Part shown: positions 1 through 64,000 of the stretch, piece after piece
How positions within the stretch are numbered: position 1 is the stretch's first letter
How the letters are laid out: each line of letters begins with the position of its first letter
Source of the DNA: Bdellovibrionales bacterium
Lineage (GTDB): Bacteria; Pseudomonadota; Alphaproteobacteria; UBA9219
Length of the DNA stretch: 64,000 nucleotides
NCBI GenBank assembly: GCA_040275305.1
Contig: JBEOJY010000001.1
Span: 78,858 to 142,857, forward strand
Direction of reading: 5' to 3'
The notes under the pieces: model-generated
Database searches by the model: none
What the model was told of the DNA's origin: nothing
Seen by the model: only the letters and a program-made list of their open reading frames with translations
Program-made: the position numbers and the translations under genes

Positions 1-441
1 GATGTTATGCTCAACGGTGGTTTTGATGCCTTCGACGAGGCAGGCGAAGATGGCGAGCGTATGCGGATTTATGTGGGCTTTGCCGATGTCTTCGTGTTCA
101 CAGATTTCATGCAGAATTTTGGCGAGACGCGCGGCGAGCAGATAATCGCACATTCCGGCTTTTGGCACGATGGCTAAGGCGCAGTCGCCGATACGTTTTA
201 GGGCGGTCGTTTCGTATTGACCGGGGCGCAACGCGGAGACGGCGCGGTCGATTCTGGCGATTTCAATATTGATTTCGTTGAGCATCACCTGACGGGAATC
301 GATGATGATCTTTTCGGCTTGATGGATGGTTTCTGGCGGGACGATTTGCCCGAAGCTGATATTTGGTCCCAGTTTATCCTTTAGAGACTGGTCAGGTTCG
401 AAGATGACCGCTTCGGGCGGGGACTGGTTATCGGGAGCCAT
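1..441 (-). CDS. Hypothetical protein, N-terminal part only; the gene runs off the window edge. Its ATG overlaps the last codons of the upstream response-regulator gene.
   Basis: Reverse-strand ORF continues past the ORF-track cutoff. ATG at 439-441 overlaps the RR stop (428-430), suggesting translational coupling. Translation begins MAPDNQSPPEAVIFEPDQSLKDKLGPNISFGQIV... No family recognised. Confidence 0.4.
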   Translation of the reverse strand, partial: MAPDNQSPPEAVIFEPDQSLKDKLGPNISFGQIVPPETIHQAEKIIIDSRQVMLNEINIEIARIDRAVSALRPGQYETTALKRIGDCALAIVPKAGMCDYLLAARLAKILHEICEHEDIGKAHINPHTLAIFACLVEGIKTTVEHNI

Positions 442-967
442 CGGGAGTCCATTTTACTGGCATCGGCTGGTTGCCGTTACGCCGTTCTTGCTTCGACGCT
501 TTGACCGGGTCCACGCGCCGTCGCCGCGATGGGCCTTTGTAGTTTTCTGTAAGCACAAATTCACGAGGATGTTCGATGATTTCGTTGATGCGCCGATGCA
601 ATTCCTTGACAGTAAACGGTTTGACCAAATATTCGGTGACGCCGACGTCGCGCGCGATTTCGATATGGTGGGGCTCGGCGTTGCCTGTCAGCATGATGAC
701 TGGGATCATGCAGTTTGGGGCGTTCATGTCGCGGAGTTGTTTGACGAGGCTGATGCCGTCCATGTCGGGCATGCGCCAATCGCAGATGATGAAGTCGATG
801 GGGGCCGCTTCTATTTGTTGAATTGCCTGATGACCGTTACTCGCTCTGAAAATATGTTTGAATCCGAGACGGTCTAGCACATCGTGGACGAGCTTTTGCA
901 TGAGCTGGTCGTCTTCGACGATCAGCACGTTGAATTTACTTAAAGGAGAGAGGATGACTCTGGACAT
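428..967 (-). CDS. Single-domain response regulator (CheY-like receiver) with a ~50-aa basic C-terminal tail
   Basis: NVLIVEDD...DFIICDWRMPDMDG...IMLTGN...EYLVKPF receiver signature. Phospho-acceptor Asp and the T/K motifs are present. Confidence 0.8.
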   Translation of the reverse strand: MSRVILSPLSKFNVLIVEDDQLMQKLVHDVLDRLGFKHIFRASNGHQAIQQIEAAPIDFIICDWRMPDMDGISLVKQLRDMNAPNCMIPVIMLTGNAEPHHIEIARDVGVTEYLVKPFTVKELHRRINEIIEHPREFVLTENYKGPSRRRRVDPVKASKQERRNGNQPMPVKWTPDGSR

Positions 968-1015
968 GTCACGCGCGTTGTCTGCATCAAAACATGAAGC
1001 AAGACGCGGCCAGCG

Positions 1016-1753
1016 TCAAGTGGCGAGGTTGAGAAGACGCGAGCCTGAATCAACGTGGATGATTTCTCCGGTGATCGAAGGCGTTTCGATCAGGAAGCGG
1101 ACGGCGCAGGCGACGTCTTCGGGACGCGTGGCGGCGCGTAGCGGCAAGGCGGCTATACGTTGCGCGAAGGTTTCTTCCGTGTCGCGCGCGCTGGGGAGAG
1201 TCGTGCCGGGGGCGACTGCGTTGACGCGCAGGCGTGGGGCTTCGCGCAGGGCCATGGCGAATGTCAGATTTCGCAGCGCGATTTTGCTGGCGTTGTAGTT
1301 GGAGAAGCTGGGCTTGTCCGGGCGGCTGTCGAGCAGATTGACGATGGCGGAAGATGTTAGCGCGGCGTTGTTCGCGGCGAAGGATTCGCTTAAAATCTTT
1401 GGCGCTTCGTAGTTTATGATTCGGTGGCGCGCGCCGCCGGGGTCCTGCGCGTCAGGCTCAAAGAGGCTGGCGTTGTTGACGAGGGCCGTGAGTGGGCCGA
1501 TTTCTTCGATCAGCGAGGGAATTAATTTTTCCGTCAGCGCAAGGTTAGCGAGGTTGATCTCGGCGAGCGCCGCCTTGCGGCCCATGTCCTGAATCTGTTC
1601 GGCGAGCGCCTGCGCTTCACTTTGCGAAGCGTGGTAATGGACGACGATATTCCAACCGTTCGCGGCGAGATCGAGCGCGATGGCGTGGCCAATGCGTCTG
1701 GCGGCTCCGGTGACTAGCGCCCAGCGTTCGGGGAAGGCCTGCTCAGTCATCAT
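1016..1753 (-). CDS. Short-chain dehydrogenase/reductase, possibly a pteridine-reductase (FolM/PTR1-like) given folB coupling
   Basis: ALVTGAARRIG Rossmann motif and NNAS; Y..K catalytic pair (NYNASK). Start ATG 1751-1753 overlaps the folB stop 1750-1752 (ATGA overlap). Confidence 0.75.
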   Translation of the reverse strand: MMTEQAFPERWALVTGAARRIGHAIALDLAANGWNIVVHYHASQSEAQALAEQIQDMGRKAALAEINLANLALTEKLIPSLIEEIGPLTALVNNASLFEPDAQDPGGARHRIINYEAPKILSESFAANNAALTSSAIVNLLDSRPDKPSFSNYNASKIALRNLTFAMALREAPRLRVNAVAPGTTLPSARDTEETFAQRIAALPLRAATRPEDVACAVRFLIETPSITGEIIHVDSGSRLLNLAT

Positions 1754-2136
1754 GTTTTTCTTCTGCGGCATAGTTCGATTCCTCCGATGGCATCCGGCAG
1801 CGCGTTGGGTTTTTCAAGGCGAACAGTTACCTGTTGCGCGCGCGGGTCGCGGAAACAATAGTCGATGATGAGATCGGCCAAGGTTTCCAGCAGGCAGATA
1901 TGGCCCATGGCGGGAATGTCGTGCGTGAGAAAATAGTGGATGGCGCTGTAGTCGATGACGCGCGAAAGGCCGCTGTCGGCGGGATCGCGGAATGTTTCTT
2001 GAAGTTCCGACTCGACCTCGATATGCGCGATGACAGGCTGAGGCTTCTGGCGCTCATGCTCAAGCACGCCGATGGACAGCGTCAGGCGGCAGTCGCGGAC
2101 GAAGGTGATTAGGGAGTCTTTTTTGCTATTTGTCAT
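1750..2136 (-). CDS. folB: Dihydroneopterin aldolase
   Basis: About 128 aa: MTNSKKDSLITFVRDCRLTLSIGVLEHERQKPQPV...YSAIHYFL, typical FolB length and motifs. Start 2134-2136 overlaps the trmJ-like stop. Confidence 0.75.
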   Translation of the reverse strand: MTNSKKDSLITFVRDCRLTLSIGVLEHERQKPQPVIAHIEVESELQETFRDPADSGLSRVIDYSAIHYFLTHDIPAMGHICLLETLADLIIDYCFRDPRAQQVTVRLEKPNALPDAIGGIELCRRRKT

Positions 2137-2897
2137 TGCATATCCGCGCTTTTCCTGCTCTTCCCGATCAGCGCCGAGATGACGCCGTGCCAGGTGCGGA
2201 TTTCCTGTTCGGTCATTTCGGCGCGCATCAGCATGTTTTGCAGGCTGCGGGTCATGGTGGGGCGCATATCGGCAGCAACGAAAAAGCCATGCGATTCGAG
2301 TTCGGATTCCAGTCTGCCAAAGAAGTTCAGGTATTCCTCGCGCGTTGCGGGGCGGCTGTTGCCAGTGTGGAGTTGCTTGCCGGGTGTTTGGTCTTTGGCC
2401 TGACACCATTCATAACTAATGAGCAGAACAGCTTGCGCGAGATTTAGCGAGGTGAATTCCGGATTGAGCGGAATCGTGATCTTGGCATTCGCCAACACTA
2501 TTTGGTCGTTGACGAGGCCTGTGCGTTCGCGGCCGAACATCACGCCGATTTTTTGTCCGGCGGCGATGCGTTCGGCCATGTCGGGCGCGGCGGAGCGGGC
2601 GGTCAGGATACGGGTTACCATGTCATGTGTGCGGGCGGTAGTCGCGTAGACGTAATGGAGGTCTGCGAGCGCTTCTTTCAAGGTGGCATAGATTTTGGCG
2701 TGGTTTAGGATCGCGTCGGCTCCTGAGGACGCGGCATGCATGCGTTCCTGCAAAGGATCGTGCAGGGGCCATGGGTCGCGGGGGTCGACGATCCGTAGCT
2801 CCGAGAGGCCGCAATTGGCCATGGCGCGGGCAGTCATGCCGATGTTTTCGACCAATTGCGGTTCGACCAGAAGGATGACAGGCGTTGGTTGCGTCAT
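2133..2897 (-). CDS. SpoU/TrmH-family RNA 2'-O-methyltransferase (TrmJ-like)
   Basis: MTQPTPVILLVEPQLVENIGMTARAMANCGLSELRIVDP...IGVMFGRERTGL...LNLAQAV SPOUT motifs. Alternative start at 2954 (MATTVSQ). Confidence 0.75.
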   Translation of the reverse strand: MTQPTPVILLVEPQLVENIGMTARAMANCGLSELRIVDPRDPWPLHDPLQERMHAASSGADAILNHAKIYATLKEALADLHYVYATTARTHDMVTRILTARSAAPDMAERIAAGQKIGVMFGRERTGLVNDQIVLANAKITIPLNPEFTSLNLAQAVLLISYEWCQAKDQTPGKQLHTGNSRPATREEYLNFFGRLESELESHGFFVAADMRPTMTRSLQNMLMRAEMTEQEIRTWHGVISALIGKSRKSADMQ

Positions 2898-2969
2898 GCG
2901 TTGTTTATGCCTATTCTTGCGCTTCTCAGGCTGTTGGGACACAGTGGTTGCCATACTAGGGAAACGTCG

Positions 2970-4535
2970 ATGCTTCAAGGCTATATTAAAAGAATATTGA
3001 ATGCGCCAGTTTACGATGTCGCCAGTTTCACGCCGCTTGATCCGGCGCGGGTGTTGTCGGCCCAGATGGGGCGGCATGTGCTGATGAAGCGCGAGGATCT
3101 GCAACCGGTTTTTTCGTTCAAGCTGCGGGGCGCTTACACGAAAATCATGGCCCTCAGCGCTGAAGAGCGCTTGCGGGGTGTCATTACGGCTTCGGCGGGC
3201 AACCATGCGCAAGGGGTGGCTTTGTCAGCTAAAAAGCTTGGAATTCGGGCGGTGATCGTGATGCCTGCGACGACGCCGGAGATCAAGGTTTCGGCGGTGC
3301 AGAGCCATGGGGCTGAGGTGGTTCTGTTCGGCGATGCCTATCCCGACGCTTTGGCGCATGCGCTGGAATTAACCAAACTGCATGGGCTTTCCTTCGTTCA
3401 TCCTTACGACGACCCTGACGTGATCGCCGGGCAGGGGACTATCGGCATGGAAATTCTACGCCAGTATTCCGGGCCGATCGACGCTATTTTTTGCCCGGTC
3501 GGCGGTGGAGGTCTGATTTCCGGAGTGGCGGCGTATGTGAAATTCCTGCGGCCCAGCGTGAAGATCATCGGCGTGGAGCCGGAGGATGCCGATTGTCTTT
3601 ATCAGGCCTTGAAGACGGGCGAGCGGGTGAAGCTTCCGCAGGTTGGCATTTTCGCCGATGGCGTGGCGGTCGCGCAGGTGGGCGAGGAGAATTTCCGCGT
3701 CGCGCGGGAATGCGTGGATCGCGTGATCCGTGTGACGACCGACGAGATGTGCGCGGCGATTAAGGACGTGTTCACCGACACGCGGGCGATTGCGGAGCCT
3801 TCGGGAGCTTTGGGCGTGGCGGGTATTCGCAAATATCGCATGGAGCAGGGCGAAGGGCAGGATCATGGCGCTTTAATCGCCGTGATTTCCGGCGCGAACA
3901 TGAATTTCGAGCGTTTGCGCTATGTCGCGGAGCGGACGGCGACGGGCGAGAAGCGCGAGATGCTTTTATCTGTACAGTTGCCGGAAACGCCGGGAAGTTT
4001 GCTTAAGTTCTGCGAACTGGTCGGGCGGCGGGCGATTACCGAGTTCAACTATCGCTATTTTAACCCGCGCGAGGCGCATATTTTTGTCGGGGTGCAGATG
4101 GGGAATGTCGCGCAGGAGGGGGGCGTATTTCTAGAGACTTTGGAGCGCAACGGATTTCCGGCGACCGATATGACCGACAATGACCTCGCCAAGGAACATA
4201 TTCGCCACATGGTCGGTGGCCACCCGCCCCGCTTGCTCGACGAGGCGCTTTATAGCTTCGAGTTTCCGGAACGTCCGGGAGCGTTGTTGCGTTTTTTAAC
4301 GGCGCTGAATCCGAGTTGGAATATCAGCCTCTTTCATTATCGGAATCACGGCGCGGCGTGGGGGCGTGTCCTGATGGGGTTGCAGGTTCCTGTGGCTGAA
4401 CGGAATGATCTCAGACAGGTGATACAGAATGTCGGATTTATTGCGACAGATGAAACGGTTAATCCTGCGTATAGGGTGTTTTTGGCGGGGGGGTGTTCGG
4501 ACGTAGAATTCGTTTGGTCAGGTTGTTCGGGATAA
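2970..4535 (+). CDS. ilvA: Threonine dehydratase, biosynthetic (PLP enzyme plus two C-terminal ACT-like regulatory domains)
   Basis: FKLRGAY, SAGNHAQGVA, GGGGLISG motifs. 521 aa with a tandem regulatory C-terminus. Confidence 0.93.
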   Translation: MLQGYIKRILNAPVYDVASFTPLDPARVLSAQMGRHVLMKREDLQPVFSFKLRGAYTKIMALSAEERLRGVITASAGNHAQGVALSAKKLGIRAVIVMPATTPEIKVSAVQSHGAEVVLFGDAYPDALAHALELTKLHGLSFVHPYDDPDVIAGQGTIGMEILRQYSGPIDAIFCPVGGGGLISGVAAYVKFLRPSVKIIGVEPEDADCLYQALKTGERVKLPQVGIFADGVAVAQVGEENFRVARECVDRVIRVTTDEMCAAIKDVFTDTRAIAEPSGALGVAGIRKYRMEQGEGQDHGALIAVISGANMNFERLRYVAERTATGEKREMLLSVQLPETPGSLLKFCELVGRRAITEFNYRYFNPREAHIFVGVQMGNVAQEGGVFLETLERNGFPATDMTDNDLAKEHIRHMVGGHPPRLLDEALYSFEFPERPGALLRFLTALNPSWNISLFHYRNHGAAWGRVLMGLQVPVAERNDLRQVIQNVGFIATDETVNPAYRVFLAGGCSDVEFVWSGCSG

Positions 4536-4605
4536 TTAAGAAAGATTTCATGAGAAGTTGGCATGTTCACGTTTTCTTTAACACAATCCATGTAGAGGGG
4601 GCGGT

Positions 4606-5196
4606 ATGAAATTTAGGCGTACGCATACAAAGGGTTGGTTGGTATTGGGCATTATCTTTGCCTTTGCCTTTGCCTTGTGGCTACCCCAAGAGGCGGAGGC
4701 TGATATGAGAACACAGGATCACATCGTTGATGGCAAGAAAATTACCTTTGGCTATGAAATGTTTAGCCCCCCGTTTCAGATCAAGAGAGACGCAGGAAAT
4801 GTTACCGTTCCTGCCTTGAAGGCTTCTTTGCGCTACTACGAATTGTTGGCGCAGGGGGATATTCCGGGCGCTTCGGCGCTGACCATGAAGCCGGATGCCG
4901 CTAAGAAGCAATGGGACGGTGTGGCGAAAAGCATGGGCGGAACCGAGGCATTCAAGAAGAAAATGGCGGAATACTTCACGCAAGGCATGACCGTGAGGGG
5001 TGTTCTCTATTACCAGAATGCCGCAGTATTACTTGTCGACAATCCCGACATGGGGGTTATGATGACCCAGAGCTTTGTTTGCCAGAAAGACGGTGGTTGC
5101 CTTCTGGACGACACGAGAGAAACTGAGGCCGCACGTATGCTTTCTGGACGTGTCGCCGGAGATATTCGTAACGAAAAACTCAAGTTGCCATTTTGA
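4606..5196 (+). CDS. Secreted hypothetical protein with N-terminal signal peptide, in a low-GC stretch
   Basis: MKFRRTHTKGWLVLGIIFAFAFALWLPQEAEA signal peptide. Codon usage is AT-shifted relative to neighbours. No family recognised. Confidence 0.55.
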   Translation: MKFRRTHTKGWLVLGIIFAFAFALWLPQEAEADMRTQDHIVDGKKITFGYEMFSPPFQIKRDAGNVTVPALKASLRYYELLAQGDIPGASALTMKPDAAKKQWDGVAKSMGGTEAFKKKMAEYFTQGMTVRGVLYYQNAAVLLVDNPDMGVMMTQSFVCQKDGGCLLDDTRETEAARMLSGRVAGDIRNEKLKLPF

Positions 5197-5294
5197 TCCT
5201 GCCGCGCCACAGGCTGAAGGCAAGTTAGTATGATTGATCGTGTGACTATGGTGCGGCTCGGGTTCGCAGGTGTGCTTCAAAGGTATGGTTTGGC

Positions 5295-5852
5295 ATGAGG
5301 TTGCGTTTGCACTATTCGAGACTTGTCGCGCTGGCGGCGCTTCTCATCGTTGTTTCTTGTACGGGCATTCCTGAGGGAGTCGTGCCGATACGTCCCTTCG
5401 ATATCGCAAGATACCAAGGGAAATGGCACGAGATCATGCGCCTTGACCATAGCTTCGAGCGGGGACTTACCAATGTCGACGCGACCTATAGCCTGCGCGA
5501 GGACGGTTCCATCGGCGTGCTTAACCGGGGGTTTGATCGCAAGGCGTGCGAATGGAACGCTGCCGAGGGGCGGGCAGTGTTTCAAGAGGATCCCAGTACG
5601 GCGAGCCTGTCCGTCACGTTCTTCTGGCCGTTCGCAGGCGGGTATCACGTCATTGATCTGGATCGGGAGTCTTATGGCTGGGCGCTCGTTTCCGGCCCGT
5701 CAAAGGACTATCTTTGGATTCTGGCGAGAAAGCCAAGCCTTCCGCTTCAGACGCGCAAACGCCTTGTCGAGAAGGCCCGCTCGCTCGGCTTTCCTGTCGA
5801 CGAGCTTATCCTTGTCGATCATGGCCCGATGATGTGCGAACGAAGGAAGTAG
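5295..5852 (+). CDS. blc: Bacterial lipocalin (outer-membrane lipoprotein Blc)
   Basis: Lipoprotein signal peptide with lipobox LIVVSCTG. Lipocalin SCR1 motif YQGKWHEI. Length ~180 aa. Confidence 0.8.
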   Translation: MRLRLHYSRLVALAALLIVVSCTGIPEGVVPIRPFDIARYQGKWHEIMRLDHSFERGLTNVDATYSLREDGSIGVLNRGFDRKACEWNAAEGRAVFQEDPSTASLSVTFFWPFAGGYHVIDLDRESYGWALVSGPSKDYLWILARKPSLPLQTRKRLVEKARSLGFPVDELILVDHGPMMCERRK

Positions 5853-5857
5853 GTTGA

Positions 5858-5994
5858 CTGCACATTACCCTATTACACTTGAAGCAATTCATTCCATTCA
5901 AGAAAGACCAACCTACAAGCGTCATGCCTGCGCGGGCATGACGCTTGCGGCCGCAACGAATCTTGTTCTGGGACAATATGTTAATGTGTAGGGC
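5858..5994. repeat. MITE-like element, family A short variant (shares terminal inverted repeats with 36826-37105)
   Basis: Left end cacattaccctattacacttgaagcaat, right end gttaatgtgtaggg. Internal hairpin gtcatgcctgcgcgggcatgac. Confidence 0.6.
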
Positions 5995-6135
5995 GGCAGG
6001 CGTCTGTCTATCTGCCCGCCTTTGAAGACGATGCCAAATACCGGAAGCTCCGCGACGTGATTGAGAATGTCGGCTTTGTCGCCAAGGACGAGGCGGATAA
6101 TCAGCTTAATCGGATGATATGGGGGAGGCGGTAAT
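5995..6135 (+). pseudogene. Remnant of a second threonine-dehydratase (ilvA paralogue) C-terminal ACT region
   Basis: Translation ...AFEDDAKYRKLRDVIENVGFVAKDEADNQLNRMIWGRR* parallels the ilvA C-terminus ...AERNDLRQVIQNVGFIATDETVNPAYRVFLAGG. A stop lies upstream and there is no N-terminal part. Confidence 0.55.
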
Positions 6136-6888
6136 TTACGGATTGCGGGTGTTTTCGTAATATCTCTTCGCGTTGACCATCCGACATGGGCGGTGACTAA
6201 TTTGGTAATTTGTTGATTTTATGGTGTTTCTTGGCGCGCCTGTGCATTCCGTCGAAGCCGATAGCGACATGTCGCATATCCAGATGTCGCACATCATGAT
6301 GTCGCCAATCCTCATCGCTGTGACGTGACTTATGCTGCCGTATAGGTGCGCGTTGGGATGTTTTCCTCCCTTATCCATAACAAACGTATTGGCAAAATCA
6401 CCTGTGTTTTTGAGCGCAATCATGGAGGTGGCATAAGTGCTTTGTCCTCGTGGGCTGCACAGCAGTTCGAGGGGAGGCAAGACCCATCGACCACCTAGGG
6501 CATCTTGTATCAGTTTTTGACCGAGAATTTCAGGGTCACGAATGTATGTTCCGCGATGTCCGAGTGAAGTCATGTTTCCAACTTCATGCGCCGCATCCTC
6601 GAAATTGGTCAGAAGCTGATTCCCTTCCTTGTCAGATAAATCTTTTGGGGAAGCAAATAAGCAATAAAGCAGGTTATCAGAAATACGAGTCGCTCCAGAG
6701 TAATTGGGATTTCTTACAATCTTCCAGACTCCCATGTAGATGCCTTGAGCAGGGATTAATTTTGCAATTTGATCGTGGCGCGGTATGGAAGGTATAAGCG
6801 CGGAATAATCCTCCGGTTCGATTGGAGATAACAGGCATGGGGATGTTGGAGTCTCTACAGGGTTTATGCGTGTTTCAGAATGTCGCAT
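6136..6888 (-). CDS. Hypothetical protein in a low-GC island; start and 3' end uncertain
   Basis: 250-aa ORF with atypical codon usage. 3' portion contains imperfect atgtcgc tandem repeats. No family recognised. Confidence 0.3.
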   Translation of the reverse strand: MRHSETRINPVETPTSPCLLSPIEPEDYSALIPSIPRHDQIAKLIPAQGIYMGVWKIVRNPNYSGATRISDNLLYCLFASPKDLSDKEGNQLLTNFEDAAHEVGNMTSLGHRGTYIRDPEILGQKLIQDALGGRWVLPPLELLCSPRGQSTYATSMIALKNTGDFANTFVMDKGGKHPNAHLYGSISHVTAMRIGDIMMCDIWICDMSLSASTECTGAPRNTIKSTNYQISHRPCRMVNAKRYYENTRNP

Positions 6889-7011
6889 TGTTAATACCCA
6901 ATCTTGTTGTTCTTATTGCATAAAAATCATCGCAGATTCAACTAGTCAGCGCATAATAATGCGGCTCGCTTTGTCATATACTCCGTAGGATTGGAAACCA
7001 GAAAGAGCAAC

Positions 7012-7105
7012 AAGCGCGATCCAGAGCCACAGAGACTATTCTATCGACTCTGGATCGCCTAAGTCGTCTCCCGCTTTGCAAGCGGGAAACTCCTCGCGAG
7101 ATGAC
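7012..7105. repeat. Interspersed palindromic repeat, family C (partial copy)
   Basis: cgcgatccagag...ctctggatcgcc...ctcctcgcgagatgac matches the copies at 11888, 28557 and 46770. Confidence 0.55.
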
Positions 7106-7149
7106 GCCCCATCCGCAAGGATTGTCTTTCCTGAGCCCTCTTTCTTTTG

Positions 7150-8532
7150 CTACCCCCTCTTCCACGTTGTCCCGTTGGGGCCGTCTTCGAGCGTGATGCC
7201 TTGGGCGGCGAGGGCATCGCGGATGCGGTCGGCTTCTTTGAAGTCGCGGACTTTGCGGGCGGCGAGGCGGGCGGCGATGGCGGATTCGATTTCGGATTCC
7301 GAGGGGCCAGAGAGGGCTACGCCTGCGCCTTTGAACCATGATTCGGCTGATTGCTGGAGCAACCCTAGGGCTTCTCCGGCGGCGATGATTTTGGCTTTCA
7401 GACGCGTTTTGTCTTCTGGCGATGATGCTTGATAGAAGGCGTTGACCAGCTCGTGGATTAGCGCGATGGCAAGCGGCGTGTTGAGGTCGTCGCGCAACGC
7501 CGCGTCTATGTTTTCGGGAATGGAGGTTTCATGCGTCGGCAGGTCAGTGGCGGCGCGAAGCGCTCCGTACCACCGGTCGAGCGTGGCTTTGGCTTGTTGC
7601 AGTGCGTCCTCGGAAAAGTCGAGCGGCTGGCGGTAATGGCCGGAGAGTAGCGCGAGACGCAGGGCTTCTCCCGGCGCGATGCCGAGAAGCTGGCGTACCG
7701 TGAAGAAGTTACCCAGAGACTTCGACATCTTGTCGTTGTCGATGGTCAGGAATCCGTTGTGCAGCCAGTAAGTCGCGAGCGGTTTGTGGTTTGCGCAGGC
7801 GCTTTGGGCAATTTCATTTTCGTGGTGCGGGAAGATGAGGTCGAGGCCGCCGCCGTGAATGTCGAACGTCTCGCCGAGATGTTCTTTCGCCATGGCCGAG
7901 CATTCGATGTGCCAGCCGGGGCGTCCGCGTCCCCATGGACTGTCCCAGCCGGGTTGGTCGTCGGCGCTCGGCTTCCACAGCACGAAGTCGGAGGGATCTT
8001 TTTTGTAGGGGGCGACTTCGACGCGCGCGCCTGCGACGAGCTCGTCGCGCGTGCGGCGTGAGAGCCTTCCGTAATCTGGCATCGATGGCACGTGGAACAG
8101 GACGTGGCCGTCGGCGGCGTAGGCGTGCTGTTGCTCGATCAGCGTTTGGATCATCGCCAGCATTTGCGGGATCGTTTGGGTGCAGCGCGGTTCAATATCG
8201 GGAGGCAGGGCGTTTAGCGCTTCCATATCCTCGTGATAGGCGTCGGTCGTTTTCGCCGTGATCGCGTCGATGGTTTCGCCGGACTGTTTTGCTTTGGCGA
8301 TGATCTTATCGTCGATATCGGTGATGTTGCGCACATAGGTCACGCGCGGATAATGCCGCTTTAATAGACGGTAGAGCGTGTCGAACACCACGACGGGCCG
8401 CGCGTTGCCGAGATGCGCGAAATCGTAAACAGTCGGGCCGCAGACATACATGCGAATATGCGCGGGATCGAGCGGCTTAAACTCTTCCTTGCTGCGGGAC
8501 AGGGTGTTGGTCAGGTGGATGGGGTGGGGCAT
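7150..8532 (-). CDS. cysS: Cysteinyl-tRNA synthetase
   Basis: MYVCGPTVYD, HLGN, KMSKSLGN class-I aaRS motifs. 460 aa. Confidence 0.95.
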   Translation of the reverse strand: MPHPIHLTNTLSRSKEEFKPLDPAHIRMYVCGPTVYDFAHLGNARPVVVFDTLYRLLKRHYPRVTYVRNITDIDDKIIAKAKQSGETIDAITAKTTDAYHEDMEALNALPPDIEPRCTQTIPQMLAMIQTLIEQQHAYAADGHVLFHVPSMPDYGRLSRRTRDELVAGARVEVAPYKKDPSDFVLWKPSADDQPGWDSPWGRGRPGWHIECSAMAKEHLGETFDIHGGGLDLIFPHHENEIAQSACANHKPLATYWLHNGFLTIDNDKMSKSLGNFFTVRQLLGIAPGEALRLALLSGHYRQPLDFSEDALQQAKATLDRWYGALRAATDLPTHETSIPENIDAALRDDLNTPLAIALIHELVNAFYQASSPEDKTRLKAKIIAAGEALGLLQQSAESWFKGAGVALSGPSESEIESAIAARLAARKVRDFKEADRIRDALAAQGITLEDGPNGTTWKRG

Positions 8533-8537
8533 GCGTG

Positions 8538-9029
8538 TCAGAACTCCTGCTGTAAAGCCCCTCGCCCTCCATAGGAGGGAGAGGGGTTTGGGGTGAGGGG
8601 GGAGTTTGGGTTTGCATGACTGACTCTCCCCCTCACCCTAACCCTCTCCCCCTCGCGGGGGCGAGGGAATCGCGCTGCGCTATCGCGGGCGTTTGTATCT
8701 AATGCTTTGAGTATGGCTTCTGTTACGCCTTCGGCATTTGCCAAAATGTCGTTGTTCCAGAAACGAAGGATTTGCCAGCCCCATTGTTTCAAATCTTTTG
8801 TGCGGCGTTCGTCGCGTTCGTTACTTGCATGTTGTCCGCCATCGGCTTCAATGACTAAATTATTTTCTATGTTGGCGAAATCGACGATATAGGGGCCGAT
8901 GGGATGTTGGCGGCGAAATTTGTAGTTTTGCAGTTGTCTGTGACGGAGGATGCTCCATAGCCTTCGCTCTGCGTCAGTAGGAATTCTCCGCATGTTTCGC
9001 GCATTCTGTAAGTTGCGCTTGCTCATCAA
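8538..9029 (-). CDS. DUF559 endonuclease-domain protein (Vsr-like fold) with a repeat-encoded C-terminal tail
   Basis: PTDAERRLWSILRHRQLQNYKFRRQHPIGPYIVDFANIENNLVIEADGGQHAS...DLKQWGWQILRFWNNDI. The last ~50 aa are read through the family-B repeat (PLTPNPSPSYGGRGA). Confidence 0.7.
   Translation of the reverse strand: MMSKRNLQNARNMRRIPTDAERRLWSILRHRQLQNYKFRRQHPIGPYIVDFANIENNLVIEADGGQHASNERDERRTKDLKQWGWQILRFWNNDILANAEGVTEAILKALDTNARDSAARFPRPREGERVRVRGRVSHANPNSPLTPNPSPSYGGRGALQQEF
8556..8676. repeat. Interspersed palindromic repeat, family B (G/C-rich cccctcgccc...gagggg type)
   Basis: Near-identical to 31245-31362. Internal inverted repeats. Confidence 0.6.
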
Positions 9030-10378
9030 CTTGCCTTGCCTTCAAGTCGGGTTCTGGCGCGGTCGGGGCCGATCATGGGCAGGAGCGCTTTCATTTCCGG
9101 GCCGTGGTCAGTTCCGGTCAGCGCGAGGCGCAGGGGAAGGAACAGATCCTTGCCTTTACGTCCGGTCGCGTATTTGATTGCGCCGATCCATTGTCCCCAT
9201 GTTTCCTCGTTCCATGGCGCGGGCGGCAGGAGGCTTTGAGCGGTCGCGATGAATTTGCGTTCTTCGTCAGCGATGACGGGGGCGACGGGGCCTTGCACGA
9301 CTTGCCACCATATCTTCGCGTCGCTGAGCTTGACGAGATTCGGCTTGATCGCGTTCCAGAAGTCTTCGTTGTTATCTGGGATGCCGAACGCCTTCAATCG
9401 GTCGCGCATGGTTTTGTATTCTGTCAGATGGAGAATTTTGGCGTTGAGCGCCTGAAGATCTTCCGTGCTGAATTTCGGCGTGGCGCGTGAGATTTTATGC
9501 AGGTCGAACGCGGCGGCCAGTTCGCCGGGCGTCAGGTGCGGGGTGACGGAGTCGGACGTGCCGAGATAGGCGAGCAGCGTGTTGATCGCCATCGGCTCGA
9601 TTTCCATGTCGTCGCGCATGCTGGCGATGCTCAGTGTGCCGAGGCGTTTGCTCATTTCGACGCCGCTGGCGCTGACGATCAGCGGGAAGTGCGCGAAGGC
9701 GGGAGGGGGCTTGTCGGTAACGGCTTGCCATATTTGAGTTTGCACAGCGGTGTTGGCGACATGATCTTCGCCGCGAATGACGTGCGTGACGCCAAAATCG
9801 GCATCGTCTACGACCGAACAGAAGGTGTAGAGCGGCACACCGTCTTCGCGCACGAGCACGGGGTCAGAGAGCGAGGTGGCGGGGAAGGTTTTGTGGCCTT
9901 GGATGACGTCGTCCCATGTGACGGGCGCGGAATCGAGCTTGAAGCGCCAGTGCGGGTTGCGGCCTTGTTGTTCGAGGGCGGCGCGTTCGGCGTTCGTGAG
10001 TTTCAGCGCAGAGCGGTCATAGACGGGGGGGAGGCCGCGTCCGAGTTGCGTTTTGCGTTTCAGGTCGAGTTCGGCCTGCGTTTCATAGCAGGGATAGACG
10101 CGGCCCGATTCTTTGAGCTTTTCGAGCGTTTCGCGGTAGCGGTCGAGGCGGTCGGATTGCCGCGCGAATACATCCCATGTTAGGCCGAGCCAAGTCATAT
10201 CGCGCTCGATGCCGCGCGCGAAGGCTTCGGTCGAGCGCTCGCGGTCGGTGTCGTCTAGGCGCAGCATGAACTTGCCGCCCTGTCGCCGCGCGAAGAGCCA
10301 ATTGAAGAGGGCCGACCGGATATTGCCTATATGCAGAAGGCCGGTGGGCGAGGGTGCAAACCGAACAAGGACGCTCAT
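9026..10378 (-). CDS. gltX: Glutamyl-tRNA synthetase
   Basis: Start MSVLVRFAPSPTGLLHIGNIRSALFNW (HIGH-type motif). KMSKR motif. About 451 aa. The ORF-track 5' extension lacks homology. Confidence 0.9.
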   Translation of the reverse strand: MSVLVRFAPSPTGLLHIGNIRSALFNWLFARRQGGKFMLRLDDTDRERSTEAFARGIERDMTWLGLTWDVFARQSDRLDRYRETLEKLKESGRVYPCYETQAELDLKRKTQLGRGLPPVYDRSALKLTNAERAALEQQGRNPHWRFKLDSAPVTWDDVIQGHKTFPATSLSDPVLVREDGVPLYTFCSVVDDADFGVTHVIRGEDHVANTAVQTQIWQAVTDKPPPAFAHFPLIVSASGVEMSKRLGTLSIASMRDDMEIEPMAINTLLAYLGTSDSVTPHLTPGELAAAFDLHKISRATPKFSTEDLQALNAKILHLTEYKTMRDRLKAFGIPDNNEDFWNAIKPNLVKLSDAKIWWQVVQGPVAPVIADEERKFIATAQSLLPPAPWNEETWGQWIGAIKYATGRKGKDLFLPLRLALTGTDHGPEMKALLPMIGPDRARTRLEGKAS

Positions 10379-10700
10379 GGCTACGGTTTTAGAGGATTTT
10401 TTGTCGGTTTGCAGCATGATTTTGCATTGCACCAATCGGAATTGTCGTGGGCATTGGCGTGATTCGTGAACGAGTACTGCCTTGGTGCTAATAATTTTTA
10501 GCAGCAGTATTTGTGCTTTTTCTGATTTATTTTTCCTGATGTTGCGGCGCAATATTTTTGTTTGTTTTTTTGTTTGATTTTTTTATGTGATTTATTGTTG
10601 ATTGTGGTTAAGTCAGGTGGTTTTGGCTTTAATATTTCAAGAGCGCCTCACTTGACGACACGATGACTGATAAACACTTTTTCTTTTAAGGAGTGATTTT

Positions 10701-10952
10701 ATGACTACTATGGCTGATGTTTACCTATCACAAAATTCCCGTGAAAAGTACGCGCGGGGAGCCGAAAATAATGATGAGCAACGAGCCGCGCATTCTGCTG
10801 TAGGTCGAATGACGGTGACATCTGCCCAAGTGGCTGCTGCAAGCCTTTGTAGTGGCTTTGGATTTGGCGATTATTCTTTGCGCGAGGGGGGGCATCCCAA
10901 GTGGGTTCGTGGGGGCCGCTATAATTGTAGTATGGACTGTGCTCCGGCTTAA
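10701..10952 (+). CDS. Small hypothetical protein (83 aa) with Cys/Gly-rich C-terminus; its own SD and terminator
   Basis: aaggag 7 nt upstream of the ATG. AT-rich promoter region. Intrinsic terminator 11010-11039 follows. AT-shifted codons. C-terminus CSGFGFGDYSLREGGHPKWVRGGRYNCSMDCAPA. Confidence 0.45.
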   Translation: MTTMADVYLSQNSREKYARGAENNDEQRAAHSAVGRMTVTSAQVAAASLCSGFGFGDYSLREGGHPKWVRGGRYNCSMDCAPA

Positions 10953-11009
10953 TTACTTAAGCTCTCATATTTTTGGGTGCCACGTTTCTATAGTTCTATA
11001 TGGAAACAA

Positions 11010-11039
11010 GGGCGGCTGATGGATCAGCCGCCCTTTTTG
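11010..11039 (+). terminator. Rho-independent terminator (bidirectional-looking) between the small ORF and the convergent oxygenase gene
   Basis: gggcggctga-tgga-tcagccgccc stem followed by tttttg. Confidence 0.7.
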
Positions 11040-11041
11040 CA

Positions 11042-11806
11042 TTATCCTTTCAGCGTGATCGGCTTGTCTGGGAAGGAGAGCTGGTCGCGGTCGCGCCAGA
11101 GGGAGCGGACATAGTTGACTTCCATCAGGCGGCGGACGCCTTTGATGGGGCGTTTTTCGAAGCCGTGGAAGGTCACGTCAGAACGGACGAAGATGACGGC
11201 GGAGTTGAACGCGGCGGTCGAGCGGCCTACCCATTTCTTGTCGGCATCATAGATATCCGTGCCCCAGTCTTTCGCTTCCGGGCCAGTGCACAAGTAGATC
11301 ACCATCGAGAAAAGTTTGGCCGTGATGTCCGGGTGCGGTTCCAGCCATGCGCCGTCGGTGTCTTGAATGTATTCGACGCGCAGGTAGCTGCCTTCGATGT
11401 CGTTTGGCGGGAGGTTCAGGGTTTCCGTAATTTGTCGCGCGACTTCCGGGCGCTGGAACGCATCGCAGAAGGTTTGGACCGCCGGGAAATCCTCGCGCAT
11501 TTCGGGCGTGAAGAAGGAGCGCTTTCGGTTGTTTTGCTCGTAATCGCGGACGCCTGCGCATTCTTCAATGGCTGGCGGCACGATGGGGAGGACGAGCACG
11601 CCGACGCACATGTCTTCCGGTAGCGTGTTTTTAAGCACCCAGCGACGGTAGGGCTGTTCCTTGATTTCGCTGGCTTTCAGTGCGCCGATGAAGTGGGTTG
11701 CGATGGATTCTGGTGAGGAGAGCTGGAGAAATTCGTGATAGGGTTTCCCTGAAATTTCTGCGCTTTGGTTTTCTTCGATTCGCAAGGCTGTTTGCGTGTA
11801 GGACAT
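11042..11806 (-). CDS. 2OG-Fe(II)-oxygenase-like protein (HxD...H facial triad), paralogue 1
   Basis: LEPHPDITAKL ... VTFHGFEKRP ... RRL. Start at MSYTQTALRIE; the upstream ORF extension runs through repeat C. Confidence 0.55.
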   Translation of the reverse strand: MSYTQTALRIEENQSAEISGKPYHEFLQLSSPESIATHFIGALKASEIKEQPYRRWVLKNTLPEDMCVGVLVLPIVPPAIEECAGVRDYEQNNRKRSFFTPEMREDFPAVQTFCDAFQRPEVARQITETLNLPPNDIEGSYLRVEYIQDTDGAWLEPHPDITAKLFSMVIYLCTGPEAKDWGTDIYDADKKWVGRSTAAFNSAVIFVRSDVTFHGFEKRPIKGVRRLMEVNYVRSLWRDRDQLSFPDKPITLKG

Positions 11807-11887
11807 GATGGCCTCATTTATTGTTGCGTTGTTGTATGGACAAAATGTACCGAGAAGGAGAATATGGGCAATATTCACAACAAGGGC

Positions 11888-12003
11888 CGTCATTGCGAGC
11901 CCCATTCTTGGGGCGAAGCAATCCAGAGTCACAAAAACTGCCTTTGCCGCTCTGGATTGCCACGTCGCTTTCCGCCTTCGGCGGAAAACTCCTCGCAATG
12001 ACG
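11888..12003. repeat. Interspersed palindromic repeat, family C
   Basis: gtcattgcgag...cgaagcaatccagag...ctctggattgccacgtcgc...ctcctcgcaatgac with terminal and internal inverted repeats. Confidence 0.65.
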
Positions 12004-12063
12004 GCCTTTGTTGCGATGCTTGTCCTAATCATCATCAGGGACGGCTTGGCAGTTACTACTCTC

Positions 12064-12810
12064 CTATCCCTTGTTTCCAAACGATCTTGGCGCCCAGTCG
12101 ATCAATTGCTTCATGCCGGGGATCGATTTGGCGAAGGCGCTGAGGGCGTGGCGGATGTTTTCGCGGTGGGCATACCATTCCGTGTCGACGTAGCACAGCT
12201 GCACGCTCATGCGCTTGCCTTTTTGCGGCAGAAAGCCGTGCCATGAATGGCCGCAGACGCGGAACATCAGGATGTTACCGTATTCCGGTTTGAACTCGAA
12301 GGCGTAGTCGTCGCGGTCGTTGCCGCGCAGGACGCGCAGGCGGCCTTTTTCGTAGGGCCATTCTTCGCTGAAGCCGATGAGAACGGTGATGATCTTGTGC
12401 TTCGAATCTGGATGCGCGTAACCTTCGTTGTAGTGTCCCGTGGTGTTGCCCATCATGACGATGGAGGCCGGGCGGCCCGTCAGGTCGATGTCGAATTTCT
12501 GTTCGACGAGGCGGCGGAAACGGTCGCTCAAAAGATCTTCCATGCAGTCCGCGAATTTGCGGCCATAGCGCAGATTGGCGAGCGCATAGCTGCCACGATC
12601 CGGGATAACAGGCGCTTCGGCAAGGACCGCCGCTTTTTCCTCCATGGGGAAGGCGTTTTCGATGTAGCAGAAATCGTAAGGGTCGCGGCGTAGCTCGGCG
12701 GCCTTGATTGCCTCTTCATTCAGGAGCTTGAATTGTGAACCGGGTTTGGGAGGTTTCGCGGTGACCGGCTCGACGAACTTTCTCGCGGTGGCTTCGGCTG
12801 GCGGCGTCAT
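12064..12810 (-). CDS. 2OG-Fe(II)-oxygenase-like protein, paralogue 2
   Basis: GYAHPDSKHK ... CGHSWHGF. Shares a colinear motif pattern with 11042-11806 (Y..W/C.L/I.N..P.E; HPD; FR/VRS..HGF). Confidence 0.55.
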   Translation of the reverse strand: MTPPAEATARKFVEPVTAKPPKPGSQFKLLNEEAIKAAELRRDPYDFCYIENAFPMEEKAAVLAEAPVIPDRGSYALANLRYGRKFADCMEDLLSDRFRRLVEQKFDIDLTGRPASIVMMGNTTGHYNEGYAHPDSKHKIITVLIGFSEEWPYEKGRLRVLRGNDRDDYAFEFKPEYGNILMFRVCGHSWHGFLPQKGKRMSVQLCYVDTEWYAHRENIRHALSAFAKSIPGMKQLIDWAPRSFGNKG

Positions 12811-12837
12811 GGCGGTTTTCTCCTTTGTTTGCACACG

Positions 12838-13022
12838 CGATGCTAGTAGTCTGTGTGACTTAAAAAGTAGCATTCTGACTTGGTCTTTTTCGCCGTGGCC
12901 GCGTCAAGAGGCTTGCTCGTAGCACGCGCTACGCGCTGCGCCTCTTTCCTTGCCACGTCAAAAAATTCCTGCGTCATAATCCTACTTTTTAAGTCACACA
13001 GACTACTAGCAAATACGGTTTT
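12838..13022. repeat. MITE-like element with ~29-bp perfect terminal inverted repeats
   Basis: gctagtagtctgtgtgacttaaaaagtag ... ctactttttaagtcacacagactactagc. Confidence 0.65.
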
Positions 13023-13031
13023 GTACGACAA

Positions 13032-14228
13032 CTAAAACTCCGGTAAGGACGGCTCCTTGTTGGGGGTCGCGGCTATCCCCTCGATTTCGATGAGCCATTC
13101 CGGGCGGCAGACGGGACCTTGCACGACAACGAAGGGTAGTTCGGGGCAGCGTTCGTTCAAGCGTTCCGCGATTCGCGCGTAGTCGGCCGGGTCGCGCAGA
13201 TAGACGGTCATGGTCATCATGTCGTCGAGCGACGCGCCGCCGGAGTTCAAAAGCGCTTCAATGTTTTCTAATGTGCGGTCAAGTTGTTTCTCTACGTCGC
13301 CGATGTGGACGACATCGCCAGCCGCGTCGATGCTGGCGGTACCGGAGATGTAGTAGTGGCGGCGGTCAGCGAACGAGACGCGCGCGCCGCGTTCGAAATG
13401 CACGTTGTAGTCTTTGGTCGCGCAAAGGCGGCTGAAATCGTTGAGGTAGGAGATTTGCTCCGGCTTCATGCCTAGAATCGAGTAGGCGTCCATGACGACG
13501 AGGTCGTAGCGGTGCGCTCCGCCGCCCTCGATTCCTGTGCTGGCGATGAAGTGCGTATCCCCCGTCAATCCGTTATGCGCGAACATGTCGCGGCGTTCAT
13601 CGACCATGCCTTGATAGAAGATATCGACACCCTTGACGTAGATCCATGTGCGCACGCAGTTGTCTTTCAGCGTGCCGCCTTGCGCCGCGAGCGCTGCGAT
13701 CAGGTCGTTGAACGCGCGGCGCGTTTGTTTAGACGAGGAGAGGGATTGGTCGGTGTTATGGGCGCAGAGGCGCGCGCTCCAGAGATGTTTCAGGTCTTTT
13801 CGCGCTATCAGGGTATGGGATGGACCTAGCCTTTGTTTATTAAGCTTGCCGCGTCCTTCGATGTGGTAGGCGCTCATCGCGATTTTGGCGTAGGGCAAGG
13901 GCGGTTGCTGCACGATCGAGACGGCGACCGGGTTTTCCGCGCTATCCTGTCCCAGAAACGAGCGGCGGATCGTTTCGGCCTGTGTGAGGGAATCGCTTAG
14001 GTAAACACGGCGGAACACCGCGCTGTCGTGGTCGAGGCCTTGGGCGCGCAGGGACTCGCTATAGAGCGATTCCAGACACTCTACCTGTTCCTTGAAGCTT
14101 AGATGTGATGGGGCAGTGAGTGTGAGGAAATGCTCGGTGTCACCGGAGGATCCTGCGAACGCCCGGTGCCTGACATCTGCACTTCTTGGGGCAGGGGTAG
14201 GGGGGATGTTGCGTGCTGGTTCGGACAC
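13032..14228 (-). CDS. Tandem YjgF/RidA-fold protein, chorismatase-like (FkbO/Hyg5/XanB2 family candidate)
   Basis: C-terminal 130 aa align to RidA (ISGTASID ... MTMTVYLRDPADYARIAE ... RPEWLIEIEGIAA). A second degenerate YjgF-like half precedes it (VRTWIYVKGVD...HFIASTGIEG). 398 aa. Confidence 0.45.
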   Translation of the reverse strand: MSEPARNIPPTPAPRSADVRHRAFAGSSGDTEHFLTLTAPSHLSFKEQVECLESLYSESLRAQGLDHDSAVFRRVYLSDSLTQAETIRRSFLGQDSAENPVAVSIVQQPPLPYAKIAMSAYHIEGRGKLNKQRLGPSHTLIARKDLKHLWSARLCAHNTDQSLSSSKQTRRAFNDLIAALAAQGGTLKDNCVRTWIYVKGVDIFYQGMVDERRDMFAHNGLTGDTHFIASTGIEGGGAHRYDLVVMDAYSILGMKPEQISYLNDFSRLCATKDYNVHFERGARVSFADRRHYYISGTASIDAAGDVVHIGDVEKQLDRTLENIEALLNSGGASLDDMMTMTVYLRDPADYARIAERLNERCPELPFVVVQGPVCRPEWLIEIEGIAATPNKEPSLPEF

Positions 14229-14444
14229 GGCGTTTGAGCCTCAATTGTACATCGCAGTTTAAGGTGGGCCTTCGCACAGGCTCTTACACTTCTTGTTTAA
14301 TCCGGTCAATTTTTAGTTGTTTAGGCTATTTAAGGGTTGTCAGTCAGGGAGGTGGGCGAGTAGGTTGCTGACTTAATCGGTTGACGACTAGGTCCGCGCA
14401 GGCGGGGTTCGGCGAGATTAAGGGCAGATTTCAGGGAGGATGCG

Positions 14445-14717
14445 ATGTTGCAATCGCGCATTGACGAGATTTTGGACGTTGTGGCGCAGAAGGCGATGAT
14501 TGATCGCAGCAAGCTGACGCGCGAGGCGAAGCTTAGCGATCTTAATGTCAGTTCGCTTGATATGGTCGAGGTGATGTTTGCGCTTGAGGACAAATTCGGC
14601 ATCGAATTGCCGTTTAACGCTAATGTCAATGCGAATGCGTTTGAGACATTGGGCGACGTGATCAATCTGGTGGAAAAGCAGATGGCGGCTTCCGGCAAGT
14701 CGGCAGCGAATGGATAG
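14445..14717 (+). CDS. Acyl carrier protein (NodF/AcpXL-like specialised ACP)
   Basis: SDLNVSSLDMVEVMFALEDKFGIELP matches the AcpXL/NodF pattern. Ser in the DSL-like motif. 90 aa. Confidence 0.8.
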   Translation: MLQSRIDEILDVVAQKAMIDRSKLTREAKLSDLNVSSLDMVEVMFALEDKFGIELPFNANVNANAFETLGDVINLVEKQMAASGKSAANG

Positions 14718-14723
14718 GCGCGC

Positions 14724-15941
14724 TTGACACGTCGCATCGTCATTACCGGGTTGGGCGTCATATCGCCGATTGGGCAATCGGTCGCCGAATTTGGGCAAAA
14801 CCTGTTCGCGGGCCGTTGCGGGATTGAGAGCGCGACGTTTACTTATCGCAACGCCGAAGTAAAATTTCCGGCGGCTCCGGTCAAGAATTTCAAAATCGAA
14901 GACTGGATTGAGCCCAAGAAGGCCTCGCTGCTTGATCGTTTTTCACAGTTCGCGGTCGCGGCGGCTTTACAAGCGATGAAGGATTCCGGGTTGGTTTTGA
15001 CGCCGGAAGACGCCGAGCGTATGGCGGTGATTACGGGCACAGGCGTGGGCGGGCAGAATACGCTTGAAGATTCCTATATGCGGCTTCTGGACGCCAATGG
15101 TTCGCCGCGCGTGCATCCGTTCACTATTCCGCGTCTGATGGCCAATGCCGGATCGAGCCAGATCAGCATGGCGACGGGTATCACGGGGCCGGGCTTCACG
15201 GTCGCGAGCGCTTGCGCGTCGGCTATCCATGCTATGGGCGTGACGCTGCACATGCTGCGCACTGGCTTTATCGACCGCGCGATTACGGGCGGTTCTGAAA
15301 GCTGTCTGACGTTTGGGACTTTGAAGGGGTGGGAGGCGTTGCGCGTGATGGCTCCGGACGTATGTCGTCCTTTCTCGAAAGATCGCGCCGGGATGGTGCT
15401 GGGCGAGGGGGCGGCTATGTTCGTTCTGGAGACGTTGGAGGCGGCACAGGCTCGCGGGGCGAAGATTTACGCCGAGTTCGCTGGGTTTGGTATGAGCTCG
15501 GATGCTAAGGATATCACCACTCCGGACGTGAAAGGCGCGTCGCGGGCGGTGGTGGCCGCGCTGAAAGATGCGGGGCTGAAACCTGAGGATGTCGATTATA
15601 TCAACGCGCATGGCACGGGCACGCGCATTAACGATCTGACGGAGACGGCGGCGTTGAAGCTCGCGTTGGGGGAAGATAGAGCCAAGAAGATTCCGATTTC
15701 GTCCAGCAAGTCGATGTTTGGCCATGCGCTTGGCGCGGCGGGGGCGTTGGAGATGCTCGCGACGGTGTTGGCGGTCTGCGAGGATAAGGCTCCTCCGACC
15801 ATCAATTATCTGGGTTTGGATCCCGAATGCGACCTCGATTGCGTGCCGAACGAGGCTCGGGCGATGCCAATCCGCGCGGCGCTGAACAATTCGTTCGCTT
15901 TTGGCGGGCTGAACGCAGTCGTGGCTGTGCGGAAAATTTAA
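14724..15941 (+). CDS. Beta-ketoacyl-ACP synthase, KAS-II type (NodE/FabF-like)
   Basis: Active-site Cys in ASACAS. His-His pair in HGTGT and GHALGAAG. 405 aa. Starts 7 nt after the ACP stop. Confidence 0.88.
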   Translation: MTRRIVITGLGVISPIGQSVAEFGQNLFAGRCGIESATFTYRNAEVKFPAAPVKNFKIEDWIEPKKASLLDRFSQFAVAAALQAMKDSGLVLTPEDAERMAVITGTGVGGQNTLEDSYMRLLDANGSPRVHPFTIPRLMANAGSSQISMATGITGPGFTVASACASAIHAMGVTLHMLRTGFIDRAITGGSESCLTFGTLKGWEALRVMAPDVCRPFSKDRAGMVLGEGAAMFVLETLEAAQARGAKIYAEFAGFGMSSDAKDITTPDVKGASRAVVAALKDAGLKPEDVDYINAHGTGTRINDLTETAALKLALGEDRAKKIPISSSKSMFGHALGAAGALEMLATVLAVCEDKAPPTINYLGLDPECDLDCVPNEARAMPIRAALNNSFAFGGLNAVVAVRKI

Positions 15942-16290
15942 AGCGACAAGTCTATGCCTGTCGCAGGATTTTTTGCGCTTCGCCCCGAGAGCATGTTCTT
16001 TTTCATAAGAATAGAGATGGTTGCCTGCACAGCGCGAATCATTGCGCATGTATTGTATCGCGTGTTGTATCTTTCTTCTGCATCAGTATTGCCGAATCTT
16101 CGGCATTCATTTTTATATTGTATGAATAAGTATATTCTGTCCATGACGCGGGGCTTGGTTATGGTTTCTTCTGCGACTGTGAAGAGGAGGCGTGTGTTGC
16201 TTGTGGCATGAACGATGAGAAGATTATCATTATTGCTGTATATTAGTTTATGCTCTTTAGCGAAAATGGATGCATCTTGGTTTAGAAATA

Positions 16291-16668
16291 CTATATTATT
16301 CTTTTTTCGTGATATATTCTGGTTCCTGCTTTAACTACTTGACCGTGGTGGGATCTTTTTGATTTCTCTGGGTCGATAATGCCGGTCTTTTGCGCTAGCA
16401 CATACAGTATTCCGAGTAGATTGTATTTGGATTCGCATACTGAGGCCATACGTTCTGCGCTGGCTCGTGCATTATGTTCTGTGTCACGTAAATTATATCG
16501 GATGTGTGCGGCGATATCTCGTTTCTGCGAGGTTACGTATGTAGCGTGCGCGTTTTCTAGCCATTTCAAATCTTCTCTTGAGAAAGCGGACATCGGAAAT
16601 CCACTGGCATTGAGAAATTTTCTGGTATCCAGAACTCCATCTTTGAATAGTTCAAGCGTGTCTTGCAT
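16291..16668 (-). CDS. Hypothetical protein in a ~1 kb AT-rich island
   Basis: 125-aa ORF, the only long ORF in the 15950-16900 low-GC stretch. No family recognised. Confidence 0.3.
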   Translation of the reverse strand: MQDTLELFKDGVLDTRKFLNASGFPMSAFSREDLKWLENAHATYVTSQKRDIAAHIRYNLRDTEHNARASAERMASVCESKYNLLGILYVLAQKTGIIDPEKSKRSHHGQVVKAGTRIYHEKRII

Positions 16669-16928
16669 GTAGTTTCCTATCTATATAAATAGAAGAGTAT
16701 ATTTTGCTGCGCATATTTCGGTAATTTATACATTATCCATGTTGGTGGTCAATGGTTGGGGGCTGCAGGCGCGCAGGGGGGTGATTTTTGTTATGTATAT
16801 GGCGATTAACAACATTTGATGATGTTGGCATGCGCATAGTTTATCGACACCTCATGTGGTAGAGGTGTTTTGTTTGATTTCTGAAAATAATCAGTTGCTT
16901 TTGTTGGGGATTGTGGAAACTATACTTC

Positions 16929-18272
16929 ATGCCTAAAAAACTCTTCATCAAGACCTGGGGTTGCCAGATGAACGTGTACGACTCGGGTCGGATGGCCGAT
17001 GTCGTGGCGCCGCTTGGCTATGAGCCGGGGGAAAGCGCCGAAGACGCCGATTTGGTGATCTTCAACACCTGCCATATTCGTGAGAAGGCGACCGAAAAGC
17101 TGTTTTCCGAGTTGGGGCGGTTGAAGCCGTTGCAGGAGGAGAAGGCCGTTGCGGGCGGGCGCATGATGATCGCGGTGGCGGGTTGCGTCGCGCAGGCAGA
17201 AGGCGAGGAGATCCATCGCCGCGCGCCCTATGTCGATTTGGTGTTCGGGCCGCAATCCTATCACCGATTGCCGGAGATGATCGCGCGGGCGAGCCGCGAG
17301 GCAGGGGTGGTGCTGGACACCGATTTTTCTGTCGAACCGAAGTTCGATCAGTTGCCGCAGGGCGAGAGCAAGGCAGGTGTTAGCGCGTTTTTGTCGATAC
17401 AGGAAGGTTGTGATAAGTTTTGCGCGTTTTGCGTCGTGCCCTACACGCGCGGCGCGGAATATTCGCGCTCGGTCGCGGCGATTCTTGCGGAGGCGGAGAG
17501 CCTTACGCGGCGCGGGGCGCGGGAAATCACGCTTTTGGGGCAGAACGTCAACGCTTTTCATGGTGAAGGGCAGGATGGCCAGGTCTGGGGGCTTGGGCGT
17601 TTGCTGCGACGGATGGCCGAGATTCCCGGGGTCAAGCGTCTTCGCTACATGACTTCGCACCCGCGCGATGTCGATGACGAGCTGATCGCTGCACACCGGG
17701 ACGTGTCGCAGGTTATGCCTTTTTTGCATCTTCCGGCGCAGAGCGGTTCGGATTCCATTCTGGCGGCGATGAATCGTAAGCATACGGCGGATGATTATTT
17801 GCGGCTGGTGGAGCGGTTGCGCAAGGCGCGGCCAGACTTAGCGCTTTCGACGGATATTATCGTCGGCTTTCCGGGCGAGACGGATCAGGATTTTGCTGCG
17901 ACGATGGCGCTGGTGCGCGAGGTCGGCTACGCGCAGTCCTTCTCGTTCAAATACAGTCGCAGGCCGGGGACTCCGGCGGCGGCGATGCCGAACCAGATTG
18001 CGGATGAGGTGAGCGACGCGCGGTTGCAGGAGTTGCAAGCGCTGTTGCGCGAACAGCAGATTGGTTTCAACGCCGCCATGGTGGGGCGGACTGTGCCCGT
18101 ATTGTTCGAAAACGAGGGACGGCAGGAGGGGCAAATTTTTGGGCGCACGTCCTATATGCAGGCTGTGCGGGTCGAGGCCTCCGCGCGACTGATAGGACAG
18201 GAGATGCGCGTAGAGATTGAGCAAGCTAGTTTGAATGCCTTGGCAGGAAGCCTTGCGATCCATGGAGATTGA
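16929..18272 (+). CDS. miaB: tRNA-i6A37 methylthiotransferase
   Basis: Start [15 protein letters not shown]. Radical-SAM [13 protein letters not shown]-terminus. Confidence 0.93.
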
Positions 18273-18545
18273 AGGCAACCCCAACCAGATCACCTTGCGC
18301 AGCTATCAGGCGCGGCGCGATTGGATGCCGACTTTCGTCGGCATGACGTTAACGGCCATGTTGGTCTTTATGCTAAAACAGCGTGTTAGCGTATTGATTC
18401 GACTTGCGTAGAGACCTGTTGCCGTAAGGAGGGGCTGCGTTGCGCTTTCTTCGTGACTTGGCGTTTGTATCCTGCTGCGGGAGGGGCTATAATTCCCAGT
18501 CTTTAACGTTAACCATATGTATTCATTTGCCAAGCGATTTAGAAC

Positions 18546-19232
18546 ATGTCTCAATCTTTTAGCCAACGCGCGCCGTTCAACGATTGGTGGTACTGGTCGG
18601 AGTGTCTTGTCAAACGGCTCCGGACGATGGCGGATCTTTACCGGGAGAACGACGAAGTCGAGCGAGCGGAGCAGGCCAATGGCTGGGTAAAAAAGCTTAA
18701 AGACAATGTGATGCCTCCAATCACGCTGGCGCGTAAGGGCGCCAAAACAGACGAGCAGAAAAAAGAACTTAAGGCGCTTGAGGAAGAAGCGATTTTCAAC
18801 GCGGCGCAAATGTTCCGCGAGCTCCTGACGAATCTTCCCTTTATGTCGAGCGCGATTCAAAGTTTCCTTGGCGTCAACTGGCAGGACTGCAATTGGGACG
18901 ATCCCAATGCGCAGGAAGAAATTGACGAAGATACTGGCTTGCCGATCAAAAAGAAGAAAAAGAAGGGCGGCGATACGCGCGTGACCGAGTTGTTCTGGGG
19001 GCCTAAGGCGCGGCAGGACGAAGGCATTCGCAGCGGCAATGTGGGGGATGGCGGGTTGCCCGGCATTCTGTACAATCTCCTGTTGGCCGAGAAAACCACA
19101 TCGAACCGCGCGCCGACGGAGTATGGTCAGGCGATGCTGGCGTCTGCCGTGCAGCAAAATCTTGCGACATCCATGCAGCAGGCCGAGAAACTAGGACACA
19201 GCATGAATTTCCGGCCCGGCGGGTCGATCTAA
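18546..19232 (+). CDS. Hypothetical protein with internal KKKKKKGG run
   Basis: Protein-like composition. The opposite-strand ORF 18306-19157 is Arg/Leu-rich, typical of antisense. Confidence 0.5.
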   Translation: MSQSFSQRAPFNDWWYWSECLVKRLRTMADLYRENDEVERAEQANGWVKKLKDNVMPPITLARKGAKTDEQKKELKALEEEAIFNAAQMFRELLTNLPFMSSAIQSFLGVNWQDCNWDDPNAQEEIDEDTGLPIKKKKKKGGDTRVTELFWGPKARQDEGIRSGNVGDGGLPGILYNLLLAEKTTSNRAPTEYGQAMLASAVQQNLATSMQQAEKLGHSMNFRPGGSI

Positions 19233-19247
19233 CCAGAGGCGGGACGC

Positions 19248-20075
19248 TTGATGGATGATGACGACCACTACGAAAATTCTGATGGCATCGAGATTCACGG
19301 CGCGGAAGATTTCGTGGCGATGCGTCGCGCTGGGCGGTTGGCCGCCGAGTTGCTCGACGTCGTGATTCCGCTCGTTATTCCGGGCGCGAGGACGGGGGAT
19401 ATCGACGATTTTTGCGATCAATGGACGCGCGACCATGGCGCGACTTCGGCGCCGCTTGGCTATCGCGGATTTCCTCGTGCGACGTGCATTTCTCCTAACC
19501 ATGTGGTCTGTCATGGCATTCCTGGCGACAAGTGGATCGAGGAAGGCGATATCGTCAACATTGATGTGACGGTGTTGCTTGATGGATGGCACGGGGATTC
19601 CAGTCGCATGTTTTTGGTCGGCGACAAGGTTGGGGTGAAGGCTCGCAGACTGGTCGACGTAACCTATGAATGCCTGATGATTGGCATTGAGGCGGTTAAG
19701 CCCGGCGCGACCTTTGGGGATATCGGCCACGCCATCCAGACTCATGCCGAAGCCGCCGGGTTTTCGGTGGTGCGCGATTTTTGCGGCCATGGCGTGGGGC
19801 GCGTGTTCCATACGCAGCCTTCGGTCCTGCATTACGGCAAGCCGGGTCAGGGAGCTGAGATCAAACCGGGGATGATTTTTACCATCGAGCCGATGATCAA
19901 TGCAGGCAAATACGAGATCAAAGTCCTTAATGACGGGTGGACGGCGGTTACGAAAGACAAATCGCTTTCGGCACAGTTCGAGCACACCATTGGCGTCACG
20001 GAAACAGGCGCAGAGATTTTTACCTTGTCGCCGCGTGGCTTGCATAACCCTCCTTATCTCATCCCCCCTGCTTGA
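19248..20075 (+). CDS. map: Methionine aminopeptidase, type I
   Basis: CHGIP, DIVNIDV, GHGVGR, FTIEPM metal-ligand motifs. Confidence 0.93.
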   Translation: MMDDDDHYENSDGIEIHGAEDFVAMRRAGRLAAELLDVVIPLVIPGARTGDIDDFCDQWTRDHGATSAPLGYRGFPRATCISPNHVVCHGIPGDKWIEEGDIVNIDVTVLLDGWHGDSSRMFLVGDKVGVKARRLVDVTYECLMIGIEAVKPGATFGDIGHAIQTHAEAAGFSVVRDFCGHGVGRVFHTQPSVLHYGKPGQGAEIKPGMIFTIEPMINAGKYEIKVLNDGWTAVTKDKSLSAQFEHTIGVTETGAEIFTLSPRGLHNPPYLIPPA

Positions 20076-20710
20076 TGGTCGGAAGCGTATCCCATTCTGC
20101 GGTGTTTGAGGCCGATAACCTCTCTTGCCGTCGTAGTGGACGCTGCGTGTTTCGCGGGGTGTCGTTTGTGTTGGAAGCTGGGGGGGCGCTTGTCGTCATG
20201 GGGGCTAACGGCAGCGGAAAATCAACCTTGCTGCGTGTGTTGGCTGGATTGTTGCCGCATGTGGGCGGCTCGTTGCGTTGGCAAGGAGAGATTCTGAATC
20301 CTTTTGGCGAAGGGTGGCGTGAGCGCGTACGCTATGTCGGGCACTTGGACGCTTGCAAACCGGAATGGACGGTGGGCGAGACTCTGGCCTACTGGGGTGA
20401 CCTTTATCGCGCGACACTGCGAGACGATCCTTTTTGTTTGCTGCCGGACGTGGGAACCGGTCGGCTTGTGCGCTTTTTGTCGGCAGGGCAGCGGCGGAAG
20501 CTGGCTTTGACGCGGCTGTGTTTGTCCGGGGGAACTCAGGAATCCCGCGTTTGGCTGCTGGACGAGCCGATGACGGCGCTTGATCAAGTTGGACAGGACG
20601 CGCTTGTTAACCTTATCGAGAGCCATCGCAAAGCAGCGGGGCTTGTGGTTATCGCTTCGCATCAAGGGGTGCCTTTGAGCCGACAAGTCGTTCTGAGTTT
20701 GTCCGTTTGA
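20072..20710 (+). CDS. ccmA: ABC ATPase, heme exporter CcmA-like
   Basis: GANGSGKSTLL Walker A. LSAGQRRK signature. LLDEP Walker B. ~210 aa. ATGA overlap with map. Confidence 0.65.
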   Translation: MMVGSVSHSAVFEADNLSCRRSGRCVFRGVSFVLEAGGALVVMGANGSGKSTLLRVLAGLLPHVGGSLRWQGEILNPFGEGWRERVRYVGHLDACKPEWTVGETLAYWGDLYRATLRDDPFCLLPDVGTGRLVRFLSAGQRRKLALTRLCLSGGTQESRVWLLDEPMTALDQVGQDALVNLIESHRKAAGLVVIASHQGVPLSRQVVLSLSV

Positions 20711-20878
20711 GCCAGAATTATTTTGCAGTTGCACGCGCCTTCGCAAGAGCGAGACAGGAAACTATAAGTTCTCGATTGCTCGATTGACCTGCCGGAAAGC
20801 GGGCATTACTTTGTTTTCTTGCGCGCTTGAGGGGGTTGGCGAGCTTATAACAAACGGCAATTTTGAAAGGGATGGCGT

Positions 20879-23800
20879 ATGTCGAAGCGGGTAGGCAAGT
20901 CACAGACGGCGCGTTCGGGCAATAGTTCTCCCTCCGGCAAGCCCACACGAAAAACCCAAGGCGGTTTGAACAACGGTTCATCCCCCTCGTCCGCTGTTTC
21001 TTCCAGTTCGCCTTATCCGGCCGCTCCGGAAATTTTTGAGAAGATATTTTACGCCGATATTCCTCAGGCAGATTTGTCGGCTTTTCAGGCGCATGACCGC
21101 GCGCGCATTGTGGCATCGATCTGGCATCTTGCGCGGGAGCGCGCGAGGGGTGAACTGAAGCTGCGGCTTTACAATCCGTCGCCTGCGCGGGATGGCTGGA
21201 CGGTCGATCACACTGTTTTGGAAATCATCAACGACGATATGCCGTTTCTCGTCGAGTCGGTGACTGGCGCGTTGCAACGGCGCGGCTTGACGGTGCACCT
21301 TGTTATCCACCCGCTCGTGCGTTTGCGGCGTTCGCAGCAAGGCGCTTTTCAAGAATTGCTTGGCGGCGTGAGCATTGTCAATATCGCGGCGCTTGCCTCT
21401 CCGTCGCTTGCGCGCGTGGACGTGTCGTCCCCCCCGGATGTGACGGCGATCGGGAGGGCAATCACAGAGTCTTTCATTCATATTCAATTTGATCACTGCC
21501 TTGATGATATGACCTTGCGCGAGATCGAAGCCGATGTACGCAGCGTGTTGGCCGATGCGCGGGCTTGCGTCGAAGATTGGCCTGCGATGCGACAGCGCAT
21601 GGAAGAGACCATTGCCAACGCGCAAGCCTCGAAACTTCAGTGCGGCGATATCGCCGAGAACACGGAAGAAGTGAAGGCGTTTTTACGCTGGATCGACGAT
21701 AATAATTTTGTTTACCTTGGTTATCGCGAAGTCGATTTCGAGTGCTCGGACGATAACAAGCTGCGTTCGATCAAGGTGCGCAAGAATTCAGGGCTTGGCA
21801 TTCTGCGCGATCCCGACGTGCGCATGTTCGGCGGCATGCGTGACATCGTCGCGAGCAAGAGTCCGGAGTTGCAGCTGTATGTGCGCCAGTACCGTATTTT
21901 AAGCGTCGCTAAAACGTGCGCGATTTCTCGCGTGCATCGCATGGTTCCGATGGACGCCCTGTTTATTCGCGCCTTCAACAGCGAAGGGCGGCTGATGTCC
22001 GAGCGGCTGTTCGTTGGGTTGTTCACGTCGCAATCCTATGCGCAGAGTCCGCGCGAGGTGCCGTTCCTGCGCCGCAAGATTGAGAATGTTATCGCTAAAG
22101 CAGGTTTCTTGCCGACCAGCCATAATGGGCGCGCGTTGGTGCACATTCTTAGCAACTATCCCCATGACGAGCTCTTTCAAATCGCTGAGGACGAGCTTCT
22201 CAACAACGCGCTTGGCATTCTACAGTTGCAGGAGCGCGCGCGCGTCGCGTTGTTTGTTCGTCGCGATCCGTTCAAGCGGTTCGCGACGTGCCTGATCTAT
22301 GTGCCGCGCGACCGCTATGATTCCTCGTTGCGCTACAAATTCCACCATTTGCTGGAAGCGACGTTTGGCGGCACGACAGAGAATTGGCAGGTTCGTATTG
22401 ATGACAATCCGCTTGCGCGCGCGTTCATCACGATTCGGTTGCGTTCGGAAACCTATAAAGATCCAGATTTTAAGAAACTGGAATCGGATTTGCGCGATCT
22501 TTGCCGCGCGTGGCATGATCGTTTGCGCGATTGCTTGGCCGCGCGATATGGCGAGGCGGCAGGGTTGGCGCTGCTTGGACGATATCGTCGCGCGTTTTTG
22601 CCTTCCTATCGCGAGGCGGTCGATCCGGCGCGCGCGGTGAATGATATTCAGGTCATTGAGCGCAGCAAGGCGACGCTTGGCGAACGTCTGGCGGTCGAGT
22701 TTGAGTTGCCGGGGGCCGATGGGCTTTATCATCTTAAGCTGTTTCAGGCCAATCGTCCGATCGTGTTGTCGCAGGCTTTGCCGTTGATCGAGAATGCGGG
22801 GCTGAAGGTCGAATATATGGGGGGGCCTTACGAGGTGCTTCCGCGCGACGCGCTGAAGGCGGTTTACGTCCATGATTTTGCCGCGCGTCCGGCTTTGTCA
22901 CCGATTGTCGAACCGCACCGGATCAAGACGGTTTTTGAAGAGGCGTTCGCCAGAATCTGGACGGGCGAGGTCGAGAACGACGCTTTCAACGGGTTGTCGA
23001 TCCGCGCTGGGATGTCGTGGAGGGAGATCATCGTGCTGCGTTGTTTTGCGCGATATCTTCGCCAGCTGAGGATCCCATACAGCCACGATATGATGGCGGC
23101 GACATTTCTCACGCATCCTGAACTGGCGCAGCGTCTTTACGCGCTGTTTTTCGCGCGGCACAATCCCGATCTTCAGGGCAACCGCCAAGCGGTGATGCGC
23201 GAGATCGAAAAGCCGATCGAGGAAGCGTTGGCCAAGGTGGATGCGCTGGAGGAAGACAGGATTATCCGCCGCTATCTCAATCTTGCGCACGCCTCGTTGC
23301 GCACAAATTATTTCCAATCGGACGCAGATGGCGCCTGCAAACCGAGTCTCGCGATTAAGTTCGACAGTCGCGCGGTCGATTTCATGCCGTTGCCGCGCCC
23401 GCTTTACGAGATTTTCATTTACAGTCCGCGCGTTGAGGCGGTGCATTTGCGTGGCGGTAAGGTCGCGCGCGGCGGCATTCGCTGGTCGGACAGGCGAGAT
23501 GATTTCCGCAATGAGATTCTGGGGCTGATGAAGGCCCAGATGGTCAAGAACACAGTGATCGTTCCGGTCGGTTCGAAGGGCGGGTTCATCGTCAAGCATC
23601 CTTCTTCGGAGCCGGAGAAGCATCAGGCCGAGGGCGTCGCGTGCTACCAGACGATGATGCGCGGGATGCTTGATATCACAGACAATCGCGTCGGCAGCAA
23701 GATCGTGCCGCCGGAGCGTGTGGTGCGGCATGATGGGGACGATCCCTATCTTGTGGTGGCGGCGGACAAGGGAACGGCTTCGTTCTCCGATATTGCCAAT

Positions 23801-25870
23801 GCGATTTCGCAGGAGCGCGGGTTCTGGCTCGACGATGCGTTCGCGTCGGGCGGTTCGGCGGGGTACGATCACAAAGGCATGGGCATCACCGCGCGAGGCG
23901 CGTGGGAAGCCGTCAAGCGCCATTTCCGAGAGATGGGCAAGGACATTCAGACGACGGAGTTCACCTGCGTCGGCGTCGGCGACATGTCGGGCGATGTGTT
24001 TGGCAACGGCATGTTGTTGTCGGAGCATACCTTGCTTCTGGGCGCGTTCGATCACCGCCATATTTTCTGCGATCCGATGCCGGATGCGGCTGTCAGTTAC
24101 GCGGAGCGCAAGCGCTTGTTCGATAAGCCGCGCAGCTCGTGGGCTGATTACGACAGGGCGAAGATTTCGAAGGGCGGCGGCGTTTTCGCGCGTTCGGAGA
24201 AGTCGATCAAGATTTTGCCTGAGATGAAAAAAGCGTTCGGGATATCCGCAGACAGTCTGCCCCCGGCGGAGTTGATTCAGGCGATGCTCAAGGCTGAGGT
24301 GGAGCTGGTTTATTTCGGCGGCATCGGGACCTATGTGAAGGCTTCGACCGAGACGCACGAGGATGTGGGGGACCGCGCGGCGGAGGCCTTGCGGATCGAC
24401 GCGAAAGATATTCGCGCGAAGGTCGTCGGCGAAGGGGCTAACCTTGGCATGACGCAGCGCGGGCGCATCGAATATGCGTTGCGCGGCGGCAGGCTTAACA
24501 CGGACGCTATCGACAATTCTGCGGGCGTCGATACGTCCGACCACGAGGTCAACATCAAGATTCTTCTGCGTCGCGTGGTGGATCGCAAGGGGCTGTCGAT
24601 CAAGGACCGCAACAAGCTGCTCGGCAGCATGACGGACGAGGTCGGCGAGCTTGTTCTGCGCGACAACATCCGGCAGACGCAGGCGATTTCGATCGCGGAA
24701 TCGCAGGCGGCTGAGCTGTTGCCTTCGCATGTGCGCACGATCCACGCGCTGGAAACGACAGGGTTGTTGAACTGCGTGGTTGAATACCTGCCCGATGGCC
24801 ATGCTTTGGCAGAACGCCAGCGCACAGGCAAGGGGTTGACGCGCCCGGAACTGGCCGTGTTGCTGGCTTATGCGAAGATTTGGCTGTACGAGGAAATTCT
24901 CGCTTCCTCTTTGCCGGACGACGCTTATTTGGAGCGCGAGCTTGAGTTGTATTTTCCGGCGGCGCTGCGTAAGAAGCACGCCGACGATATCGAGCACCAT
25001 CAGCTCGCGCGTGAGATCGTGGCGACGGCGGTGACCAACAGCGTCGTCAATCGTGGCGGTTGTCACTTCGTCTTCGCGATGATGGATCGTACGGGTCAGG
25101 ATGCCGTGGCGGTGGCTCGCGCTTATTTGTTGTCGCGCGAGTCTTTCCGTTTACGCGATGTGTGGCAAGAGATTGACGCGCTCGATAACAAGGTTTCTGT
25201 GGCCGCGCAGATGCGCATGCATCGCATGGTGCAGCAGACCTTGCGCAATGTCACGCAGCGCTTTTTGAACTTACCGGATATTCCCACCAAGCTTGCGCCT
25301 GCGATGCAGGCCTATAGCCGCGATGTCGAAGCGTTGGCGAAGTGGCTGTCGAAGTGCGGAGGCGGTCCGGCCTGCCATTACAAGGACGTAGAATCCGAGT
25401 TAATCGCTCAAATGGTACCGCCTGTTTTAGCGCGGCGCATCGCGATGTTGCCCGCGCTGGAGACGGCGCTCGATCTTTGCCGTCTGGCCGAGGCGGCCAA
25501 GGTTTCGTTGGAAGGCGCGGCGGAAGCGCATTTTGCGCTTGGCGAGCGGTTGGGCTTCGACTGGTTGTCTGGCAGGGCGCATGCCGCTTCGGCGGTCGCG
25601 CAGACTTCCTGGCACCGCGAGGCGATGGCGGTTTTGCTCGATGATCTCGCCGATATTCGCAGGCGGCTGGTGTCGCAGGCGCTTGGCGTGGCGGGAGGCA
25701 AGGGCAAGAAAGTTTCCGCTTCTCCGGCGCAAAGGCTGGAGGCATGGGCAGAGGCGCATGCGGACGATCTTGTGCGCTATGACACGATGCTGCATGAATG
25801 GCGCAATGCGGGCGTCGTCGATATGGCGATGTTGACGTTGGCGGTCAGGAAGTTGGGCGAGCTGGGGTAA
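20879..25870 (+). CDS. gdhB: NAD-specific glutamate dehydrogenase, large (~180 kDa) form
   Basis: 1663 aa. GYDHKGMGITARGAWE and ANLGMTQRGRIE motifs, typical of bacterial large NAD-GDH. Confidence 0.93.
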   Translation: MSKRVGKSQTARSGNSSPSGKPTRKTQGGLNNGSSPSSAVSSSSPYPAAPEIFEKIFYADIPQADLSAFQAHDRARIVASIWHLARERARGELKLRLYNPSPARDGWTVDHTVLEIINDDMPFLVESVTGALQRRGLTVHLVIHPLVRLRRSQQGAFQELLGGVSIVNIAALASPSLARVDVSSPPDVTAIGRAITESFIHIQFDHCLDDMTLREIEADVRSVLADARACVEDWPAMRQRMEETIANAQASKLQCGDIAENTEEVKAFLRWIDDNNFVYLGYREVDFECSDDNKLRSIKVRKNSGLGILRDPDVRMFGGMRDIVASKSPELQLYVRQYRILSVAKTCAISRVHRMVPMDALFIRAFNSEGRLMSERLFVGLFTSQSYAQSPREVPFLRRKIENVIAKAGFLPTSHNGRALVHILSNYPHDELFQIAEDELLNNALGILQLQERARVALFVRRDPFKRFATCLIYVPRDRYDSSLRYKFHHLLEATFGGTTENWQVRIDDNPLARAFITIRLRSETYKDPDFKKLESDLRDLCRAWHDRLRDCLAARYGEAAGLALLGRYRRAFLPSYREAVDPARAVNDIQVIERSKATLGERLAVEFELPGADGLYHLKLFQANRPIVLSQALPLIENAGLKVEYMGGPYEVLPRDALKAVYVHDFAARPALSPIVEPHRIKTVFEEAFARIWTGEVENDAFNGLSIRAGMSWREIIVLRCFARYLRQLRIPYSHDMMAATFLTHPELAQRLYALFFARHNPDLQGNRQAVMREIEKPIEEALAKVDALEEDRIIRRYLNLAHASLRTNYFQSDADGACKPSLAIKFDSRAVDFMPLPRPLYEIFIYSPRVEAVHLRGGKVARGGIRWSDRRDDFRNEILGLMKAQMVKNTVIVPVGSKGGFIVKHPSSEPEKHQAEGVACYQTMMRGMLDITDNRVGSKIVPPERVVRHDGDDPYLVVAADKGTASFSDIANAISQERGFWLDDAFASGGSAGYDHKGMGITARGAWEAVKRHFREMGKDIQTTEFTCVGVGDMSGDVFGNGMLLSEHTLLLGAFDHRHIFCDPMPDAAVSYAERKRLFDKPRSSWADYDRAKISKGGGVFARSEKSIKILPEMKKAFGISADSLPPAELIQAMLKAEVELVYFGGIGTYVKASTETHEDVGDRAAEALRIDAKDIRAKVVGEGANLGMTQRGRIEYALRGGRLNTDAIDNSAGVDTSDHEVNIKILLRRVVDRKGLSIKDRNKLLGSMTDEVGELVLRDNIRQTQAISIAESQAAELLPSHVRTIHALETTGLLNCVVEYLPDGHALAERQRTGKGLTRPELAVLLAYAKIWLYEEILASSLPDDAYLERELELYFPAALRKKHADDIEHHQLAREIVATAVTNSVVNRGGCHFVFAMMDRTGQDAVAVARAYLLSRESFRLRDVWQEIDALDNKVSVAAQMRMHRMVQQTLRNVTQRFLNLPDIPTKLAPAMQAYSRDVEALAKWLSKCGGGPACHYKDVESELIAQMVPPVLARRIAMLPALETALDLCRLAEAAKVSLEGAAEAHFALGERLGFDWLSGRAHAASAVAQTSWHREAMAVLLDDLADIRRRLVSQALGVAGGKGKKVSASPAQRLEAWAEAHADDLVRYDTMLHEWRNAGVVDMAMLTLAVRKLGELG

Positions 25871-26408
25871 TTTGGTTGTCGTTATCGCTTTACTTGTGTT
25901 ACGGCCAAGGTTGCCTTGAGTGTTTTATGCAACCATAGTCCTTTTTGCATGTTGCCTAAATAATTTGGTATGACCAAAATATCGTTGGTTTTCATTCTTT
26001 GCATTTGTGGAGATTGTCTGTGAAATATTGTATGCTAATACCCGATTTTGCGCTTGTGCGGGAGGCTGTTCAGGCGGGGCGGGAAATTGCAGACTACTCT
26101 TCGCCTAGCCGAGACGCTGCCATTAATTATCAGATACTATGGCGGGATATCATGCTTCGGATGGCCGTTTTGCCGAGGCCGCATTGCAGGTCGTAACCTA
26201 CGCTGCGGCGGGCGGGAAGATGGAAGACATGCACAGGACTATTATCGTGCGCGCGTCGGAAGTTAGTCGCGTGGGCAAGCTTTTGATGAAATGGTCGGTG
26301 AGACAGCCGTGGTTTTGCCGGATGCTCATGGACAGTCCGCAAGAATGTGCGCCCGCTTAGAGCTTGGTTCTCTGGCTTTCGCGTGCGGGTTGAGATAGCT
26401 TTGCCTTT

Positions 26409-27152
26409 ATGTCTAAGGATTTGTTCGCTCAAAGATCAGTGACGGGCGCAGTGGACGCGGAGGAACAAGATTCCTGTCGCAAGGCGCCGCATTATTATGG
26501 CCATCGCGAACGCTTGCGTGGGCGGTTATTCGAGCGCGGGGCGGATTCTCTTCAGGATTATGAGCTTCTGGAACTTTTGCTGTTCGCCGCGATTCCTCGC
26601 CGCGATGTGAAGCCTTTGGCCAAGACGCTGTTGGAGACTTTTGGGGATTTGTGGAGTCTTTTGAACGCTGGTCCGGACAAGCTTTTGGCGGCAGGGTTGT
26701 CCGAGGCGGCGGCGGCGAACCTGCTTGCCACGGGGGCGGTGGCGTTGCGGGCGCATAAAGGGGCGGCCCTGAGGGGGACGGTGCTGAACAGTTGGCAGCG
26801 GGTGGTGGATTACTGCCGCGCCGCGTTGGCGCATGAGCCTAAGGAGCAGTTCCGTATTCTGTTCATCGACCGCAAAAATCACCTTTTGGCGGAGGATAAA
26901 CATCAAAGGGGCACGATCGACCATACGCCCGTTTATCCGCGCGAGATCGTGCAGAGGGCGTTGGAGGTCGGGGCGGGGGCTCTGGTGCTCGTCCATAACC
27001 ACCCCAGCGGGGATCCGCAACCTAGCCGGGAAGATATTGAGATGACGAACGCGTTGGTTAAGATTTGCATGCCTTTAGGGATTACCATCCATGATCACCT
27101 TGTGATTGGCCGTGAAGGGGTGGCCAGTTTCAAGGTTTTGGGACTTCTTTAG
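26409..27152 (+). CDS. radC: RadC-family JAB/MPN domain protein
   Basis: HNHPSGDPQPSREDIEMT JAMM motif. N-terminal HhH. Confidence 0.85.
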   Translation: MSKDLFAQRSVTGAVDAEEQDSCRKAPHYYGHRERLRGRLFERGADSLQDYELLELLLFAAIPRRDVKPLAKTLLETFGDLWSLLNAGPDKLLAAGLSEAAAANLLATGAVALRAHKGAALRGTVLNSWQRVVDYCRAALAHEPKEQFRILFIDRKNHLLAEDKHQRGTIDHTPVYPREIVQRALEVGAGALVLVHNHPSGDPQPSREDIEMTNALVKICMPLGITIHDHLVIGREGVASFKVLGLL

Positions 27153-27219
27153 GGAGTAGTTGCCTTTACCGCCAAAATCGTTAAAACTAGCGCCGCTTGC
27201 TTTGTTTGGGGGCCTTCCG

Positions 27220-27642
27220 ATGCGTTTGGGATTATTGCTTTCTTGTCTTGCTCTTGTGCTCGTTCTTGGGCTTGCCGCTTGTGGCGGTCGCAAGACGGTT
27301 GCGCAGTTTTGGCGGCCGATCAGCGAGCCGAATATCGAGATGGCGCTTGATCAGTCGCAACGCAAGCTGACCTATGACATCAGTCAATGTCGTTGCGGCG
27401 TTTACCCGACCAACGCATTCCATTCCGAGAATGTGCAGTTCCAGCGCGACAAGCAAAGGCTGGCCGAGACGGGCGTGACCTTTACCCCGAATAGCAGCGG
27501 CGAATGCAAGAACCAGCCGGGGTTGGTCTTGGTCGAATGCATGCGTCAGCGTGGCTGGGAGCCAACGAATTGTTCAGGTCGCATGCCGATGCCGAACGGA
27601 GGCTCCGCTTGCTCCGGTTTTGCGGTCGTCGAGTCGGATTAG
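27220..27642 (+). CDS. Lipoprotein, hypothetical
   Basis: MRLGLLLSCLALVLVLGLAACGG lipobox; Cys-rich mature part. Confidence 0.55.
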   Translation: MRLGLLLSCLALVLVLGLAACGGRKTVAQFWRPISEPNIEMALDQSQRKLTYDISQCRCGVYPTNAFHSENVQFQRDKQRLAETGVTFTPNSSGECKNQPGLVLVECMRQRGWEPTNCSGRMPMPNGGSACSGFAVVESD

Positions 27643-27646
27643 CGCA

Positions 27647-28471
27647 GTGACCAGTTCTGGCGCGTTGCGTGTGCTTCTTGTCGGTTGTGGCAAGATGGGT
27701 GGCGCGTTGTTGAAGGGGTTGCTTGATTCCTTACCATCGTCGAGCGCCGTCGTCGTTGATCCTATAGAGACCGATAGAGCAATCCCTTCTTCGGTCGTTT
27801 TTTGCGATTCATTTGATCACATTCCTTCTGCGTTCGCGCCAGATATCGTTGTGTTGGCGGTTAAGCCGCAAAGCATGGAGGAGGTTGTTCCTGCTTATGG
27901 CCGCGCTTATGGGCAATCGGCGGCGTTCCTTTCCATCGCGGCGGGGATGACGTTGGCGCGGCTGGAAGCGATGCTGGGCGGCCCGTCTTGCGCGGTCGTT
28001 CGCGCGATGCCTAATCTTCCAGCCAGCATTGGGCAGGGCATGACAGTCGCGGTGGCGAATGGCCATGCGACGCATATGCAGCGCGAGACGTGTTCGCGCG
28101 TTTTGCGCGGCGCGGGGAGGGTCGAGTGGGTTGAGGACGAGGGCTTGATGGACGCGGTGACGGCGTTGTCGGGCAGTGGTCCGGCTTATGTTTTCGCGCT
28201 TGTGGAGGCGATGGCGCAGGTTGGCGTGGCGCTGGGGTTGTCGGAAGATATGGCGCAGAGGCTGGCGCGGCAAACAGTGATCGGCAGCGGCGCTTTGCTG
28301 GCGCAGTCGTCGGAGAACGTTGCGGCGATGCGTCGCGCGGTGACGAGTAAGGGCGGCACGACCGAGGCTGCGCTTGTTCATTTGCTGGCGGCGGGGGCCG
28401 GGTTGCAGGAACTCATGCAACGCGCCATGGCGGCGGCAGCGGCGCGGGCGAAGGAGCTTGCCAAAGGATGA
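27647..28471 (+). CDS. proC: Pyrroline-5-carboxylate reductase (GTG start)
   Basis: LLVGCGKMGGALLKG NAD(P) motif, SGSGPAY, KGGTTEAAL. The ATG-extended ORF in the track overlaps the lipoprotein and is rejected. Confidence 0.85.
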   Translation: MTSSGALRVLLVGCGKMGGALLKGLLDSLPSSSAVVVDPIETDRAIPSSVVFCDSFDHIPSAFAPDIVVLAVKPQSMEEVVPAYGRAYGQSAAFLSIAAGMTLARLEAMLGGPSCAVVRAMPNLPASIGQGMTVAVANGHATHMQRETCSRVLRGAGRVEWVEDEGLMDAVTALSGSGPAYVFALVEAMAQVGVALGLSEDMAQRLARQTVIGSGALLAQSSENVAAMRRAVTSKGGTTEAALVHLLAAGAGLQELMQRAMAAAAARAKELAKG

Positions 28472-28556
28472 CTCTGGAACGTGGGCGTAATCGTCACTAA
28501 ACTCTAGTGTGGGCGCTCTTCCATGAGTTCACGAAGACAAACGTTGTGGAAAGGGG

Positions 28557-28664
28557 CGTCATTGCGAGGAGCCCTCTTTGGGCGACGAAGCAATCCAGAG
28601 CTCCAAGCGCTTGCCCCCTTAAGACTCTGGATCGCCACGTCGCCTGCGACTCCTCGCGAAGACG
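28557..28664. repeat. Interspersed palindromic repeat, family C
   Basis: gtcattgcgaggagccc...cgaagcaatccagag...ctctggatcgccacgtcgc...ctcctcgcgaagacg. Confidence 0.65.
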
Positions 28665-28733
28665 GCTCTTTTGCGACGTTTGTCTTTACGGACACCAAGA
28701 AGAGCGGGGGAATTACAAAGGTCGGAGCTTACC

Positions 28734-29318
28734 ATGCCTAGACTATCTAAATCTTCTTTGTCCGAATCTCGGCTTGTTGAAGTTGCGTTGCGCGTGATCG
28801 CGCGGCATGGCTGGTCGGCGGTTACGCTTGAGGAGGTTGCGCGGGAGGCGAAGGTTTCCGTGGATTTCGTCCAGCGTACTTTCTCCGACAAGGGCGATTT
28901 GCTGTGCGCGGTCGCGCGATATGTCGATGGCAAGAGCGCCGGGGACGATACGACGAACCCGTCGGCATCGGCGCATGATCGTTTGTTCGATGCCTTGATG
29001 GCGCGGTTCGATGCTCTGCAAGCGCACAGGGAGGCGTTTGTGTCGATGATTGAGGAGTCGCGACGCGATCCTCAGTTGTTGAGAACGACGGTTTGTTTGT
29101 TGCGGGGTTCGATGGGCGAGACGTTGCGGCGCGTTGGGCTTGATCGTCACGATGCCGCGCGGCAGGCGTTGATTACAGCGGCGCTGGAGGGCCTTTATCT
29201 TCTGGCATTGCGCGTGTGGTCGCGCGACGAGTCTGCGGACATGGCGAAGACGATGGCGGCGCTTGATCGTTATTTGAGTCGCGCGGAGAAGGTGGCGACG
29301 GCGCTGCGGATAGCCTGA
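28734..29318 (+). CDS. TetR-family transcriptional regulator
   Basis: N-terminal HTH VTLEEVAREAKVSVDFVQRTF. ~195 aa. Confidence 0.8.
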   Translation: MPRLSKSSLSESRLVEVALRVIARHGWSAVTLEEVAREAKVSVDFVQRTFSDKGDLLCAVARYVDGKSAGDDTTNPSASAHDRLFDALMARFDALQAHREAFVSMIEESRRDPQLLRTTVCLLRGSMGETLRRVGLDRHDAARQALITAALEGLYLLALRVWSRDESADMAKTMAALDRYLSRAEKVATALRIA

Positions 29319-29926
29319 GCGACGATATCGGCGTTCTGGCTTGCGTCGATGACGACGATGCGTTGCGGGTTTTCGGCGGCGAGCTTCAAGTAGGCATCGC
29401 GCAAGGTTTGATGAAAAACGACGTTCTTTTGCTGATAGCGGTCGTCGGGGCCGCGCCTTTCGGCCATGCGGGCGAGGCCGGTTTCGACCGGAAGATCAAG
29501 CAACAGGGTTAGATCGGGTTCGAAGTTTCCGGCGACGTGGCGCGTCAGGTCGTTGACTGTCTCGATCCCCATGCCGAGGCCCATGCCTTGATAGGCGCGG
29601 GAGGAATCCGTAAATCTGTCCGTGACGACCCATGCGCCGCGCTTGAGCGCTGGCCAGACGGCGCGCACGAGATGCTCACGCCGCGCGGCGGAGATCAAGA
29701 GAAGTTCGGTCAGCGGATCCCAGTGGCCTTCGCCTTTGCTTAGCCAAAGCTCGCGGATTTCTTCCGCTGAAGGGGAGCCTCCGACTTCGCGCGTTTGCAC
29801 GACATCGTGGCCGAGGCCGCGCAGGCATTCGGCGAGCAGGCGCGTTTGGGTTGATTTGCCAGCGCCTTCTCCGCCTTCCAGAGAAATAAAGACGCCGCGC
29901 GGCGGCGAGGGGGGGGAATCGATCAT
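29270..29926 (-). CDS. tmk: Thymidylate kinase
   Basis: ISLEGGEGAGKST P-loop; DRF..S motif. Confidence 0.85.
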   Translation of the reverse strand: MIDSPPSPPRGVFISLEGGEGAGKSTQTRLLAECLRGLGHDVVQTREVGGSPSAEEIRELWLSKGEGHWDPLTELLLISAARREHLVRAVWPALKRGAWVVTDRFTDSSRAYQGMGLGMGIETVNDLTRHVAGNFEPDLTLLLDLPVETGLARMAERRGPDDRYQQKNVVFHQTLRDAYLKLAAENPQRIVVIDASQNADIVAQAIRSAVATFSARLK

Positions 29927-29942
29927 CGGGGCGACTTGCCGT

Positions 29943-31112
29943 TTATGTTTTATGTAGGAGCAATTTGGCTTTGGCGGCGATGCGGTCGAGCAAGCCCACG
30001 CGCGGGACATCTTTTGCCGCCAGAAGCGGTACCTCAACGGGATCTGTGCCGGGAGCTGTGACGATCAGTTTGCCCAGTTGCTGGCCTTTCACGATTGGCG
30101 CATGGATGGGATGGATGAAGTCGACCGTCGCGGTCAAGCCTGTTCTTGCCGCGCGCGGGAGCGTGAGAGAGAGGGCTTGCTGGGCGACAAGCTCGATATT
30201 GTTCGATTGGCCAAGCCAGACGTTTGCGTTGGCGAGATGCTGTCCGGCCTCCGCGATACGGTAGAGGCCGAATTCGCGGTAGCCCCAGTCGAGTACTTGG
30301 GCCGATTCGTCCGCGCGGGCCTGCATGTCCGTCATTCCGTTGAGGACGAGGATCAGGCGGCGGCCGTTGCGCAGGGCGGAGGCTGTCAGGCCGAATCCTC
30401 CTGCTTCGGTATGGCCGGTTTTAAGGCCGTCCACGTTCATGTTGCGGTAGAGGAGCGGGTTGCGGTTGCCTTGCTTGATGTTGTTGAAGGTGAATTCAAG
30501 TTCGGAGTAGTAGTGGTAGTTTTGCGGAAAATCGCGGATTAGCGCGAGCGCGAGCCGCGCGAGGTCGCGGGCGGTCGAGTAATGCTCCGGGTCCGGCATG
30601 CCTGTGGCATTGACGAAGTGGCTGTTGGTCATGCCAAGCTGGCGCGCCTTGGCGTTCATCATTTCCGCAAAATTTCCTTCGGAACCGCCGAGCGCTTCGG
30701 CCAGAGTCACTGCGGCATCGTTGCCAGATTGCACGATCACGCCGCGCACAAGGTCCTCGACTTTGGCTTTTTGGCCGACATTCAGGAACATGCGCGAGCC
30801 TTCTTGTTTCCACGCATGTTCGCTTGCCGTCAGGGTGTCGTCGAGACGCAGCTTGCCGTCGCGCAGCGCTTCGAACACCAGATACATGGTCAAAAGCTTG
30901 CTCATCGACGAAGTCGGCATCTTGCTGTCGGCGTCTTTGGCGAACAAGGGCGTTCCGGTCGTTGCGTCGAGAAGGAAGGCTTGTTTGGCGGCTGTTTCGA
31001 CGGGCGCGACGGAAGGGGCGGTGGTGGATTCCGCATAAGCCGTTGCGCCGCCGCCGAAGGCGAGCAGTGCGATTAACAGAAGCGTGCGGGCGGGGAAAAT
31101 CGAGTGTTTCAT
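29943..31112 (-). CDS. D-alanyl-D-alanine carboxypeptidase (PBP5/6 family, S11)
   Basis: Signal peptide; SMSKL (SxxK), SGN, KTG motifs. Confidence 0.88.
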   Translation of the reverse strand: MKHSIFPARTLLLIALLAFGGGATAYAESTTAPSVAPVETAAKQAFLLDATTGTPLFAKDADSKMPTSSMSKLLTMYLVFEALRDGKLRLDDTLTASEHAWKQEGSRMFLNVGQKAKVEDLVRGVIVQSGNDAAVTLAEALGGSEGNFAEMMNAKARQLGMTNSHFVNATGMPDPEHYSTARDLARLALALIRDFPQNYHYYSELEFTFNNIKQGNRNPLLYRNMNVDGLKTGHTEAGGFGLTASALRNGRRLILVLNGMTDMQARADESAQVLDWGYREFGLYRIAEAGQHLANANVWLGQSNNIELVAQQALSLTLPRAARTGLTATVDFIHPIHAPIVKGQQLGKLIVTAPGTDPVEVPLLAAKDVPRVGLLDRIAAKAKLLLHKT

Positions 31113-31244
31113 AGCGGTGCGTTCGTTGAGGTCAATCGAAAAGGGTCAGTATTGTCGGTTTGTTTTTGTTGCCGCCAGAGATGCATCGATTACTATACTC
31201 ATCGTAGATCAAGAGTTGGTAAGTCATTGCTACAAGACAGGCGC

Positions 31245-31362
31245 GACTCCCTCGCCCCCGTGAGGGGGAGAGGGTTGGGGTGAGGGGGCGAGTCTATCGC
31301 TTGGAATCCAGACTCCACCCTCACCCCAAACCCCTCTCCCTCCCGTGGAGGGAGAGGGGCTT
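31245..31362. repeat. Interspersed palindromic repeat, family B
   Basis: Near-identical to 8556-8676. Confidence 0.6.
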
Positions 31363-31429
31363 TGCGCCGCGCTTGCCGCAATGTTTTTCCAAATCTTCAA
31401 GTGCGATGGGTATATTTCAGTCATGCAGA

Positions 31430-31666
31430 TTAAGGACGATCTCTATTTATGTAGTCACGCACGTTTAGGCCGTCAGGGTCCGGCTTTACGCGCGTCTGGA
31501 TTTCCAGAATGCGGTTTATAGCTGTTATGACTGACATATGAGGATTTATTTGCGCGTCTTGCATTGCTAGACGTTGGCACCACTCTTCGAGCGTGAATCC
31601 GTGCGCTGCGGCTTGTTCGCGTAACGCAGCGACTTGTTCATCGGGAAGGCAAAAAGTGACCTGCAT
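31430..31666 (-). CDS. Small ribbon-helix-helix-like protein (solitary antitoxin/CopG-like candidate)
   Basis: 78 aa. N-terminal beta-strand then helix (QVTFCLPDEQVAALREQAAAHGFTLEEW). No partner toxin ORF adjacent. Confidence 0.4.
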   Translation of the reverse strand: MQVTFCLPDEQVAALREQAAAHGFTLEEWCQRLAMQDAQINPHMSVITAINRILEIQTRVKPDPDGLNVRDYINRDRP

Positions 31667-31731
31667 GGATCAACCTTTATGACTGGCGTTGACTTCTTGC
31701 GTATGCGGTTATCATAGGCGACGAAGGTTGC

Positions 31732-32736
31732 CTAGTCCACGACAGTTCGCGCGTTTTCTACGCCTGTGCTGCGGACTTGGTTTAGGAGCGAGTCGGCCTG
31801 CGCGACCGAGGCGATGGGGCCTACGCGCACGCGGTGGAAGACGGTTCCGTTGACGATGATATCGGAGAGCGTGGCGGGGTGTCCCTTCTGCGCTAACTTC
31901 TGTTGGAGGCGCTTGGCGTTGTCGAGCACGGTGAAGGCTCCGGCCTGGACGAACAGGCTATTGTTCGCGGGGTTGACGGGCATTTGCACGACTTCCGCCA
32001 CGGGACGGGTTTCCAGAAGCTGTTGATGTACGGCGGGCGTCGTGCGTATGGGCTCCAGCGTTATGCTTTCGACACCTGCGGGCATGATCCCGGATCGTTC
32101 ATTGGCGGCGTAGGGCGAGGTCGCGACAAGGCCTTGCTGGGCTTCTTCCGGAGACGAGGCGGAGGCGGTGACGATTTGCCTGTCGGTTCCATAGCGGCGC
32201 ATGGCGTCGGCGATGGCTTTGCTTTCGTCGGCGAGGACTTGAACGCGCACTTTCGCGGTTCCGGCTTTTTCAAAGCCCAATAACTGGGCGGAGCGCTGGG
32301 ACATGTCGATGATGCGCGCGCCGGAGAAGGGGCCACGGTCGTTGACGCGCACGACAATGGATTTCCCGTTGTCGAGGTTGGTGACGCGGGCGAGCGACGG
32401 AAGCGGCAGGGTTTTGTGCGCGGCGGTCAGCTCGTCTTTGTTAAAGATTTCGCCGTTCGCGGTCATGCCATTGTGGAAGTCGCTGCCGTACCAAGAGGCG
32501 ATGCCGGTTTCGTTGTAGCTGAAATCCTCTTTGGGGTAGTATCGTTCGCCCTTGATCTCGTAAGGTTCGCCGACTTTGTAGTGAGGTTTGACGGTTGCGG
32601 ACTGTGGGGGGCGCGTTGAAGGCGCGTGCGAGGCACAGGCGGATAGCGCGAGGGTTAGCGCGAGCAGTGCGTAGGCAGAACCAGATTTATGCAACAGGTC
32701 GAAAAAATTAAATGAGATGCCCGCCTGCGCGGGCAT
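31732..32736 (-). CDS. rlpA: Septal ring lytic transglycosylase RlpA-family lipoprotein with C-terminal SPOR domain
   Basis: Lipobox LSAC; DPBB region GIASWYG...G..TANGE; SPOR-like C-terminus. ATG lies inside the family-D repeat; alternative TTG at 32697. Confidence 0.8.
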   Translation of the reverse strand: MPAQAGISFNFFDLLHKSGSAYALLALTLALSACASHAPSTRPPQSATVKPHYKVGEPYEIKGERYYPKEDFSYNETGIASWYGSDFHNGMTANGEIFNKDELTAAHKTLPLPSLARVTNLDNGKSIVVRVNDRGPFSGARIIDMSQRSAQLLGFEKAGTAKVRVQVLADESKAIADAMRRYGTDRQIVTASASSPEEAQQGLVATSPYAANERSGIMPAGVESITLEPIRTTPAVHQQLLETRPVAEVVQMPVNPANNSLFVQAGAFTVLDNAKRLQQKLAQKGHPATLSDIIVNGTVFHRVRVGPIASVAQADSLLNQVRSTGVENARTVVD

Positions 32737-32800
32737 GACGGGATTCCGGCGCAATATGGCGATGAATCCCGACGTCACACCCGCGAAGGCGGGTGTCCCA
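32712..32800. repeat. Interspersed palindromic repeat, family D (core gtcacacccgcgaaggcgggtg)
   Basis: Shares its core hairpin with 40791-40908 and a gcccgcctgcgcgggcatgac hairpin with family A. Confidence 0.55.
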
Positions 32801-32858
32801 TTTCTTTTCTTTTGCGCGAGTTTTGCTGAAGGGGCAAGCCTTGAAGGCGATAGGGGCA

Positions 32859-34061
32859 TCATTGTCCAATCCGATCGGCCAGCAGGCCGACGGCCGTGGC
32901 GAAGTATGTCGAGCGATTCCAGCGCATTATGGCCCGGTAATTGTCGTAGACGAGAAAGCTGCGACCGTCGGGGCCATCGGGCTGGATGAGGGAAGCGGCG
33001 ATGTTCCGGGCGGGAAGCTCGGAGTCGTCGAGGTTGCGCACGCCTAGTTCGTTCCATTCAGGAAGCGACTTGGACGAATCGAGACCCGCCTTCACATTGC
33101 TCGGAATGCTATCGGTGTCAACCTCTCTTCCCCAAGCGAGGTCACGACGCCAACCTTCGGCGGCGAGGTAGTTGGCGATCGAGGCAAAGACATCCGTCGT
33201 GTCGTTCCAGATATCGCGCGCGCCATCGCCGTTGCCGTCTACGGCGTAGCGGCGAAAGGTTGAGGGCATGAACTGGCATTGGCCTAAGGCTCCGGCCCAT
33301 GAGCCGATCAGGGAGGAGGCGGGGCGGCGCTCTTCGTCGAGGATATGCAGCGCTTCGATCAGCTCCTTGCGGAAAAAGCTGGCGCGGCGGCCCTCGTAGG
33401 CGAGGCTTATGAGCGAGTCGAGCACGTCGTAACTGCCGATGTTACGGCCAAAGGCGCTTTCGATTCCCCATAAGGCGAGAATAACGGGGGCGGGCACGCC
33501 ATAGCGTTCGGCGGCTTGCCGCAACATGGCGGCATGTTCGTTGTAGAGAAGGCGGGCTTTGGCGACGCGGTCGGCTGAGACGATGCGAGCCTGATAGGCT
33601 TCGAAGGTGATGGTTTTTTCCGGCTGTTTGCGGTCAAGTTCGACGACACGTTCGTCAAGCGTGCGGTTTTGCAGCGCGTTTCTGGCCGTGATGGGGGAGA
33701 CGCCTTGCGCAATCGCGTCTTGTTCCAGTTCGCGCAGCCATTGGTCGAAGCTTTCGTCGCCGCTCGTTGGTTGAAAGGCGTCGCGCGGGGCGAGCGTTGC
33801 AGGCGCTGGGGGCGGCGCGGCAGAGGTCGGGGGAGGAAGAATTTGCGCGGGTGGAGATTGGGGCGCGGAGGGGGGCGTAGGCGCAGGAGCTGGCGTTTCG
33901 GGCGTGGATAATGTCGCGGTAGCATTGAAGTTATTCGTCGTTTGCGGCGGCATGACGGGGTAGGGCGCGAAGGCGGGAGGTTTTTCGCCGCTGTACCAAG
34001 AATCTTGTTCAGCGGCGTGGGAGGTCGATGGCCATGCCAAAAGACTGATCAAAATTATCAA
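32859..34061 (-). CDS. Lytic murein transglycosylase (MltB-like) with C-terminal peptidoglycan-binding domain; 5' end disrupted by a MITE
   Basis: LWGIESAFGR, GALGQCQFMPSTF motifs. Signal peptide ILIILISLLAWPSTSHA lies just after repeat E. Start uncertain: TTG 34061, or ATG 34199 inside the repeat. Confidence 0.75.
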   Translation of the reverse strand: MIILISLLAWPSTSHAAEQDSWYSGEKPPAFAPYPVMPPQTTNNFNATATLSTPETPAPAPTPPSAPQSPPAQILPPPTSAAPPPAPATLAPRDAFQPTSGDESFDQWLRELEQDAIAQGVSPITARNALQNRTLDERVVELDRKQPEKTITFEAYQARIVSADRVAKARLLYNEHAAMLRQAAERYGVPAPVILALWGIESAFGRNIGSYDVLDSLISLAYEGRRASFFRKELIEALHILDEERRPASSLIGSWAGALGQCQFMPSTFRRYAVDGNGDGARDIWNDTTDVFASIANYLAAEGWRRDLAWGREVDTDSIPSNVKAGLDSSKSLPEWNELGVRNLDDSELPARNIAASLIQPDGPDGRSFLVYDNYRAIMRWNRSTYFATAVGLLADRIGQ

Positions 34062-34077
34062 TATACTTTGTATCCGA

Positions 34078-34255
34078 AAAAATCCGAAAAAAGGGAAAGG
34101 GCTGTCATTCCGCACGAAGCGTCCTGCGAAGCGGGACGCGAAGATGCGGAATCTGATGTTGTTCAGGATGTTTGTTCCGCACGACATTGGATTCCGCATA
34201 AATTTTCTTTCGTCTTGCTTCGCAATCCGAAAAGAAAATTTTGCGAAATGACGGC
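34078..34255. repeat. MITE-like palindromic element, family E
   Basis: gtcattccgcacgaagcgtcctgcgaagcgggacgcgaagatgcggaatc plus inverted partner. Inserted in the mltB 5' region. Confidence 0.6.
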
Positions 34256-34447
34256 CCTTTTTTTTGGTTTTCCCGGATACAGGGGCTACATGACTTGTCG
34301 GCAGGGACTGCGTGATTCCGTCCCCCTTGGGGGAGGGAATCAGGTTGTTCTTGTCGGCAAAATAGTTCGACACCTTCAAGACGGTTTCGGCGTTATTAGT
34401 TTTTTTGCGCCATGGATGGGTACGTTGCCTCATGATCCTCCTTGCTT

Positions 34448-35242
34448 TCATCCGGGCCATAAAGCGTTGGTGAAACCCATCGCGCGGTAGGCGACGAGGC
34501 CTATGTATTCGCGGATGGCGCGGGTGAGGATGCTAAGGTGTTCCTGAAGATTTAGATCGGGGGCCAAGATGCGGCTTGTGCCGGTCAGATACCCGGCGGG
34601 GGCTGGGAGGACGTTCCATCCGGCTTGCCTGAAGCACCCCATTGCGCGTGGCATGTGCATCGCCGAGGTGACGAGGAGCCAAATTTCCTGTGGTTGCGGT
34701 TTGACGATTTGCGCGGCCATCACGGCATTTTCGCGGGTGTTGCGCGATTGTTTTTCGATGATGAGTTTTTCCACGGGAAAACCGATATCCTTGAGCGCGT
34801 TCGTGGCGACTTCATAATCTTTCATGCCGGACCACGGTGCGAGAGAACCAGAACCGCCGCTGAAGACGAGTTTTGCGTTGGGGTATTGTCGGGCCAGTTT
34901 GGTGAAGAGGATGTAGCGACTGGTTGTGTCCATGGCTATGGGTTGGCCGCGCTGTTCGCTGATACGCGCTCTTTCGCTGCCGCCGATCAGGATGATGCCG
35001 TCGACATGTTCCGGCGTAGCCGTGGGGAAGCGGTTTTCCAGCGGCTGCGCGCTCCATTCGCCCACGGGCAGGACGGCGATGAGAAAGAAGGCTCCGGCGC
35101 TGAATGCTACCAGCATGCGGCCAGATTTAGCCCAGAAGGTCCGGCGGGCGGTCGCAAGGAAGGCTCCGGCTAGCAGGGTGAGCACAAGGAGGTTGCCGGG
35201 CGCGGCGAAGGTCCACAAGACTTTGGAGAGCAGGAATTCCAT
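34448..35242 (-). CDS. YdcF/ElyC (DUF218) family membrane protein
   Basis: N-terminal TM helices followed by the DUF218-type pattern (VLSGGSG, IVTSAMHMPRA). Confidence 0.65.
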   Translation of the reverse strand: MEFLLSKVLWTFAAPGNLLVLTLLAGAFLATARRTFWAKSGRMLVAFSAGAFFLIAVLPVGEWSAQPLENRFPTATPEHVDGIILIGGSERARISEQRGQPIAMDTTSRYILFTKLARQYPNAKLVFSGGSGSLAPWSGMKDYEVATNALKDIGFPVEKLIIEKQSRNTRENAVMAAQIVKPQPQEIWLLVTSAMHMPRAMGCFRQAGWNVLPAPAGYLTGTSRILAPDLNLQEHLSILTRAIREYIGLVAYRAMGFTNALWPG

Positions 35243-35291
35243 GGGTTCTTGTGTACCTGTCCGAGGCAGCAAAAACAAGGGAATCCCGCTT

Positions 35292-35543
35292 TTACTCCTT
35301 CATGCCGATGGCGGACATATACAGTTCCAGAAGCTCTTCGTGTTCGCGGCGCTTTTCGACTTCGATCTTACGCATGCGCACGATCTGGCGGATGACTTTG
35401 ATGTCAAAGCCGGTTCCCTTGGCTTCGGCGTAGACTTCCTTGATGTCTTCGCTGACGGCGGCTTTGTCTTCTTCAAGTTTTTCAATGCGCTTAATGATCG
35501 AACGCAGGCGGTCTGCGGAGATTCCGCTGGAATTTTCGCTCAT
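35292..35543 (-). CDS. gapR: GapR (DUF2312/UPF0335) nucleoid-associated protein
   Basis: LRSIIKRIEKLEEDKAAVSEDIKEVYAEAKGTGFDIKVIRQIVRMRKIEVEKRREHEELLELYMSAIG parallels Caulobacter GapR closely. Confidence 0.75.
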   Translation of the reverse strand: MSENSSGISADRLRSIIKRIEKLEEDKAAVSEDIKEVYAEAKGTGFDIKVIRQIVRMRKIEVEKRREHEELLELYMSAIGMKE

Positions 35544-35766
35544 GGGGTTTAGGCTCCTGATTGTTTCTGGGAGTGGGGGGCGGGGAGTTATGGTTAAGAA
35601 CGCGGTTTTGTAATGCAGACAGGGCCGCGAATCCAGTCTAAAAAACATTGCGTCAATCGCGGGTTTTCTCCAGTATCGGTTTGTGGCGCTACGGCATGCG
35701 AGTCGGTAGCGTGGAGATAGCGATGCCTGTTGCTTATTCGGAATGACCTGAGGGGGTTGGTTTGCA

Positions 35767-36102
35767 ATGCCATATGTTTTTCGTAGCGAAGGCGGTCAGA
35801 TATATCGCATTGGCGTCAAGCCTGTTCCCGGCGCTGAACCGCTTCCGCATGATCATCCGGAAGTACGTTCGTTTCTTGTCACACACGGGCAGGATCCGGC
35901 GCAGATTGACAACGCGCTGAGCGAGCTGCGGCGTACGGATAACGAGATGGCGCGCGCGGTCGAAGATGTCATCACGGTTCTTTTGCGCAAAAATATCTTG
36001 AAGCTTTCCGAGTTGCCCAAGGCGGTGCAGGAGCGCATGGCGCTTCGCGTGCGTATGCGCGTGTTGATTCAGGAAGCGTATGACCGCGCTTCGGTCGCGT
36101 AA
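35767..36102 (+). CDS. Hypothetical protein (111 aa)
   Basis: ORF with host-like codon usage between gapR and ftsE. No family recognised. Confidence 0.4.
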   Translation: MPYVFRSEGGQIYRIGVKPVPGAEPLPHDHPEVRSFLVTHGQDPAQIDNALSELRRTDNEMARAVEDVITVLLRKNILKLSELPKAVQERMALRVRMRVLIQEAYDRASVA

Positions 36103-36114
36103 GAACTTGTTGTT

Positions 36115-36789
36115 CTAAGCGACTTGCGCCAGCGGGGCTGACAGAATTCCGTCGCGCAGGCGCAGGGCGGGTTTGTTGAAGCGGTCGACAAGATGCTGTT
36201 GGTGCGTGGCGAGCATGACGGTCGTGCCCATTTTGTGCAATTCGTCAAACAGGTGGAACAGCTTGTAGGCGGTTTCGTCGTCTACGTTGCCAGTTGGTTC
36301 GTCAGCGAGCAGAAGTTTGGGGCGGTTGACAACGGCGCGCGCGATGGCGACCCGTTGTTGTTCTCCGCCGGAAAGCTCTGCCGGGAAGGCTTCCACACGG
36401 TCTTTTAACCCTACCCATTCCAGCAATTCGCGCGTATGGCGGTAGATATAGTCGTCGCTTGCGCCTGACAGGCGTAGCGGCAAGCCAGCGTTCTCGATCG
36501 CGGTCAAATGCGGGATTAATCTAAAATCCTGATAGACGACGCCGATCTGGCGGCGCAAGGCGGTTTTGTCTTTGCGCGAGGCTTGGGCCAAGTCGTGATT
36601 GAGCAAATAGATATGGCCTTGACTGGGTTTCTCCGCGCCATACACAAGCTTGAGCAGCGTTGATTTCCCTGCGCCGCTGGGGCCGGTCAGGAAGTAGAAT
36701 CCTCCGGCAGGAAGCGCGAAATCGACATCCGACAGGACCGGCCTATGGTTGCCGTAACGTAAGCTGACATGTTCGAAGCGGAGAAGCAT
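36115..36789 (-). CDS. ftsE: Cell-division ABC ATPase FtsE
   Basis: [34 protein letters not shown]. ~224 aa. No ftsX follows. Confidence 0.8.
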
Positions 36790-36825
36790 GGGGCGAGGAA
36801 TCTTTCACGAGGCTGTTTGCGTTCG

Positions 36826-37105
36826 AGTCTATAGTCACACTACCCTACACATTAACTCATTGCTTCAGAACAAGATTCGTTGTGACCGTCCGCGTCATTC
36901 CGGCGCAAGCCGGAATCCAGCAACGCCGCGTCTGCGGCGCGAAAGAGTCAAAAACACGCCCTTGATCGCAGGCCGTGAATTCGTTCTTTTCCTCTCGCTG
37001 CCGCTCGCAAGCTGGATTCCGGCTTGCGCCGGAATGACACTTTCGGCCAAGATTAGTTTTGTTATCAAACAATGTGTTAGCGTGTAGGGTAGTATGGTCT
37101 ATGGT
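36826..37105. mobile_element. MITE, family A (~280 bp, ~30-bp terminal inverted repeats, internal palindromes)
   Basis: ctatagtcacactaccctacacattaac ... gttagcgtgtagggtagtatggtctatgg. Internal gtcattccggcgcaagccggaatcc and its inverted copy. Confidence 0.7.
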
Positions 37106-37383
37106 TATATTTATGCGCATGGAAAGCAGGGGGATTGTGTTTCTCAAGCTTGATGCAATTCCCTCCCTGCAAGGGGGAGGGAATCAAGCTGCGCCCGCAC
37201 CATCGAGATTCCTAAATCTTCAAACGCAAGTCGTATGTTGTATCACAACAACTATAAGCTATTCCGTAAGGAGGGGCTGACGCAAGCGCTATCCTTTTTG
37301 GGTTTGGGGTGCGTGGCCCCATGCAGCCCCCTCCCCGTATCTATGATAATTCCGATTTATTTGAAATATCCCTAATTATCCTC

Positions 37384-37412
37384 TTGACGTGATGATTCCC
37401 ATGCGATAGAGT
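37384..37412 (+). promoter_or_regulatory. Sigma70-like promoter candidate (TTGACG-17-TAGAGT) ahead of a ~380-nt leader before the ZitP-like gene
   Basis: ttgacg tgatgattcccatgcga tagagt. Confidence 0.35.
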
Positions 37413-37795
37413 GATCCCACTTTCTTTTCGAATATGTAGGAAAAGGAAGTGCTGACGAAGCCGACGGACCCGCTGACTAGCTAGCATGCGGGAGAGGAGC
37501 CGAAGGGGGAGACAGCGGGTAGGCCACCCTAAGCAGGCCGGGGCAGACAGGGTACCGGACTGTGATTGGGGAGCGCGCTCCATACTTTAGACAAGGCGAG
37601 GCAGGAGATGGCGATAGCGATGTTGGAGGCGGAATGAAGACGAATTAAGTGGCTATTGGATAATTGGCAATCGGGTCGTGTTCGCTTGCCATCTTGCGCG
37701 GCTTGATTATACTTTGCGTCGCGCGGCGCGGCGTGACCCTATTTCTTCTTTTTTCCTTTCGCATTCCGCGAGGGGCGTATTGAGTTCGCATCAAC

Positions 37796-38554
37796 ATGAT
37801 TGTGGCTTGTCCTTTGTGTCAGACCAGATTTCTGGTCGCTGCTGGCCTATTTGTGGGCGGCGCGCGCCATGTGCGTTGCGGGCGGTGCCGACATGTTTGG
37901 ATGGCGGAACTTGAGCAGGCGGGGCAAGAGGAAGGGGCAGGCGGCATTAAAGCGATGAGCGCGCAGCGAGGGGCTGTGGGCGATACGCCGCTTGGCGCGT
38001 CGCCGCTCGTTAGCCAGCCGTTGCCTCTGGATGTTTCCGCCGTTTTGGCGTCTGTCGCAGGCGCTATGCCGATGAACGCTTCGATGCTGCGCAGGACATT
38101 GCCGCTTTGGGCGCGGCTTACGGTCGTTGCCGCGCTTGCCTTGCTGTTCGTCGTGGGCACGCTTTGGGGGATCGTGGGGCGCCACGAAATCGCCTTGCGG
38201 TGGCCTCATATGACGGAGGTGTACGACAAGGTTGGGCTTGACAGCCATCAGCCGGGGGACGGCATTGATTTCCGCGAGGTGAAGTCGGAACTGGTTTACG
38301 ACGGGGGGATTTTGCGGCTGACGGTTGAGGGAAATCTGGTCAACGCAACCGAAAAAGAGCAGATAGTTCCCCATATTTTGGCGGTGGCTGTTGGTTCGGA
38401 CGGCAGCACGATACAAAGCTGGCGTATCGACGCTCCGGCGGCTACATTGGCGCCGCTTGCGACGGCGTCTTTCCGTTCGGCAATCAATGCGCCGCGCGAG
38501 GGCGTTGCGCATGTCAATTTAAATTTTGTCGGACGCAAGAATGTCGCAGATTGA
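37796..38554 (+). CDS. MJ0042-type zinc-ribbon plus DUF3426 membrane protein (ZitP-like)
   Basis: N-terminal CPLC...CGRC zinc ribbon, one TM helix, C-terminal DUF3426-like domain. Confidence 0.6.
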   Translation: MIVACPLCQTRFLVAAGLFVGGARHVRCGRCRHVWMAELEQAGQEEGAGGIKAMSAQRGAVGDTPLGASPLVSQPLPLDVSAVLASVAGAMPMNASMLRRTLPLWARLTVVAALALLFVVGTLWGIVGRHEIALRWPHMTEVYDKVGLDSHQPGDGIDFREVKSELVYDGGILRLTVEGNLVNATEKEQIVPHILAVAVGSDGSTIQSWRIDAPAATLAPLATASFRSAINAPREGVAHVNLNFVGRKNVAD

Positions 38555-38954
38555 ATTTGATGCTGGTCTGGAACATGCTCCGCGCGTTATCGTGGCGGAG
38601 GATAATCCGGCTGTGCGAGAATTTATCGTTCGCTCCCTCATGGGGGACGGGTGCGTCGTGGTGTCGGTTGCGGACGGCCAGCAGGCGTTGGAGGCTATGG
38701 CGCGCGAGGTTTTCGACGTGCTGGTTACCGACATCGTGATGCCGCATGTCGACGGAATCGAGTTGGCGCTTAAGGCCTTGCGGCAGTATCCGGATCTACG
38801 GATTGTCATGATTTCCGGTTATGCGCAGGAGCGGATGCGCGCGCATAATCTTGACGCGCTGGTACATCGCATCATCGCCAAACCGTTTTCGCTTGAGGAA
38901 ATTTGTGGCGCGGTTCGGGATGCGTTGTCGCTGCCGCCGGGTTCGCGATCTTAA
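38526..38954 (+). CDS. cpdR: Single-domain response regulator, CpdR-like
   Basis: RVIVAEDNPAVREF...VLVTDIVMPHVDGIELA...DLRIVMISGY closely parallels Caulobacter CpdR. Confidence 0.55.
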   Translation: MSDARMSQIEFDAGLEHAPRVIVAEDNPAVREFIVRSLMGDGCVVVSVADGQQALEAMAREVFDVLVTDIVMPHVDGIELALKALRQYPDLRIVMISGYAQERMRAHNLDALVHRIIAKPFSLEEICGAVRDALSLPPGSRS

Positions 38955-39036
38955 GCAAGATTTGCCCTTGAAATGGCACAGTCTTTTGCGCATATACCCA
39001 TGTTTTGAGTTTATTCCGATCAAGGAGGGCATTCTT

Positions 39037-39921
39037 ATGGCTACACATCGTCGCGTCCGCAAAGCGGTTTTTCCTGTCGCGGGGTTGGGTACTCGATTCC
39101 TTCCGGCGACGAAGGCTATGCCGAAGGAGATGTTGACGCTGGTGGATCGTCCTTTGATCCAGCATGCTGTGGACGAGGCGCGGGCGGCTGGCATCGAGCA
39201 GTTCATTTTCGTCACGAGTCGCGGCAAGGGCGCTTTGGAAGACCATTTCGACAGTAATAATGACTTGAAGCGCACGCTGGAAAAGCGTGGCAAGACGGAT
39301 GCTCTCAAGCTTCTGGAGACGACGGAAATCGATTCCGGGCAGCTGTTGTTTACACGTCAGCGCGAGCCGTTGGGGCTTGGGCACGCGGTATGGTGCGCGC
39401 GGCACCTTGTGAACGACGAGCCTTTTGCCGTGTTGCTGGCCGACGACGTGGTGTTGGCGCAGAAGCCGTGTTTGCGACAGATGATCGAGGCCTATGACGA
39501 GACGGGCGGGAATTTGGTCGCGGTGGTCGATGTGCCGCGCGAGCAGACCAATCGTTACGGCATTCTCGATATTGAGCAGGACAAGGGCAAGCTGGTGTCG
39601 ATCAAGGGGCTGGTTGAGAAGCCTGCGCCGGAGGTCGCGCCTTCGACTCTTTCGATTATTGGGCGTTATATCTTACAGCCGGAGATTTTTAAGGAATTGG
39701 ATGCCAAGTTTACCGGCGCTGGCGGCGAGATTCAGCTGACCGACAGTATGGCTAAACTCATCGGCAAGCAGCCCTTCCATGGGCTTCGGTATGAGGGCAA
39801 ACGCTATGATTGTGGCGATAAAGCCGGGTTTATCGAGGCAAACGTGGCTTTTGCGCTGGCTCATGCCGATATGGGGGGCATCGTGCGGGATTCGGTTAAG
39901 AAGCTGGTTAGCGGCATGTGA
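39037..39921 (+). CDS. galU: UTP-glucose-1-phosphate uridylyltransferase
   Basis: KAVFPVAGLGTRFLPATKAMPKEML. SD aaggaggg upstream. Confidence 0.9.
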   Translation: MATHRRVRKAVFPVAGLGTRFLPATKAMPKEMLTLVDRPLIQHAVDEARAAGIEQFIFVTSRGKGALEDHFDSNNDLKRTLEKRGKTDALKLLETTEIDSGQLLFTRQREPLGLGHAVWCARHLVNDEPFAVLLADDVVLAQKPCLRQMIEAYDETGGNLVAVVDVPREQTNRYGILDIEQDKGKLVSIKGLVEKPAPEVAPSTLSIIGRYILQPEIFKELDAKFTGAGGEIQLTDSMAKLIGKQPFHGLRYEGKRYDCGDKAGFIEANVAFALAHADMGGIVRDSVKKLVSGM

Positions 39922-40073
39922 GCGTTTCGTAATAAAAGCTTTGCAATTTCTGCGCTATTTGGCTAATTTGCCGCCTTCGCTAGACCATGGGGGCGGAGCT
40001 TCGCGGGGCGTTGCCCTTGACTTAGATCTGCTTTTTGCGTTTGTGATCGTGCATGAAGGCCCGTTAAGGGTAG

Positions 40074-40150
40074 GCGCCCGTAGCTCAACTGGATAGAGCA
40101 TCTGACTACGAATCAGAAGGCTAGGAGTTCGAATCTCTTCGGGCGCGCCA
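40074..40150 (+). tRNA. tRNA-Arg (anticodon ACG)
   Basis: Cloverleaf folded by hand: acceptor GCGCCCG/CGGGCGC, anticodon loop CUACGAA, T-loop UUCGAAU, 3' CCA encoded. Confidence 0.9.
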
Positions 40151-40176
40151 TTCACGACAGACTATCTGGAGCGTCC

Positions 40177-40779
40177 ATGCGTCCCTTCACCCAACTCACA
40201 AGCGTCGCGGCGTCCTTGCCGATGGTGAATGTCGATACGGACGCGATCATTCCCAAGCAATTTCTCAAGACGATTCGGCGTTCCGGGCTGGGGCGCAATT
40301 TGTTTTACGATTTGCGATATCTACCATCTGGCGACGAGAATCCTGATTTCGCGTTGAACAAGCCGGACTGGAAAGACGCGCGGATTTTGATTGCGGGCGC
40401 GAATTTCGGGTGCGGTTCGAGCCGCGAGCATGCGCCGTGGGCGTTGGAGGATTACGGCATTCGCTGTGTGATCGCGCCGAGCTTTGCCGATATTTTTTAT
40501 AATAATTGTTTTAAGAATGGGCTGTTGCCGTTGGTTTTGCCGCAGGAGCAGGTGGACAGCCTGATGGCGCGCGCGCAGGCGAAAGCGGTTTTTACCATCG
40601 ACCTTGAACAACAAATTGTTTCGGTCGCGGCGAGCAATGAGCGATATGCCTTCACGATTGACCCATTTTTGCGCCATTGTTTGCTTGAGGGGCTGGACGA
40701 GATTGGGCTGACCGAGCAGCATGTCGACGATATCGCGGCGTTCGAGCAGCGCCGCGAGGCCGAGAGGGCGTGGCTGTAG
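40177..40779 (+). CDS. leuD: 3-isopropylmalate dehydratase small subunit
   Basis: [13 protein letters not shown]; [17 protein letters not shown]. Confidence 0.9.
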
Positions 40780-40790
40780 AATTATCTATA

Positions 40791-40908
40791 CCCCCAACCT
40801 CTTAGAGTTGGCAAAAACCCACCGACAGCAAGGCGTCACACCCGCGAAGGCGGGTGTGACGCTGCGTTGTGGGGCATCATTTTGCCAACTCTTCACGCGC
40901 GATGGGTC
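40791..40908. repeat. Interspersed palindromic repeat, family D variant
   Basis: agagttggcaaaa...gtcacacccgcgaaggcgggtgtgac...ttttgccaactct. Confidence 0.55.
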
Positions 40909-41600
40909 TAGTAGTTGCGTACGAGGCCTATCAGGGTTCCTTGCACCTTGACCGCATCGGCGGGCAGGAGTCTGGTTTCATAGTTTTTATTGGCGGGAAT
41001 CAGCGCGATCTGGTTGCCGCGTCTTTCGAAGAATTTCAGCGTGGCTTCGTGGTCGTGGATCAGCGCGACGACGATGGCGCCGTTTTCGGCGGTGTCGCAG
41101 GCGCGGATGACGATGCGGTCGCCGTCGAGGATTCCCGCTTCGATCATCGAGTCGCCAGCGATTTCGAGCGCGTAGTGTTGAGGCGTGGTTGAAGCGGTTC
41201 TTGGCGGCGATTTCCCCAGCATCGACGGTGGTATTTCAAGCTGCGCCGAGGGGTCGCGCAGCGCCTCGATGGGTGTGCCCGCCGCTATGCGGCCATAGAG
41301 CGGGATGGTCAGGCTGGTGGCGAATTCGTCGGGGGGGCGGACGGAATCGTTGCTACTATGGCGTGCGAGACTGGCCCGCTCCCCCGTTTCTGGCATGCGC
41401 AAGATCTCTAAAGCGCGCGCACGATGCGGCAAGCGGCGAATGAAGCCGCGATCTTCAAGTCCGGTGATAAGGCGGTGGATGCCTGATTTGGAATGCAGGC
41501 CCAACGCTGTTTTCATTTCCTCGAAGGAGGGGGGGACGCCGTTGGCCGCGAGGCGGTCATGGATTAGGACGAGAAGGTCCTTTTGTTTTTGGGTCAGCAT
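40908..41600 (-). CDS. lexA: LexA repressor
   Basis: Start MLTQKQKDLLVLI (winged HTH). C-terminal S24 peptidase domain (GDSM, Ser/Lys dyad). Confidence 0.9.
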   Translation of the reverse strand: MLTQKQKDLLVLIHDRLAANGVPPSFEEMKTALGLHSKSGIHRLITGLEDRGFIRRLPHRARALEILRMPETGERASLARHSSNDSVRPPDEFATSLTIPLYGRIAAGTPIEALRDPSAQLEIPPSMLGKSPPRTASTTPQHYALEIAGDSMIEAGILDGDRIVIRACDTAENGAIVVALIHDHEATLKFFERRGNQIALIPANKNYETRLLPADAVKVQGTLIGLVRNY

Positions 41601-41626
41601 GATAGGGTTGATTCCTGTGGCGTGTA

Positions 41627-41645
41627 GAACAAAACAAGAATGTTC
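41627..41645. promoter_or_regulatory. Alphaproteobacterial-type LexA box (GAAC-N7-GAAT; also a GAAC...GTTC palindrome) between divergent lexA and xthA
   Basis: gaacaaaacaagaatgttc. A second GTTC-N6-GTTC lies just downstream at ~41653-41666. Confidence 0.5.
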
Positions 41646-41693
41646 TAGTTTAGTTCCGTGGGGTTCGTCAAGCGGGTTTTTTTGAGGCTGTCT

Positions 41694-42461
41694 ATGCGCA
41701 TTGCGACGTGGAACGTGAATTCGGTGCGGGCAAGGATGGCGAATGCGCTGGAGTGGCTTGGCGCGGCGAAACCTGACATCGTTCTTTTGCAGGAGATCAA
41801 GTGCGAAACGGAGGCGTTTCCGCGCCTTGAATTCGAAGCGCTTGGTTATCACTGCCATGCGCTGGGGCAGAAGAGTTATAACGGGGTTGCGATTCTAAGC
41901 CGTTTGCCGATTGAAGACGTTCGTGAAGGATTGCTGGGCGATGCGGGTGACGCACAGGCGCGGTATCTTGAGGCGCTGATTGGCGGCGTGCGAATCGCTA
42001 GCCTTTATGTGCCGAACGGCAATCCGGTCGAGACGGAGAAATTCACTTATAAGCTTGCATGGATGGAGCGGTTGCGCGTTCACGCGGCGGAGCTTTTGCG
42101 GCGTGAGGAGGCGCTTGTTCTTGGCGGCGATTACAACGTGATTCCGGAAGCGCTGGACGTGTACGATCCGGCGGCGTGGGAACAGGATGCGTTGTTTCAT
42201 CCGATGGCTCGCGCGGCGTTTCGACGGCTGGAGGCGCTGGGCTTGACGGATATTTATCGCGCCCTGCATCCTGATAAACCGCATGCCTATACGTTTTGGG
42301 ACTATCAGGCGGGCGCGTGGCCTCAGGATCACGGGTTGCGCATCGACCATTTTCTGATGTCGCCAGAAGCCGTGGATCGTGTGCGCGGCTGTCAGATTGA
42401 TCGCGCCCCGCGCGGGCAGGATAAGGCTTCGGATCATACGCCGGTGGTGGTGGAGATATAG
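41694..42461 (+). CDS. xthA: Exodeoxyribonuclease III
   Basis: MRIATWNVNS..., LQEIK, GDYNV, DH...S EEP-fold motifs. Confidence 0.9.
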   Translation: MRIATWNVNSVRARMANALEWLGAAKPDIVLLQEIKCETEAFPRLEFEALGYHCHALGQKSYNGVAILSRLPIEDVREGLLGDAGDAQARYLEALIGGVRIASLYVPNGNPVETEKFTYKLAWMERLRVHAAELLRREEALVLGGDYNVIPEALDVYDPAAWEQDALFHPMARAAFRRLEALGLTDIYRALHPDKPHAYTFWDYQAGAWPQDHGLRIDHFLMSPEAVDRVRGCQIDRAPRGQDKASDHTPVVVEI

Positions 42462-42494
42462 TAGGCAAAGTATGGAGGCGAGGGACCAGATGCT

Positions 42495-44666
42495 TTATTT
42501 TCCCTTCGCGCGTTCAACCGAGTTGATGGCGCGGTTGGCGCGCAGCGCGGCGATGATGTTGGTGAGGTGTTCGACGCTGTTGACTTCCACATCGACAAAG
42601 AGATCGAAGAACTCGGTCGAACGGTTGAGAATCTTCAGATTTGTGATGTTGCCGCCGTTTTTGCCGATGAGAGTCGTCAGTGTGCCGAAGCTGTTGGGTT
42701 GGTTCACGAGCACGACGTTGAGGCGTCCTATTTGCACATGGCCATCCTTGCCGTGGCCGTCGTCCCAGCCCACGTCGACCCAGCGCGTGGGCGAACGCGC
42801 GAAGCTTTCGAGCGTTTCGCAGTCGCTGGTGTGGATGGTCACGCCTTTGCCGGTGGTGACGATTCCGACGATGGCGTCTCCTGGCAGCGGGTGGCAGCAT
42901 CGCGCGTAATGGACCGCCATGCCGGGGATCAGGCCTTTGAGCGTCAGCGGCGCGGAGGTTTGCGGCGACGTCGCCGCTTTGGGTTTGAAGATTGGCGCTT
43001 TGAAGCTGCCTATGAAGCCTTTCTTATCTTTGGATTTTAGCTGATCCGGCGGGTAGGCCGCCGCGAACACGTCACGCGCCGATTGCAGCGACGCGCCGAT
43101 GTTGGCGAGCAGATCTTCAAGCGACGCGCTTTGGAAATTCTTCGCGATGGCTTCAAAAGATTTGTCGGAGAATTCAAGGCCTTCTTGCTTGCATAGTTTA
43201 TCGAGCATCGAGCGGCCCAGCAAAATAAATTCCGTGCGTTGCTGGTTGCGGATGAAGCGGCGGATGCAGGAGCGCGCTTTGCCACTGACGACGAAGCGTT
43301 CCCATGCGGGCGACGGCATGCCGCCTTTTTGGGTGATGATATCGACTTGATCGCCGTTGCGCAGAGACGTGCGTAGCGGAACCATGCGCCCGTTGACTTT
43401 TGCGCCGACGCAGCTGTCTCCGACTTTGCTATGCACGCCATATGCGAAATCGACGGGCGTCGAGCCGCGCGGCAGCGCAATCAAGTCGCCTTTGGGCGTG
43501 AAGCAGAAGACCTGATCTTGAAACAGTTCCAGTTTGGTGTTTTCGAGGAATTCTTCCGGTCTTTGCGCGTGCTCCACGATATCGAGCAGCTCGCGCAGCC
43601 AGCGGTATTGCACGCCGTCCGTCGTTGGCGCTCCTTGCTTGTAGCTCCAGTGCGCGGCGACGCCCATTACCGCGATGGCATGCATTTCCTTCGTGCGGAT
43701 CTGGATCTCGATTCGATGTTTTTCTGGGCCGATCACGCCAGTGTGGAGACTTTGGTAGCCGTTCGGTTTGGGCGTCGAGATGTAATCCTTGAAGCGGCCC
43801 GGCACAACGGGATAGCGGCTGTGAATGACGCCGAGCGCTTGATAGCATTGTTCGATGTTGTCCACGATGATGCGGAACGCCATGATGTCGGAGAGCTGTT
43901 CGACCGCGACGTTCTTACGTTGCATCTTGCGCCAGATGGAATAGGGCGCTTTTTCGCGACCATAAACGATGGCGGAGTTAAGGCCGGATTCGGCTAGCAC
44001 GAGGCGCAGTTCGTCGAGCACCTTGTGGACGAGGCTGCTGCCTTCGCTGCGCAGAAAATTCAAGCGCGTGACGATGCTGGCGCGCGCGTCGTGGTTCAGT
44101 TCCTGAAACGACAAATCCTCCAGCTCGTCTTCCATTTTCTCGATGCCGATGCGCTGCGCGAGCGGGGCATAGATTTCGAGCGTTTCGCGCGCGATGCGGT
44201 GGCGCTTGTTGGGATCCTTCAGATGATACAGCGTCCGCATGTTGTGCAGGCGGTCGGCGAGCTTGACGAGCAGGACGCGGATGTCTTCGGACATCGCGAG
44301 CACGAGCTTGCGGAAGTTTTCGGCTTGCTTGGTTTGGTCGCTTTGCAATTCAATGCGCGAGAGCTTGGTCACGCCATCCACAAGCCTTGCGACGTTGGGG
44401 CCGAACTGTTTTTGAATATCTTCCAGCGAGGCGAGCGTATCTTCCACCGTGTCGTGCAGAAGCGCCGTCGCGATGGTCGTGCAGTCCATTTTCATGTCGG
44501 TGAGGATTCCGGCGACTTCAAGCGGGTGCGAGAAGTACGGGTCGCCGGAGGCGCGCGTTTGGGTGCCGTGCGCTTGCATCGAGAAGACATAGGCGCGGTT
44601 CAGCAGGTCTTCGTTGACGTCCTTGTCGTAGGCGCGCACGCGCTCGACCAGCTCGTATTGCCTCAT
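42495..44666 (-). CDS. spoT: Bifunctional (p)ppGpp synthetase/hydrolase (Rsh/SpoT)
   Basis: HD domain (HDTVEDT), synthetase, TGS and ACT domains. Start taken at MRQYELVERV; in-frame alternative start at 44840. Confidence 0.93.
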   Translation of the reverse strand: MRQYELVERVRAYDKDVNEDLLNRAYVFSMQAHGTQTRASGDPYFSHPLEVAGILTDMKMDCTTIATALLHDTVEDTLASLEDIQKQFGPNVARLVDGVTKLSRIELQSDQTKQAENFRKLVLAMSEDIRVLLVKLADRLHNMRTLYHLKDPNKRHRIARETLEIYAPLAQRIGIEKMEDELEDLSFQELNHDARASIVTRLNFLRSEGSSLVHKVLDELRLVLAESGLNSAIVYGREKAPYSIWRKMQRKNVAVEQLSDIMAFRIIVDNIEQCYQALGVIHSRYPVVPGRFKDYISTPKPNGYQSLHTGVIGPEKHRIEIQIRTKEMHAIAVMGVAAHWSYKQGAPTTDGVQYRWLRELLDIVEHAQRPEEFLENTKLELFQDQVFCFTPKGDLIALPRGSTPVDFAYGVHSKVGDSCVGAKVNGRMVPLRTSLRNGDQVDIITQKGGMPSPAWERFVVSGKARSCIRRFIRNQQRTEFILLGRSMLDKLCKQEGLEFSDKSFEAIAKNFQSASLEDLLANIGASLQSARDVFAAAYPPDQLKSKDKKGFIGSFKAPIFKPKAATSPQTSAPLTLKGLIPGMAVHYARCCHPLPGDAIVGIVTTGKGVTIHTSDCETLESFARSPTRWVDVGWDDGHGKDGHVQIGRLNVVLVNQPNSFGTLTTLIGKNGGNITNLKILNRSTEFFDLFVDVEVNSVEHLTNIIAALRANRAINSVERAKGK

Positions 44667-44973
44667 TAGATGCGCGGGTTTCAAGGTGGCTGGCGGAGGG
44701 GAGATGGTTGACGTGTCGGCGGCCAATCCGGGGCCTGATGATTCAGTCATATCATGAGGCGCCCTATCGTCGTTATGCGAAGAGGGCGGCACGTTGCCCG
44801 TTTCATTCAGGGCGCCGGGAGTCGGTTCGTCCGTGGGCATGTTGGGCGTTCAGGGAACCTCTTTAGATTGCCATACTTATGACCTTCAAGCGTATGGGAT
44901 TATCGATTCATAGACCAACGCTACAGGACAAGCTACTCCTAATCGTATTTTCGGCGCTTCCAGAAATTTTCGT

Positions 44974-45423
44974 CTAGCGTTTTGCGTCTGTGTCTTCGTA
45001 AGATGCCGTCGCGCCTTCTTCGGGGCCGGCATCGGCTTCGGATTCAAGGTTTTCTTCGTCGCTTACTTCTTCGTCATCGTCGGGCAGGTCGTCGAGGCTT
45101 CGCGATCCGGGCTCGTTCACGTCGTCCATTGCGCCAGCCCAGTTCTGCTGTTCGCCTGTCATTGTGTCGAGCGTTTCTTCTTCCGGTTGCTCGGGTTCGA
45201 TCCGCTTTTGGAATGTTTTAACCAAAGAATCTTCCACAGTCGAAAGGTCCAGTCGCGATTCCGCAATTTCACGCAGAGCGACGACCGGGTTTTTATCGCG
45301 ATCACGTTCGATGGCTAGCTCCGCGCCGGATGCAAGCGCACGGGCACGGTGGGCCGCCAGCATGACAAGCTCGAAGCGGTTGGGGATTTGAACAACGCAA
45401 TCTTCCACGGTAACGCGCGCCAT
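44974..45423 (-). CDS. rpoZ: RNA polymerase omega subunit
   Basis: MARVTVEDC...NRFELV..AAHRAR. Acidic C-terminal tail. Conserved rpoZ-spoT pairing. Confidence 0.85.
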
Positions 45424-45947
45424 ATGCATTCCTTTCGATGACTATCAGTAGCCTACTTGCGTAAACCTATCGGCTGATCTTTGCAAGGCCATGCGCCTTG
45501 CTTGTGGCCATTTCCGATCCGGCGGGTCGTAAGGCCCTAAATTTCTATAGCTTTCGGCTGCCTGAAATAGATAGCTTCCTGCCTGATCTTTATACGCTTC
45601 GCAAAGGCTTTATTCTTTTTTCTATCTTACCTTGTTTTCTAACTGCTTGTAAAGCCTGCAATTTGTAATTTTAGTGTGTTTGAGCGGCGGTTCGTAAAAT
45701 TATTCGGTTGTATTCCGTGGAGGGTTCACGTACGTTTTTTTTGGGTGATTCGTGATCGTGGCGATCCTGTTGGGAAGTGTCTAGGCGCGGCGTCGGGGAG
45801 TTTTTGCTTGATTTGCGTAATGACTTGGTAGAAAAAGGATTTTTTGCGCTATTTGCACGATTTGGCAATCTTACGACAATGGGGCAGATGCAAGGTATTT
45901 CCGCGCGGAAGTCGGGCATTAACGGTTTTTGTTAACCAGAGGGTGAC

Positions 45948-46574
45948 ATGATTTTTTACAAGGAAGAGCGTACCGCGATGTTTATTGACGGCGCGAATCT
46001 TTATGCAGCCGCGAGAGGATTGGGGTTCGATATTGACTACAAGAGGTTGCTGGAGGTGTTTGCCGGGCGCGGGAGACTCGTTCGCGCGTTCTATTACACG
46101 GCGCTGATCGAGAATGAGGAATACTCTCCGATTCGTCCGCTCGTCGACTGGCTTGACTATAACGGCTACACGATGGTTACGAAACCAACCAAAGAATTTA
46201 CGGATGCTTTCGGTCGCCGCAAGATCAAGGGCAACATGGATATCGAGCTGGCCATCGACGTGATGGAAATCTCGGAGCATGTGGATCATATCGTTGTTTT
46301 CTCAGGCGACGGCGATTTTCGCAGGCTGGTCGAAGCTGTGCAACGCAAGGGCGTGCGCGTGAGCGTCGTCAGCACGATGCGTTCCTCGCCGCCGATGGTT
46401 GCCGATGAGTTGCGTCGTCAGGCCGATAACTTTATCGAGCTTCAGGACCTTATGCATCTTATCTCACGCGCGCGCACGGAAGGTCAGCAAGGCGCTTCGC
46501 CGCAGCAGACTACTATTAAAGAAGTCGCGCAGAATCTTGCCGTTACGCAAGAGCAGATTCAGGACGTTGCCTGA
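45948..46574 (+). CDS. NYN-domain (LabA-like) protein
   Basis: FIDGANLY ... VVFSGDGDF motifs. Confidence 0.75.
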   Translation: MIFYKEERTAMFIDGANLYAAARGLGFDIDYKRLLEVFAGRGRLVRAFYYTALIENEEYSPIRPLVDWLDYNGYTMVTKPTKEFTDAFGRRKIKGNMDIELAIDVMEISEHVDHIVVFSGDGDFRRLVEAVQRKGVRVSVVSTMRSSPPMVADELRRQADNFIELQDLMHLISRARTEGQQGASPQQTTIKEVAQNLAVTQEQIQDVA

Positions 46575-46769
46575 TGAGTTCCAGAGTTAGGAAGTTGGGC
46601 GTTTAGCTCCTGTTGTTTGAGCGAGTTTTTTTCTTGCGCATTCTTCCTTCGCTTGTCCCCATACATGGGGACTTATTTCTGGCTGTGCTGTATCACGTTG
46701 GAGGCTAACTTTTCCTTCAATATCAGGGCAATTGTTTGGGATACAGCCATTCCAAATCATTTCGATGAT

Positions 46770-46860
46770 GCGCAATCGTCCGTTCTTGCGAGGAGCTTCG
46801 CTCCGAAGCGATTCAGAATCTCAGGCGACTGCATTTGGCTCTGGATCGCGTCGCTTTGTT
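46770..46860. repeat. Interspersed palindromic repeat, family C variant
   Basis: tcttgcgaggagcttcgctccgaagcgattcag...ctctggatcgcgtcgc. Confidence 0.5.
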
Positions 46861-46897
46861 CGCGCTGTAGGCATCGTCTTGTGTTGCGGCATGGCGT

Positions 46898-47749
46898 TCA
46901 AAGCCTTCCTGCAGCAGCGATTTCGTTGCCTCTGCCTAGCACAAAATCGGTGAGCGGTTCGACGACGACCTGCATGTGGTGGCCGCTGGCGTGGATGATG
47001 TGATCTGGTCCCGTCATAATGCCGACATGGCCTTTGACGAAGACGAGGTCTCCGCGTTTCCAGGCCACATCGCGCCAGTGGCAAGGGAGCGTTTTTCCGT
47101 ACGTTTCGCATTGCTGGTCGGCGTCACGTGGGCAGTCGTCGCGCCCAGACAATTCTAAGGCCAATTGCACAAGGCCAGAACAGTCGATGCCGTTGGCGCT
47201 TCTTCCCCCCCATAGGTAAGGCGTGTGCAGCAAGCGGCCTGCCGTAAAGACATAATCGCTTGTGAGGGATTCGGAGGCGGGCAATACGTGATCGGCATAG
47301 ACGTAACCGCCCCCTAGGAGGGCGACCATCTTGCCTTCTTGTTGCAGGGGTTTGACGTAAGAGCCGAGGGTCAGGGTGTCGAGCACGGGGCTTTTGATGT
47401 TGGGTTCTGCATAGACAAAGGTTTTGAGTATGCCAATTCGGCTCGACAGATCCGCGATTTCTTCGCTCATGGTGTTTTCAGACGGCATATAGCCGACATA
47501 CCGATCTGTCCGGTTTTGCACCCAGACATAACCGTCGTTGCGCGTTTCGAAGACGTCGATGAACTCGCCATAGCGGATCTGACTGACGAGGGGGGCTTTC
47601 GCGTTGGGGGCGGCTAGCAACGGCACGATGCCACGCACACACTGGCGCAGCGTTGGTTCGATATAGCGCAGAGCCTCTACGATTCCGCTGAGCGATAAAT
47701 CGGCTAGATCGGGGCGATAGGCGTGGGTGCGGGGGTCAGGCAAGGTCAT
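46898..47749 (-). CDS. NlpC/P60 (C40) peptidase with N-terminal SH3-like region
   Basis: GIDCSGLVQ (Cys) and GHVGIM (His) motifs. Start MTLPDPRTHAYRPDLA. Confidence 0.8.
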   Translation of the reverse strand: MTLPDPRTHAYRPDLADLSLSGIVEALRYIEPTLRQCVRGIVPLLAAPNAKAPLVSQIRYGEFIDVFETRNDGYVWVQNRTDRYVGYMPSENTMSEEIADLSSRIGILKTFVYAEPNIKSPVLDTLTLGSYVKPLQQEGKMVALLGGGYVYADHVLPASESLTSDYVFTAGRLLHTPYLWGGRSANGIDCSGLVQLALELSGRDDCPRDADQQCETYGKTLPCHWRDVAWKRGDLVFVKGHVGIMTGPDHIIHASGHHMQVVVEPLTDFVLGRGNEIAAAGRL

Positions 47750-47759
47750 GTTGTGGGGA

Positions 47760-48359
47760 CTAAGCGCCTGTTTTAGCGCAGCGCAACTTATCAAGAAAAC
47801 CCGTGAAAATGCGCGGAGCTATTCGGGTTAGGACATCATCGCGGTCTATCCAGTGATGCTTAAGCGCGGCGGCAACATGGAGAACAAGCAACGCAACCAT
47901 GCCGTAGGCAAGCAGTTCGTGGGATTCATGCGCAAACTCGTTGATTTCCTGTTTGTTGGCTAGCGTGGAGATTATTGGCAGATGCGGCAGGGGGACTAAG
48001 CCGAATAGAACGGTTGGGAAGTTGCGCGACGAGGTGGACACCATGGCCCAGCCGGAGAGGGGTATGCCGATCATCAGGACGTAGAGCAGTCCATGGACAA
48101 TGCGCGCCAGAGCTTTTTCCCAAGTTTTCATTGCGCTTGGCATTGGCGGCGCGCTATGCGCTAGCCTCCAGCCTAGGCGCAGCAAGCTTAGCAGGAGAAT
48201 GGCGATGCCGATGGATTTATGCAGGCCATAAAGAGCTGATTTACCGGGGCCGTTTGGCGCGTCTCCCATCGTCCATCCCAGCGCCAACATGCCGAGAATG
48301 GCGAGCGCGATTAGCCAGTGAAAAGTTTTGGCTACTTTGTCGTAGGACGGGTTCGTCAT
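47760..48359 (-). CDS. cybB: Cytochrome b561 family protein
   Basis: Four TM helices with conserved His residues (HWLIA..., HKS.G, H..L..LH). Confidence 0.75.
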   Translation of the reverse strand: MTNPSYDKVAKTFHWLIALAILGMLALGWTMGDAPNGPGKSALYGLHKSIGIAILLLSLLRLGWRLAHSAPPMPSAMKTWEKALARIVHGLLYVLMIGIPLSGWAMVSTSSRNFPTVLFGLVPLPHLPIISTLANKQEINEFAHESHELLAYGMVALLVLHVAAALKHHWIDRDDVLTRIAPRIFTGFLDKLRCAKTGA

Positions 48360-48400
48360 GGCGCGCGCTCCTTTTCGATATTGTCTTAAGATTCGGTTTT

Positions 48401-49042
48401 CTAGTCGGCTTTGTTAAACTCCGTTTCGATCTGCAATGTTACTTCGTCGCCGATCATGGGCAGGTAGTTGGTCAGGCCGAAGTCGCTACGACGAATGGTC
48501 GCGGTCGCGCTGAAACCCAAAACCGGCTTTTTGAGCATCGGATGCTCGCCCGATCCGATCAATGCCACGTCGAGCGTCAACGGTTTCGTGACACCCATTA
48601 GCGTGAATTCTCCGGTGATTTTTGCGGCTGCAGGGCCAGCGCGTTCGATCTTGACGCCATGGAAGGTAGCGCGCTGGAATTTCAGGACATTAAACCATTT
48701 GTCTCCGCGCAGTTCTTCTTCCAGTTTGACGTTGTTCGCGTTCACGCTGTTCGGGTAGACGGTAATATCGAGGCCGCTTTGCTCCGGCGCGTTCGCGTTG
48801 AAATTCATCGTGCCTTCAATCTTATCGAAGCGGCCGGTAAAGCGCGAGAAGCCCATGTGCAGGACGCGGAAAGTCACGCTTGTATGGTTCGGATCCAGTT
48901 GATAGGTGCCTGAGACGAGGGCAGGACGGGCATCGCTTTCAGCCTGAGTGGGGGCTGCGGGTTGCAGAATTAGGGCCAGAGAGGCTAACATTGCGATGGC
49001 CAGAAACGACAATAGTGGGCGTATGGAGCGCACAAGGCGCAT
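48401..49042 (-). CDS. yceI: YceI-family periplasmic protein
   Basis: Signal peptide. YQLDPNHTSVTFRVLHMGFSRFTGRF motif region. Confidence 0.8.
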   Translation of the reverse strand: MRLVRSIRPLLSFLAIAMLASLALILQPAAPTQAESDARPALVSGTYQLDPNHTSVTFRVLHMGFSRFTGRFDKIEGTMNFNANAPEQSGLDITVYPNSVNANNVKLEEELRGDKWFNVLKFQRATFHGVKIERAGPAAAKITGEFTLMGVTKPLTLDVALIGSGEHPMLKKPVLGFSATATIRRSDFGLTNYLPMIGDEVTLQIETEFNKAD

Positions 49043-49208
49043 GGGCAACACTCCGTGTCAGGGGTAAGGTCGCTTTATTATTAGAACCTGACTCGCGTCT
49101 TTGCAATGTCGCCTTCGGTTTCATTGGAGCAATATCATGCCCCGTATGCGGCTTTTCGCGCTTGACAAACGACGCGATGCCACCTTTATTACCTCGCGTC
49201 CGACGAGG

Positions 49209-49283
49209 CGGGTGCGTAGCTCAGCGGGAGAGCATTACCTTCACACGGTAGGGGTCACAGGTTCAATCCCTGTCGCACCCACC
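49209..49283 (+). tRNA. tRNA-Val (anticodon CAC)
   Basis: Hand-folded: acceptor GGGUGCG/CGCACCC, anticodon loop UUCACAC, T-loop UUCAAUC, CCA encoded. Confidence 0.88.
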
Positions 49284-49435
49284 AGCTTCGTCAGCGCGGT
49301 CGGATACGGTCAGCGATTTTTGGCCGAATGCTTTTCGTTGCGGATTTCAAAATATTTATTTTCATTGTCGCTCCGCTAGTTTGATTTTTCATTATATTTT
49401 CCGGTTTCTCTCCAATCTGTCCTGAAGGGTTTTCC

Positions 49436-50407
49436 ATGACTCGCAGCCGCCTCGTCATAGCTGCTAAGCTTGCCTTGTCAGGTGGCATTATATATTTGCT
49501 GGGGCAGCGGTTCGAGGCTCGGCAACTTCTCGAATCGATGCATGGCTTCGATCCGTCTTATTTGTTGGCTTCGATCTTTTGCGCCGTTCTGGCCGTTCCC
49601 ATCGTTGGATACCGTTGGGTTCTGCTTGCTAAGGCGCTTTCCGTATCCATTTCGTTTGTCGAGGCCGTTAACGCGACGTTCGCAGGGCTGTTTGTCGGAC
49701 AAATATTACCAGGCGCCATTGGCGCAGATCTTGTGCGCGGCTGGATGGTTTGGAGGGCCAAAGTCAGCAACAAGCGCATGATCGCAAGCCTCGTGCTGGA
49801 CAGGGTCGTTTCGTTGGGCGCGGTCGGGCTTATGATCGCGGGGACGTTGCCGTTTCTTATTGTTCGGCTGCCGCGCGAGCATTTTCTTTGGGTGGTGTGG
49901 AGTCTTCTGGGATTGACCGGGTGTTTGATCGCGGCATATGTCGGCTTGCGTCTTTTCGGGCGCATCAGCAAGAATTTGTCCTTACGCGCCATGATCGACA
50001 AGCTTGATTTGAAGCGATTAAAATTGTCTGTCTCGGACGCTTTGGTTTTGGCGGCTCTCGGCATCGCCGGGCATGTCGCCATGATCGTGTCCGCCTATTT
50101 TCTTAGTAAGGCTATCGGCATGAATTCGGCGCTGTGGATGTGGATGCTGGTCATGCCGGTCGTAATTTTGGCCAGCGCTATCCCGCTTTCCATCAATGGG
50201 TGGGGCGTGCGCGAATTTATGATGATTCAACTTTGGGCATCTTTTGGTTTTCTTGAGTCTGAAGCGTTTCTGACTTCCGTCTGTCTTGGCGCCGTTGCCA
50301 TGGCGTCTAGCCTTCCGGGGGTTTGGTTTTATCTGAAACGTAAATCAGGGCGGTCGCGAGAATCCCTTGAAAAGTATGCACAGGGTTTTTCCAAGAGGTT
50401 GGTGTGA
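49436..50407 (+). CDS. Flippase-like membrane protein (UPF0104 / lysyl-PG-synthase TM-region family)
   Basis: ~8 TM helices, 323 aa. Family commonly partnered with polyprenyl-phosphate glycosyltransferases. Confidence 0.55.
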   Translation: MTRSRLVIAAKLALSGGIIYLLGQRFEARQLLESMHGFDPSYLLASIFCAVLAVPIVGYRWVLLAKALSVSISFVEAVNATFAGLFVGQILPGAIGADLVRGWMVWRAKVSNKRMIASLVLDRVVSLGAVGLMIAGTLPFLIVRLPREHFLWVVWSLLGLTGCLIAAYVGLRLFGRISKNLSLRAMIDKLDLKRLKLSVSDALVLAALGIAGHVAMIVSAYFLSKAIGMNSALWMWMLVMPVVILASAIPLSINGWGVREFMMIQLWASFGFLESEAFLTSVCLGAVAMASSLPGVWFYLKRKSGRSRESLEKYAQGFSKRLV

Positions 50408-52038
50408 TGACTCTTTCGATCAAAAATAAAAACGCAGTTTATCGCGCTATAGATTTCACTCAAATTCTTATTCTTGTTGGGATATTTGTTTATTACTTTG
50501 TCGAGAATTTCGTGTTGTCCGGGAGCTGGGAAATCCTAGCGCTTCGGAGCGTTGACGACGCGGCGATGCAGGGGGCTGTCCATAATATACATAAGGCGAT
50601 GACGGAGGGGCGTTATCCGCTTAACAAGCTGCTTGCAACATTCGATTATGCTTACGGCAACGCATACTGGCTCTTGACCTCCATACTTCTTTTTCCTTTC
50701 TATCTTATCGGCGACGCGCAGGCTCAGATCGTCGCGGGGCGGCAGATTTCCTTGCTGTTTGTCGCTGGCAGCATTTATGTCATGGGGCGCATTGTTGAAA
50801 AGTTGTATCCCGAATCTCGTCGATTGAAATATCCTTTGATGATCGCGATGGCAACCGCTCCGATGGTCGCGGTAATCGCAACGAAGCTTCACGTCAACGC
50901 GCCGTGCATCTTTTGGGGCGTTTTGTCGTTTTACTACCTTGTGCGACGTCCGGACTTTATCAGGAAAGATATGATGTGGTCGGCGGTGTTCGCCGGAGTT
51001 GCTGTGGGCTTCAAGCTTACGGCGGTTTTTATTCTTCCCGTCATAGGTTTGACGTTACTCAGTCAAATCTGGCGGTTCAGTCCTTTGAGGAAGATTACCG
51101 AGATCGCTATTTTTTCCGGCCTGTTTCTTGTGGTCGCCGCAGCTTCCATGTTTCCACCCTTGCTGTTGTTTCCGTTTTACGGCGACAAAATTTCCGAGGC
51201 CTATAAAGCTTTTTTGATGTTTAGGGATCTTGCCGCTATTGGCGGCAACAGCGACTTATTTTTGAAACTTATTAACACGCTTGGTTATTTTCTCTCGCCT
51301 TTGACACTTGCTGTCCTGTCGTTCCTGTTTCTTATGCTGATCCTTGACGATATCAGGAAGCGTAGATTTGTGAGTTCGTTCATTTTCGGCACCATCTTGC
51401 TGACGCTAGGTTATCTTGTTTTGACCGTCCAAAAGGATGCTACGTATGTCGCGAGTTATATGTTGAGCGTTAGCCTGTTCCTGCCGCTTGGGCTTCTGGG
51501 GGTCGCTGCGTTCCGTGCGCCAGAATCGATCAAGCTTACCGTACTTTATCTTATCGTCGTCTCTGGCTTGATTTGCATGACGCCTCATCAGAAAAGCGTG
51601 TTTGATTATTTTAATTTCTTTGCGCTTGCCAAAAGCGAAAAAGCGACTAATCAAATGGCTGCTCTGGAAGAGATAAGGTCCTTGGTTTCGCCGTTGAAGC
51701 TTCCAGTTCGTGTTTTACAGGATTGCGAGTCCGTTTTTCCGGCGACGATGTACACCGATGGCGTTTTTATCGGGTATATTTTCGGGGACCTGAAAGACAA
51801 GACGACATGGGGGGATTTTGACTATATCCTTTTGAGCCGCAAGCATTACATTGGTAAGCCGCCTGCTCCGCTGGTCATCGACAAGAAGACTCCATTGGAG
51901 AAGCTTTCTGGCACCGAACTTGAAGAAGCCATAAGACAGCGTCTGTATGACAAGGGGGATTATTACGGGCGCAAGTATCGTTTGATTTACGATCGTTACG
52001 ATTCGCTTTTGTATCAGCTTGTGAAGCCAGCAAAATAA
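50407..52038 (+). CDS. Polytopic membrane protein, GT-C-like (ArnT/PMT-type) glycosyltransferase candidate
   Basis: ~11 predicted TM helices in the first 400 aa plus a 140-aa soluble C-terminus. Start overlaps the upstream stop (TGATG). Confidence 0.4.
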   Translation: MTLSIKNKNAVYRAIDFTQILILVGIFVYYFVENFVLSGSWEILALRSVDDAAMQGAVHNIHKAMTEGRYPLNKLLATFDYAYGNAYWLLTSILLFPFYLIGDAQAQIVAGRQISLLFVAGSIYVMGRIVEKLYPESRRLKYPLMIAMATAPMVAVIATKLHVNAPCIFWGVLSFYYLVRRPDFIRKDMMWSAVFAGVAVGFKLTAVFILPVIGLTLLSQIWRFSPLRKITEIAIFSGLFLVVAAASMFPPLLLFPFYGDKISEAYKAFLMFRDLAAIGGNSDLFLKLINTLGYFLSPLTLAVLSFLFLMLILDDIRKRRFVSSFIFGTILLTLGYLVLTVQKDATYVASYMLSVSLFLPLGLLGVAAFRAPESIKLTVLYLIVVSGLICMTPHQKSVFDYFNFFALAKSEKATNQMAALEEIRSLVSPLKLPVRVLQDCESVFPATMYTDGVFIGYIFGDLKDKTTWGDFDYILLSRKHYIGKPPAPLVIDKKTPLEKLSGTELEEAIRQRLYDKGDYYGRKYRLIYDRYDSLLYQLVKPAK

Positions 52039-52050
52039 GTAGGATGTTTG

Positions 52051-52584
52051 ATGAATAGCGTTTTAAAGCCCAAGCAATTCATTCTTGATGTCGATGGCGT
52101 TATGACCACTGGCCAATTCCTCTATACGCCTGAGGGCAAGGCCATGAAGGTCTTTGGTCCGGACGATAATGACGCGCTTTCGCTGCTCAAACCGTATATG
52201 GATATCCGCTTCGTGACGGGCGACAAAAAGGGGTTTCCTATCAGCAAGAGACGCATCGTCGACGATATGGGCTTTTCTTTGGAGATCGTCAGCACGATTC
52301 GCCGCATCGACTGGATTCGCCAGCAGTTCGATCCTCAGGACGTTATCTATATGGGCGACGGAATCTTTGACCACTATGTCATGCGGCAGGTGGGGTATGC
52401 TATCGCGCCCGCAAATTCGGATGCACTTGCGAAGCGCCATGCGCATTTTGTCACGCAGAGAAGCGGTGGCGATCGCGCCGTCGCGGAGGCTTGTCTTCAC
52501 ATTCTGGAGAGGTTCTTCGCGCCCTATAATCCAGACATGTTGCCGAGCGAAAACACCAAGCTTTCCGGGGAGTGGACCGTATGA
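52051..52584 (+). CDS. HAD-IIIA phosphatase, KdsC-like
   Basis: ILDVDGVMTTG, ...GDK..., YMGDG..D motifs of the KdsC/YrbI subfamily. SD agga 5 nt upstream. Confidence 0.7.
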   Translation: MNSVLKPKQFILDVDGVMTTGQFLYTPEGKAMKVFGPDDNDALSLLKPYMDIRFVTGDKKGFPISKRRIVDDMGFSLEIVSTIRRIDWIRQQFDPQDVIYMGDGIFDHYVMRQVGYAIAPANSDALAKRHAHFVTQRSGGDRAVAEACLHILERFFAPYNPDMLPSENTKLSGEWTV

Positions 52585-53750
52585 TTCATCAAAGACTGGA
52601 GTCATTTCTCAACAAGCGGCGTTGCACGCTTTTGGGCCTTGGCCCTATGAGCGTCAATTGCGTCGATGCCGCAATCGAGTTGGCGAACGAGCATGAGATT
52701 CCGCTGTTGATGGTCGCCTCGCGGCGACAGATCGATTCTGAGGATTTCGGAGGGGGCTATGTCAACAATTGGACGACTTCGGAATTCGCTCGCTATGTGA
52801 TCGACCATGACAAGAAGGGCAAAATCCTTCTGGAACGCGATCATGGCGGGCCGTGGCAGAATACTAAGGAGATTGATGCGGGGCTTAGCCTGCGTCGCGC
52901 CATGGAGTCTGCCAAGGCGTCATATCGCGCCGATATCGATGCTGGATTTCAGATTATCCATATCGATCCGAGCGTGGATATTCATGGAACGCCGGATGTT
53001 GACGATGTTCTGGAGAGGATCTTCGAGCTTTATGAATATTGTTGGAGCCATGCGCAGAAGCTTCAGCGAGAGATCATTTTTGAGATCGGCACGGAGGAGC
53101 AGAGCGGTAGCACCAACACGCAGGAGGAGTTGGACTACACATTGAGAACGGTCAAACGCTTTTGTTCCAAGAACAATTTCCCACAGCCGACTTTTGTCGT
53201 CGTGCAGTGCGGTACGCGCACGAAAGAGACCCGCAATGTGGGGTCTTTCGACGCTCCGGTGCGCGTCGCCGACGAGTTGCCGCCGGAAATCCAGTTGCCT
53301 AGGATGATCGAGATTTGTAACAAATACTCCATCTTCATGAAGGAGCATAACGCAGACTATCTTTCGGATGCGGCTTTACAGTGGCATCCGCGTCTGGGCA
53401 TTCATGCGGCTAACATTGCGCCGGAATTCGGCGTCGCGGAGACTCGCGCTTTGGTTTCGATTCTGGAGTCCCATGGCCAGAAGAAGTCTGCCGAAGAATT
53501 TCTTAAGGCTTCGTATGATTCCAGAAAATGGGAGAAATGGATGGTCGAGAACACCAAGGCGACTGATCGCGACAGGGCCATTATTTCAGGACACTATGTG
53601 TTCTCCAAGCCGAAGGTCGTCGAGCAATTGGCGGCGGCCAAACAGAATCTCAAGGCGAAAGGCATCGACCTTGATCTTCAGCTTAAAGAGGCCGTCAAGA
53701 AATCCATCTTGCGCTATCTTGTCAATTTCCGTCTCGCGAGGGTCGCATGA
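52572..53750 (+). CDS. GatZ/KbaZ-family (tagatose-bisphosphate aldolase non-catalytic subunit-like) TIM-barrel protein
   Basis: The N-terminal ~110 aa align with E. coli GatZ: LLGLGPMSVNCVDAAIELA vs GICSVCSAHPLVIEAAL; LLMVASRRQIDSEDFGGGYVNNWTTSEFARYV vs [28 protein letters not shown]. Overlaps the kdsC-like 3' end by 13 nt. Confidence 0.55.
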   Translation: MDRMIHQRLESFLNKRRCTLLGLGPMSVNCVDAAIELANEHEIPLLMVASRRQIDSEDFGGGYVNNWTTSEFARYVIDHDKKGKILLERDHGGPWQNTKEIDAGLSLRRAMESAKASYRADIDAGFQIIHIDPSVDIHGTPDVDDVLERIFELYEYCWSHAQKLQREIIFEIGTEEQSGSTNTQEELDYTLRTVKRFCSKNNFPQPTFVVVQCGTRTKETRNVGSFDAPVRVADELPPEIQLPRMIEICNKYSIFMKEHNADYLSDAALQWHPRLGIHAANIAPEFGVAETRALVSILESHGQKKSAEEFLKASYDSRKWEKWMVENTKATDRDRAIISGHYVFSKPKVVEQLAAAKQNLKAKGIDLDLQLKEAVKKSILRYLVNFRLARVA

Positions 53751-54574
53751 ACAAGCGCGTTGCTACGATTATTTTGAATCGCAATCTGCCGGAGGCGACG
53801 GATCGACTGTATGATCATTTGATTAAACACGATGGCGATTTTACGGATGTGTATGTCGTCGAGTCCGGTTCCGATCCCGATCGCTTGTCCAAACATGTCA
53901 CATGGCGCGCGGATTGGCCTGAGGCGGTCGCTCATGGTTTGCGCTTTAACAGGGGGATGAATTACGGGTTGAGCCAGTTGTGGAAGGAAGGCAAGTTCAA
54001 GAACTATGACGCATTCTTTCTTCTGACGAACGATTCGGAACTGCAAGATAGCTCGACGCTCAAGCCGTTGTTGGATATTCTTGACAAGCATCGGCGGGTC
54101 GGGATTCTGTCGCCCTGCGGCAAGCGTTGGGGCGAAAGATTTCTGCTTAAGCATCAGACGACGAAATATTTTTGGTTCATTCACAACAACGCCTTGTTGT
54201 TGCGACGCGAGTTTGTCGAGGCGGTTCTTAACGCGGATCAGCCCGATCATATGGGGTTTTTGTTTGATGGCGCAAACTTTCGGGGCTACGGCGCGGAAAG
54301 CGAAATGATCGCCAAGGCCTATGCCAACGACTGGGCGGCGGCCATCACTTCGGATGTTTACGTCGGGGAGAACGAATCGTATCTTCTCAATCAGGCTGAT
54401 CTGATCAAGACGGAAGGCTATGAAGAGAATTTGAGGCTCTATATCGAGGAAGGCCAGCGCTGGATGCGCAATAAGTACGGATTCAACAGCCGCTGGTCGA
54501 TGCAGCAATATGTGAAGAGCTTCTACGAACGGTTCTTCGACTTTTATCCGGAATACAAAAACTATCAGGTGTGA
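53747..54574 (+). CDS. GT-A-fold glycosyltransferase-like protein
   Basis: VATIILNRNLPE at the N-terminus resembles the GT2 start; TNDSE possible DxD. ATGA overlap with the upstream gene. Confidence 0.4.
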   Translation: MNKRVATIILNRNLPEATDRLYDHLIKHDGDFTDVYVVESGSDPDRLSKHVTWRADWPEAVAHGLRFNRGMNYGLSQLWKEGKFKNYDAFFLLTNDSELQDSSTLKPLLDILDKHRRVGILSPCGKRWGERFLLKHQTTKYFWFIHNNALLLRREFVEAVLNADQPDHMGFLFDGANFRGYGAESEMIAKAYANDWAAAITSDVYVGENESYLLNQADLIKTEGYEENLRLYIEEGQRWMRNKYGFNSRWSMQQYVKSFYERFFDFYPEYKNYQV

Positions 54575-54582
54575 GGATCGTC

Positions 54583-54927
54583 ATGGACGTTATCGAAAAG
54601 CCTTGGGGCAAGGAAGAAGTGATCGAGATCAATGATCGCTATATGATGAAGAAGCTTACGATGTGGAAAGGCCATCGTTGCAGCATTCAGTATCATAACG
54701 TCAAATGCGAGACGATCTATGTGTTGTCGGGGCAGTTGCGCATCTATAGCGGCCCTTCGCTTGAAAAGCTTGACTCCAAGGTTTATGTGCCCGGCGAGAC
54801 GATCACGATCAGGCCGGGGACCGTTCATCGCATGGAAGCGGTCGAGGATAGCGTCTATCTAGAAGCCAGCACCCCGGAAATGACAGATGTGGTGCGGCTT
54901 CAGGACGATTATCAAAGGGCTTCGTAG
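54583..54927 (+). CDS. Cupin-domain protein (mannose-6-phosphate-isomerase type II C-terminal-like)
   Basis: EKPWGKEE ... H.CSIQYH ... ETIYVLSG. SD gagga upstream. Confidence 0.6.
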   Translation: MDVIEKPWGKEEVIEINDRYMMKKLTMWKGHRCSIQYHNVKCETIYVLSGQLRIYSGPSLEKLDSKVYVPGETITIRPGTVHRMEAVEDSVYLEASTPEMTDVVRLQDDYQRAS

Positions 54928-56504
54928 TGGGGTACAGGGTTTGCATTCCGACCGCAGGGACGGGGTCAAGGCTCGGCGGGTTGACGCGGTATGTCAATAA
55001 GTCGCTGGTCGCTCTTGCCAACCGTCCGACCTTGTCGCATGTGATCGAGCAATTTCCACAAGATGCAGAATTCGTCATTCCGCTGGGGCACAAGGCTCAT
55101 CTGGTACGCGAATATTTGCAGTTGGCCTATCCGCAGCGCAAATTTTTCTTCGCCAGCGTTTCGCCGTTCGAAGGGCCGGGGTCGGGGCTTGGGCTTAGCC
55201 TGCTCACCTGCAAGGAATTTCTCCAGCAACCCTTCATCTTCATTTCCTGTGATACTCTGGTGAAAGAACCGATCCCCGCGCCTGACCAAAACTGGATGGG
55301 CTATGCGGAGTTGGATCAGATTGCGTCGTACAGGACGCTTTGCGTTCGCGATGGGAAGGTCGAGAGGATTTGCGAGAAGGGCGAGGGGAGTCCGGAGACG
55401 CACAAGCCCTATATCGGGCTTGCAGGCATTCACGATTACAAGGCTTTCTGGGAGGCTATGGAGGCGGGCGGCGACAAGACGATTGCTATGGGTGAGTCGC
55501 ACGGAATGCGCGACCTTGTGGGCCTTGACATTCGCGCGCATGGCTTCACGTGGTTCGACACGGGCAATCCGCAGGCTTTGGCGCGGACTCAGGAAGCCTA
55601 TCGGGTGGCGGATGCTCCTAATATTCTTGAGAAGGCGAACGAGGCGATTTGGTTCGTGGACGGCAAGGTCATCAAGTTTTCGGACGACGAAAAGTTTATT
55701 CGGAACAGGGTCGAGCGCGTTGGCGAGCTTACGGGATTCGTGCCGGAAGTTACGGGTTCGACCGCTCATATGTACAGCTATGCCAAGGTGAAGGGCAGGG
55801 TGCTGTCCGAGGCGGTGACGCTGCCGGTATTTGACAAACTGTTGGCATTCAGCAAGGGATTTTGGCAACCGCATGCGTTGGACGCCGCCGGGGCCAAGGC
55901 TTTCCATGACGGCTGCATGAAGTTTTATCGGGACAAGACTTTGGAGCGCGTGCAGCTTTTCTATAAGAATTTCAAGCGGCAGGACGGCACGGAATCCATC
56001 AATGGGTTCGCTATGCCGACGCTTGAGGAATTGTTCAAGTCGCTGGATTGGGAGTGGCTTGCGCAGGGTATGTCAGGACGGTTCCATGGCGATTTTCATT
56101 TCGAGAATATTTTGTGGGATGCTGATACAAAACGGTTTGTTTTTCTTGATTGGCGACAAGATTTTGGCGGCGATCTTAAGACGGGCGATGTTTATTACGA
56201 TCTGGCTAAGCTTTGGCATGGCCTTATCATTTGCCATGAGTTGATTGCCCAGAATCAATTCTTGGTCGAATGGGGCGCTAGGGAAATCCGTTACGATTTT
56301 CATCGTAAACAGATGCTGGTCGCGTGCGAAGAGGCGTATAGGCGATGGCTTGATGCTGAAGGATATGACCGCAAGAAAGTTTGGATTATGACGGCGCTGG
56401 TCTACCTTAATATTGCGGCTTTGCACCATTATCCCTATTCGTTGTTGTTGTATGCCTTGGGCAAGGCGATGCTGTTCAGAGGATTGCAAGATGCAGTTGA
56501 TTGA
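54927..56504 (+). CDS. Fused nucleotidyltransferase (N-term) plus APH/choline-kinase-like kinase (C-term); LicCA-like or MurU/AmgK-like
   Basis: N-terminus CIPTAGTGSRLG (sugar/alcohol-phosphate NTase G-loop). C-terminus HGDFHFENILWD...FLDW (Brenner HGDxxxxN motif and D of APH/ChoK fold). GTG start overlaps the cupin stop. Confidence 0.6.
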   Translation: MGYRVCIPTAGTGSRLGGLTRYVNKSLVALANRPTLSHVIEQFPQDAEFVIPLGHKAHLVREYLQLAYPQRKFFFASVSPFEGPGSGLGLSLLTCKEFLQQPFIFISCDTLVKEPIPAPDQNWMGYAELDQIASYRTLCVRDGKVERICEKGEGSPETHKPYIGLAGIHDYKAFWEAMEAGGDKTIAMGESHGMRDLVGLDIRAHGFTWFDTGNPQALARTQEAYRVADAPNILEKANEAIWFVDGKVIKFSDDEKFIRNRVERVGELTGFVPEVTGSTAHMYSYAKVKGRVLSEAVTLPVFDKLLAFSKGFWQPHALDAAGAKAFHDGCMKFYRDKTLERVQLFYKNFKRQDGTESINGFAMPTLEELFKSLDWEWLAQGMSGRFHGDFHFENILWDADTKRFVFLDWRQDFGGDLKTGDVYYDLAKLWHGLIICHELIAQNQFLVEWGAREIRYDFHRKQMLVACEEAYRRWLDAEGYDRKKVWIMTALVYLNIAALHHYPYSLLLYALGKAMLFRGLQDAVD

Positions 56505-57627
56505 AAGATCCCGTTGCGCGATTTCCGGGCAGGACGATCTGGAGCCGCTTTACACGTTTCCCAAGTTTCCCGTGTTCATGGGGTGCATGGATCAGCCGGA
56601 GACGGACGATCTCAAGCAGGATATGGCTTGGTGGATCAGCCGGGGAAGCGGCTTGATCCAATTGAAGAACTTGTTGCCTCTCGATGTGCTCTATCCGGAG
56701 TCGCATGGTTCCGGCGCAATCGGCGCGTTATGGGAGAAGCATCACAGGACGTTCGCGCAGTTTATTCATCGCCTCAATCCTTCGTCGGTGCTGGAGATCG
56801 GAGGGGGGCATGGCATGCTGGCCAAAGAATATCAGTCTTTGGCTGACATTCCGTGGACGATCCTTGAGCCGAATCCTTCTCCGGTCGAGGGATTGAAAGC
56901 GCGCATCATCAAGGGTTTCTTCGACGAGCGCTTTACGTTTAGCGATTCGTTCGATGTTCTCGCGCACTCCCATGTTTTCGAGCATATTTATGAACCCGAC
57001 CAGTTTATGGGCCAATTATCCCACTTTATGAAGGTCGGGCAGCATCTGGTGTTTTCCTTGCCGAATATGCAGGTCATGCTTGAGCGCCAGTACAACAATT
57101 GCATCAATTTTGAGCACACGGTTTTGCTGACCGAGACCTATGTCGAGCATTTGCTCGCCAAACATGGGTTCAGGGTTCATGCCAAGGAATTCTTCATGGA
57201 CGATCACAGCATCTTTTATGACGCGGTGCGCGATGATACCATGAAGCCGATGGCGCTGCCGTCTGGGCTCTACGATTCCTATAAGAATCTTTATCTGGGC
57301 TATGTCGGTCATCATCAAAAGCTGGCTTCGGAATTGAACGAGACGATCCGGGGTCTTTCCGGACCGGTCTATCTCTTTGGCGCGCATGTGTTTTCGCAAT
57401 ATATGCTCGCGTTCGGGCTGGATGAGAGCAAGATCACATGCCTGCTGGATAACGATCCAAACAAGCAGGGACGGAGGCTTTACGGCACGTCGCTCGGCGT
57501 GAAATCCCCCTCTTGTCTTAAGTCGGTGGACAAACCGCATGTTATTTTGAAGGCAGGCGTTTACAATCAGGAAATAAAAAATGATATATTGAAGAATATC
57601 AATCCGCATACTGTCTTTTTGGGGTGA
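56491..57627 (+). CDS. Class I SAM-dependent methyltransferase with C-methyltransferase-type N- and C-terminal extensions
   Basis: VLEIGGGHGMLA motif I. ~380 aa architecture like NDP-sugar C-/O-methyltransferases. Confidence 0.6.
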   Translation: MQLIERSRCAISGQDDLEPLYTFPKFPVFMGCMDQPETDDLKQDMAWWISRGSGLIQLKNLLPLDVLYPESHGSGAIGALWEKHHRTFAQFIHRLNPSSVLEIGGGHGMLAKEYQSLADIPWTILEPNPSPVEGLKARIIKGFFDERFTFSDSFDVLAHSHVFEHIYEPDQFMGQLSHFMKVGQHLVFSLPNMQVMLERQYNNCINFEHTVLLTETYVEHLLAKHGFRVHAKEFFMDDHSIFYDAVRDDTMKPMALPSGLYDSYKNLYLGYVGHHQKLASELNETIRGLSGPVYLFGAHVFSQYMLAFGLDESKITCLLDNDPNKQGRRLYGTSLGVKSPSCLKSVDKPHVILKAGVYNQEIKNDILKNINPHTVFLG

Positions 57628-57630
57628 TCC

Positions 57631-58521
57631 ATGGCTGCCGCGCATAGTTCTGGCCTTAAAGTCGGCCTTATCATCCCGGTTTTCAATGTCGAAAAAACCA
57701 TCGCTAAGGTTTTGGCGGGGATTCCGCAAAAGTTTTTTGAGGATATTTCTGAAATCCTTGTCGTCGACAACCATAGCTCCGATAACACCGTGCCTGTGAT
57801 CATGGGGTTTATGAACGAGCACCCGGATTTCGCTTCGCATGTTACATTCATTCAACATGCCGAGAATTACGGCTATGGCGGTAGCATTAAGGCTGGTTTT
57901 GAGTATTTCATCAACCGAGGCATGACCCATGCGATGATTTTCCATGGGGATCATCAGGTTGATCCCGCGTGGCAGATTGGCCTTCTTTTGAGCATCATCA
58001 AGGATAAGCCGCAGACGGATCTTGTGATGTCGAGCCGTTTTTTGTCCGAAAGCAAGATCGAGAACTACAGCCTTCTACGCACCGTCGGCAACTATTTCTT
58101 CAATGCCGTGACGACGCTTTGCTCCGGTTGCAAGATGTCGGATGCAGGGACGGCGATTATCGTCGCGCGTTGCGACGCGTTGAGCCGGGTGCCGTTTCGC
58201 AATCTTTCCAACACGTGGCAGTTCCATCCGCAGCTTAATATTCTTATCCACAAACTGCCGAATGTGCAGGTGGTGGAGACGACCTTAAACTGGTCGGATT
58301 CCGAGGCTGGTTCGTCGGTGCCCCTGATTCGCTATGGCTTGATCTTGTTGAGAATGCTTGTGCGGTATTGGTACAAGACGAATGTTCTGAGACAGAAGCC
58401 GGAGCAGGCTTTCCCGGTCGATTCGGTTCGGGCTGATCGCCGCTATACCGTGTTGATGCAGTCAGGAAAGGACGCTCCTGTCGCGTGCGGCGAGGCTGTG
58501 GGATTGTCCGCAGCGCGGTGA
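57631..58521 (+). CDS. GT2 polyprenyl-phosphate glycosyltransferase (DPM1/GtrB/ArnC-like)
   Basis: GLIIPVFNVEKTI, VVDNHSSDNT (DxD-like). C-terminal amphipathic/TM region. Confidence 0.75.
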   Translation: MAAAHSSGLKVGLIIPVFNVEKTIAKVLAGIPQKFFEDISEILVVDNHSSDNTVPVIMGFMNEHPDFASHVTFIQHAENYGYGGSIKAGFEYFINRGMTHAMIFHGDHQVDPAWQIGLLLSIIKDKPQTDLVMSSRFLSESKIENYSLLRTVGNYFFNAVTTLCSGCKMSDAGTAIIVARCDALSRVPFRNLSNTWQFHPQLNILIHKLPNVQVVETTLNWSDSEAGSSVPLIRYGLILLRMLVRYWYKTNVLRQKPEQAFPVDSVRADRRYTVLMQSGKDAPVACGEAVGLSAAR

Positions 58522-58525
58522 ATTA

Positions 58526-59413
58526 TCAGCCGGCTTTTTCTTCGTTCAGCAGGCGCAGGATGTATTGTCCGTAGCCGCTTTTGGCCATGGGTTGGGCCAG
58601 ACGTTCGAGCTGTTCCGCGCTTATGAAGCCTCGGCGGAACGCTACTTCCTCAGGACAGGCGATTTTCAGGCCTTGCCGCTTTTCAATGGTTCTCACGAAT
58701 AAGCCCGCGTCCATCAGACTGTCATGCGTCCCGGTGTCTAGCCATGCGTAGCCGCGCCCCATGATTTCGACGTTGAGCTGGCCTCGTCGCATGTAGTGGC
58801 GGTTTACGTCGGTGATTTCCAGTTCGCCACGCGCTGAGGGCTTGAGGTTCTTTGCGATATCGACGACTTGGTTGTCATAAAAATATAGACCAGTCACGGC
58901 GTAGTTGCTTTGCGGATTAGCTGGCTTTTCTTCCAAAGAGATGGCGTGGCCATCCTTGTCGAAGGAGACGACACCATAGCGCTCCGGGTCCTGCACACGG
59001 TAGGCGAAGACGGTTGCGCCGCTTTTGCGCGCGTTAGCATGCTCGGTGCGCATCGGCAGGTCGTTGCCGTAGAAGATATTGTCGCCCAACACAAGGGCGC
59101 TTGGCGCGTCGCCAAGGAAGTCTTGCGCGATCAGGAAGGCTTGCGCGAGGCCGTCGGGGCTAGGCTGCACAGCGTACTGAAAGTTCATGCCCCATGGGTT
59201 TCCATCGCCCAACAATTGCTCGAAGCGCGGCGTGTCCTGCGGCGTCGAGATAATCAGGATGTCGCGCAGACCCGCCAGCATCAGGACGCTGAGAGGATAA
59301 TAAATTAATGGCTTATCGAAGACCGGCAGCAACTGCTTGGAGACCGCCATGGTCAGGGGATAGAGCCTCGTGCCGGAGCCTCCGGCGAGGACGATGCCTT
59401 TGCGTGCAAGCAT
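58526..59413 (-). CDS. rfbA: Glucose-1-phosphate thymidylyltransferase
   Basis: [16 protein letters not shown], typical RmlA. Confidence 0.92.
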
Positions 59414-59526
59414 AATTTTTACCAATTGCCTGTTTCTGGCCGCTTTACTGTGTTGGGACGTTGCTGTGTCGCCCGCATTTCTGATAGAGTGTGGCCTATC
59501 TCTTTCATGAAAGACGTGCCAGACAA

Positions 59527-60084
59527 ATGCTTGCGGTTCAAGAATTATCCATTCCCGGCGTCAAGTTGGTCCGGCCTAGGGTTTTCGATGACCCTCGCGG
59601 CACGATGACCGAGGTCGCGCACGATGCGCGGTTTCGCGAGTTGGGATTCCCGGATTTTGTGCAGGAAAATCAATCTTTTTCGAGGCTTCGCGGCACGATT
59701 AGGGGTATGCATTTCCAGAAACCGCCACAGGCGCAAGCCAAGCTGGTGAGGGTTTTACGAGGCCAGATTTTCGATGTCGCGGTTGATGTGCGGCCACAAT
59801 CGGCGAGTTTTGGGCGGCATGCGGTGGCGATGCTATCGGAAGACGAGCTGGCGTGGCTTTATGTTCCCGAAGGCTTCGCGCATGGGTTTTGCACGCTGAC
59901 GAAGGATGTTCAGGTTCTGTACAAGGTTTCTTCCTACTATGCGCCGGGCAGCGAGTGCGGCATGCGTTGGAATGATCCGGCGCTGGGGATTGATTGGCCG
60001 ATTTCCCCGTCAGAGGCGGTTTTATCGGATAAGGACATGCAATTGCCATTGTTCAAGGATCTTCCGGCGGTCATTTGGGGTTAA
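59527..60084 (+). CDS. rfbC: dTDP-4-dehydrorhamnose 3,5-epimerase
   Basis: DDPRG...F.E...[14 protein letters not shown]. RmlC cupin. Confidence 0.9.
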
Positions 60085-60118
60085 TTGTTACGCAGTTGAT
60101 TTCATAGGGTGTATTGCG

Positions 60119-61222
60119 ATGGTTGAGACTCATCATAGCAACAGAGTGCTGGTGACGGGATGCGCGGGATTTATCGGCGCGAATTTTGTTCATCACTTTT
60201 TGGGGCGCACGCGTGGCGGTGGCGCGGTGGTGGGGCTGGATAAGCTGACCTACGCTGGGTGTCTCAAGAATTTGGAGAGCCTTGAGGGCGATGCGCGGTT
60301 TGCCTTCGCGCGCGGCGATATCGGCGACGTTGCGCTTGTGAGGAGCTTGCTTGAGAAGCATAAGCCAGCGGCGATCATCAATTTCGCCGCCGAGTCGCAT
60401 GTTGATCGCTCGATCCATGCGCCGGAAGCGTTCATCGAAACGAATGTGGCGGGGACGTTCCGGCTGCTTGAGGCAGTGAAGGCGTATTGGGTTGGGTTGG
60501 AGGGCGAAGAGAAAGCGCAGTTTCGTTTTCTGCATATTTCGACCGACGAGGTCTATGGTTCGCTGGGGCCGAACGACCCCGCTTTTACCGAAGAGAATCC
60601 CGCGCGGCCCAACAGCCCTTATGCGGCGTCAAAGGCGAGCTCAGATCATCTTGCGCGGGCGTATCACCACACTTATGGGTTGCCTACTTTGACGACGAAT
60701 TGCTCGAACAATTATGGGCCGTACCAGTTCCCTGAAAAGCTAATTCCGCTCATGATTCACCATGCGCTTGCAGGCAAGAAATTGCCGGTTTATGGCGACG
60801 GGCAGAATGTACGCGACTGGCTTTTCGTTGAAGATCATTGCGTGGCGATTATGCGTGTGCTGGAAGCGGGGCGCGTGGGAGAGGTCTATAATGTTGGTGG
60901 GCGCAACGAGGTCAAGAATCTCGATGTCGTGCATACGCTTTGCGATATTCTGGACCGTTTAAGGCCTCGCGCGGAGGGTGGTTCGTACCGTGAGCAAATT
61001 ACCTTTGTCATGGATCGTCCGGGGCATGACAGGCGCTATGCGATTAATGCCGACAAGATTGCGGCGGAGCTTGGCTGGAAACCTGCGGAGACTTTCACAA
61101 CAGGGTTCGAGAAGTCGGTGCGCTGGTATTTGGAGCATGAAGACTGGGTTGCGCATGTCACATCTGGCGCATATCGCCAGTGGATGGAGACGAATTACGA
61201 AGGACGTGTAGCGCGGGCGTGA
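60119..61222 (+). CDS. rfbB: dTDP-glucose 4,6-dehydratase
   Basis: VLVTGCAGFIG, YAASK, extended-SDR RmlB motifs. Confidence 0.93.
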   Translation: MVETHHSNRVLVTGCAGFIGANFVHHFLGRTRGGGAVVGLDKLTYAGCLKNLESLEGDARFAFARGDIGDVALVRSLLEKHKPAAIINFAAESHVDRSIHAPEAFIETNVAGTFRLLEAVKAYWVGLEGEEKAQFRFLHISTDEVYGSLGPNDPAFTEENPARPNSPYAASKASSDHLARAYHHTYGLPTLTTNCSNNYGPYQFPEKLIPLMIHHALAGKKLPVYGDGQNVRDWLFVEDHCVAIMRVLEAGRVGEVYNVGGRNEVKNLDVVHTLCDILDRLRPRAEGGSYREQITFVMDRPGHDRRYAINADKIAAELGWKPAETFTTGFEKSVRWYLEHEDWVAHVTSGAYRQWMETNYEGRVARA

Positions 61223-61349
61223 GATATTTTTAGCTCGCTGCCGCTTGCGGATGGATGCCGGATCAAGTCCCGCATGACGTGGAGAGTGCAATCGTCAGAA
61301 ATCGTAGTTGTGCCTTGGGGGGGATTCCATGGGGACCGTGCCAGTTCAG

Positions 61350-62072
61350 CTATGCTGGCGGTCTTTCGATTTCGGTGACGGTTCCGTGCTCAAGGCGGAA
61401 GAAGCGGTTGCAATAATCGCGCACGAGTTTGTTGTCGTGCGAGGCGAAGACGAAGATTCCAACCGAGCGGATCAATTCTTCCATGCGTTGTTTGGCCTTG
61501 ACCTGAAACTCGGCGTCTCCGGTGCCGAACATTTCATCCACAAGTAGGATATCGGGCTTGGTCGAGGTCGCGACGGCGAACATCAGGCGCGTGGCCATAC
61601 CGCTTGAATAGGTGCGGACGGGCAGTTCGAGAAATTCCCCCAGCTGTGTGAATTCCTCGATTTCTTTCGCGTTACGTTTGATTTCCGCATTCGACAAGCC
61701 CAGAAGCTTTGACATGCGGATGATGTTCTCGTAGCCGGATAGCTCCATATCCATTCCGGTTCCAAGCTCTAGTACGGTCGCTACCCTTCCTGTGCGTTCT
61801 ACCCGGCCTTCCATGGGGGCGTAGACTCCGGCCATGGTGCGCAGCATTGTGCTTTTGCCCGCGCCATTGTGTCCTATCAGGCCAACAGTGTCGCCTTCGC
61901 GCAGCGTGAAGCTGACATTCTTCAGCGCGGTGACGAGGCGGATGTTTCCGGCGTCTTCTTCGATGCGGCCGCCTGTGCTGATGCGCACGAGGTGGTTGCG
62001 CAGGGACATGCTGCGGCTGTTGTAGATCGGGTAACGGATGGTTACGTTGTCGAAGGCGAGATGCGCGCTCAT
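61350..62072 (-). CDS. ABC transporter ATPase for polysaccharide export (Wzt/KpsT/TagH-like)
   Basis: GHNGAGKST, YSSGMATRL, LLVDE. Confidence 0.85.
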   Translation of the reverse strand: MSAHLAFDNVTIRYPIYNSRSMSLRNHLVRISTGGRIEEDAGNIRLVTALKNVSFTLREGDTVGLIGHNGAGKSTMLRTMAGVYAPMEGRVERTGRVATVLELGTGMDMELSGYENIIRMSKLLGLSNAEIKRNAKEIEEFTQLGEFLELPVRTYSSGMATRLMFAVATSTKPDILLVDEMFGTGDAEFQVKAKQRMEELIRSVGIFVFASHDNKLVRDYCNRFFRLEHGTVTEIERPPA

Positions 62073-62089
62073 GTTCGGTTCCGCCTATC

Positions 62090-62872
62090 CTATACCCAGA
62101 ATGCAATGCGCTTGCATTTGGCGTTGAACATCGCAAGCGCCAAAGCTCCGCCGATTAGCAGCATGCCGCCATTGACGGCGTAGAGAAACCACGGAGTCGG
62201 TTCGCCGAGAAGCGGCGACCTGATGATTTCGATCATGTTGGCTAGCGGATTGAGCCATATATATTTTCCGGAAAAAGGCAGCGCGTTCGGGCGGTACAAC
62301 ACGGGGCTTAGGAACATCAGGAGCGGCAAGATCATGGCGACCAGATATTCGAAGTCGCGGAATCTTGCGCCCATCATGCCGAAGATCAGAGAAATCCAGA
62401 ATAGATTGCCTACGACCAACAAAAAGCCGGGAATTACCATCAGCGTGTTCAAGTTGATTGGCGAACCAAGAATCAGGGCCACAATAAAGAATAGAGGAAC
62501 ATTGTGCGCGATGTTGATTGTGTGGCGCAAAGCTAGCTGGGCGACATGCAGAGAGAGCGGCAGGTCGAGATTTTTGATGATGTTCGCCTGTCGCGTGAAG
62601 ACAGAGGTTGATTCGGCGATGCAGGAAGCCATGAACTGCCAGAGAATCAGGCCGGCCGTCAGCGAGGGTATGTAGGTCGCTTTGTCTTGTTTGAACAGTT
62701 CGCTCCAAATGAAGCCCAAGCCGACGACGCCGAAGGCGGTTCCTATCGTGATCCATAGCGGGCCTAGCACGCTGCGTTTATAGCGCGCACGAATGTCGCT
62801 CCAAGCCATGTACAGGATCAGGCTTGGGTTCTTGAAGGTTTTTATGATGTCAGACAGACCGGGAGCACTCAT
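62090..62872 (-). CDS. ABC-2 type permease (Wzm/KpsM-like)
   Basis: 6 TM helices; ABC-2 signature region. Start MSAPGLSDIIKTF. Confidence 0.8.
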   Translation of the reverse strand: MSAPGLSDIIKTFKNPSLILYMAWSDIRARYKRSVLGPLWITIGTAFGVVGLGFIWSELFKQDKATYIPSLTAGLILWQFMASCIAESTSVFTRQANIIKNLDLPLSLHVAQLALRHTINIAHNVPLFFIVALILGSPINLNTLMVIPGFLLVVGNLFWISLIFGMMGARFRDFEYLVAMILPLLMFLSPVLYRPNALPFSGKYIWLNPLANMIEIIRSPLLGEPTPWFLYAVNGGMLLIGGALALAMFNAKCKRIAFWV

Positions 62873-62964
62873 TAGCGCTGGGTTCCTTGGAAAACGGGTA
62901 GTCTCCATTACCCGAAAATGACGCGAGAGGCAATTCGTTCGCCTTATGTTCCGTTTGGGGTGTT

Positions 62965-63843
62965 TTATTTATGACGCAGGCGCCAGCCCACGCATTTAAG
63001 AGCGGCGCGGAGCCAGATGGCGGGCAGGAGGAAAGTGAGAAGCGGGATGTCGCGCGGGCTTGAGAAATTGTTGAGAAAATAGCGGGTGAAGCCTTTCGCT
63101 TTACAGATTTCGAGGAATGTCGATGTGGCTTCGCTGGTGCCGCCAACATGGGTCATCGCGATATCTGGCGCGAAGTAAATTTCTCCTCCTGCGCGGCGGA
63201 AACGCAAGCAGAGGTCGAGGTCTTCAACATGCAAAAAATAGCCTTCGTCGTAGCCGCCGATGGCCCAGTAGTCTTTTGCGCACAGAAACATGAAGGCGCC
63301 GCTGATCGCGGGGATCGGGGCGATAGATGCAGGAATTGGCTCTTCGTGCAGGTTGAGGCGCAAGCGGGGGAACAGGCGGTGCATGCGCAGGGCTTCGATG
63401 CTGGCCGAGAGGGGGGTTAGTAGCGCGCGGCGGCTTCCGCGCTGGTCGCGTCCCTGTTCGTCCAGAAGCCTTGCGCCGATCATGGCGGGCTGTTTGAGGT
63501 CGCTTTCCCGCATATGGGTCAGCAGGCGGTCAATGGTGTTCGGTTTCAGCAGTCCGTCGGGGTTCAACAACAAAAGATATTTTCCTTTGGCCGCCTTCGC
63601 GCCGAGATTGCAGGCGGTTGCGAAGCCGACGTTGCCATGGCTGGAGAGCCAGACCATGCGCGGCTCGGTTTTCGCGCGCGCCGCAAGCTTTAATTCCACA
63701 TCGGGAGGATTGCCATTGTTGACGAGCACGAGTTCTACCGACGCGGTCGAACCCAGCACAGCGGCTATCGCCCTTTCTAGTACCTCCCCGGTGTGGTAGG
63801 TGACCATGACGACAGAAGTTAAGGGCGCCTCTGGCGGCATCAT
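62965..63843 (-). CDS. Glycosyltransferase family 2
   Basis: VVMVTYHTGE, NPDGLL, VEDLDLC (DxD). Confidence 0.8.
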   Translation of the reverse strand: MMPPEAPLTSVVMVTYHTGEVLERAIAAVLGSTASVELVLVNNGNPPDVELKLAARAKTEPRMVWLSSHGNVGFATACNLGAKAAKGKYLLLLNPDGLLKPNTIDRLLTHMRESDLKQPAMIGARLLDEQGRDQRGSRRALLTPLSASIEALRMHRLFPRLRLNLHEEPIPASIAPIPAISGAFMFLCAKDYWAIGGYDEGYFLHVEDLDLCLRFRRAGGEIYFAPDIAMTHVGGTSEATSTFLEICKAKGFTRYFLNNFSSPRDIPLLTFLLPAIWLRAALKCVGWRLRHK

Positions 63844-64000
63844 TTGGGTTCGCCGTCCGTTTTATATTTCTTCTTCGTGGTCGCTTCCTTCAGTTCCGCG
63901 AGTTTCGCGAAGGGACCTTCGACGACGGTGTTTTCGGCGCTCGGATCGGCGGATATGGCCCGCACGTATGGTATGTTCGGCTTGCGTGGGTAGGGGTCGA
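63839..64000 (-). CDS. Hypothetical protein, C-terminal fragment; stop overlaps the ATG of the GT2 gene
   Basis: Reverse frame ...DPYPRKPNIPYVRAISADPSAENTVVEGPFAKLAELKEATTKKKYKTDGEPK*. AAATGATG overlap. Confidence 0.35.

Follow-up and report, generated by a model that had tools for sequence, protein, structure and literature searches.

The 64,000-nucleotide stretch of Bdellovibrionales DNA analysed here (the window) contains, between gltX and two 2OG-Fe(II) oxygenase-like genes, an 83-aa open reading frame (ORF) that carries expression signals of its own and differs from its surroundings in composition. A preliminary description had seen in it a stand-alone small gene with foreign codon usage, and had considered a RiPP-like precursor or a small secreted or toxic peptide. 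Is this ORF a gene at all, is it a recent arrival, and what has its product to do with the oxygenases next to it? We consider it probable that 10701-10952 encodes a real, translated, soluble protein of 83 residues that belongs to an undescribed family and has the mode of life proposed in the last section.

A small ORF with its own translation start and a terminator-like hairpin

The ORF, one of the members of a four-lineage family (alignment A4), occupies 10701..10952 on the + strand, stop codon included, at the position and with exactly the sequence that had been quoted for it. The Shine-Dalgarno (SD) sequence AAGGAG at 10688-10693 is also present as described, and a 7-nt spacer separates it from the ATG at 10701. 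An AT-rich block, to which no strand is assigned, lies between the divergent gltX and the small gene (10470..10625; GC ~0.33-0.36), and over 10400-10699 the GC content is 0.33-0.36 versus 0.557 for the whole window, which confirms the AT-rich upstream region. This block is partly kept in relatives, as the 20-mer TTGTTGATTGTGGTTAAGTC at ~10595-10614 followed by GGTGGTTTT, and is presumably a shared promoter/regulatory region. Neither inspection by eye nor a scan located a convincing sigma-70 promoter on the + strand of the upstream region, and reading of the upstream sequence revealed no EcfG-type promoter (GGAAC-N16/17-CGTT). A metagenome search with the upstream 20-mer returned five loci that share nothing else with the region and are chance matches. 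The conserved block also holds the DnaA-box-like TTATCCACA; a replication origin was rejected, as this box is conserved neither in L017 nor in the window and the GC skew has no sign switch.

Downstream, at 11008..11040 on the + strand, the sequence GGGCGGCTGA-TGGA-TCAGCCGCCC is followed by TTTTTG. The hairpin itself (11008-11035) was scored as a 12-pair stem with 8 G-C pairs, a 4-nt loop and then the T-run; it can alternatively be read as a 10-bp G+C stem followed by TTTTTG. It lies 56 nt past the stop of the small ORF and 7 nt past that of the convergent oxygenase gene. The hairpin recurs as GGCGGCTG-loop-CAGCCGCC in L017, L016 and L021 with a variable loop, and its apical pair shows one compensatory A-U to C-G change. 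A run of T5-T7 is always found on the + strand, and a U-tract for the oxygenase (-) direction is absent. In L021 the hairpin stands directly 3' of the family ORF and ~490 nt away from the oxygenase; the interval is occupied by another small ORF, which has a terminator of its own. In its predicted structure the element looks like an intrinsic terminator, and each lineage that has it carries the T-tract on the strand of the small gene. The "perfect" terminator of the preliminary description, a GC-rich hairpin plus T5 at 11008-11040, was thus found again and is conserved in L017, L016 and L021.

The base composition of the ORF sets it apart from the host. Its GC contents at codon positions 1, 2 and 3 are 0.60, 0.55 and 0.41 (T3 = 0.42, G1 = 0.41), compared with a GC3 of 0.53-0.75 in 23 long host ORFs, and a codon score trained on the host places it at the 1.7th percentile of genuine in-frame chunks, inside the off-frame distribution. 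Its three-base periodicity, a measure independent of host codon usage, stands out against random open frames of equal composition (P ~0.001), and the amino-acid composition of the product is protein-like (P ~0.01). When the gap was shuffled with dinucleotide frequencies kept, ATG ORFs reaching 83 codons or more arose behind a correctly placed SD in 0.2-0.3% of the shuffles, and irrespective of an SD in 6-19%. The identical 3,423 bp were also assembled from an independent sequencing run (L018).

The ORF has escaped annotation. The gltX product and the adjoining oxygenase carry the consecutive NCBI accessions MER2519141.1 and MER2519142.1, so nothing is annotated between them, and none of the Logan gene calls falls in the gap of L018, L016, L017 or L009. 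In L021/L023 the caller chose an overlapping 58-aa frame with a GC3 of 0.66 over the conserved frame with a GC3 of 0.44. Low GC3 of the true frame is the likely reason why gene finders skip the ORF, which makes the locus a concrete example of why such genes go unseen; because the gene is left uncalled, databases hold no homologues of it.

Homologous ORFs in the same gap of three other lineages

Relatives were recovered by searching with the flanking oxygenase and gltX and then fetching the contigs, which showed the gltX/oxygenase gap in six distinct versions. Family members come from the assemblies of SRR28882998, SRR36443203, SRR36443210, SRR7119519, ERR15459718 and SRR14932523. For the flanking genes, dS is ~0.9 between the window and each other lineage, 0.25 between L009 and L017, and 0.05 between L021 and L022.

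Three other lineages have a homologous ORF in the same slot and orientation. The 85-aa ORF of L022/L024 is 46% identical to the window ORF over 72 aa (Smith-Waterman z = 25; tblastn E = 1e-18, the database being a small set of slot sequences). The 132-aa ORF of L021/L023 has the C-terminal core in common with it (z = 9), and the 68-aa ORF of L017 has the N-terminus in common together with a degraded core (z = 10), so that the family ORFs in the slot vary in length from 68 to 132 aa. The ORF of L016, also 68 aa long, agrees in SD, ATG-ACT start and terminator but has undetectable protein similarity, while the slot of L009 is filled by an unrelated 137-aa ORF without the terminator; the latter has no detectable similarity to the receiver-domain gene at the same position in L020. 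SD sequences (GAGGAG, GGGAGG, AAGGAG, TAGGAGG) stand 6-9 nt before the start in L017, L022, L021 and L016. With SD, ATG and hairpin all conserved, the idea of a stand-alone small gene with its own translation start and terminator holds.

A profile of the four members detected no further copy in the window or in any of 25 loci. The ORF product belongs to a previously undescribed small-protein family with representatives in four distinct lineages, which adds a bona fide family without detectable relatives. A single clade of uncultured Micavibrio-like bacteria accounts for all occurrences of the family seen so far, each of them between gltX and the 2OG-oxygenase operon. We infer that the clade is Micavibrio-like: the relatives are labelled Alphaproteobacteria, and NCBI places Micavibrio in Bdellovibrionales.

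Low GC3 and gene turnover in the gap

The low GC3 that had been taken for foreign codon usage is real, but reading it as foreign went too far. GC3 of the slot ORFs is 0.33 in L022, 0.37 in L017, 0.40 in L016 and 0.44 in L021; orthologues ~dS 0.9 apart thus have the same low GC3 as the window ORF, and therefore it is a stable property of the gene and the AT-rich DNA around it and no sign of recent import; the gene has long been present in the clade.

The content of the gap changes quickly. L021 and L022, whose oxygenases differ by a dS of 0.05, have in common just 58 nt at the start and 353 nt at the end of the gap, and the part in between, which holds the family gene, cannot be aligned; L009 and L017 (dS 0.25) have different genes in the slot. 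Therefore, the gap is a recombination hot spot, and divergent alleles and extra small ORFs are exchanged in it between near-identical strains. The loss in L009 and the unrecognisable ORF in L016 mean that these bacteria can do without the gene and that its turnover is fast. On a small scale, the slot offers a natural test case for how alleles and genes turn over among otherwise near-identical strains.

A recently acquired foreign cassette, such as a moron or other mobile-element cargo, would account for a GC3 of 0.41 in a host with a GC3 of ~0.7, for the self-contained unit of SD, ORF and terminator, and for the proneness of the slot to recombination seen in L021/L022 and L009/L017; a second AT-rich island with an orphan ORF, at 16.0-16.8 kb, would fit with it too. 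However, we regard such an origin as unlikely, because homologues occupy the same slot ~dS 0.9 apart and the dS of the core equals the background dS, because the phage, plasmid and viral collections gave no match, and because ORF and domain scans of the surrounding genes revealed no repeats, integrase or tRNA. In the explanation that we prefer, the low GC3 would be a long-standing trait of a weakly expressed, weakly codon-selected gene lying in AT-rich DNA.

Frame-specific conservation of the protein

The product consists of two conserved parts. The N-terminal segment (residues 1-36; 10701..10808, + strand) has the motif M[TS][TS]..A.[VF][YW][LF][SP], and the C-terminal core (residues 39-70; 10815..10910, + strand; VTSAQVAAASLCSGFGFGDYSLREGGHPKWVR) is 78% identical to L022 at the nucleotide level. 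The best-conserved part of the family is the C-terminal signature VT[ST]AQVAAASLC..FGFGDYSL..GGHP.WVR, of which the GGHPxWVR motif is also found in L021. A provisional view that the N-terminus alone is conserved and the rest drifts neutrally was overturned by closer relatives.

In the 32 ungapped codons of the core (window residues 39-70), comparison with L022 gave a pS of 0.52 and a pN of 0.12, with 6, 2 and 13 differences at codon positions 1, 2 and 3, while the two wrong frames gave pS 0.21 with pN 0.23 and pS 0.07 with pN 0.22. For the whole ORF against L022, pS was 0.70 and pN 0.37 (Fisher P = 7e-5), and for 35 aligned codons of the N-terminus against L017 they were 0.75 and 0.28 (Fisher P = 8e-5), values in which pN is biased downward since the alignments were picked by amino-acid similarity. 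Restriction to ungapped stretches, that is the core above and the first 21 codons, lessens this bias and does not remove it; against L017, these first 21 codons comprise 5 identical, 7 synonymous-only and 9 non-synonymous ones, with 4, 5 and 13 differences at the three codon positions. Indels in the alignment to the relatives are in frame. In three lineages the frame that starts at the conserved ATG stays open over 68-83 codons, for which the joint chance is ~1.6e-5 if the frames are independent. The pS of the core matches the dS of ~0.9 of the flanking genes, as expected if the core descends vertically. The frame-specific synonymous excess and the open frames found in the relatives point to a protein-coding gene. 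These substitution patterns indicate that selection acts on the amino-acid sequence, most strongly on the 32-residue Gly-rich core and on the short N-terminal aromatic motif.

The suggested layout of an N-terminal part and a Gly-rich C-terminal part was also recovered, both segments being conserved in the homologues. The C-terminal third had been called Gly/Cys-rich; its Gly-rich part coincides with the conserved core and would be the functional core of the protein, and the Cys part did not stand up, with only Cys50 conserved and that in one relative. The window peptide has 11 Gly and 3 Cys, and the Cys counts of L022 and L017 are 3 and 0. The SLC cysteine (Cys50) is the sole window Cys aligned in L022 and is absent at the aligned position of L021, and the two C-terminal cysteines are private to the window sequence.

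The same comparisons bear on the possibility that the ORF is spurious and that the unit is a non-coding small RNA or mere intergenic DNA. Neither PGAP annotation nor Logan called the ORF, its host codon score falls within the off-frame range, and its length alone arises in 6-19% of the shuffles, all of which such a reading would explain. Against it stand the synonymous excess found in the correct frame versus two different relatives and missing from the wrong frames, the conserved SD and ATG, the in-frame indels and the frame kept open in several lineages. A small RNA was rejected as well: it belongs to no Rfam family, the sole Rfam match being L20_leader over the terminator at 22.4 bits where the gathering score is 58.7, and folding of the RNA gave a z-score of only -1.8. 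It seems to us quite unlikely, then, that the unit is anything other than a protein gene.

The neighbouring oxygenases and the RiPP question

The two 2OG-Fe(II) oxygenase-like genes lie on the - strand at 11042-11806 and 12064-12873 and have weak 2OG-FeII_Oxy_3 matches in Pfam, with E = 0.002 (below threshold) and 4e-6. They are convergent with the small ORF, as had been described, and as paralogues they are merely distant (21% identity, E = 9e-5). The cluster conserved across the relatives comprises the oxygenase pair, a RidA/FkbO-like protein, an ACP and a KAS, to which some add GT2 and GtrA, partners that we take to point to a small-molecule or lipid pathway. Other neighbours in the window are gltX and DUF559.

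Nothing indicates a relation of the small gene to the oxygenases. The dN/dS of the latter is 0.05-0.14 in every comparison, including L009 and L016 (~0.05-0.1), which both lack the family. L009, the sister of L017 (oxygenase dS 0.25), retains both oxygenases at a dN/dS of ~0.05-0.08 with the small gene replaced, and at eight more distant oxygenase loci (L001-L008) as well as at L010, unrelated genes and no such ORF are found downstream. The expected co-travel with the oxygenases across relatives thus breaks down in L009, L016, L010 and L001-L008, and strong purifying selection on the oxygenases of L009 and L016 speaks against the link to them that a RiPP precursor implies.

Looser connections can be imagined. 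The neighbouring prolyl-hydroxylase-type 2OG oxygenases might have the small protein as a partner or substrate with fast turnover and hydroxylate it, for example at the invariant Pro/His/Trp of GGHPxWVR. Or it might serve a predatory Micavibrio-like bacterium as an effector- or immunity-type protein that diversifies; in the latter case, selection to vary would explain the grossly different alleles in near-identical strains. We would rate this pair of ideas as a long shot.

A RiPP-like precursor or dedicated substrate of the adjacent PF13640 oxygenases, with the N-terminal part recognised and the Gly-rich core hydroxylated or cross-linked, is most improbable. The gene does adjoin two 2OG oxygenases in every lineage where it is found, its size fits, it has two conserved segments, and its core includes invariant or near-invariant Pro, His, Trp, Asp and Tyr residues that are hydroxylatable in principle. 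CinX in cinnamycin is an example of a 2OG oxygenase that hydroxylates a RiPP precursor, and RiPP precursors resemble the present case in being short ORFs beside 2OG-Fe(II) oxygenases with an N-terminal segment and a C-terminal core. But the oxygenases are kept under constraint where the small protein is missing, and synteny within a single clade explains the adjacency, the co-occurrence with the enzymes going no further than that. Unlike the genes of such precursors, the small gene forms a separate convergent transcription unit, with a dedicated terminator between it and the oxygenases, to which L021 adds a further ORF and terminator. The neighbourhood of the ORF contains no RRE/PqqD-like domain, leader peptidase or exporter. 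The core is the most conserved part rather than a hypervariable one, the C-terminal segment being more conserved than the N-terminal, the cysteines are not conserved, and reading of the family alignment showed no evident cleavage motif. The proposal of a secreted or toxic peptide fared no better, as sequence reading found no hydrophobic N-terminus or transmembrane stretch and the GRAVY value is -0.55.

Database searches

Direct searches with the peptide revealed no real homologue. Its exact sequence is absent from 15 billion proteins, a word-indexed search of 5.8 billion proteins gave no match, and comparison with JGI metagenome contigs, viral contigs, plasmids and phages returned nothing. Sequence and profile searches of Pfam, NCBIfam, PHROGs, PADLOC and PDB returned nothing credible for any family member. 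Against 1.84 billion representative proteins, phmmer produced four matches, all to tandem-repeat proteins and none a real homologue; we rejected them as chance, their E-values being sums of ~27-bit per-repeat matches (WVRxxRYNC, HPTWVRG). One of the four resembles a translated CRISPR-type repeat array.

The window peptide also aligns weakly, over 48 residues (G.G..LR..H.W.RGG.Y), with YiaK/Ldh_2 dehydrogenases (PDB 1nxu, 1s20). The E-values are 0.0024 and 0.39, and neither the other family members nor the profile match; because it is absent from the rest of the family and from the profile, the resemblance is due to chance. We find it scarcely credible that the ORF represents a gene in decay, whether as the pseudogenised part of something larger (a YiaK/Ldh_2-type dehydrogenase, for instance) or as a gene being lost: the weak resemblance to residues 77-124 of YiaK (NCBIfam E = 0.0024, PDB E = 0.39), the loss or replacement in L009, the unrecognisable L016 ORF and the lengths of 68 to 132 aa would agree with it, but the similarity is confined to the window member, the core is under purifying selection with intact frames, and the relatives retain the expression signals.

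A lineage-restricted small protein gene is what these results leave, a kind of gene that is already well known, and the biological consequence is modest. Like other orphan small protein genes missed by pipelines, this one has fewer than 100 codons, is AT-shifted and sits in an intergenic gap, has a strong SD and a terminator of its own, is absent from Pfam and NCBIfam, and was skipped by annotation. Unlike the usual orphan ORF, it is conserved over ~dS 0.9 and has a frame-specific dN/dS that indicates selective maintenance, which is rarely demonstrated, and its locus undergoes allele replacement between near-identical strains.

Proposed mode of life of the small protein

According to the explanation that we propose, the small gene would be transcribed as a monocistronic unit from within the AT-rich region that it shares with the divergent gltX, and the terminator would keep this transcription from continuing, in antisense, into the convergent oxygenase operon. 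The product would act in the cytoplasm as a small binding or regulatory protein by means of its C-terminal module, and the neighbouring oxygenases would have it neither as substrate nor as partner.

The family proteins are hydrophilic (GRAVY -0.55 to -1.0) and contain 10-13% Gly (counted from the sequences), and reading of the family sequences found no signal peptide or membrane segment. We think of a soluble binding protein because the product is hydrophilic and has no catalytic or membrane signature; a small soluble cytoplasmic protein with a binding or regulatory role is our guess from these features. Hydrophilin-like proteins of the KGG/YciG or CsbD type, which are small hydrophilic Gly-rich stress proteins of bacteria, are similar in size (68-85 aa), Gly content (10-13%) and GRAVY (-0.55 to -1.0), and likewise have no predicted stable fold. 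However, the present family has no sequence or profile match to them, and the EcfG-type promoter was not seen upstream.

A single-sequence AlphaFold2 model, unreliable at a pLDDT of 54 and a pTM of 0.27, tentatively places a helix at the N-terminus and small beta elements in the C-terminal part. Among the peptides contained in the 83-aa product are VTSAQVAAASLCSGFGFGDYSLR and EGGHPK.

Conserved sequences between gltX and the small gene

The 20-mer TTGTTGATTGTGGNTAAGTC, followed by GGTGGTTT, lies at approximately 10595 to 10614 of the window, near the small gene, and is kept at equivalent positions in four contigs of relatives that were reached through the flanking genes (L009, L016, L017, and L022). 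Read on the opposite strand, the 20-mer includes a perfect DnaA box, TTATCCACA, in L009 and L016, but the window has TTAACCACA instead and L017 has TTACCCACA. A replication origin at this site was considered and rejected; because the GC skew of the window does not change sign there, the 20-mer is probably a regulatory site of gltX or of the small gene rather than an origin. Directly upstream of the gltX start, a segment of about 120 nt (10382 to 10500, minus strand) is also conserved, with 74 to 81% identity to L009; L021 and L022, two relatives that carry the small gene, match each other at 100% over its first 58 nt. No Rfam family matches this segment, which is possibly a leader or promoter element of gltX.

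Other small ORFs in the gltX-oxygenase gap of relatives

Two near-identical strains (L021/L023 and L022/L024) carry a second small ORF family of 59 to 63 aa between the small gene and the oxygenase, at positions 979 to 1170 (L021/L023) and 718 to 897 (L022/L024) of the gap, oriented like the window. Its sequence begins MTTSYLP.GD.TKPTERPEVGEEQEVVLKDPKDWGK, and a separate terminator (GCGGGGCGGGAAACCGTCCCGC-T7) belongs to it. The family is missing from the window, and searches of Pfam and NCBIfam gave no match. The gap of L009 holds a 137-aa ORF (11195 to 10782, minus strand) that was skipped by the gene caller and is unrelated to the small gene, with an AAGGAGG RBS and a GC3 of 0.41; it has no Pfam match, and by eye its pattern resembles a receiver domain. 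In L020 (gltX 72% identical), a 147-aa gene that weakly matches Response_reg takes the same position, divergent from gltX (441 to 884, minus strand). BLAST found no similarity between this gene and the L009 ORF.

Flanking genes and regions of low GC

The five-gene cluster at 11042 to 15941 is conserved and encodes two 2OG-Fe(II) oxygenases, which are only distantly related to each other, a RidA/YjgF-domain protein, an ACP, and a KAS. The 398-aa RidA/YjgF protein carries this domain at its C terminus and also matches FkbO/Hyg5 chorismatase weakly. Homologues of the first oxygenase family number at least 859, mainly in alpha- and betaproteobacterial MAGs, and in relatives the cluster is longer, with added GT2 and GtrA genes.

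On the other side, a DUF559/Vsr-like endonuclease-domain gene of low GC (8538 to 9029, minus strand; 0.46 to 0.50) is wedged between gltX and cysS, an arrangement common to the window and L020. Downstream of cysS, a 250-aa ORF without a Pfam match (6136 to 6888, minus strand) sits within a lower-GC stretch (6000 to 7200, 0.47 to 0.50).

A second AT-rich island, flanked by KAS and miaB (16001 to 16800, GC 0.40 to 0.43), contains an orphan 125-aa ORF (16291 to 16668, minus strand). The source MAG lists this ORF as hypothetical protein ABTQ34_00465 (MER2519147.1). It is the sole member of its protein cluster and found nothing credible in Pfam, PHROGs, or PADLOC (best E = 0.074). Finally, the broad region from 49400 to 58000, where GC (0.46 to 0.53) and GC3 (0.53 to 0.65) are both lower than elsewhere in the window, is possibly an island of its own.

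Follow-up and report, generated by a model that had tools for sequence, protein, structure and literature searches.

A recurrent six-gene module that probably makes an undescribed methylated, activated sugar, in a surface-glycan locus adjoining tRNA-Val

Organization of the locus

The glycan locus described here occupies the 3' part of the 64,000-nt stretch of DNA that was analysed (hereafter, the window), and its 5' boundary is the gene for tRNA-Val(CAC) (Table 1). The tRNA gene is followed by a terminator-like hairpin (49307-49326) and then by nine tightly packed ORFs on the plus strand, the cassette (49436-58521). At the first junction the genes overlap by 4 nt, at the second they are 9 nt apart, and then come overlaps of 13, 4, 4, 1 and 14 nt, the last one between the nucleotidyltransferase/kinase and methyltransferase genes, and a 3-nt gap; the 13-nt overlap shrinks to 4 nt if the GatZ-like gene starts at the alternative ATG at 52581, which is possible. 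The overlaps of 1-14 nt mentioned in the original prediction, which was made from the sequence alone, are accordingly found at six of the eight junctions. It appears fairly likely that the nine genes form one operon that comprises two functional modules.

The rmlA gene is convergent with the cassette, with 4 nt between the two stop codons, so that the co-directional block of the original prediction holds for the first nine genes, whereas rmlA, the wzt- and wzm-like genes and the last GT2 gene lie on the minus strand. The start of rmlB was set at an internal ATG of the ORF that begins at 59906, based on the ORF translation. The Wzt-like ATPase lacks the C-terminal carbohydrate-binding extension, and the locus extends past the end of the window, after the last GT2 gene. 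Pfam domains support the identification of a glycan locus that includes rml and Wzm/Wzt genes, and Pfam and NCBIfam profile searches verify all predicted domains, except that the GT-C and GT-A assignments are based on predicted folds only.

Table 1. Features of the glycan locus (window coordinates)
Feature	Length	Coordinates	Strand	Evidence
tRNA-Val(CAC)		49210..49284	+	ARAGORN; Rfam tRNA, 65 bits
UPF0104 / LPG_synthase_TM flippase-like membrane protein	323 aa	49436..50407	+	PF03706 E = 1e-35; TIGR00374 50.9 bits, above cut-off 43.2
GT-C-fold glycosyltransferase	544 aa	50404..52038	+	predicted fold
KdsC-like HAD phosphatase	178 aa	52048..52584	+	TIGR01670 64.7 bits, below cut-off 106.95; PF08282
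Distant GatZ/KbaZ-family TIM-barrel protein	392 aa	52572..53750	+	PF08013 38 bits vs cut-off 26.7
GT-A-fold protein, soluble, family without name	275 aa	53747..54574	+	predicted fold
Small PMI-type cupin	118 aa	54571..54927	+	PF01050 39 bits vs cut-off 23.6
N-terminal nucleotidyltransferase fused to C-terminal APH-fold kinase	525 aa	54927..56504	+	PF12804 (NTP_transf_3) + PF01636 (APH)
SAM methyltransferase, TylC3/MtmC-like architecture	378 aa	56491..57627	+	PF13489 (Methyltransf_23) E = 3e-13; weak PF08484 (Methyltransf_14)
Small GT2, no TM segment	296 aa	57631..58521	+	PF00535
rmlA, glucose-1-phosphate thymidylyltransferase		58526..59425	-	PF00483 E = 2.5e-77
rmlC, dTDP-4-dehydrorhamnose 3,5-epimerase		59491..60084	+	PF00908 E = 1e-62
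rmlB, dTDP-glucose 4,6-dehydratase		60119..61222	+	PF16363 E = 2.5e-91
wzt-like ABC ATPase	240 aa	61350..62072	-	PF00005 E = 1e-22
wzm-like ABC-2 permease	272 aa	62090..62908	-	PF01061 E = 2e-16; 6 hydrophobic segments
Last GT2, rhamnosyltransferase-like, backbone pathway		62965..63843	-	PF00535; TIGR01556 E = 4e-11, below cut-off

The six soluble enzymes

The KdsC-like HAD protein, whose DVDGV and GDGxxD motifs do not vary among 49 homologues, is proposed to remove the distal phosphate from a sugar bisphosphate or sugar phosphate. The PF08013 match of the GatZ-like protein is largely confined to the N-terminal half, and the equivalog cut-offs are missed by a wide margin. A profile comparison with the GatZ structure 2fiq (E = 2e-4) aligns D90-H91 with D87-H88 of GatZ, and E175 and H259, within the conserved IGTE and H-x-TDY motifs, are the counterparts of E171 and H257. 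In the fructose-6-phosphate to tagatose-6-phosphate 4-epimerase, the GatZ-type residues have been proposed to serve as the base and to bind Zn (PMC11907403). The protein from the window is proposed to be a Zn-dependent retro-aldol/aldol C4 epimerase (or aldolase) that acts on a ketose phosphate.

The GT-A-like protein has no family in a Pfam search; its predicted structure, which is confident only in part, adopts a GT-A fold, and the protein could modify or glycosylate an intermediate of the pathway, or else be the transferase that first takes up the finished product. The part of GMP/PMI enzymes that the cupin matches is their C-terminal PMI domain, and cupin residues Q40, H42, E47 and H86 are invariant among 56 homologues; a ketose-phosphate to aldose-phosphate isomerase is proposed.

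The fusion protein has more than 1,769 homologues (658 representatives after 50% clustering, E <= 1e-30); full-length identity is 65-72% for the best 120 of them. The best solved relatives of its nucleotidyltransferase half are HddC (E = 6e-5), RfbF and RmlA, and GDP-mannose pyrophosphorylases also score above LicC (E = 0.04). A profile search of the PDB with the kinase half yields no match, and this half has no recognisable characterised relative; whether it uses a free sugar or a sugar phosphate is a guess. The protein is proposed to combine an anomeric kinase with a sugar-1-phosphate nucleotidyltransferase and so to produce an NDP-sugar. For the methyltransferase, a weak match to D-mycarose 3-C-methyltransferase (4rv9, E = 4e-4) spans the full length, and the proposed target is an NDP-sugar or a keto intermediate. 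C-methyltransferases of the TylC3 type normally require a 4-keto sugar, and the lack of a dehydratase within the cassette counts against the route proposed below.

In NCBIfam, none of the six proteins reaches a curated cut-off; solved-structure searches with the cassette proteins return remote matches only, and a literature search found no published description of the six-gene module. Together with the two cassette proteins that have no Pfam family, these results bear out the original statement that the cassette maps to no described nucleotide-sugar pathway.

Conservation and mobility of the module

The gene array HAD, GatZ-like, GT-A-like, cupin, nucleotidyltransferase/kinase, methyltransferase is collinear, with both order and spacing kept, in a set of 65 species-level genome loci. 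The nucleotidyltransferase/kinase is present in 61 of these, the cupin in 58, the GatZ-like and HAD proteins in 53 each, the GT-A-like protein in 52, and the methyltransferase in 48, whereas every other gene family is found in at most 14. Hardly altered, the six-gene core is distributed over numerous bacterial phyla and occurs, for example, in SAR11 and Prochlorococcus; protein clusters number about 1,750. Among the 45 loci with sufficient flanks, gene contents are nested: the full set in 33, no methyltransferase in four, neither methyltransferase nor GT-A-like protein in three, and only HAD, cupin and nucleotidyltransferase/kinase (with a GT2) in one, so that the methyltransferase is the first component lost from reduced cassettes. 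This pattern fits a core isomerase, kinase, phosphatase and nucleotidyltransferase route that was progressively elaborated. In L075 the cassette lacks the HAD gene, which counts against the route proposed below. A YeaD-type hexose-6-phosphate mutarotase is encoded 3' of the cassette in three loci (L007, L011 and L016), and an Aldose_epim gene lies near the cassette in L075; these accessory genes fit an aldose-phosphate substrate for the anomeric kinase.

The module proteins are 55-80% identical between phyla, and therefore the module has clearly moved horizontally; judging from these comparisons, transfer of the six soluble genes as a module has been widespread. Such movement, the position directly next to tRNA-Val and the low GC content of the cassette are all compatible with the original suggestion that the block is a recently integrated genomic island, which would explain its AT-richness. 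The GC difference itself is confirmed (0.514, about 5 points below the 0.565 upstream and 0.560 downstream; per gene, Mann-Whitney p = 9e-5). However, the gap in GC3 is small and not significant (0.628 vs 0.653, p = 0.06), and therefore the deficit lies mostly in codon positions 1 and 2, where it reflects protein composition. Furthermore, cassette GC tracks that of the host flanks in 41 other genomes (r = 0.96), no integrase, transposase or recombinase is encoded between 38 and 64 kb, the 3' end of the tRNA gene has no second copy (att repeat) within the window, and a search of 72,556 plasmids found no homologue. Comparison of the tRNA-Val locus with related genomes, suggested originally as a way to demonstrate insertion, instead finds the site occupied: a relative at 85% identity (L071-L073) carries the same nine genes and rmlA/C/B from the same tRNA 3' end. 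A recent tRNA-Val island is, given all this, quite unlikely. Elsewhere in the window, two orphan ORFs (6136-6888 and 16291-16668) deviate in GC more strongly than the cassette does.

A predicted route to an activated sugar

Folds and families, conserved catalytic motifs, collinear conservation and co-inheritance patterns are the observations from which the following scheme is built; the reaction order, substrate, nucleotide, methylation site and acceptor are what we infer. The product of the six soluble enzymes is probably an activated and methylated sugar not described before. The first module (52048-57627), with five or six soluble enzymes, would need no phosphomutase to convert a central ketose phosphate to a nucleotide-activated rare sugar. 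The GatZ-like protein would epimerise the ketose phosphate at C4 via Zn-dependent retro-aldol/aldol chemistry (e.g., fructose-6-phosphate to tagatose-6-phosphate, or the equivalent reaction on sedoheptulose-7-phosphate), the cupin would convert the resulting ketose phosphate to an aldose phosphate, the APH-fold half of the fusion would phosphorylate the anomeric carbon, the HAD phosphatase would take off the distal phosphate, the N-terminal half of the fusion would yield the NDP-sugar, and the TylC3-like enzyme would methylate it, with the GT-A-fold protein acting somewhere along the route. The HAD protein could also act before the kinase, in a salvage-like order of phosphatase, anomeric kinase and nucleotidyltransferase. 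The logic resembles that of the nucleotide-heptose pathway (GmhA, HldE, GmhB), but the folds are unrelated.

Alternatively, the GatZ-like protein could be a genuine class II aldolase joining DHAP and an aldehyde into a ketose phosphate, from which the HAD protein would free the ketose and the cupin would produce a free aldose for a fusion resembling Fkp or AmgK-MurU. GatZ/KbaZ proteins share homology with class II aldolases, and the protein from the window retains the metal and base residues; nucleotidyltransferase-kinase fusions such as Fkp use free sugars, and cupin isomerases for unphosphorylated sugars exist, e.g., D-lyxose isomerase. The cupin in question, however, specifically matches the phosphosugar isomerase (PMI) family, and the accessory mutarotase is of the hexose-6-phosphate type (YeaD, 2hta/2ciq), not GalM. 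This route, the downstream logic of which is identical to that of the epimerase scheme, is rather unlikely.

The original prediction left open a choice between a methylated sugar and a phospho-alcohol decoration. In the latter case, the fusion would be LicC/LicA-like, phosphorylating a small alcohol and forming a CDP-alcohol, with the other enzymes supplying or methylating the alcohol and a phosphodiester being formed on the glycan. The kinase half indeed has the APH/choline-kinase fold, its homologues are labelled 'choline kinase' by several sources, the nucleotidyltransferase half also matches the MobA/LicC-like PF12804, and the cassette includes a SAM methyltransferase. Nevertheless, the profile ranking given above places sugar nucleotidyltransferases ahead of LicC, the obligate partners are sugar-phosphate enzymes (the PMI-type cupin and the GatZ-like protein, with the hexose-6-phosphate mutarotase in some loci), neither the cassette nor its recurrent neighbours encode a LicD-type or CDP-alcohol phosphotransferase, and the GT2 and GT-C pair moves glycosyl groups rather than phospho-alcohols. 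The sugar is accordingly favoured, and the phospho-alcohol is very unlikely.

Membrane proteins and the site of glycosylation

The assignment of a flippase-like protein, a GT-C and a GT2 in the original prediction is upheld. The flippase-like protein has about seven hydrophobic segments by hydropathy and is proposed to flip a polyprenyl-phosphate-linked sugar. The UPF0104 family is a predicted flippase family, with an archaeal fusion to the Dol-P-sugar synthase AglD (PMC5898192), and GpgF is a further precedent (PMC12713373). The GT-C protein has no Pfam family and no detectable sequence relatives in Pfam; it has a periplasmic alpha/beta domain at its C terminus (from about residue 430) and is proposed to transfer the sugar from polyprenyl phosphate to an acceptor glycan in the periplasm. 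The best NCBIfam matches of the small GT2 are all polyprenyl-phosphate glycosyltransferases (PgfS, PpgS, AglJ, ArnC), all below cut-offs, and among named solved relatives ArnC ranks first (E ~3e-3). It is proposed to be a polyprenyl-phosphate sugar synthase that transfers the sugar from the NDP-sugar to the lipid carrier; the weakness of this likeness and the lack of a TM helix count against such a role.

Attaching the sugar to a surface polysaccharide is probably the task of these three proteins, and it would occur outside the cytoplasm. They would form a second module, similar to the three-component Gtr/Arn systems, in which the GT2 would load undecaprenyl phosphate, the lipid-linked sugar would be flipped and the GT-C would act in the periplasm. 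Three-component periplasmic glycosylation of O-antigens made via ABC transporters is established, and the flippase family varies between systems (PMC11127046). The likeliest acceptor would be a rhamnose-containing polysaccharide made and exported by the products of the adjacent rml, GT2 and Wzm-Wzt genes. The complete reading, from ketose phosphate through a mutase-free NDP-sugar to Gtr/Arn-type periplasmic addition, is one we hold with moderate confidence.

The acceptor could instead be lipid A/core or another glycoconjugate. The link of UPF0104 proteins to modified phospholipids (MprF, GpgF) points to a variant in which a lipid, or lipid A/core, is the target of the membrane proteins, with the GT-C acting on lipid A like ArnT or the UPF0104 protein flipping a glycolipid. 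This is unlikely because the cassettes with a GT-C lie in O-antigen-type loci that contain rml, FdtA/DegT, GT61, RgpF and Wzm/Wzt genes, and because most cassettes lack the GT-C and are found next to ordinary cytoplasmic glycosyltransferases and Wzx/MurJ-like flippases, which speaks for a sugar that is part of a polysaccharide.

Returning to polysaccharide glycosylation, the GT-C gene adjoins the six-gene module, with the GT2 gene at the opposite end, in all six GT-C loci (the window, its relative L071, S. mobilis, a Burkholderiales MAG, L074 and L075); the flippase-like gene is present in four of these and absent from two, the absences counting against the three-component reading. Counting the window and L071 as one leaves five independent versions; in three of them, namely the window, S. 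mobilis and L075, the available sequence includes ABC-transporter genes. The GT-C and GT2 bracket the module in rare versions only, and, as far as gene content indicates, the membrane components are a rare add-on to it. A gene similar to this GT2 (GT2a-like) adjoins the minimal cassettes of Gastranaerophilales.

Organization of the locus

The tRNA-Val(CAC) gene, on which ARAGORN and Rfam agree, is followed by a terminator-like hairpin and then by nine plus-strand ORFs that are almost unspaced, the successive junctions being a 4-nt overlap, a 9-nt gap, a 13-nt overlap (4 nt if the alternative ATG at 52581 is used), overlaps of 4, 4, 1 and 14 nt, and a 3-nt gap. Seven of the nine domain calls made in the original prediction are recovered with Pfam and NCBIfam models, namely the LPG_synthase_TM/flippase-like protein, the KdsC-like HAD, the GatZ/KbaZ-like protein, the PMI-type cupin, the fusion of a nucleotidyltransferase (NTase) with an APH kinase, the SAM methyltransferase (MT) and the GT2; the other two were resolved through structure prediction. 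The genes 3' of the block are rmlA, rmlC, rmlB, wzt (PF00005, ATPase), wzm (PF01061, ABC-2 permease) and another GT2 gene (PF00535), so that Wzm and Wzt are encoded together with backbone glycosyltransferases, as in ABC-transporter-dependent O-polysaccharide loci. The identification of a glycan locus is thus upheld, with a correction of strand: co-directionality, originally ascribed to the whole block, applies to the first nine genes, whereas rmlA, wzt, wzm and the last GT2 gene are on the minus strand.

Coordinates of the features discussed (window positions unless another sequence is named)
Feature	Coordinates	Strand	Remarks
ORF, GC outlier	6136-6888	-	250 aa; GC 0.475; GC3 0.47
ORF, GC outlier	16291-16668	-	125 aa; GC 0.429; GC3 0.38
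NAD-specific glutamate dehydrogenase	20879-25870	+	1,663 aa
NTP_transferase-family gene	38821-39921	+	366 aa
tRNA-Arg(ACG)	40074-40150		
tRNA-Val(CAC)	49210-49284	+	
Terminator-like hairpin	49307-49326		
Nine-gene block	49436-58521	+	
UPF0104 flippase-like gene	49436-50407	+	
GT-C gene	50404-52038	+	
Six-gene module	52048-57627	+	HAD to MT
GT2 gene closing the block	57631-58521	+	
Stop codons of GT2 (+) and rmlA (-)	58521-58526		
wzm, wzt, GT2	61350-63843	-	
Radical SAM gene, L002	3704-5230		B12-binding
Second protein after GT-C, L075	11606-13201		531 aa; no Pfam match
276-aa family, L017	12717-13547		
276-aa family, L022	12737-16000		1,087-aa protein
NTase/kinase homologue, MH319741.1	16013-17557		full-length; 35% identity

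The Rfam scan of the window finds two tRNAs and nothing else, and a promoter/terminator scan yields counts no higher than those in shuffled controls and does not inform the operon boundaries. The stop codons of the GT2 gene that closes the block and of rmlA are 4 nt apart, so there is no space for a terminator; in L071, a locus of the relative with 85% identity, this junction is 228 nt long. Elsewhere in the window, a separate NTP_transferase-family gene, unrelated to the cassette, is located just upstream of tRNA-Arg(ACG), and a large glutamate dehydrogenase contains all ACT and helical-motif domains. The GC skew is positive in each 1-kb bin from 1 to 64000 and the cumulative skew climbs monotonically; therefore, the window includes neither a replication origin nor a terminus.

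A widespread six-gene module

Surface-glycan diversity governs the susceptibility of bacteria to phages and grazers and makes up the main content of hypervariable islands in abundant aquatic bacteria. The locus type described here is ordinary; its interest stems from the breadth and conservation of the module of six soluble proteins encoded between the GT-C and GT2 genes, and from the presence of this module in the most abundant marine bacteria. The NTase/kinase fusion has over 1,769 homologues (658 representatives with E <= 1e-30 at 50% clustering). The best 120 of these, which come from very different organisms, are full-length and 65-72% identical, apart from one at 85% and the source protein itself.

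A scan of one genome per species identifies 65 loci, the hosts of which are Alpha- (including SAR11), Beta-, Gamma- and Deltaproteobacteria, Prochlorococcus, Synechococcus, Chlorobium ferrooxidans, Planctomycetes, Bacteroidota, Oscillospiraceae, Gastranaerophilales, Acidimicrobiia, Dadabacteria, Peregrinibacteria and a Woesearchaeota MAG; a protein look-up adds a Pacearchaeota-labelled contig, the archaeal label of which reflects binning only. As judged by tblastn and ORF clustering, the order and spacing HAD, GatZ-like, GT-A-like, cupin, NTase/kinase, MT are kept almost everywhere, and the module proteins are 55-80% identical across lineages. The HAD family is represented in 53 of the 65 loci, GatZ-like in 53, GT-A-like in 52, the cupin in 58, NTase/kinase in 61 and MT in 48, and any other gene family in at most 14. 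Among the 45 loci with enough flanking DNA, the gene contents are nested: 33 possess the full set, four lack MT, three lack both MT and the GT-A-like gene, and one (Gastranaerophilales) retains the minimal set of HAD, cupin and NTase/kinase beside a GT2 gene. The GT-A-like gene is never found without the GatZ-like gene in these 45 loci. Cultured carriers are Sulfuriflexus mobilis, which has the nine-gene version, as well as Chlorobium ferrooxidans DSM 13031, Massilia sp. Root418 and Solidesulfovibrio aerotolerans DSM 16695.

The genes located 3' of the cassette differ between loci and encode GT-B-like proteins, proteins without a family match, WbsX, acetyltransferases and MurJ/Wzx-like flippases; the recurrent downstream neighbours outside the window are a GT-B-like 400-aa protein, a 276-aa protein, a SnoaL-like protein and WbsX. 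Given this variability, the module resembles a unit for donor synthesis that can be combined with various assembly lines. The searchable literature yielded no account of the cassette, only work on GatZ epimerases, UPF0104 and three-component systems; with no curated NCBIfam match either, the original characterization of an unusual precursor cassette stands.

The 276-aa family, which has no Pfam or NCBIfam match, is encoded directly 3' of MT in 7 loci (including L017 and L022) and is a candidate for a dedicated transferase of the cassette product. In L022, this sequence forms the N-terminus of a larger protein with two methyltransferase domains and a GT2 domain, a family of two loci. In L002, the contig binned as Pacearchaeota, an otherwise standard cassette contains a B12-binding radical SAM gene between the GT-A-like and cupin genes, and a second such gene is found in the flank; this insertion suggests extra tailoring, conceivably by methylation.

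Predicted functions of the soluble enzymes

None of the cassette proteins reaches a curated NCBIfam cut-off, those of the heptose-pathway models included; because of this, ordinary synthesis of Kdo, heptose or GDP-mannose from end to end was rejected. The GatZ-like protein matches PF08013 with 38.0 bits (gathering threshold 26.7), the match covering residues 30-190 only, and scores 16-32 bits against the GatZ, KbaZ and AgaZ equivalog models, the cut-offs of which are 569-707. Its residues D90-H91 align to D87-H88 of GatZ in the profile alignment, and the motifs EIGTEE (E175) and H-N-x-DY (H259) correspond to GatZ E171 and H257, the equivalence of H259 coming from a weak local alignment; all these residues are invariant in 25 homologues. 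In GatZ/KbaZ, the matching residues have been proposed as base and Zn ligands of a 4-epimerase that converts fructose-6-P to tagatose-6-P by retro-aldol/aldol chemistry (PMC11907403). The cupin matches PF01050, type II phosphomannose isomerase (39.2 against a threshold of 23.6), and has an invariant metal site (Q40, H42, E47, H86), so that it is a putative isomerase. The HAD protein contains the catalytic motifs DVDGV and GDGxxD but misses the cut-offs of the KdsC models (64.7 against 106.95 for TIGR01670 and 57.8 against 208 for PRK09484); it is therefore classified as a KdsC-like HAD rather than as KdsC.

For the NTase half of the fusion, the best match among solved relatives is HddC, the GDP-heptose nucleotidyltransferase (E = 6e-5), followed by RfbF and RmlA. 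The kinase half adopts the APH fold according to Pfam, in which it resembles AmgK, NahK and LicA, and has no significant similarity to any solved member. The original prediction included a phospho-alcohol decoration among the possible products, and a nucleotidyltransferase joined to a LicA-like kinase does recall phosphocholine activation by LicC/LicA; LicC, however, ranks ninth among the matches of the NTase half (E = 0.04), no choline-kinase model is matched and no LicD is found among the neighbours, and a phospho-alcohol product is unlikely.

MT aligns over its full length, weakly (E = 4e-4), to MtmC (4rv9), and its C-terminal Methyltransf_14-like domain scores below the Pfam cut-off. The cassette contains no dehydratase that could supply a 4-keto substrate, and MT may be an O-methyltransferase. 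The GT-A-like protein is soluble and among the best-conserved members of the module; its family, for which Pfam has no model, amounts to about 1,750 clusters at 90% identity. The AF2 model of this protein is partly confident (pLDDT 59.5) and was used for the fold class only. Since the combination of a GT-A protein with a HAD phosphatase resembles MpgS/MpgP, compatible-solute synthesis was considered and rejected, because the cassette always occurs in polysaccharide loci and carries an NTase. Finally, a gene for a YeaD-type hexose-6-phosphate mutarotase is located 3' of the cassette in three loci. The metagenome contig L075 has an Aldose_epim gene near the cassette, together with SIS_2 (GmhA-like), RgpF and wzm/wzt genes.

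A putative route to a nucleotide sugar

Taken together, the evidence on the GatZ-like protein, the cupin, the HAD, the NTase and the mutarotase suggests a route from a ketose phosphate to an NDP-aldose and, with MT, a methylated product. In such a pathway, the ketose-P would be converted to its 4-epimer and then to an aldose-P, an aldose-1,n-bisphosphate, an aldose-1-P and the NDP-aldose, with methylation last; a phosphomutase would be bypassed. Which of the kinase and the phosphatase would act first, how many carbons the sugar has, which nucleotide it carries and where it is methylated are our inferences. Tentatively, and with slightly less than even confidence, we read the core of the locus as an undescribed, mutase-free pathway from a ketose-P to a 4-epimerised, methylated rare hexose or heptose, in which a GT-A-fold family plays a non-canonical role, which serves the surface glycans of many phyla (SAR11, Prochlorococcus, Synechococcus and Chlorobium among the carriers), and the product of which is added in the periplasm by a new GT-C family in the window.

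The cassette is a single portable module common to SAR11, Prochlorococcus, Synechococcus, green sulfur bacteria, many Proteobacteria, Melainabacteria and contigs binned as Pacearchaeota and Woesearchaeota. Solving the pathway would add a nucleotide sugar and probably a new monosaccharide, and would give functions to two families that lack a Pfam model, the GT-A-like proteins and the rare GT-C. To our knowledge, the isomerase/kinase/phosphatase/nucleotidyltransferase logic has so far been found for heptoses only, and the cassette would provide a second, convergent example. With six small soluble proteins and cultured carriers, this well-defined pathway lends itself to direct testing.

Membrane proteins and proposed periplasmic glycosylation

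The GT-C protein is predicted to consist of a multi-spanning membrane core with the GT-C fold and has an acidic motif in the first extracytoplasmic loop; R48, S49, D51 and D52, located right after helix 1 (residues 2-38), are invariant in its 24 homologues, which are all that a set of 5.8 billion proteins contains. None of the sequences in the GT-C alignment (A5) has a match to the Pfam GT-C families (for example PMT_2 and Glyco_transf_22), apart from one stray TMEM260-like match at E = 0.007. The GT-C gene adjoins the cassette, and a small GT2 gene closes the opposite end, in all six contexts examined (the window, its 85% relative, S. mobilis, a Burkholderiales MAG and the metagenome contigs L074 and L075). 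The best NCBIfam matches of the GT2 protein, all below cut-offs, are the polyprenyl-phosphate glycosyltransferases PgfS, PpgS, AglJ and ArnC (E about 3e-3 for ArnC), and it contains no TM helix. From its fold and its co-inheritance with this GT2, the GT-C protein is predicted to take its sugar from a polyprenyl-phosphate-linked donor on the extracytoplasmic side of the membrane. In L075, a second protein is encoded directly after GT-C, at the usual position of HAD, and may be a GT-C paralogue.

Four of the six contexts, among them the window, contain the UPF0104 flippase-like gene, which L074 and L075 lack. UPF0104 proteins are predicted lipid flippases (PMC5898192; PMC12713373), and in archaea they are fused to the Dol-P-sugar synthase AglD (PMC5898192). 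By analogy with the three-component periplasmic glycosylation documented for ABC-transporter-pathway O-antigens, in which the flippase family differs among systems (PMC11127046), GT2, UPF0104 and GT-C have the expected anatomy of such a system. When the window and its close relative are counted as one, there are five independent versions, and three of them, those of the window, S. mobilis and L075, have ABC-transporter genes in the sequence examined. The acceptor in the window is likely to be the rhamnose-containing polymer implied by rmlACB, GT2 and Wzm/Wzt.

Comparison with known systems

The proposed pathway shares its four-step logic (ketose-P isomerase, anomeric kinase, HAD phosphatase acting on the distal phosphate, nucleotidyltransferase) with the heptose pathway (GmhA; HldE or HddA; GmhB; HldE or HddC). 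As in HldE, the kinase and NTase are fused, and HddC is the solved structure closest to the NTase half. The cassette phosphatase is presumably small and capless, of the general HAD type to which GmhB belongs, although it is KdsC-like, unlike that of the heptose pathway. Furthermore, the isomerase is a PMI-type cupin rather than a SIS domain protein like GmhA, the kinase has the APH fold whereas the heptose kinases are PfkB or GHMP proteins, and the cassette has three more conserved enzymes, the GatZ-like, GT-A-fold and TylC3-like methyltransferase proteins. Because its isomerase and kinase belong to other families and none of the curated cut-offs is reached, the cassette appears, judging from sequence comparison, to work like the nucleotide-heptose pathway without being a member of it.

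The individual enzymes also depart from their closest relatives. The GatZ-like protein shares the Asp-His pair and the Glu/His Zn-ligand motifs with the GatZ/KbaZ 4-epimerases (PMC11907403), but the similarity is mainly in the first 200 residues and far below equivalog level, and the context is biosynthetic, in contrast to the galactitol or GalNAc catabolic context of GatZ/KbaZ. Fkp, AmgK-MurU and LicC-LicA fusions likewise combine an NTase and a kinase in one polypeptide; the cassette fusion, however, is accompanied by a putative isomerase, epimerase and phosphatase, as in a de novo pathway, whereas those fusions belong to salvage routes. The TylC3/MtmC C-methyltransferases need a 4-keto substrate, whereas the cassette has no 4,6-dehydratase.

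As in GtrA/GtrB/Gtr*, ArnC/ArnEF/ArnT, Klebsiella gmlABC and Citrobacter ORF12/14/15 (PMC11127046), a candidate polyprenyl-phosphate sugar synthase of the GT2 family, a candidate flippase and a GT-C are encoded together in an O-antigen locus, and the association with the ABC-transporter pathway is shared with Klebsiella O2 and Citrobacter O1/O2 (PMC11127046). The flippase candidate belongs to UPF0104/COG0392 instead of GtrA/SMR or MATE and is dispensable in some loci, and, unlike in the Gtr/Arn systems, the window GT-C falls outside the Pfam GT-C families and the GT2 has no TM helices. The donor differs as well: a dedicated six-gene synthesis cassette is physically merged with the glycosylation genes here, whereas Gtr/Arn systems draw on a common UDP-sugar or PRPP. 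We classify the cassette with its membrane part as a variant of nucleotide-sugar synthesis plus three-component glycosylation in which two protein families are unnamed.

Composition and origin of the nine-gene block

The position next to tRNA-Val and the AT-richer core led to the proposal of a tRNA-integrated island. The GC content of the block is indeed 0.05 below that of the flanks (0.514 compared with 0.565 upstream and 0.560 downstream), and the per-gene difference is significant (p = 9e-5), but the difference in GC3 is not (0.628 vs 0.653, p = 0.06); therefore, the deficit resides in codon positions 1 and 2 and reflects protein composition. In 41 other genomes, the GC content of the soluble core tracks that of the flanks from 0.25 to 0.70 (r = 0.96, mean difference -0.016). 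The most deviant ORFs of the window, both stronger GC outliers than the cassette, are two minus-strand ORFs far upstream that have no match in a Pfam search.

No integrase, recombinase or other mobility gene is encoded between 38 and 64 kb, where all ORFs are assigned other functions, and the genes upstream of tRNA-Val are housekeeping ones, including leuD-like, lexA, spoT/relA and rpoZ. A second copy of the tRNA-Val 3' end is not found in the window (with up to 3 mismatches), the locus extending beyond base 64000. A plasmid- or phage-borne origin was also rejected: none of the 72,556 plasmids searched gives a match, and the single match in the phage collection, MH319741.1, is a record named 'Marine virus AG-345-E15' that carries no annotation, derives from one amplified cell and may represent cellular DNA deposited as viral.

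Three metagenome contigs of the relative (L071, L072 and L073; NTase/kinase 85% identical) begin within the same tRNA-Val 3' end and contain the same nine genes followed by rmlA (minus strand), rmlC and rmlB, so that the comparison with related genomes, from which evidence of insertion had been expected, instead finds the same site occupied. Given this shared site and the lack of mobility genes and of a tRNA repeat in the window, the nine-gene block, horizontal in origin, is probably resident and ameliorated rather than a recent insertion. The three assemblies are independent, yet each breaks within the tRNA-Val gene at about 170 nt 5' of the cassette, which suggests that the tRNA gene is repeated or that strains differ upstream.

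What the first reader, a model, noticed from the sequence alone, without database searches (positions are those of the whole stretch)
49436..58521. Split three-component polyprenyl-phosphate-sugar periplasmic glycosylation module
The DPM1-like GT2 (57631-58521) would make a polyprenyl-P-sugar on the cytoplasmic face. The flippase-like protein (49436-50407) would flip it. The GT-C-like membrane protein (50407-52038) would transfer the sugar in the periplasm. This mirrors GtrA/GtrB/Gtr(type) O-antigen glucosylation and ArnC/ArnEF/ArnT lipid A modification. Here the trio brackets the precursor cassette. The whole island may therefore encode a post-polymerisation decoration of LPS or another periplasmic glycan rather than the backbone itself.
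Basis: inference. Interest (0 to 1): 0.5.

Follow-up and report, generated by a model that had tools for sequence, protein, structure and literature searches.

The report
Periplasmic sugar-decoration operon with own donor pathway
A nine-gene operon probably makes an unusual methylated sugar, loads it on a lipid carrier, flips it across the inner membrane and attaches it to a surface polysaccharide outside the cytoplasm; the scheme is a known one, but its transferase family and its widely spread sugar pathway are uncharacterised.

Summary
All nine + strand genes from 49436 to 58521 are real and tightly packed.

- **296-aa GT2:** its family profile ranks polyprenyl-phosphate sugar synthases first (DPMS 2e-22, ArnC 2e-17). 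Its DXD motif reads His-Gly-Asp, and it has no membrane helix.
- **323-aa protein:** it is an MprF-type flippase domain (PF03706), not GtrA.
- **Synteny:** the order flippase, GT-C, six enzymes, GT2 recurs in five independent loci, all beside O-antigen genes and in four of the five beside Wzm/Wzt-type ABC transporter genes. Two of the five lack the flippase.

The more interesting result concerns the six enzymes in the middle. They form a core cassette that keeps its gene order at 54-79% identity across more than a dozen phyla, usually without this trio. Their homologies suggest a nucleotide-activated methylated rare hexose made from fructose-6-phosphate. The sugar's identity is inferred, not shown.

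I rate this a new variant of a known kind.

The parts
49436..50407 (+). MprF-type (UPF0104/PplT, PF03706) membrane protein, the putative flippase for the lipid-linked sugar
   Evidence: PF03706 at 1.1e-35, 124 bits against a cutoff of 33.4, profile positions 1-294 of 302. TIGR00374 at 1.5e-13. Seven hydrophobic segments. Orthologs at 41-50% identity sit in the same position in L001, L004 and L005. No solved structure matches by sequence.
50407..52038 (+). GT-C fold glycosyltransferase of an unclassified family, with a C-terminal soluble alpha/beta domain (about residues 430-544)
52051..52584 (+). HAD phosphatase of the KdsC/YrbI type, a putative sugar-phosphate phosphatase
   Evidence: TIGR01670 at 8.8e-18, below its cutoff; KdsC and KDN-9-P phosphatase models also hit. 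47-80% identical in the cassette loci.
52572..53750 (+). GatZ/KbaZ-like class II aldolase-fold enzyme, a putative ketose-phosphate C4 epimerase or aldolase
   Evidence: PF08013 at 1e-9. PDB 2fiq (GatZ) at 1e-3. D90-H91, E175 and H259 are kept in at least 95% of 46 homologs. One search aligns D90-H91 and E175 with GatZ Asp87/His88 and Glu171; the H259-His257 match is my reading of the motif, since that alignment ends at residue 176. Residue roles are from PMC11907403.
53747..54574 (+). 275-aa soluble protein of unknown function, the most conserved gene of the operon
   Evidence: No Pfam, NCBIfam or PDB sequence match even at E up to 10. At least 1951 clusters (90% identity) match at E 0.01 or better; the best 120 are all 70-100% identical to the window protein and 274-275 aa long. 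54-79% identical in 44 species-level loci. Its motifs look GT-A-like by eye, but hhalign against the GT2 family gives a probability of 1.3%.
54571..54927 (+). Small cupin related to the C-terminal domain of type II phosphomannose isomerase, a putative ketose/aldose isomerase
   Evidence: PF01050 at 9.1e-10 and PF07883 at 4.4e-7. It matches the C-terminal part of the GMP/PMI models.
54927..56504 (+). Fusion of a sugar-1-phosphate nucleotidyltransferase (N-terminal) with an APH-type kinase (C-terminal)
   Evidence: PF01636 APH at 1.5e-10 (residues 363-433) and PF12804 at 6.4e-5. The profile's best PDB hits are LicC 4.8e-9, glucose-1-P cytidylyltransferase, RmlA and HddC. All 15 members hit sugar-1-P nucleotidyltransferase models and 11 of 15 hit MurU. 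H387, G388 and D389 are invariant and N394 nearly so, which is the kinase catalytic loop motif HGDxxxxN.
56491..57627 (+). SAM-dependent methyltransferase with the three-domain architecture of NDP-sugar 3-C-methyltransferases
   Evidence: PF13489 at 3.5e-13 and PF08484 (C-methyltransferase C-terminal domain) at 6.5e-4. The profile's best PDB hits are the mycarose 3-C-methyltransferase 4rv9 at 2.8e-14 (positions 7-364 of 379), TcaB9 at 1.4e-13 and the sugar 3-C-methyltransferase 5t64. E208-H209 is invariant and aligns with the EH of 4rv9.
57631..58521 (+). DPM1-like GT2, a putative polyprenyl-phosphate sugar synthase with no membrane helix
   Evidence: PF00535 at 5.9e-14. Family profile: P. furiosus DPMS 5mlz 2.4e-22, ArnC 1.5e-17, GtrB 4.9e-12. 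AglJ and PpgS are hit by 32 of 32 members, ArnC and PgfS by 30, and the Dol-P hexose transferase by 29. D107, Q109 and R136 are invariant and H105 nearly so, in the motifs HGDxQxxP and SRF. No hydrophobic segment.
58526..63843 (.). Context only: the adjacent O-polysaccharide backbone locus, with rmlA (-), rmlC (+), rmlB (+), an ABC ATPase (-), an ABC-2 permease (-) and a GT2 (-)
   Evidence: RfbA at 2.2e-155. dTDP_sugar_isom 1.3e-62, GDP_Man_Dehyd 4.6e-91 and ABC_tran 1.3e-22. ABC2_membrane 1.7e-16 and Glycos_transf_2 2.1e-15.

Best explanation
The nine genes form one operon that makes, lipid-links, exports and attaches a single side-chain sugar.

**Proposed steps**
1. Six soluble enzymes build a nucleotide-activated sugar.
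   - The GatZ-like enzyme reshapes a ketose phosphate, most simply fructose-6-P to tagatose-6-P by C4 epimerisation.
   - The cupin isomerises it to an aldose phosphate.
   - The HAD phosphatase removes the non-anomeric phosphate. This happens either before the kinase acts, as in an AmgK/MurU-like salvage route, or after it, as in the GmhB-like heptose route.
   - The APH-type kinase puts a phosphate on C1, and the fused nucleotidyltransferase makes the NDP-sugar.
   - The TylC3-like methyltransferase adds a methyl group.
   - The 275-aa protein has an unknown but essential role.
2. The DPM1-like GT2 transfers the sugar to undecaprenyl phosphate on the cytoplasmic face.
3. The MprF-type PF03706 protein moves the lipid-linked sugar to the periplasmic face.
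4. The GT-C enzyme, using the Asp-Asp motif in its first periplasmic loop, transfers the sugar to a glycan. The most likely acceptor is the O-polysaccharide made by the neighbouring ABC-transporter pathway, before ligation.

**Shown here:** gene anatomy, folds and family relations, conserved residues and conserved synteny.

**Inferred:** every catalytic activity, the identity of the lipid carrier, the sugar and the acceptor.
For: - **GT-C fold and motif:**
- **GT2 closest to polyprenyl-phosphate sugar synthases:**
- **PF03706 above the gathering score:**
- **GT2 and GT-C are co-inherited:** every locus that has the GT-C has the GT2.
- **Conserved bracketing order:** five independent loci.
- **O-antigen context:** Wzm/Wzt, rml, FdtA and GT61 genes in the window and in all five related loci.
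- **The flippase family can vary in such systems.** Three-component periplasmic glycosylation is established for ABC-transporter O-antigens, and a MATE flippase is used in Citrobacter (PMC11127046).
- **Precedent for this trio.** A neighbourhood of UPF0104, a PMT/STT3-like GT-C and an AglD-like GT2 was predicted for archaea in PMC5898192.
- **Donor pathway:**
  - GatZ catalytic residues are conserved.
  - The nucleotidyltransferase resembles MurU and sugar-1-P enzymes and is fused to an APH kinase.
  - The methyltransferase is homologous over its full length to NDP-sugar 3-C-methyltransferases.
Against: - There are no biochemical data for any component.
- The first Asp of the GT2's DXD motif is His, and the GT2 lacks the membrane helices of GtrB and ArnC.
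- The flippase gene is absent from L002 and L003, so it is not an obligatory linked part.
- PF03706 proteins are experimentally tied to phospholipids (MprF), not to polyprenyl-phosphate sugars.
- C-methylation normally needs a keto sugar, and no dehydrogenase or dehydratase lies in the cassette.
- The role of the 275-aa protein is unexplained.
Confidence: 0.7

Rival explanations
1. The GT2 is an ordinary cytoplasmic Leloir transferase that adds the cassette sugar to the growing Und-PP-linked glycan. The GT-C then does something else with a diphosphate-linked donor, for example oligosaccharyl transfer to protein or another en bloc transfer.
Confidence: 0.12
2. The module works as proposed, but the acceptor is not the O-polysaccharide. 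It could be lipid A or core (as for ArnT), a periplasmic or outer-membrane protein (as for PMT), or another envelope glycan.
For: ArnT and the PMT enzymes are among the closest folds. The C-terminal periplasmic domain has no identified relative. L002 carries two tandem GT-C paralogs, which suggests two acceptor sites.
Against: All six loci lie inside or next to O-antigen clusters with rml, FdtA and GT61 genes, and four of the six carry Wzm/Wzt-type ABC transporter genes. None lies beside lipid A modification genes.
Confidence: 0.13
3. The PF03706 protein is not part of the glycosylation route. It translocates a membrane phospholipid or glycolipid, as MprF does and as is predicted for GpgF, and is linked only by neighbourhood. 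The lipid-linked sugar is flipped by an unlinked protein or without a dedicated one.
For: It is missing from L002 and L003. The experimental record for the family concerns phospholipids.
Against: Its stop codon overlaps the GT-C start. It holds the same position directly upstream of the GT-C in four independent loci. An unrelated cassette locus, L037, also has PF03706 close to a PMT_2 GT-C. The archaeal neighbourhoods and the AglD fusion described in PMC5898192 point the same way.
Confidence: 0.2

Closest known systems
GtrA/GtrB/Gtr(type) O-antigen glucosylation (Shigella, Salmonella) and the Klebsiella galactose-adding three-component system cited in PMC11127046
   Same: The logic is the same: a DPM1-like GT2 makes Und-P-sugar, a flippase exports it, and a GT-C adds a single side-chain sugar in the periplasm. 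The Klebsiella case also acts on ABC-transporter-made O-antigens (PMC11127046).
   Different: The flippase is PF03706 (about 320 aa, 7-8 helices), not the small GtrA. The GT2 has no C-terminal membrane helices. The GT-C matches no Pfam family. The three genes are split by a six-gene donor pathway instead of using a housekeeping UDP-sugar.
ArnC / ArnE-ArnF / ArnT lipid A modification with L-Ara4N
   Different: Sequence identity to ArnT is only 11-13%, and the window protein has no PMT_2 or PMT Pfam hit. The flippase family differs. The context is O-antigen, not lipid A. The sugar chemistry differs.
Citrobacter youngae O1/O2 pentofuranose three-component system (GT136, MATE flippase; PMC11127046)
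   Same: It is a post-polymerisation periplasmic side-chain addition to an ABC-transporter O-antigen. It uses a non-GtrA flippase and founded a new GT-C family. Auxiliary enzymes diversify the sugar.
   Different: There the donor lipid is made from PRPP by a phosphoribosyltransferase, not from an NDP-sugar by a GT2. The flippase is of the MATE type.
Archaeal neighbourhood of arCOG00899 (UPF0104), arCOG00563 (PMT/STT3-like) and arCOG00897 (AglD-like GT2), and the AglD fusion (PMC5898192)
   Same: The same three protein classes are linked, and the UPF0104 member is predicted to be the flippase.
   Different: That case is archaeal, rests on prediction only, and concerns S-layer N-glycosylation with dolichol carriers. 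It has no embedded donor pathway.
AmgK/MurU (anomeric sugar kinase plus sugar-1-P uridylyltransferase) and the GmhA/HddA/GmhB/HddC GDP-heptose route
   Same: Each combines an APH-type or other anomeric kinase, a nucleotidyltransferase, a HAD phosphatase and a ketose/aldose isomerase to turn a sugar phosphate into an NDP-sugar. MurU models are hit by 11 of 15 members, and HddC appears among the PDB hits.
   Different: Here the kinase and nucleotidyltransferase are fused. The isomerase is a cupin rather than a SIS protein, and the phosphatase is KdsC-like rather than GmhB-like. A GatZ-like enzyme, a C-methyltransferase homolog and an unknown 275-aa protein are added.

Membership tests
GT-C glycosyltransferase superfamily | A multi-helix membrane domain whose fold is shared with ArnT, PMT, STT3 and the ALG enzymes | tested here: met
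GT-C glycosyltransferase superfamily | A conserved acidic motif (DxD, ExD or DD) in the first extracytoplasmic loop after the first membrane helix | tested here: met
   R48-S-x-D51-D52 follows helix 1. The DD pair is invariant in 36 sequences that reach 16% identity. The periplasmic location of the loop is inferred from the positively charged N-terminus and from homology; it was not computed.
GT-C glycosyltransferase superfamily | Membership of a curated sequence family (PMT, PMT_2, GT87, GtrII and others) | tested here: not met
   The window protein has no Pfam or NCBIfam hit even at E up to 10. Only a few distant relatives, at most 3 of 36 for any one family, hit PMT_2, PMT, GT87, GtrII or TMEM260-like. 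The profile against PDB sequences gives only ALG6 at E 0.1.
DPM1-like GT2 (polyprenyl-phosphate sugar synthases: DPMS, GtrB, ArnC, PpgS, AglJ) | The closest sequence relatives are polyprenyl-phosphate sugar synthases, aligned across both the donor and acceptor halves | tested here: met
   DPMS 5mlz at 2.4e-22 over positions 7-189, ArnC at 1.5e-17 and GtrB at 4.9e-12. AglJ and PpgS are hit by 32 of 32 members, and ArnC and PgfS by 30 of 32. All scores are below the equivalog cutoffs, so it is not an ortholog of any named enzyme.
DPM1-like GT2 (polyprenyl-phosphate sugar synthases: DPMS, GtrB, ArnC, PpgS, AglJ) | The catalytic DxD motif in the form DADxQ | tested here: inconclusive
   The family has H105-G-D107-x-Q109. 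The second Asp and the Gln are invariant, and the first Asp is His in nearly all members. The distant member P0105 has DADGQ.
DPM1-like GT2 (polyprenyl-phosphate sugar synthases: DPMS, GtrB, ArnC, PpgS, AglJ) | C-terminal membrane or interface helices that hold the enzyme at the membrane (GtrB, ArnC, P. furiosus DPMS) | tested here: not met
   No hydrophobic segment at a Kyte-Doolittle threshold of 1.6 over 19 residues. Only an amphipathic-looking stretch near residue 235, noted by eye. From my own knowledge, not a tool result: human DPM1 also lacks a membrane helix.
DPM1-like GT2 (polyprenyl-phosphate sugar synthases: DPMS, GtrB, ArnC, PpgS, AglJ) | Transfers a sugar from an NDP-sugar to polyprenyl phosphate | not testable with these tools
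   Needs an enzyme assay.
MprF flippase domain / UPF0104 / PplT (PF03706) | A full-length match to the family model above the curated cutoff, with 7-8 membrane helices | tested here: met
   124 bits against 33.4, positions 1-294 of 302. Seven hydrophobic segments.
MprF flippase domain / UPF0104 / PplT (PF03706) | Lipid translocation activity, and which lipid is moved | not testable with these tools
   Even for relatives such as GpgF and the AglD C-terminal domain, the activity is only predicted.
Gtr-type three-component periplasmic glycosylation system | A GtrA-family (PF04138) small flippase, with the three genes contiguous | tested here: not met
   No PF04138 hit in the operon. The trio is split by six genes in every locus. 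It works like a Gtr system but is not a member of the gtrABC family.
NDP-sugar 3-C-methyltransferases (TylC3, TcaB9, KijD1) | A three-domain architecture with the catalytic Glu-His pair | tested here: met
   Full-length alignment to 4rv9 at 2.8e-14 and to TcaB9 at 1.4e-13. E208-H209 is invariant and aligned with the EH of 4rv9.
NDP-sugar 3-C-methyltransferases (TylC3, TcaB9, KijD1) | An N-terminal four-cysteine zinc site, and a 4-keto sugar substrate supplied by a dehydratase | tested here: inconclusive
   No cysteine is among the invariant or nearly invariant columns of the N-terminal region. No dehydratase or oxidoreductase lies in the type 1 cassette. C-methylation versus O-methylation cannot be decided.
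GatZ/KbaZ C4 epimerases | The catalytic Asp and the His/Glu/His zinc ligands (GatZ D87, H88, E171, H257) | tested here: met
   D90-H91, E175 and H259 are kept in at least 95% of 46 homologs. One search aligns D90-H91 and E175 with GatZ D87/H88 and E171; the H259-H257 match is by eye, because that alignment ends at residue 176. Residue roles come from PMC11907403. Overall similarity is weak: PF08013 at 1e-9, and NCBIfam scores far below the cutoffs.

The most novel reading that the evidence does not exclude
The six-gene core (KdsC-like HAD, GatZ-like enzyme, 275-aa unknown, cupin, nucleotidyltransferase-kinase fusion, TylC3-like methyltransferase) may be an uncharacterised, horizontally mobile pathway. 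It would build a nucleotide-activated methyl-branched or methylated rare hexose directly from a ketose phosphate by GatZ-type retro-aldol chemistry, bypassing the usual NDP-4-keto-6-deoxy routes. The 275-aa protein would then be a new enzyme family. In this window the product is delivered by a new GT-C family together with an MprF-type flippase acting on a polyprenyl-phosphate sugar.
Probability: 0.35. Interest if true: 0.75.

Novelty: new variant of a known kind. Interest (0 to 1): 0.55.

Why it matters
- **Flippase.** This would be a bacterial three-component periplasmic glycosylation system with an MprF-type flippase in place of GtrA, ArnEF or a MATE protein. It offers a genetically simple place to test whether PF03706 proteins move polyprenyl-phosphate sugars. 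That has been predicted for archaea since 2015 and never shown.
- **GT-C family.** The GT-C belongs to a family of about 334 clusters at 50% identity. The window protein itself matches no Pfam model, so the family is a candidate new CAZy family.
- **Donor pathway.** The embedded cassette occurs in at least 1951 protein clusters, across Chlorobi, cyanobacteria, Verrucomicrobia, Planctomycetes, Elusimicrobia, Firmicutes and many Proteobacteria. Its identity across these phyla is unusually high, and every source that names its central protein calls it 'hypothetical'.
- **Payoff.** Identifying the product would name a surface sugar of many environmental bacteria and add enzymes for rare-sugar nucleotide synthesis.

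Tried and rejected
- **Single-sequence AlphaFold of the 544-aa protein.** It gave pLDDT 41.6 and is unusable. It also used one of the two modelling jobs, so the GT2, the 275-aa protein and the flippase could not be modelled.
- **Sequence-only PDB searches for the GT-C.** These gave only a spurious OMP decarboxylase hit at E 0.22 and ALG6 at E 0.1.
- **GT-A test for the 275-aa protein.** It looks GT-A-like by eye, but hhalign against the GT2 family gave a probability of 1.3%, and Pfam and PDB gave nothing. It is therefore not claimed to be a glycosyltransferase.
- **Promoter and terminator scan.** The counts were no higher than in shuffled sequence.
- **Literature searches for the cassette.** Searches on GatZ, cupin, kinase, O-antigen, 3-C-methyl sugars and tagatose-6-P epimerase in polysaccharide synthesis found no description of it.
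- **The afdb50 fold library.** It was not available.
- **A LicC/LicA-type phosphocholine reading of the fusion protein.** LicC is the top PDB hit. I set this aside because all members also hit sugar-1-P nucleotidyltransferase models and the operon ends in a glycosyltransferase.

Full report
**1. What is in the sequence**

The window matches a MAG annotated as Bdellovibrionales. The 544-aa protein and the GT2 are 100% identical to NCBI entries from a 196.6-kb contig.

Nine + strand ORFs between 49436 and 58521 follow each other with overlaps or gaps of 10 nt or less:

| Coordinates | Size | Assignment |
|---|---|---|
| 49436-50407 | 323 aa | PF03706 membrane protein |
| 50407-52038 | 543 aa from the ATG | membrane protein, no Pfam hit |
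| 52051-52584 | 177 aa | KdsC-like HAD |
| 52572-53750 | 392 aa | GatZ/KbaZ-like |
| 53747-54574 | 275 aa | no family hit |
| 54571-54927 | 118 aa | cupin |
| 54927-56504 | 525 aa | nucleotidyltransferase-APH kinase fusion |
| 56491-57627 | 378 aa | methyltransferase |
| 57631-58521 | 296 aa | GT2 |

- The ORF tool starts the methyltransferase at TTG 56413. ATG 56491 reproduces the 14-nt overlap and the 378-aa length seen in other loci.
- Housekeeping genes lie upstream: relA/spoT, rpoZ, NYN, NlpC/P60, cytochrome b561 and YceI.
- An O-polysaccharide locus lies downstream: rmlA on the opposite strand, rmlC, rmlB, an ABC ATPase of 240 aa, an ABC-2 permease and a GT2.
- GC content falls from about 0.56 to 0.47-0.50 over the GT-C gene and over the methyltransferase and GT2 genes.

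**2. The 544-aa protein is a GT-C glycosyltransferase**

- **Few close homologs.** A word-indexed search found only 24 homologs, all about 540 aa, none with a Pfam domain.
- **Model quality.** A single-sequence model was useless (pLDDT 41.6). The model built on the 24-sequence alignment reached pLDDT 81.6 and pTM 0.79.
  - PglB (14.6), AglB, AftB and AftD;
  - the GPI transamidase subunits GAB1 and PIG-U, which share the fold without being transferases;
  - ALG3, Pmt1, ALG6, AftA, DPY19, PimE and EmbA.

- **Foldseek** put ArnT first at E 7.8e-5.
- **Exhaustive profile search.** A search of 1.84 billion representatives found 334 clusters at E 1e-3 or better, nearly all about 540 aa and aligned end to end.
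- **Conserved residues.** In a 36-sequence alignment of that wider family, down to 16% identity, the invariant residues are D51, D52, Y84, G85, R113, K204 and Y352, and R48 is nearly invariant (544-aa numbering). The Arg-x-x-Asp-Asp motif lies just after the first membrane helix, where GT-C enzymes carry their catalytic acidic motif.
- **Link to curated families.** At most 3 of the 36 hit any one of PMT_2, PMT, GT87, GtrII or TMEM260-like. This gives a weak transitive sequence link to the ArnT/PMT clan.
- **C-terminal domain.** The last 110 residues or so form a soluble alpha/beta domain.

**3. The GT2 sits with polyprenyl-phosphate sugar synthases**

- About 60 close homologs and a group of more distant ones were found.
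- The family profile hits P. furiosus dolichyl-phosphate mannose synthase at 2.4e-22, ArnC at 1.5e-17 and GtrB at 4.9e-12. These alignments run through about 185 positions, including the acceptor half. Ordinary GT2 enzymes align only over the nucleotide-binding half.
- Against NCBIfam, AglJ and PpgS are hit by all 32 members, ArnC and PgfS by 30, and a dolichyl-phosphate hexose transferase by 29. All scores are below the equivalog cutoffs.
- Conserved motifs are DNxSxD, NYGYGxS, H-G-D-x-Q-x-x-P, D-x-V-x-S-R-F and an Arg at position 150.
- Two features depart from GtrB and ArnC. The first Asp of DXD is His, and there is no membrane helix.

**4. The 323-aa protein**

- It matches the MprF transmembrane (flippase) domain over its full length, far above the curated cutoff.
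- Published work ties this family to phospholipid translocation by MprF, and proposes the same for YbhN/PplT and GpgF.
- Makarova et al. (PMC5898192) predicted that members next to PMT/STT3-like proteins and AglD-like GT2 enzymes, or fused to AglD, flip lipid-linked sugars in archaeal glycosylation.
- No tool here can test the activity.

**5. Synteny**

- The order flippase, GT-C, HAD, GatZ-like, 275-aa, cupin, fusion protein, methyltransferase, GT2 is identical in Sulfuriflexus mobilis (L001), a Burkholderiales MAG (L005/L008) and contig L004.
- L003 lacks the flippase gene.
- L002 also lacks it, and carries a second tandem GT-C paralog where the HAD gene would be.
- The trio is therefore never contiguous. 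It always brackets the cassette.
- The GT2 family is found wherever the GT-C is. It also occurs, at 37% and 28% identity, in two Verrucomicrobia loci (L016, L026). Those loci instead carry other 14-15-helix proteins with no Pfam hit.
- All trio loci sit among O-antigen genes: Wzm/Wzt, rml, FdtA, DegT, GT61 and WbqC.

**6. The cassette is a much larger story than the trio**

- **Spread.** The 275-aa protein has at least 1951 clusters at 90% identity. The best 120 are all 70-100% identical to the window protein and 274-275 aa long, and every source that names one calls it hypothetical.
- **Taxa.** A scan of one genome per species found 44 loci. They include:
  - Chlorobium ferrooxidans, Prochlorococcus, Synechococcus and a Legionella species;
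  - Massilia, Pseudoduganella, Luminiphilus and Solidesulfovibrio;
  - MAGs of Planctomycetota, Verrucomicrobia, Elusimicrobia, Synergistaceae, Oscillospiraceae, Bacteroidota, Dadabacteria and others.
- **Gene order.** HAD, GatZ-like, 275-aa, cupin and fusion protein are adjacent in the same order in most of these loci; the HAD or the methyltransferase sits elsewhere in a few (L016, L023, L026, L042, L050). Identities are 54-79% for the 275-aa protein and 56-78% for the GatZ-like protein. The methyltransferase is detected in 36 of the 51 loci held, some of which are duplicates or short fragments.
- **Trio is rare.** Only six loci, counting the window, have this GT-C.
- **Two variants.** The cupin and fusion protein exist in two co-varying variants. 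The second is about 33% identical, has a longer cupin, and is accompanied by a shikimate-dehydrogenase-like gene.
- **Other users of the product.** Ten loci carry a GT90-like protein of about 420 aa. L037 has another PF03706 protein and a PMT_2 GT-C nearby.

**7. What the cassette probably makes (inference)**

- **GatZ-like protein.** It keeps the Asp-His, Glu and His that correspond to the catalytic Asp87 and the zinc ligands His88, Glu171 and His257 of E. coli GatZ. GatZ is now known to act as a fructose-6-P/tagatose-6-P C4 epimerase.
- **Cupin.** It resembles the isomerase domain of type II phosphomannose isomerase.
- **Fusion protein.**
  - The N-domain is a sugar-1-P or phospho-alcohol nucleotidyltransferase.
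  - LicC is the best PDB hit, all members hit sugar-1-P models, and 11 of 15 hit MurU.
  - The C-domain is an APH-type kinase with an intact HGDxxxxN loop.
- **HAD.** It is of the KdsC/YrbI type.
- **Pathway logic.** Together these give ketose phosphate, then aldose phosphate, then aldose-1-phosphate, then NDP-aldose. The phosphatase acts either before the kinase (AmgK/MurU-like) or after it (GmhB-like).
- **Methyltransferase.** It is a full-length homolog of NDP-sugar 3-C-methyltransferases and keeps the Glu-His pair. The product may therefore be methyl-branched. O-methylation is not excluded, and no enzyme in the cassette is an obvious source of a 4-keto sugar.
- **275-aa protein.** Its role is unknown.

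A simple concrete guess is a methylated talose-type or galactose-type hexose derived from fructose-6-P. I hold that guess with low confidence.

**8. Comparison with known systems, and verdict**

The operon works like the Gtr, Arn and Citrobacter GT136 three-component systems (PMC11127046). It matches the UPF0104 / GT-C / GT2 neighbourhood predicted for archaea.

It is not a member of the gtrABC family. It has no GtrA and is not contiguous. Its GT-C belongs to no curated sequence family.

What is new:
- the unclassified GT-C family;
- the MprF-type flippase in a bacterial system;
- the embedded, very widespread and unnamed donor pathway.

Noticed in passing
window 53747-54574; loci L001-L051: The 275-aa protein is 54-79% identical across more than a dozen phyla and always 274-275 aa long, yet it has no Pfam, NCBIfam or PDB match. 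In the same loci the neighbouring GT-C is only 39-45% identical. This points to very strong constraint, frequent horizontal transfer, or both.
   Followed up: partly
L006, L013, L016, L021, L024, L026, L037, L049 (about 800-3000 bases downstream of the 275-aa gene): A second variant of the cupin plus nucleotidyltransferase-kinase pair, about 33% identical to the window's, has a cupin of about 250 aa. In six loci it comes with a shikimate-dehydrogenase-like gene. It probably makes a different epimer or a reduced form of the sugar.
   Followed up: partly
L002 9926-11584 and 11606-13201: Two tandem paralogs of the GT-C sit here (E 3e-223 and 5e-196 against the family profile). The second occupies the slot of the HAD gene. 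This suggests two acceptor sites or two linkages.
   Followed up: no
L004 3356-8734 (- strand): Directly beside the cassette lies a second putative periplasmic glycosylation module. It comprises a GT2 (313 aa), GtrA (114 aa), a radical SAM protein, a methyltransferase and a 569-aa 10-helix protein with no Pfam hit.
   Followed up: no
L014, L022, L028, L030, L034, L037, L038, L039, L046, L051: A protein of about 420 aa with a weak GT90 match (5e-4) recurs next to the cassette in ten loci that lack the GT-C and GT2. It may be the usual cytoplasmic transferase for the cassette product.
   Followed up: partly
L037 150-1397 (-) and 3540-4538 (+): An Elusimicrobiales locus carries another PF03706 protein (3.7e-42) and a PMT_2 GT-C (3e-7) within 10 kb upstream of the cassette. 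This is an independent pairing of the same two protein classes.
   Followed up: no
window 1-64000: GC skew is positive in every 2-kb block (0.08-0.19), although genes lie on both strands.
   Followed up: no
window 49558-50082, 52063-52605, 53714-54508, 54966-55907, 57016-57954 (- strand): Long antisense ORFs of 174-313 aa overlap the operon genes. Similar antisense ORFs recur in the related loci only because the sense genes are conserved. I treated them as shadow ORFs.
   Followed up: partly
window 61350-62072 (-): The ABC ATPase of the neighbouring O-antigen exporter is only 240 aa, so it has no C-terminal carbohydrate-binding module. From general knowledge of these systems, that suggests an exporter that does not depend on recognising a capped chain end.
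   Followed up: no
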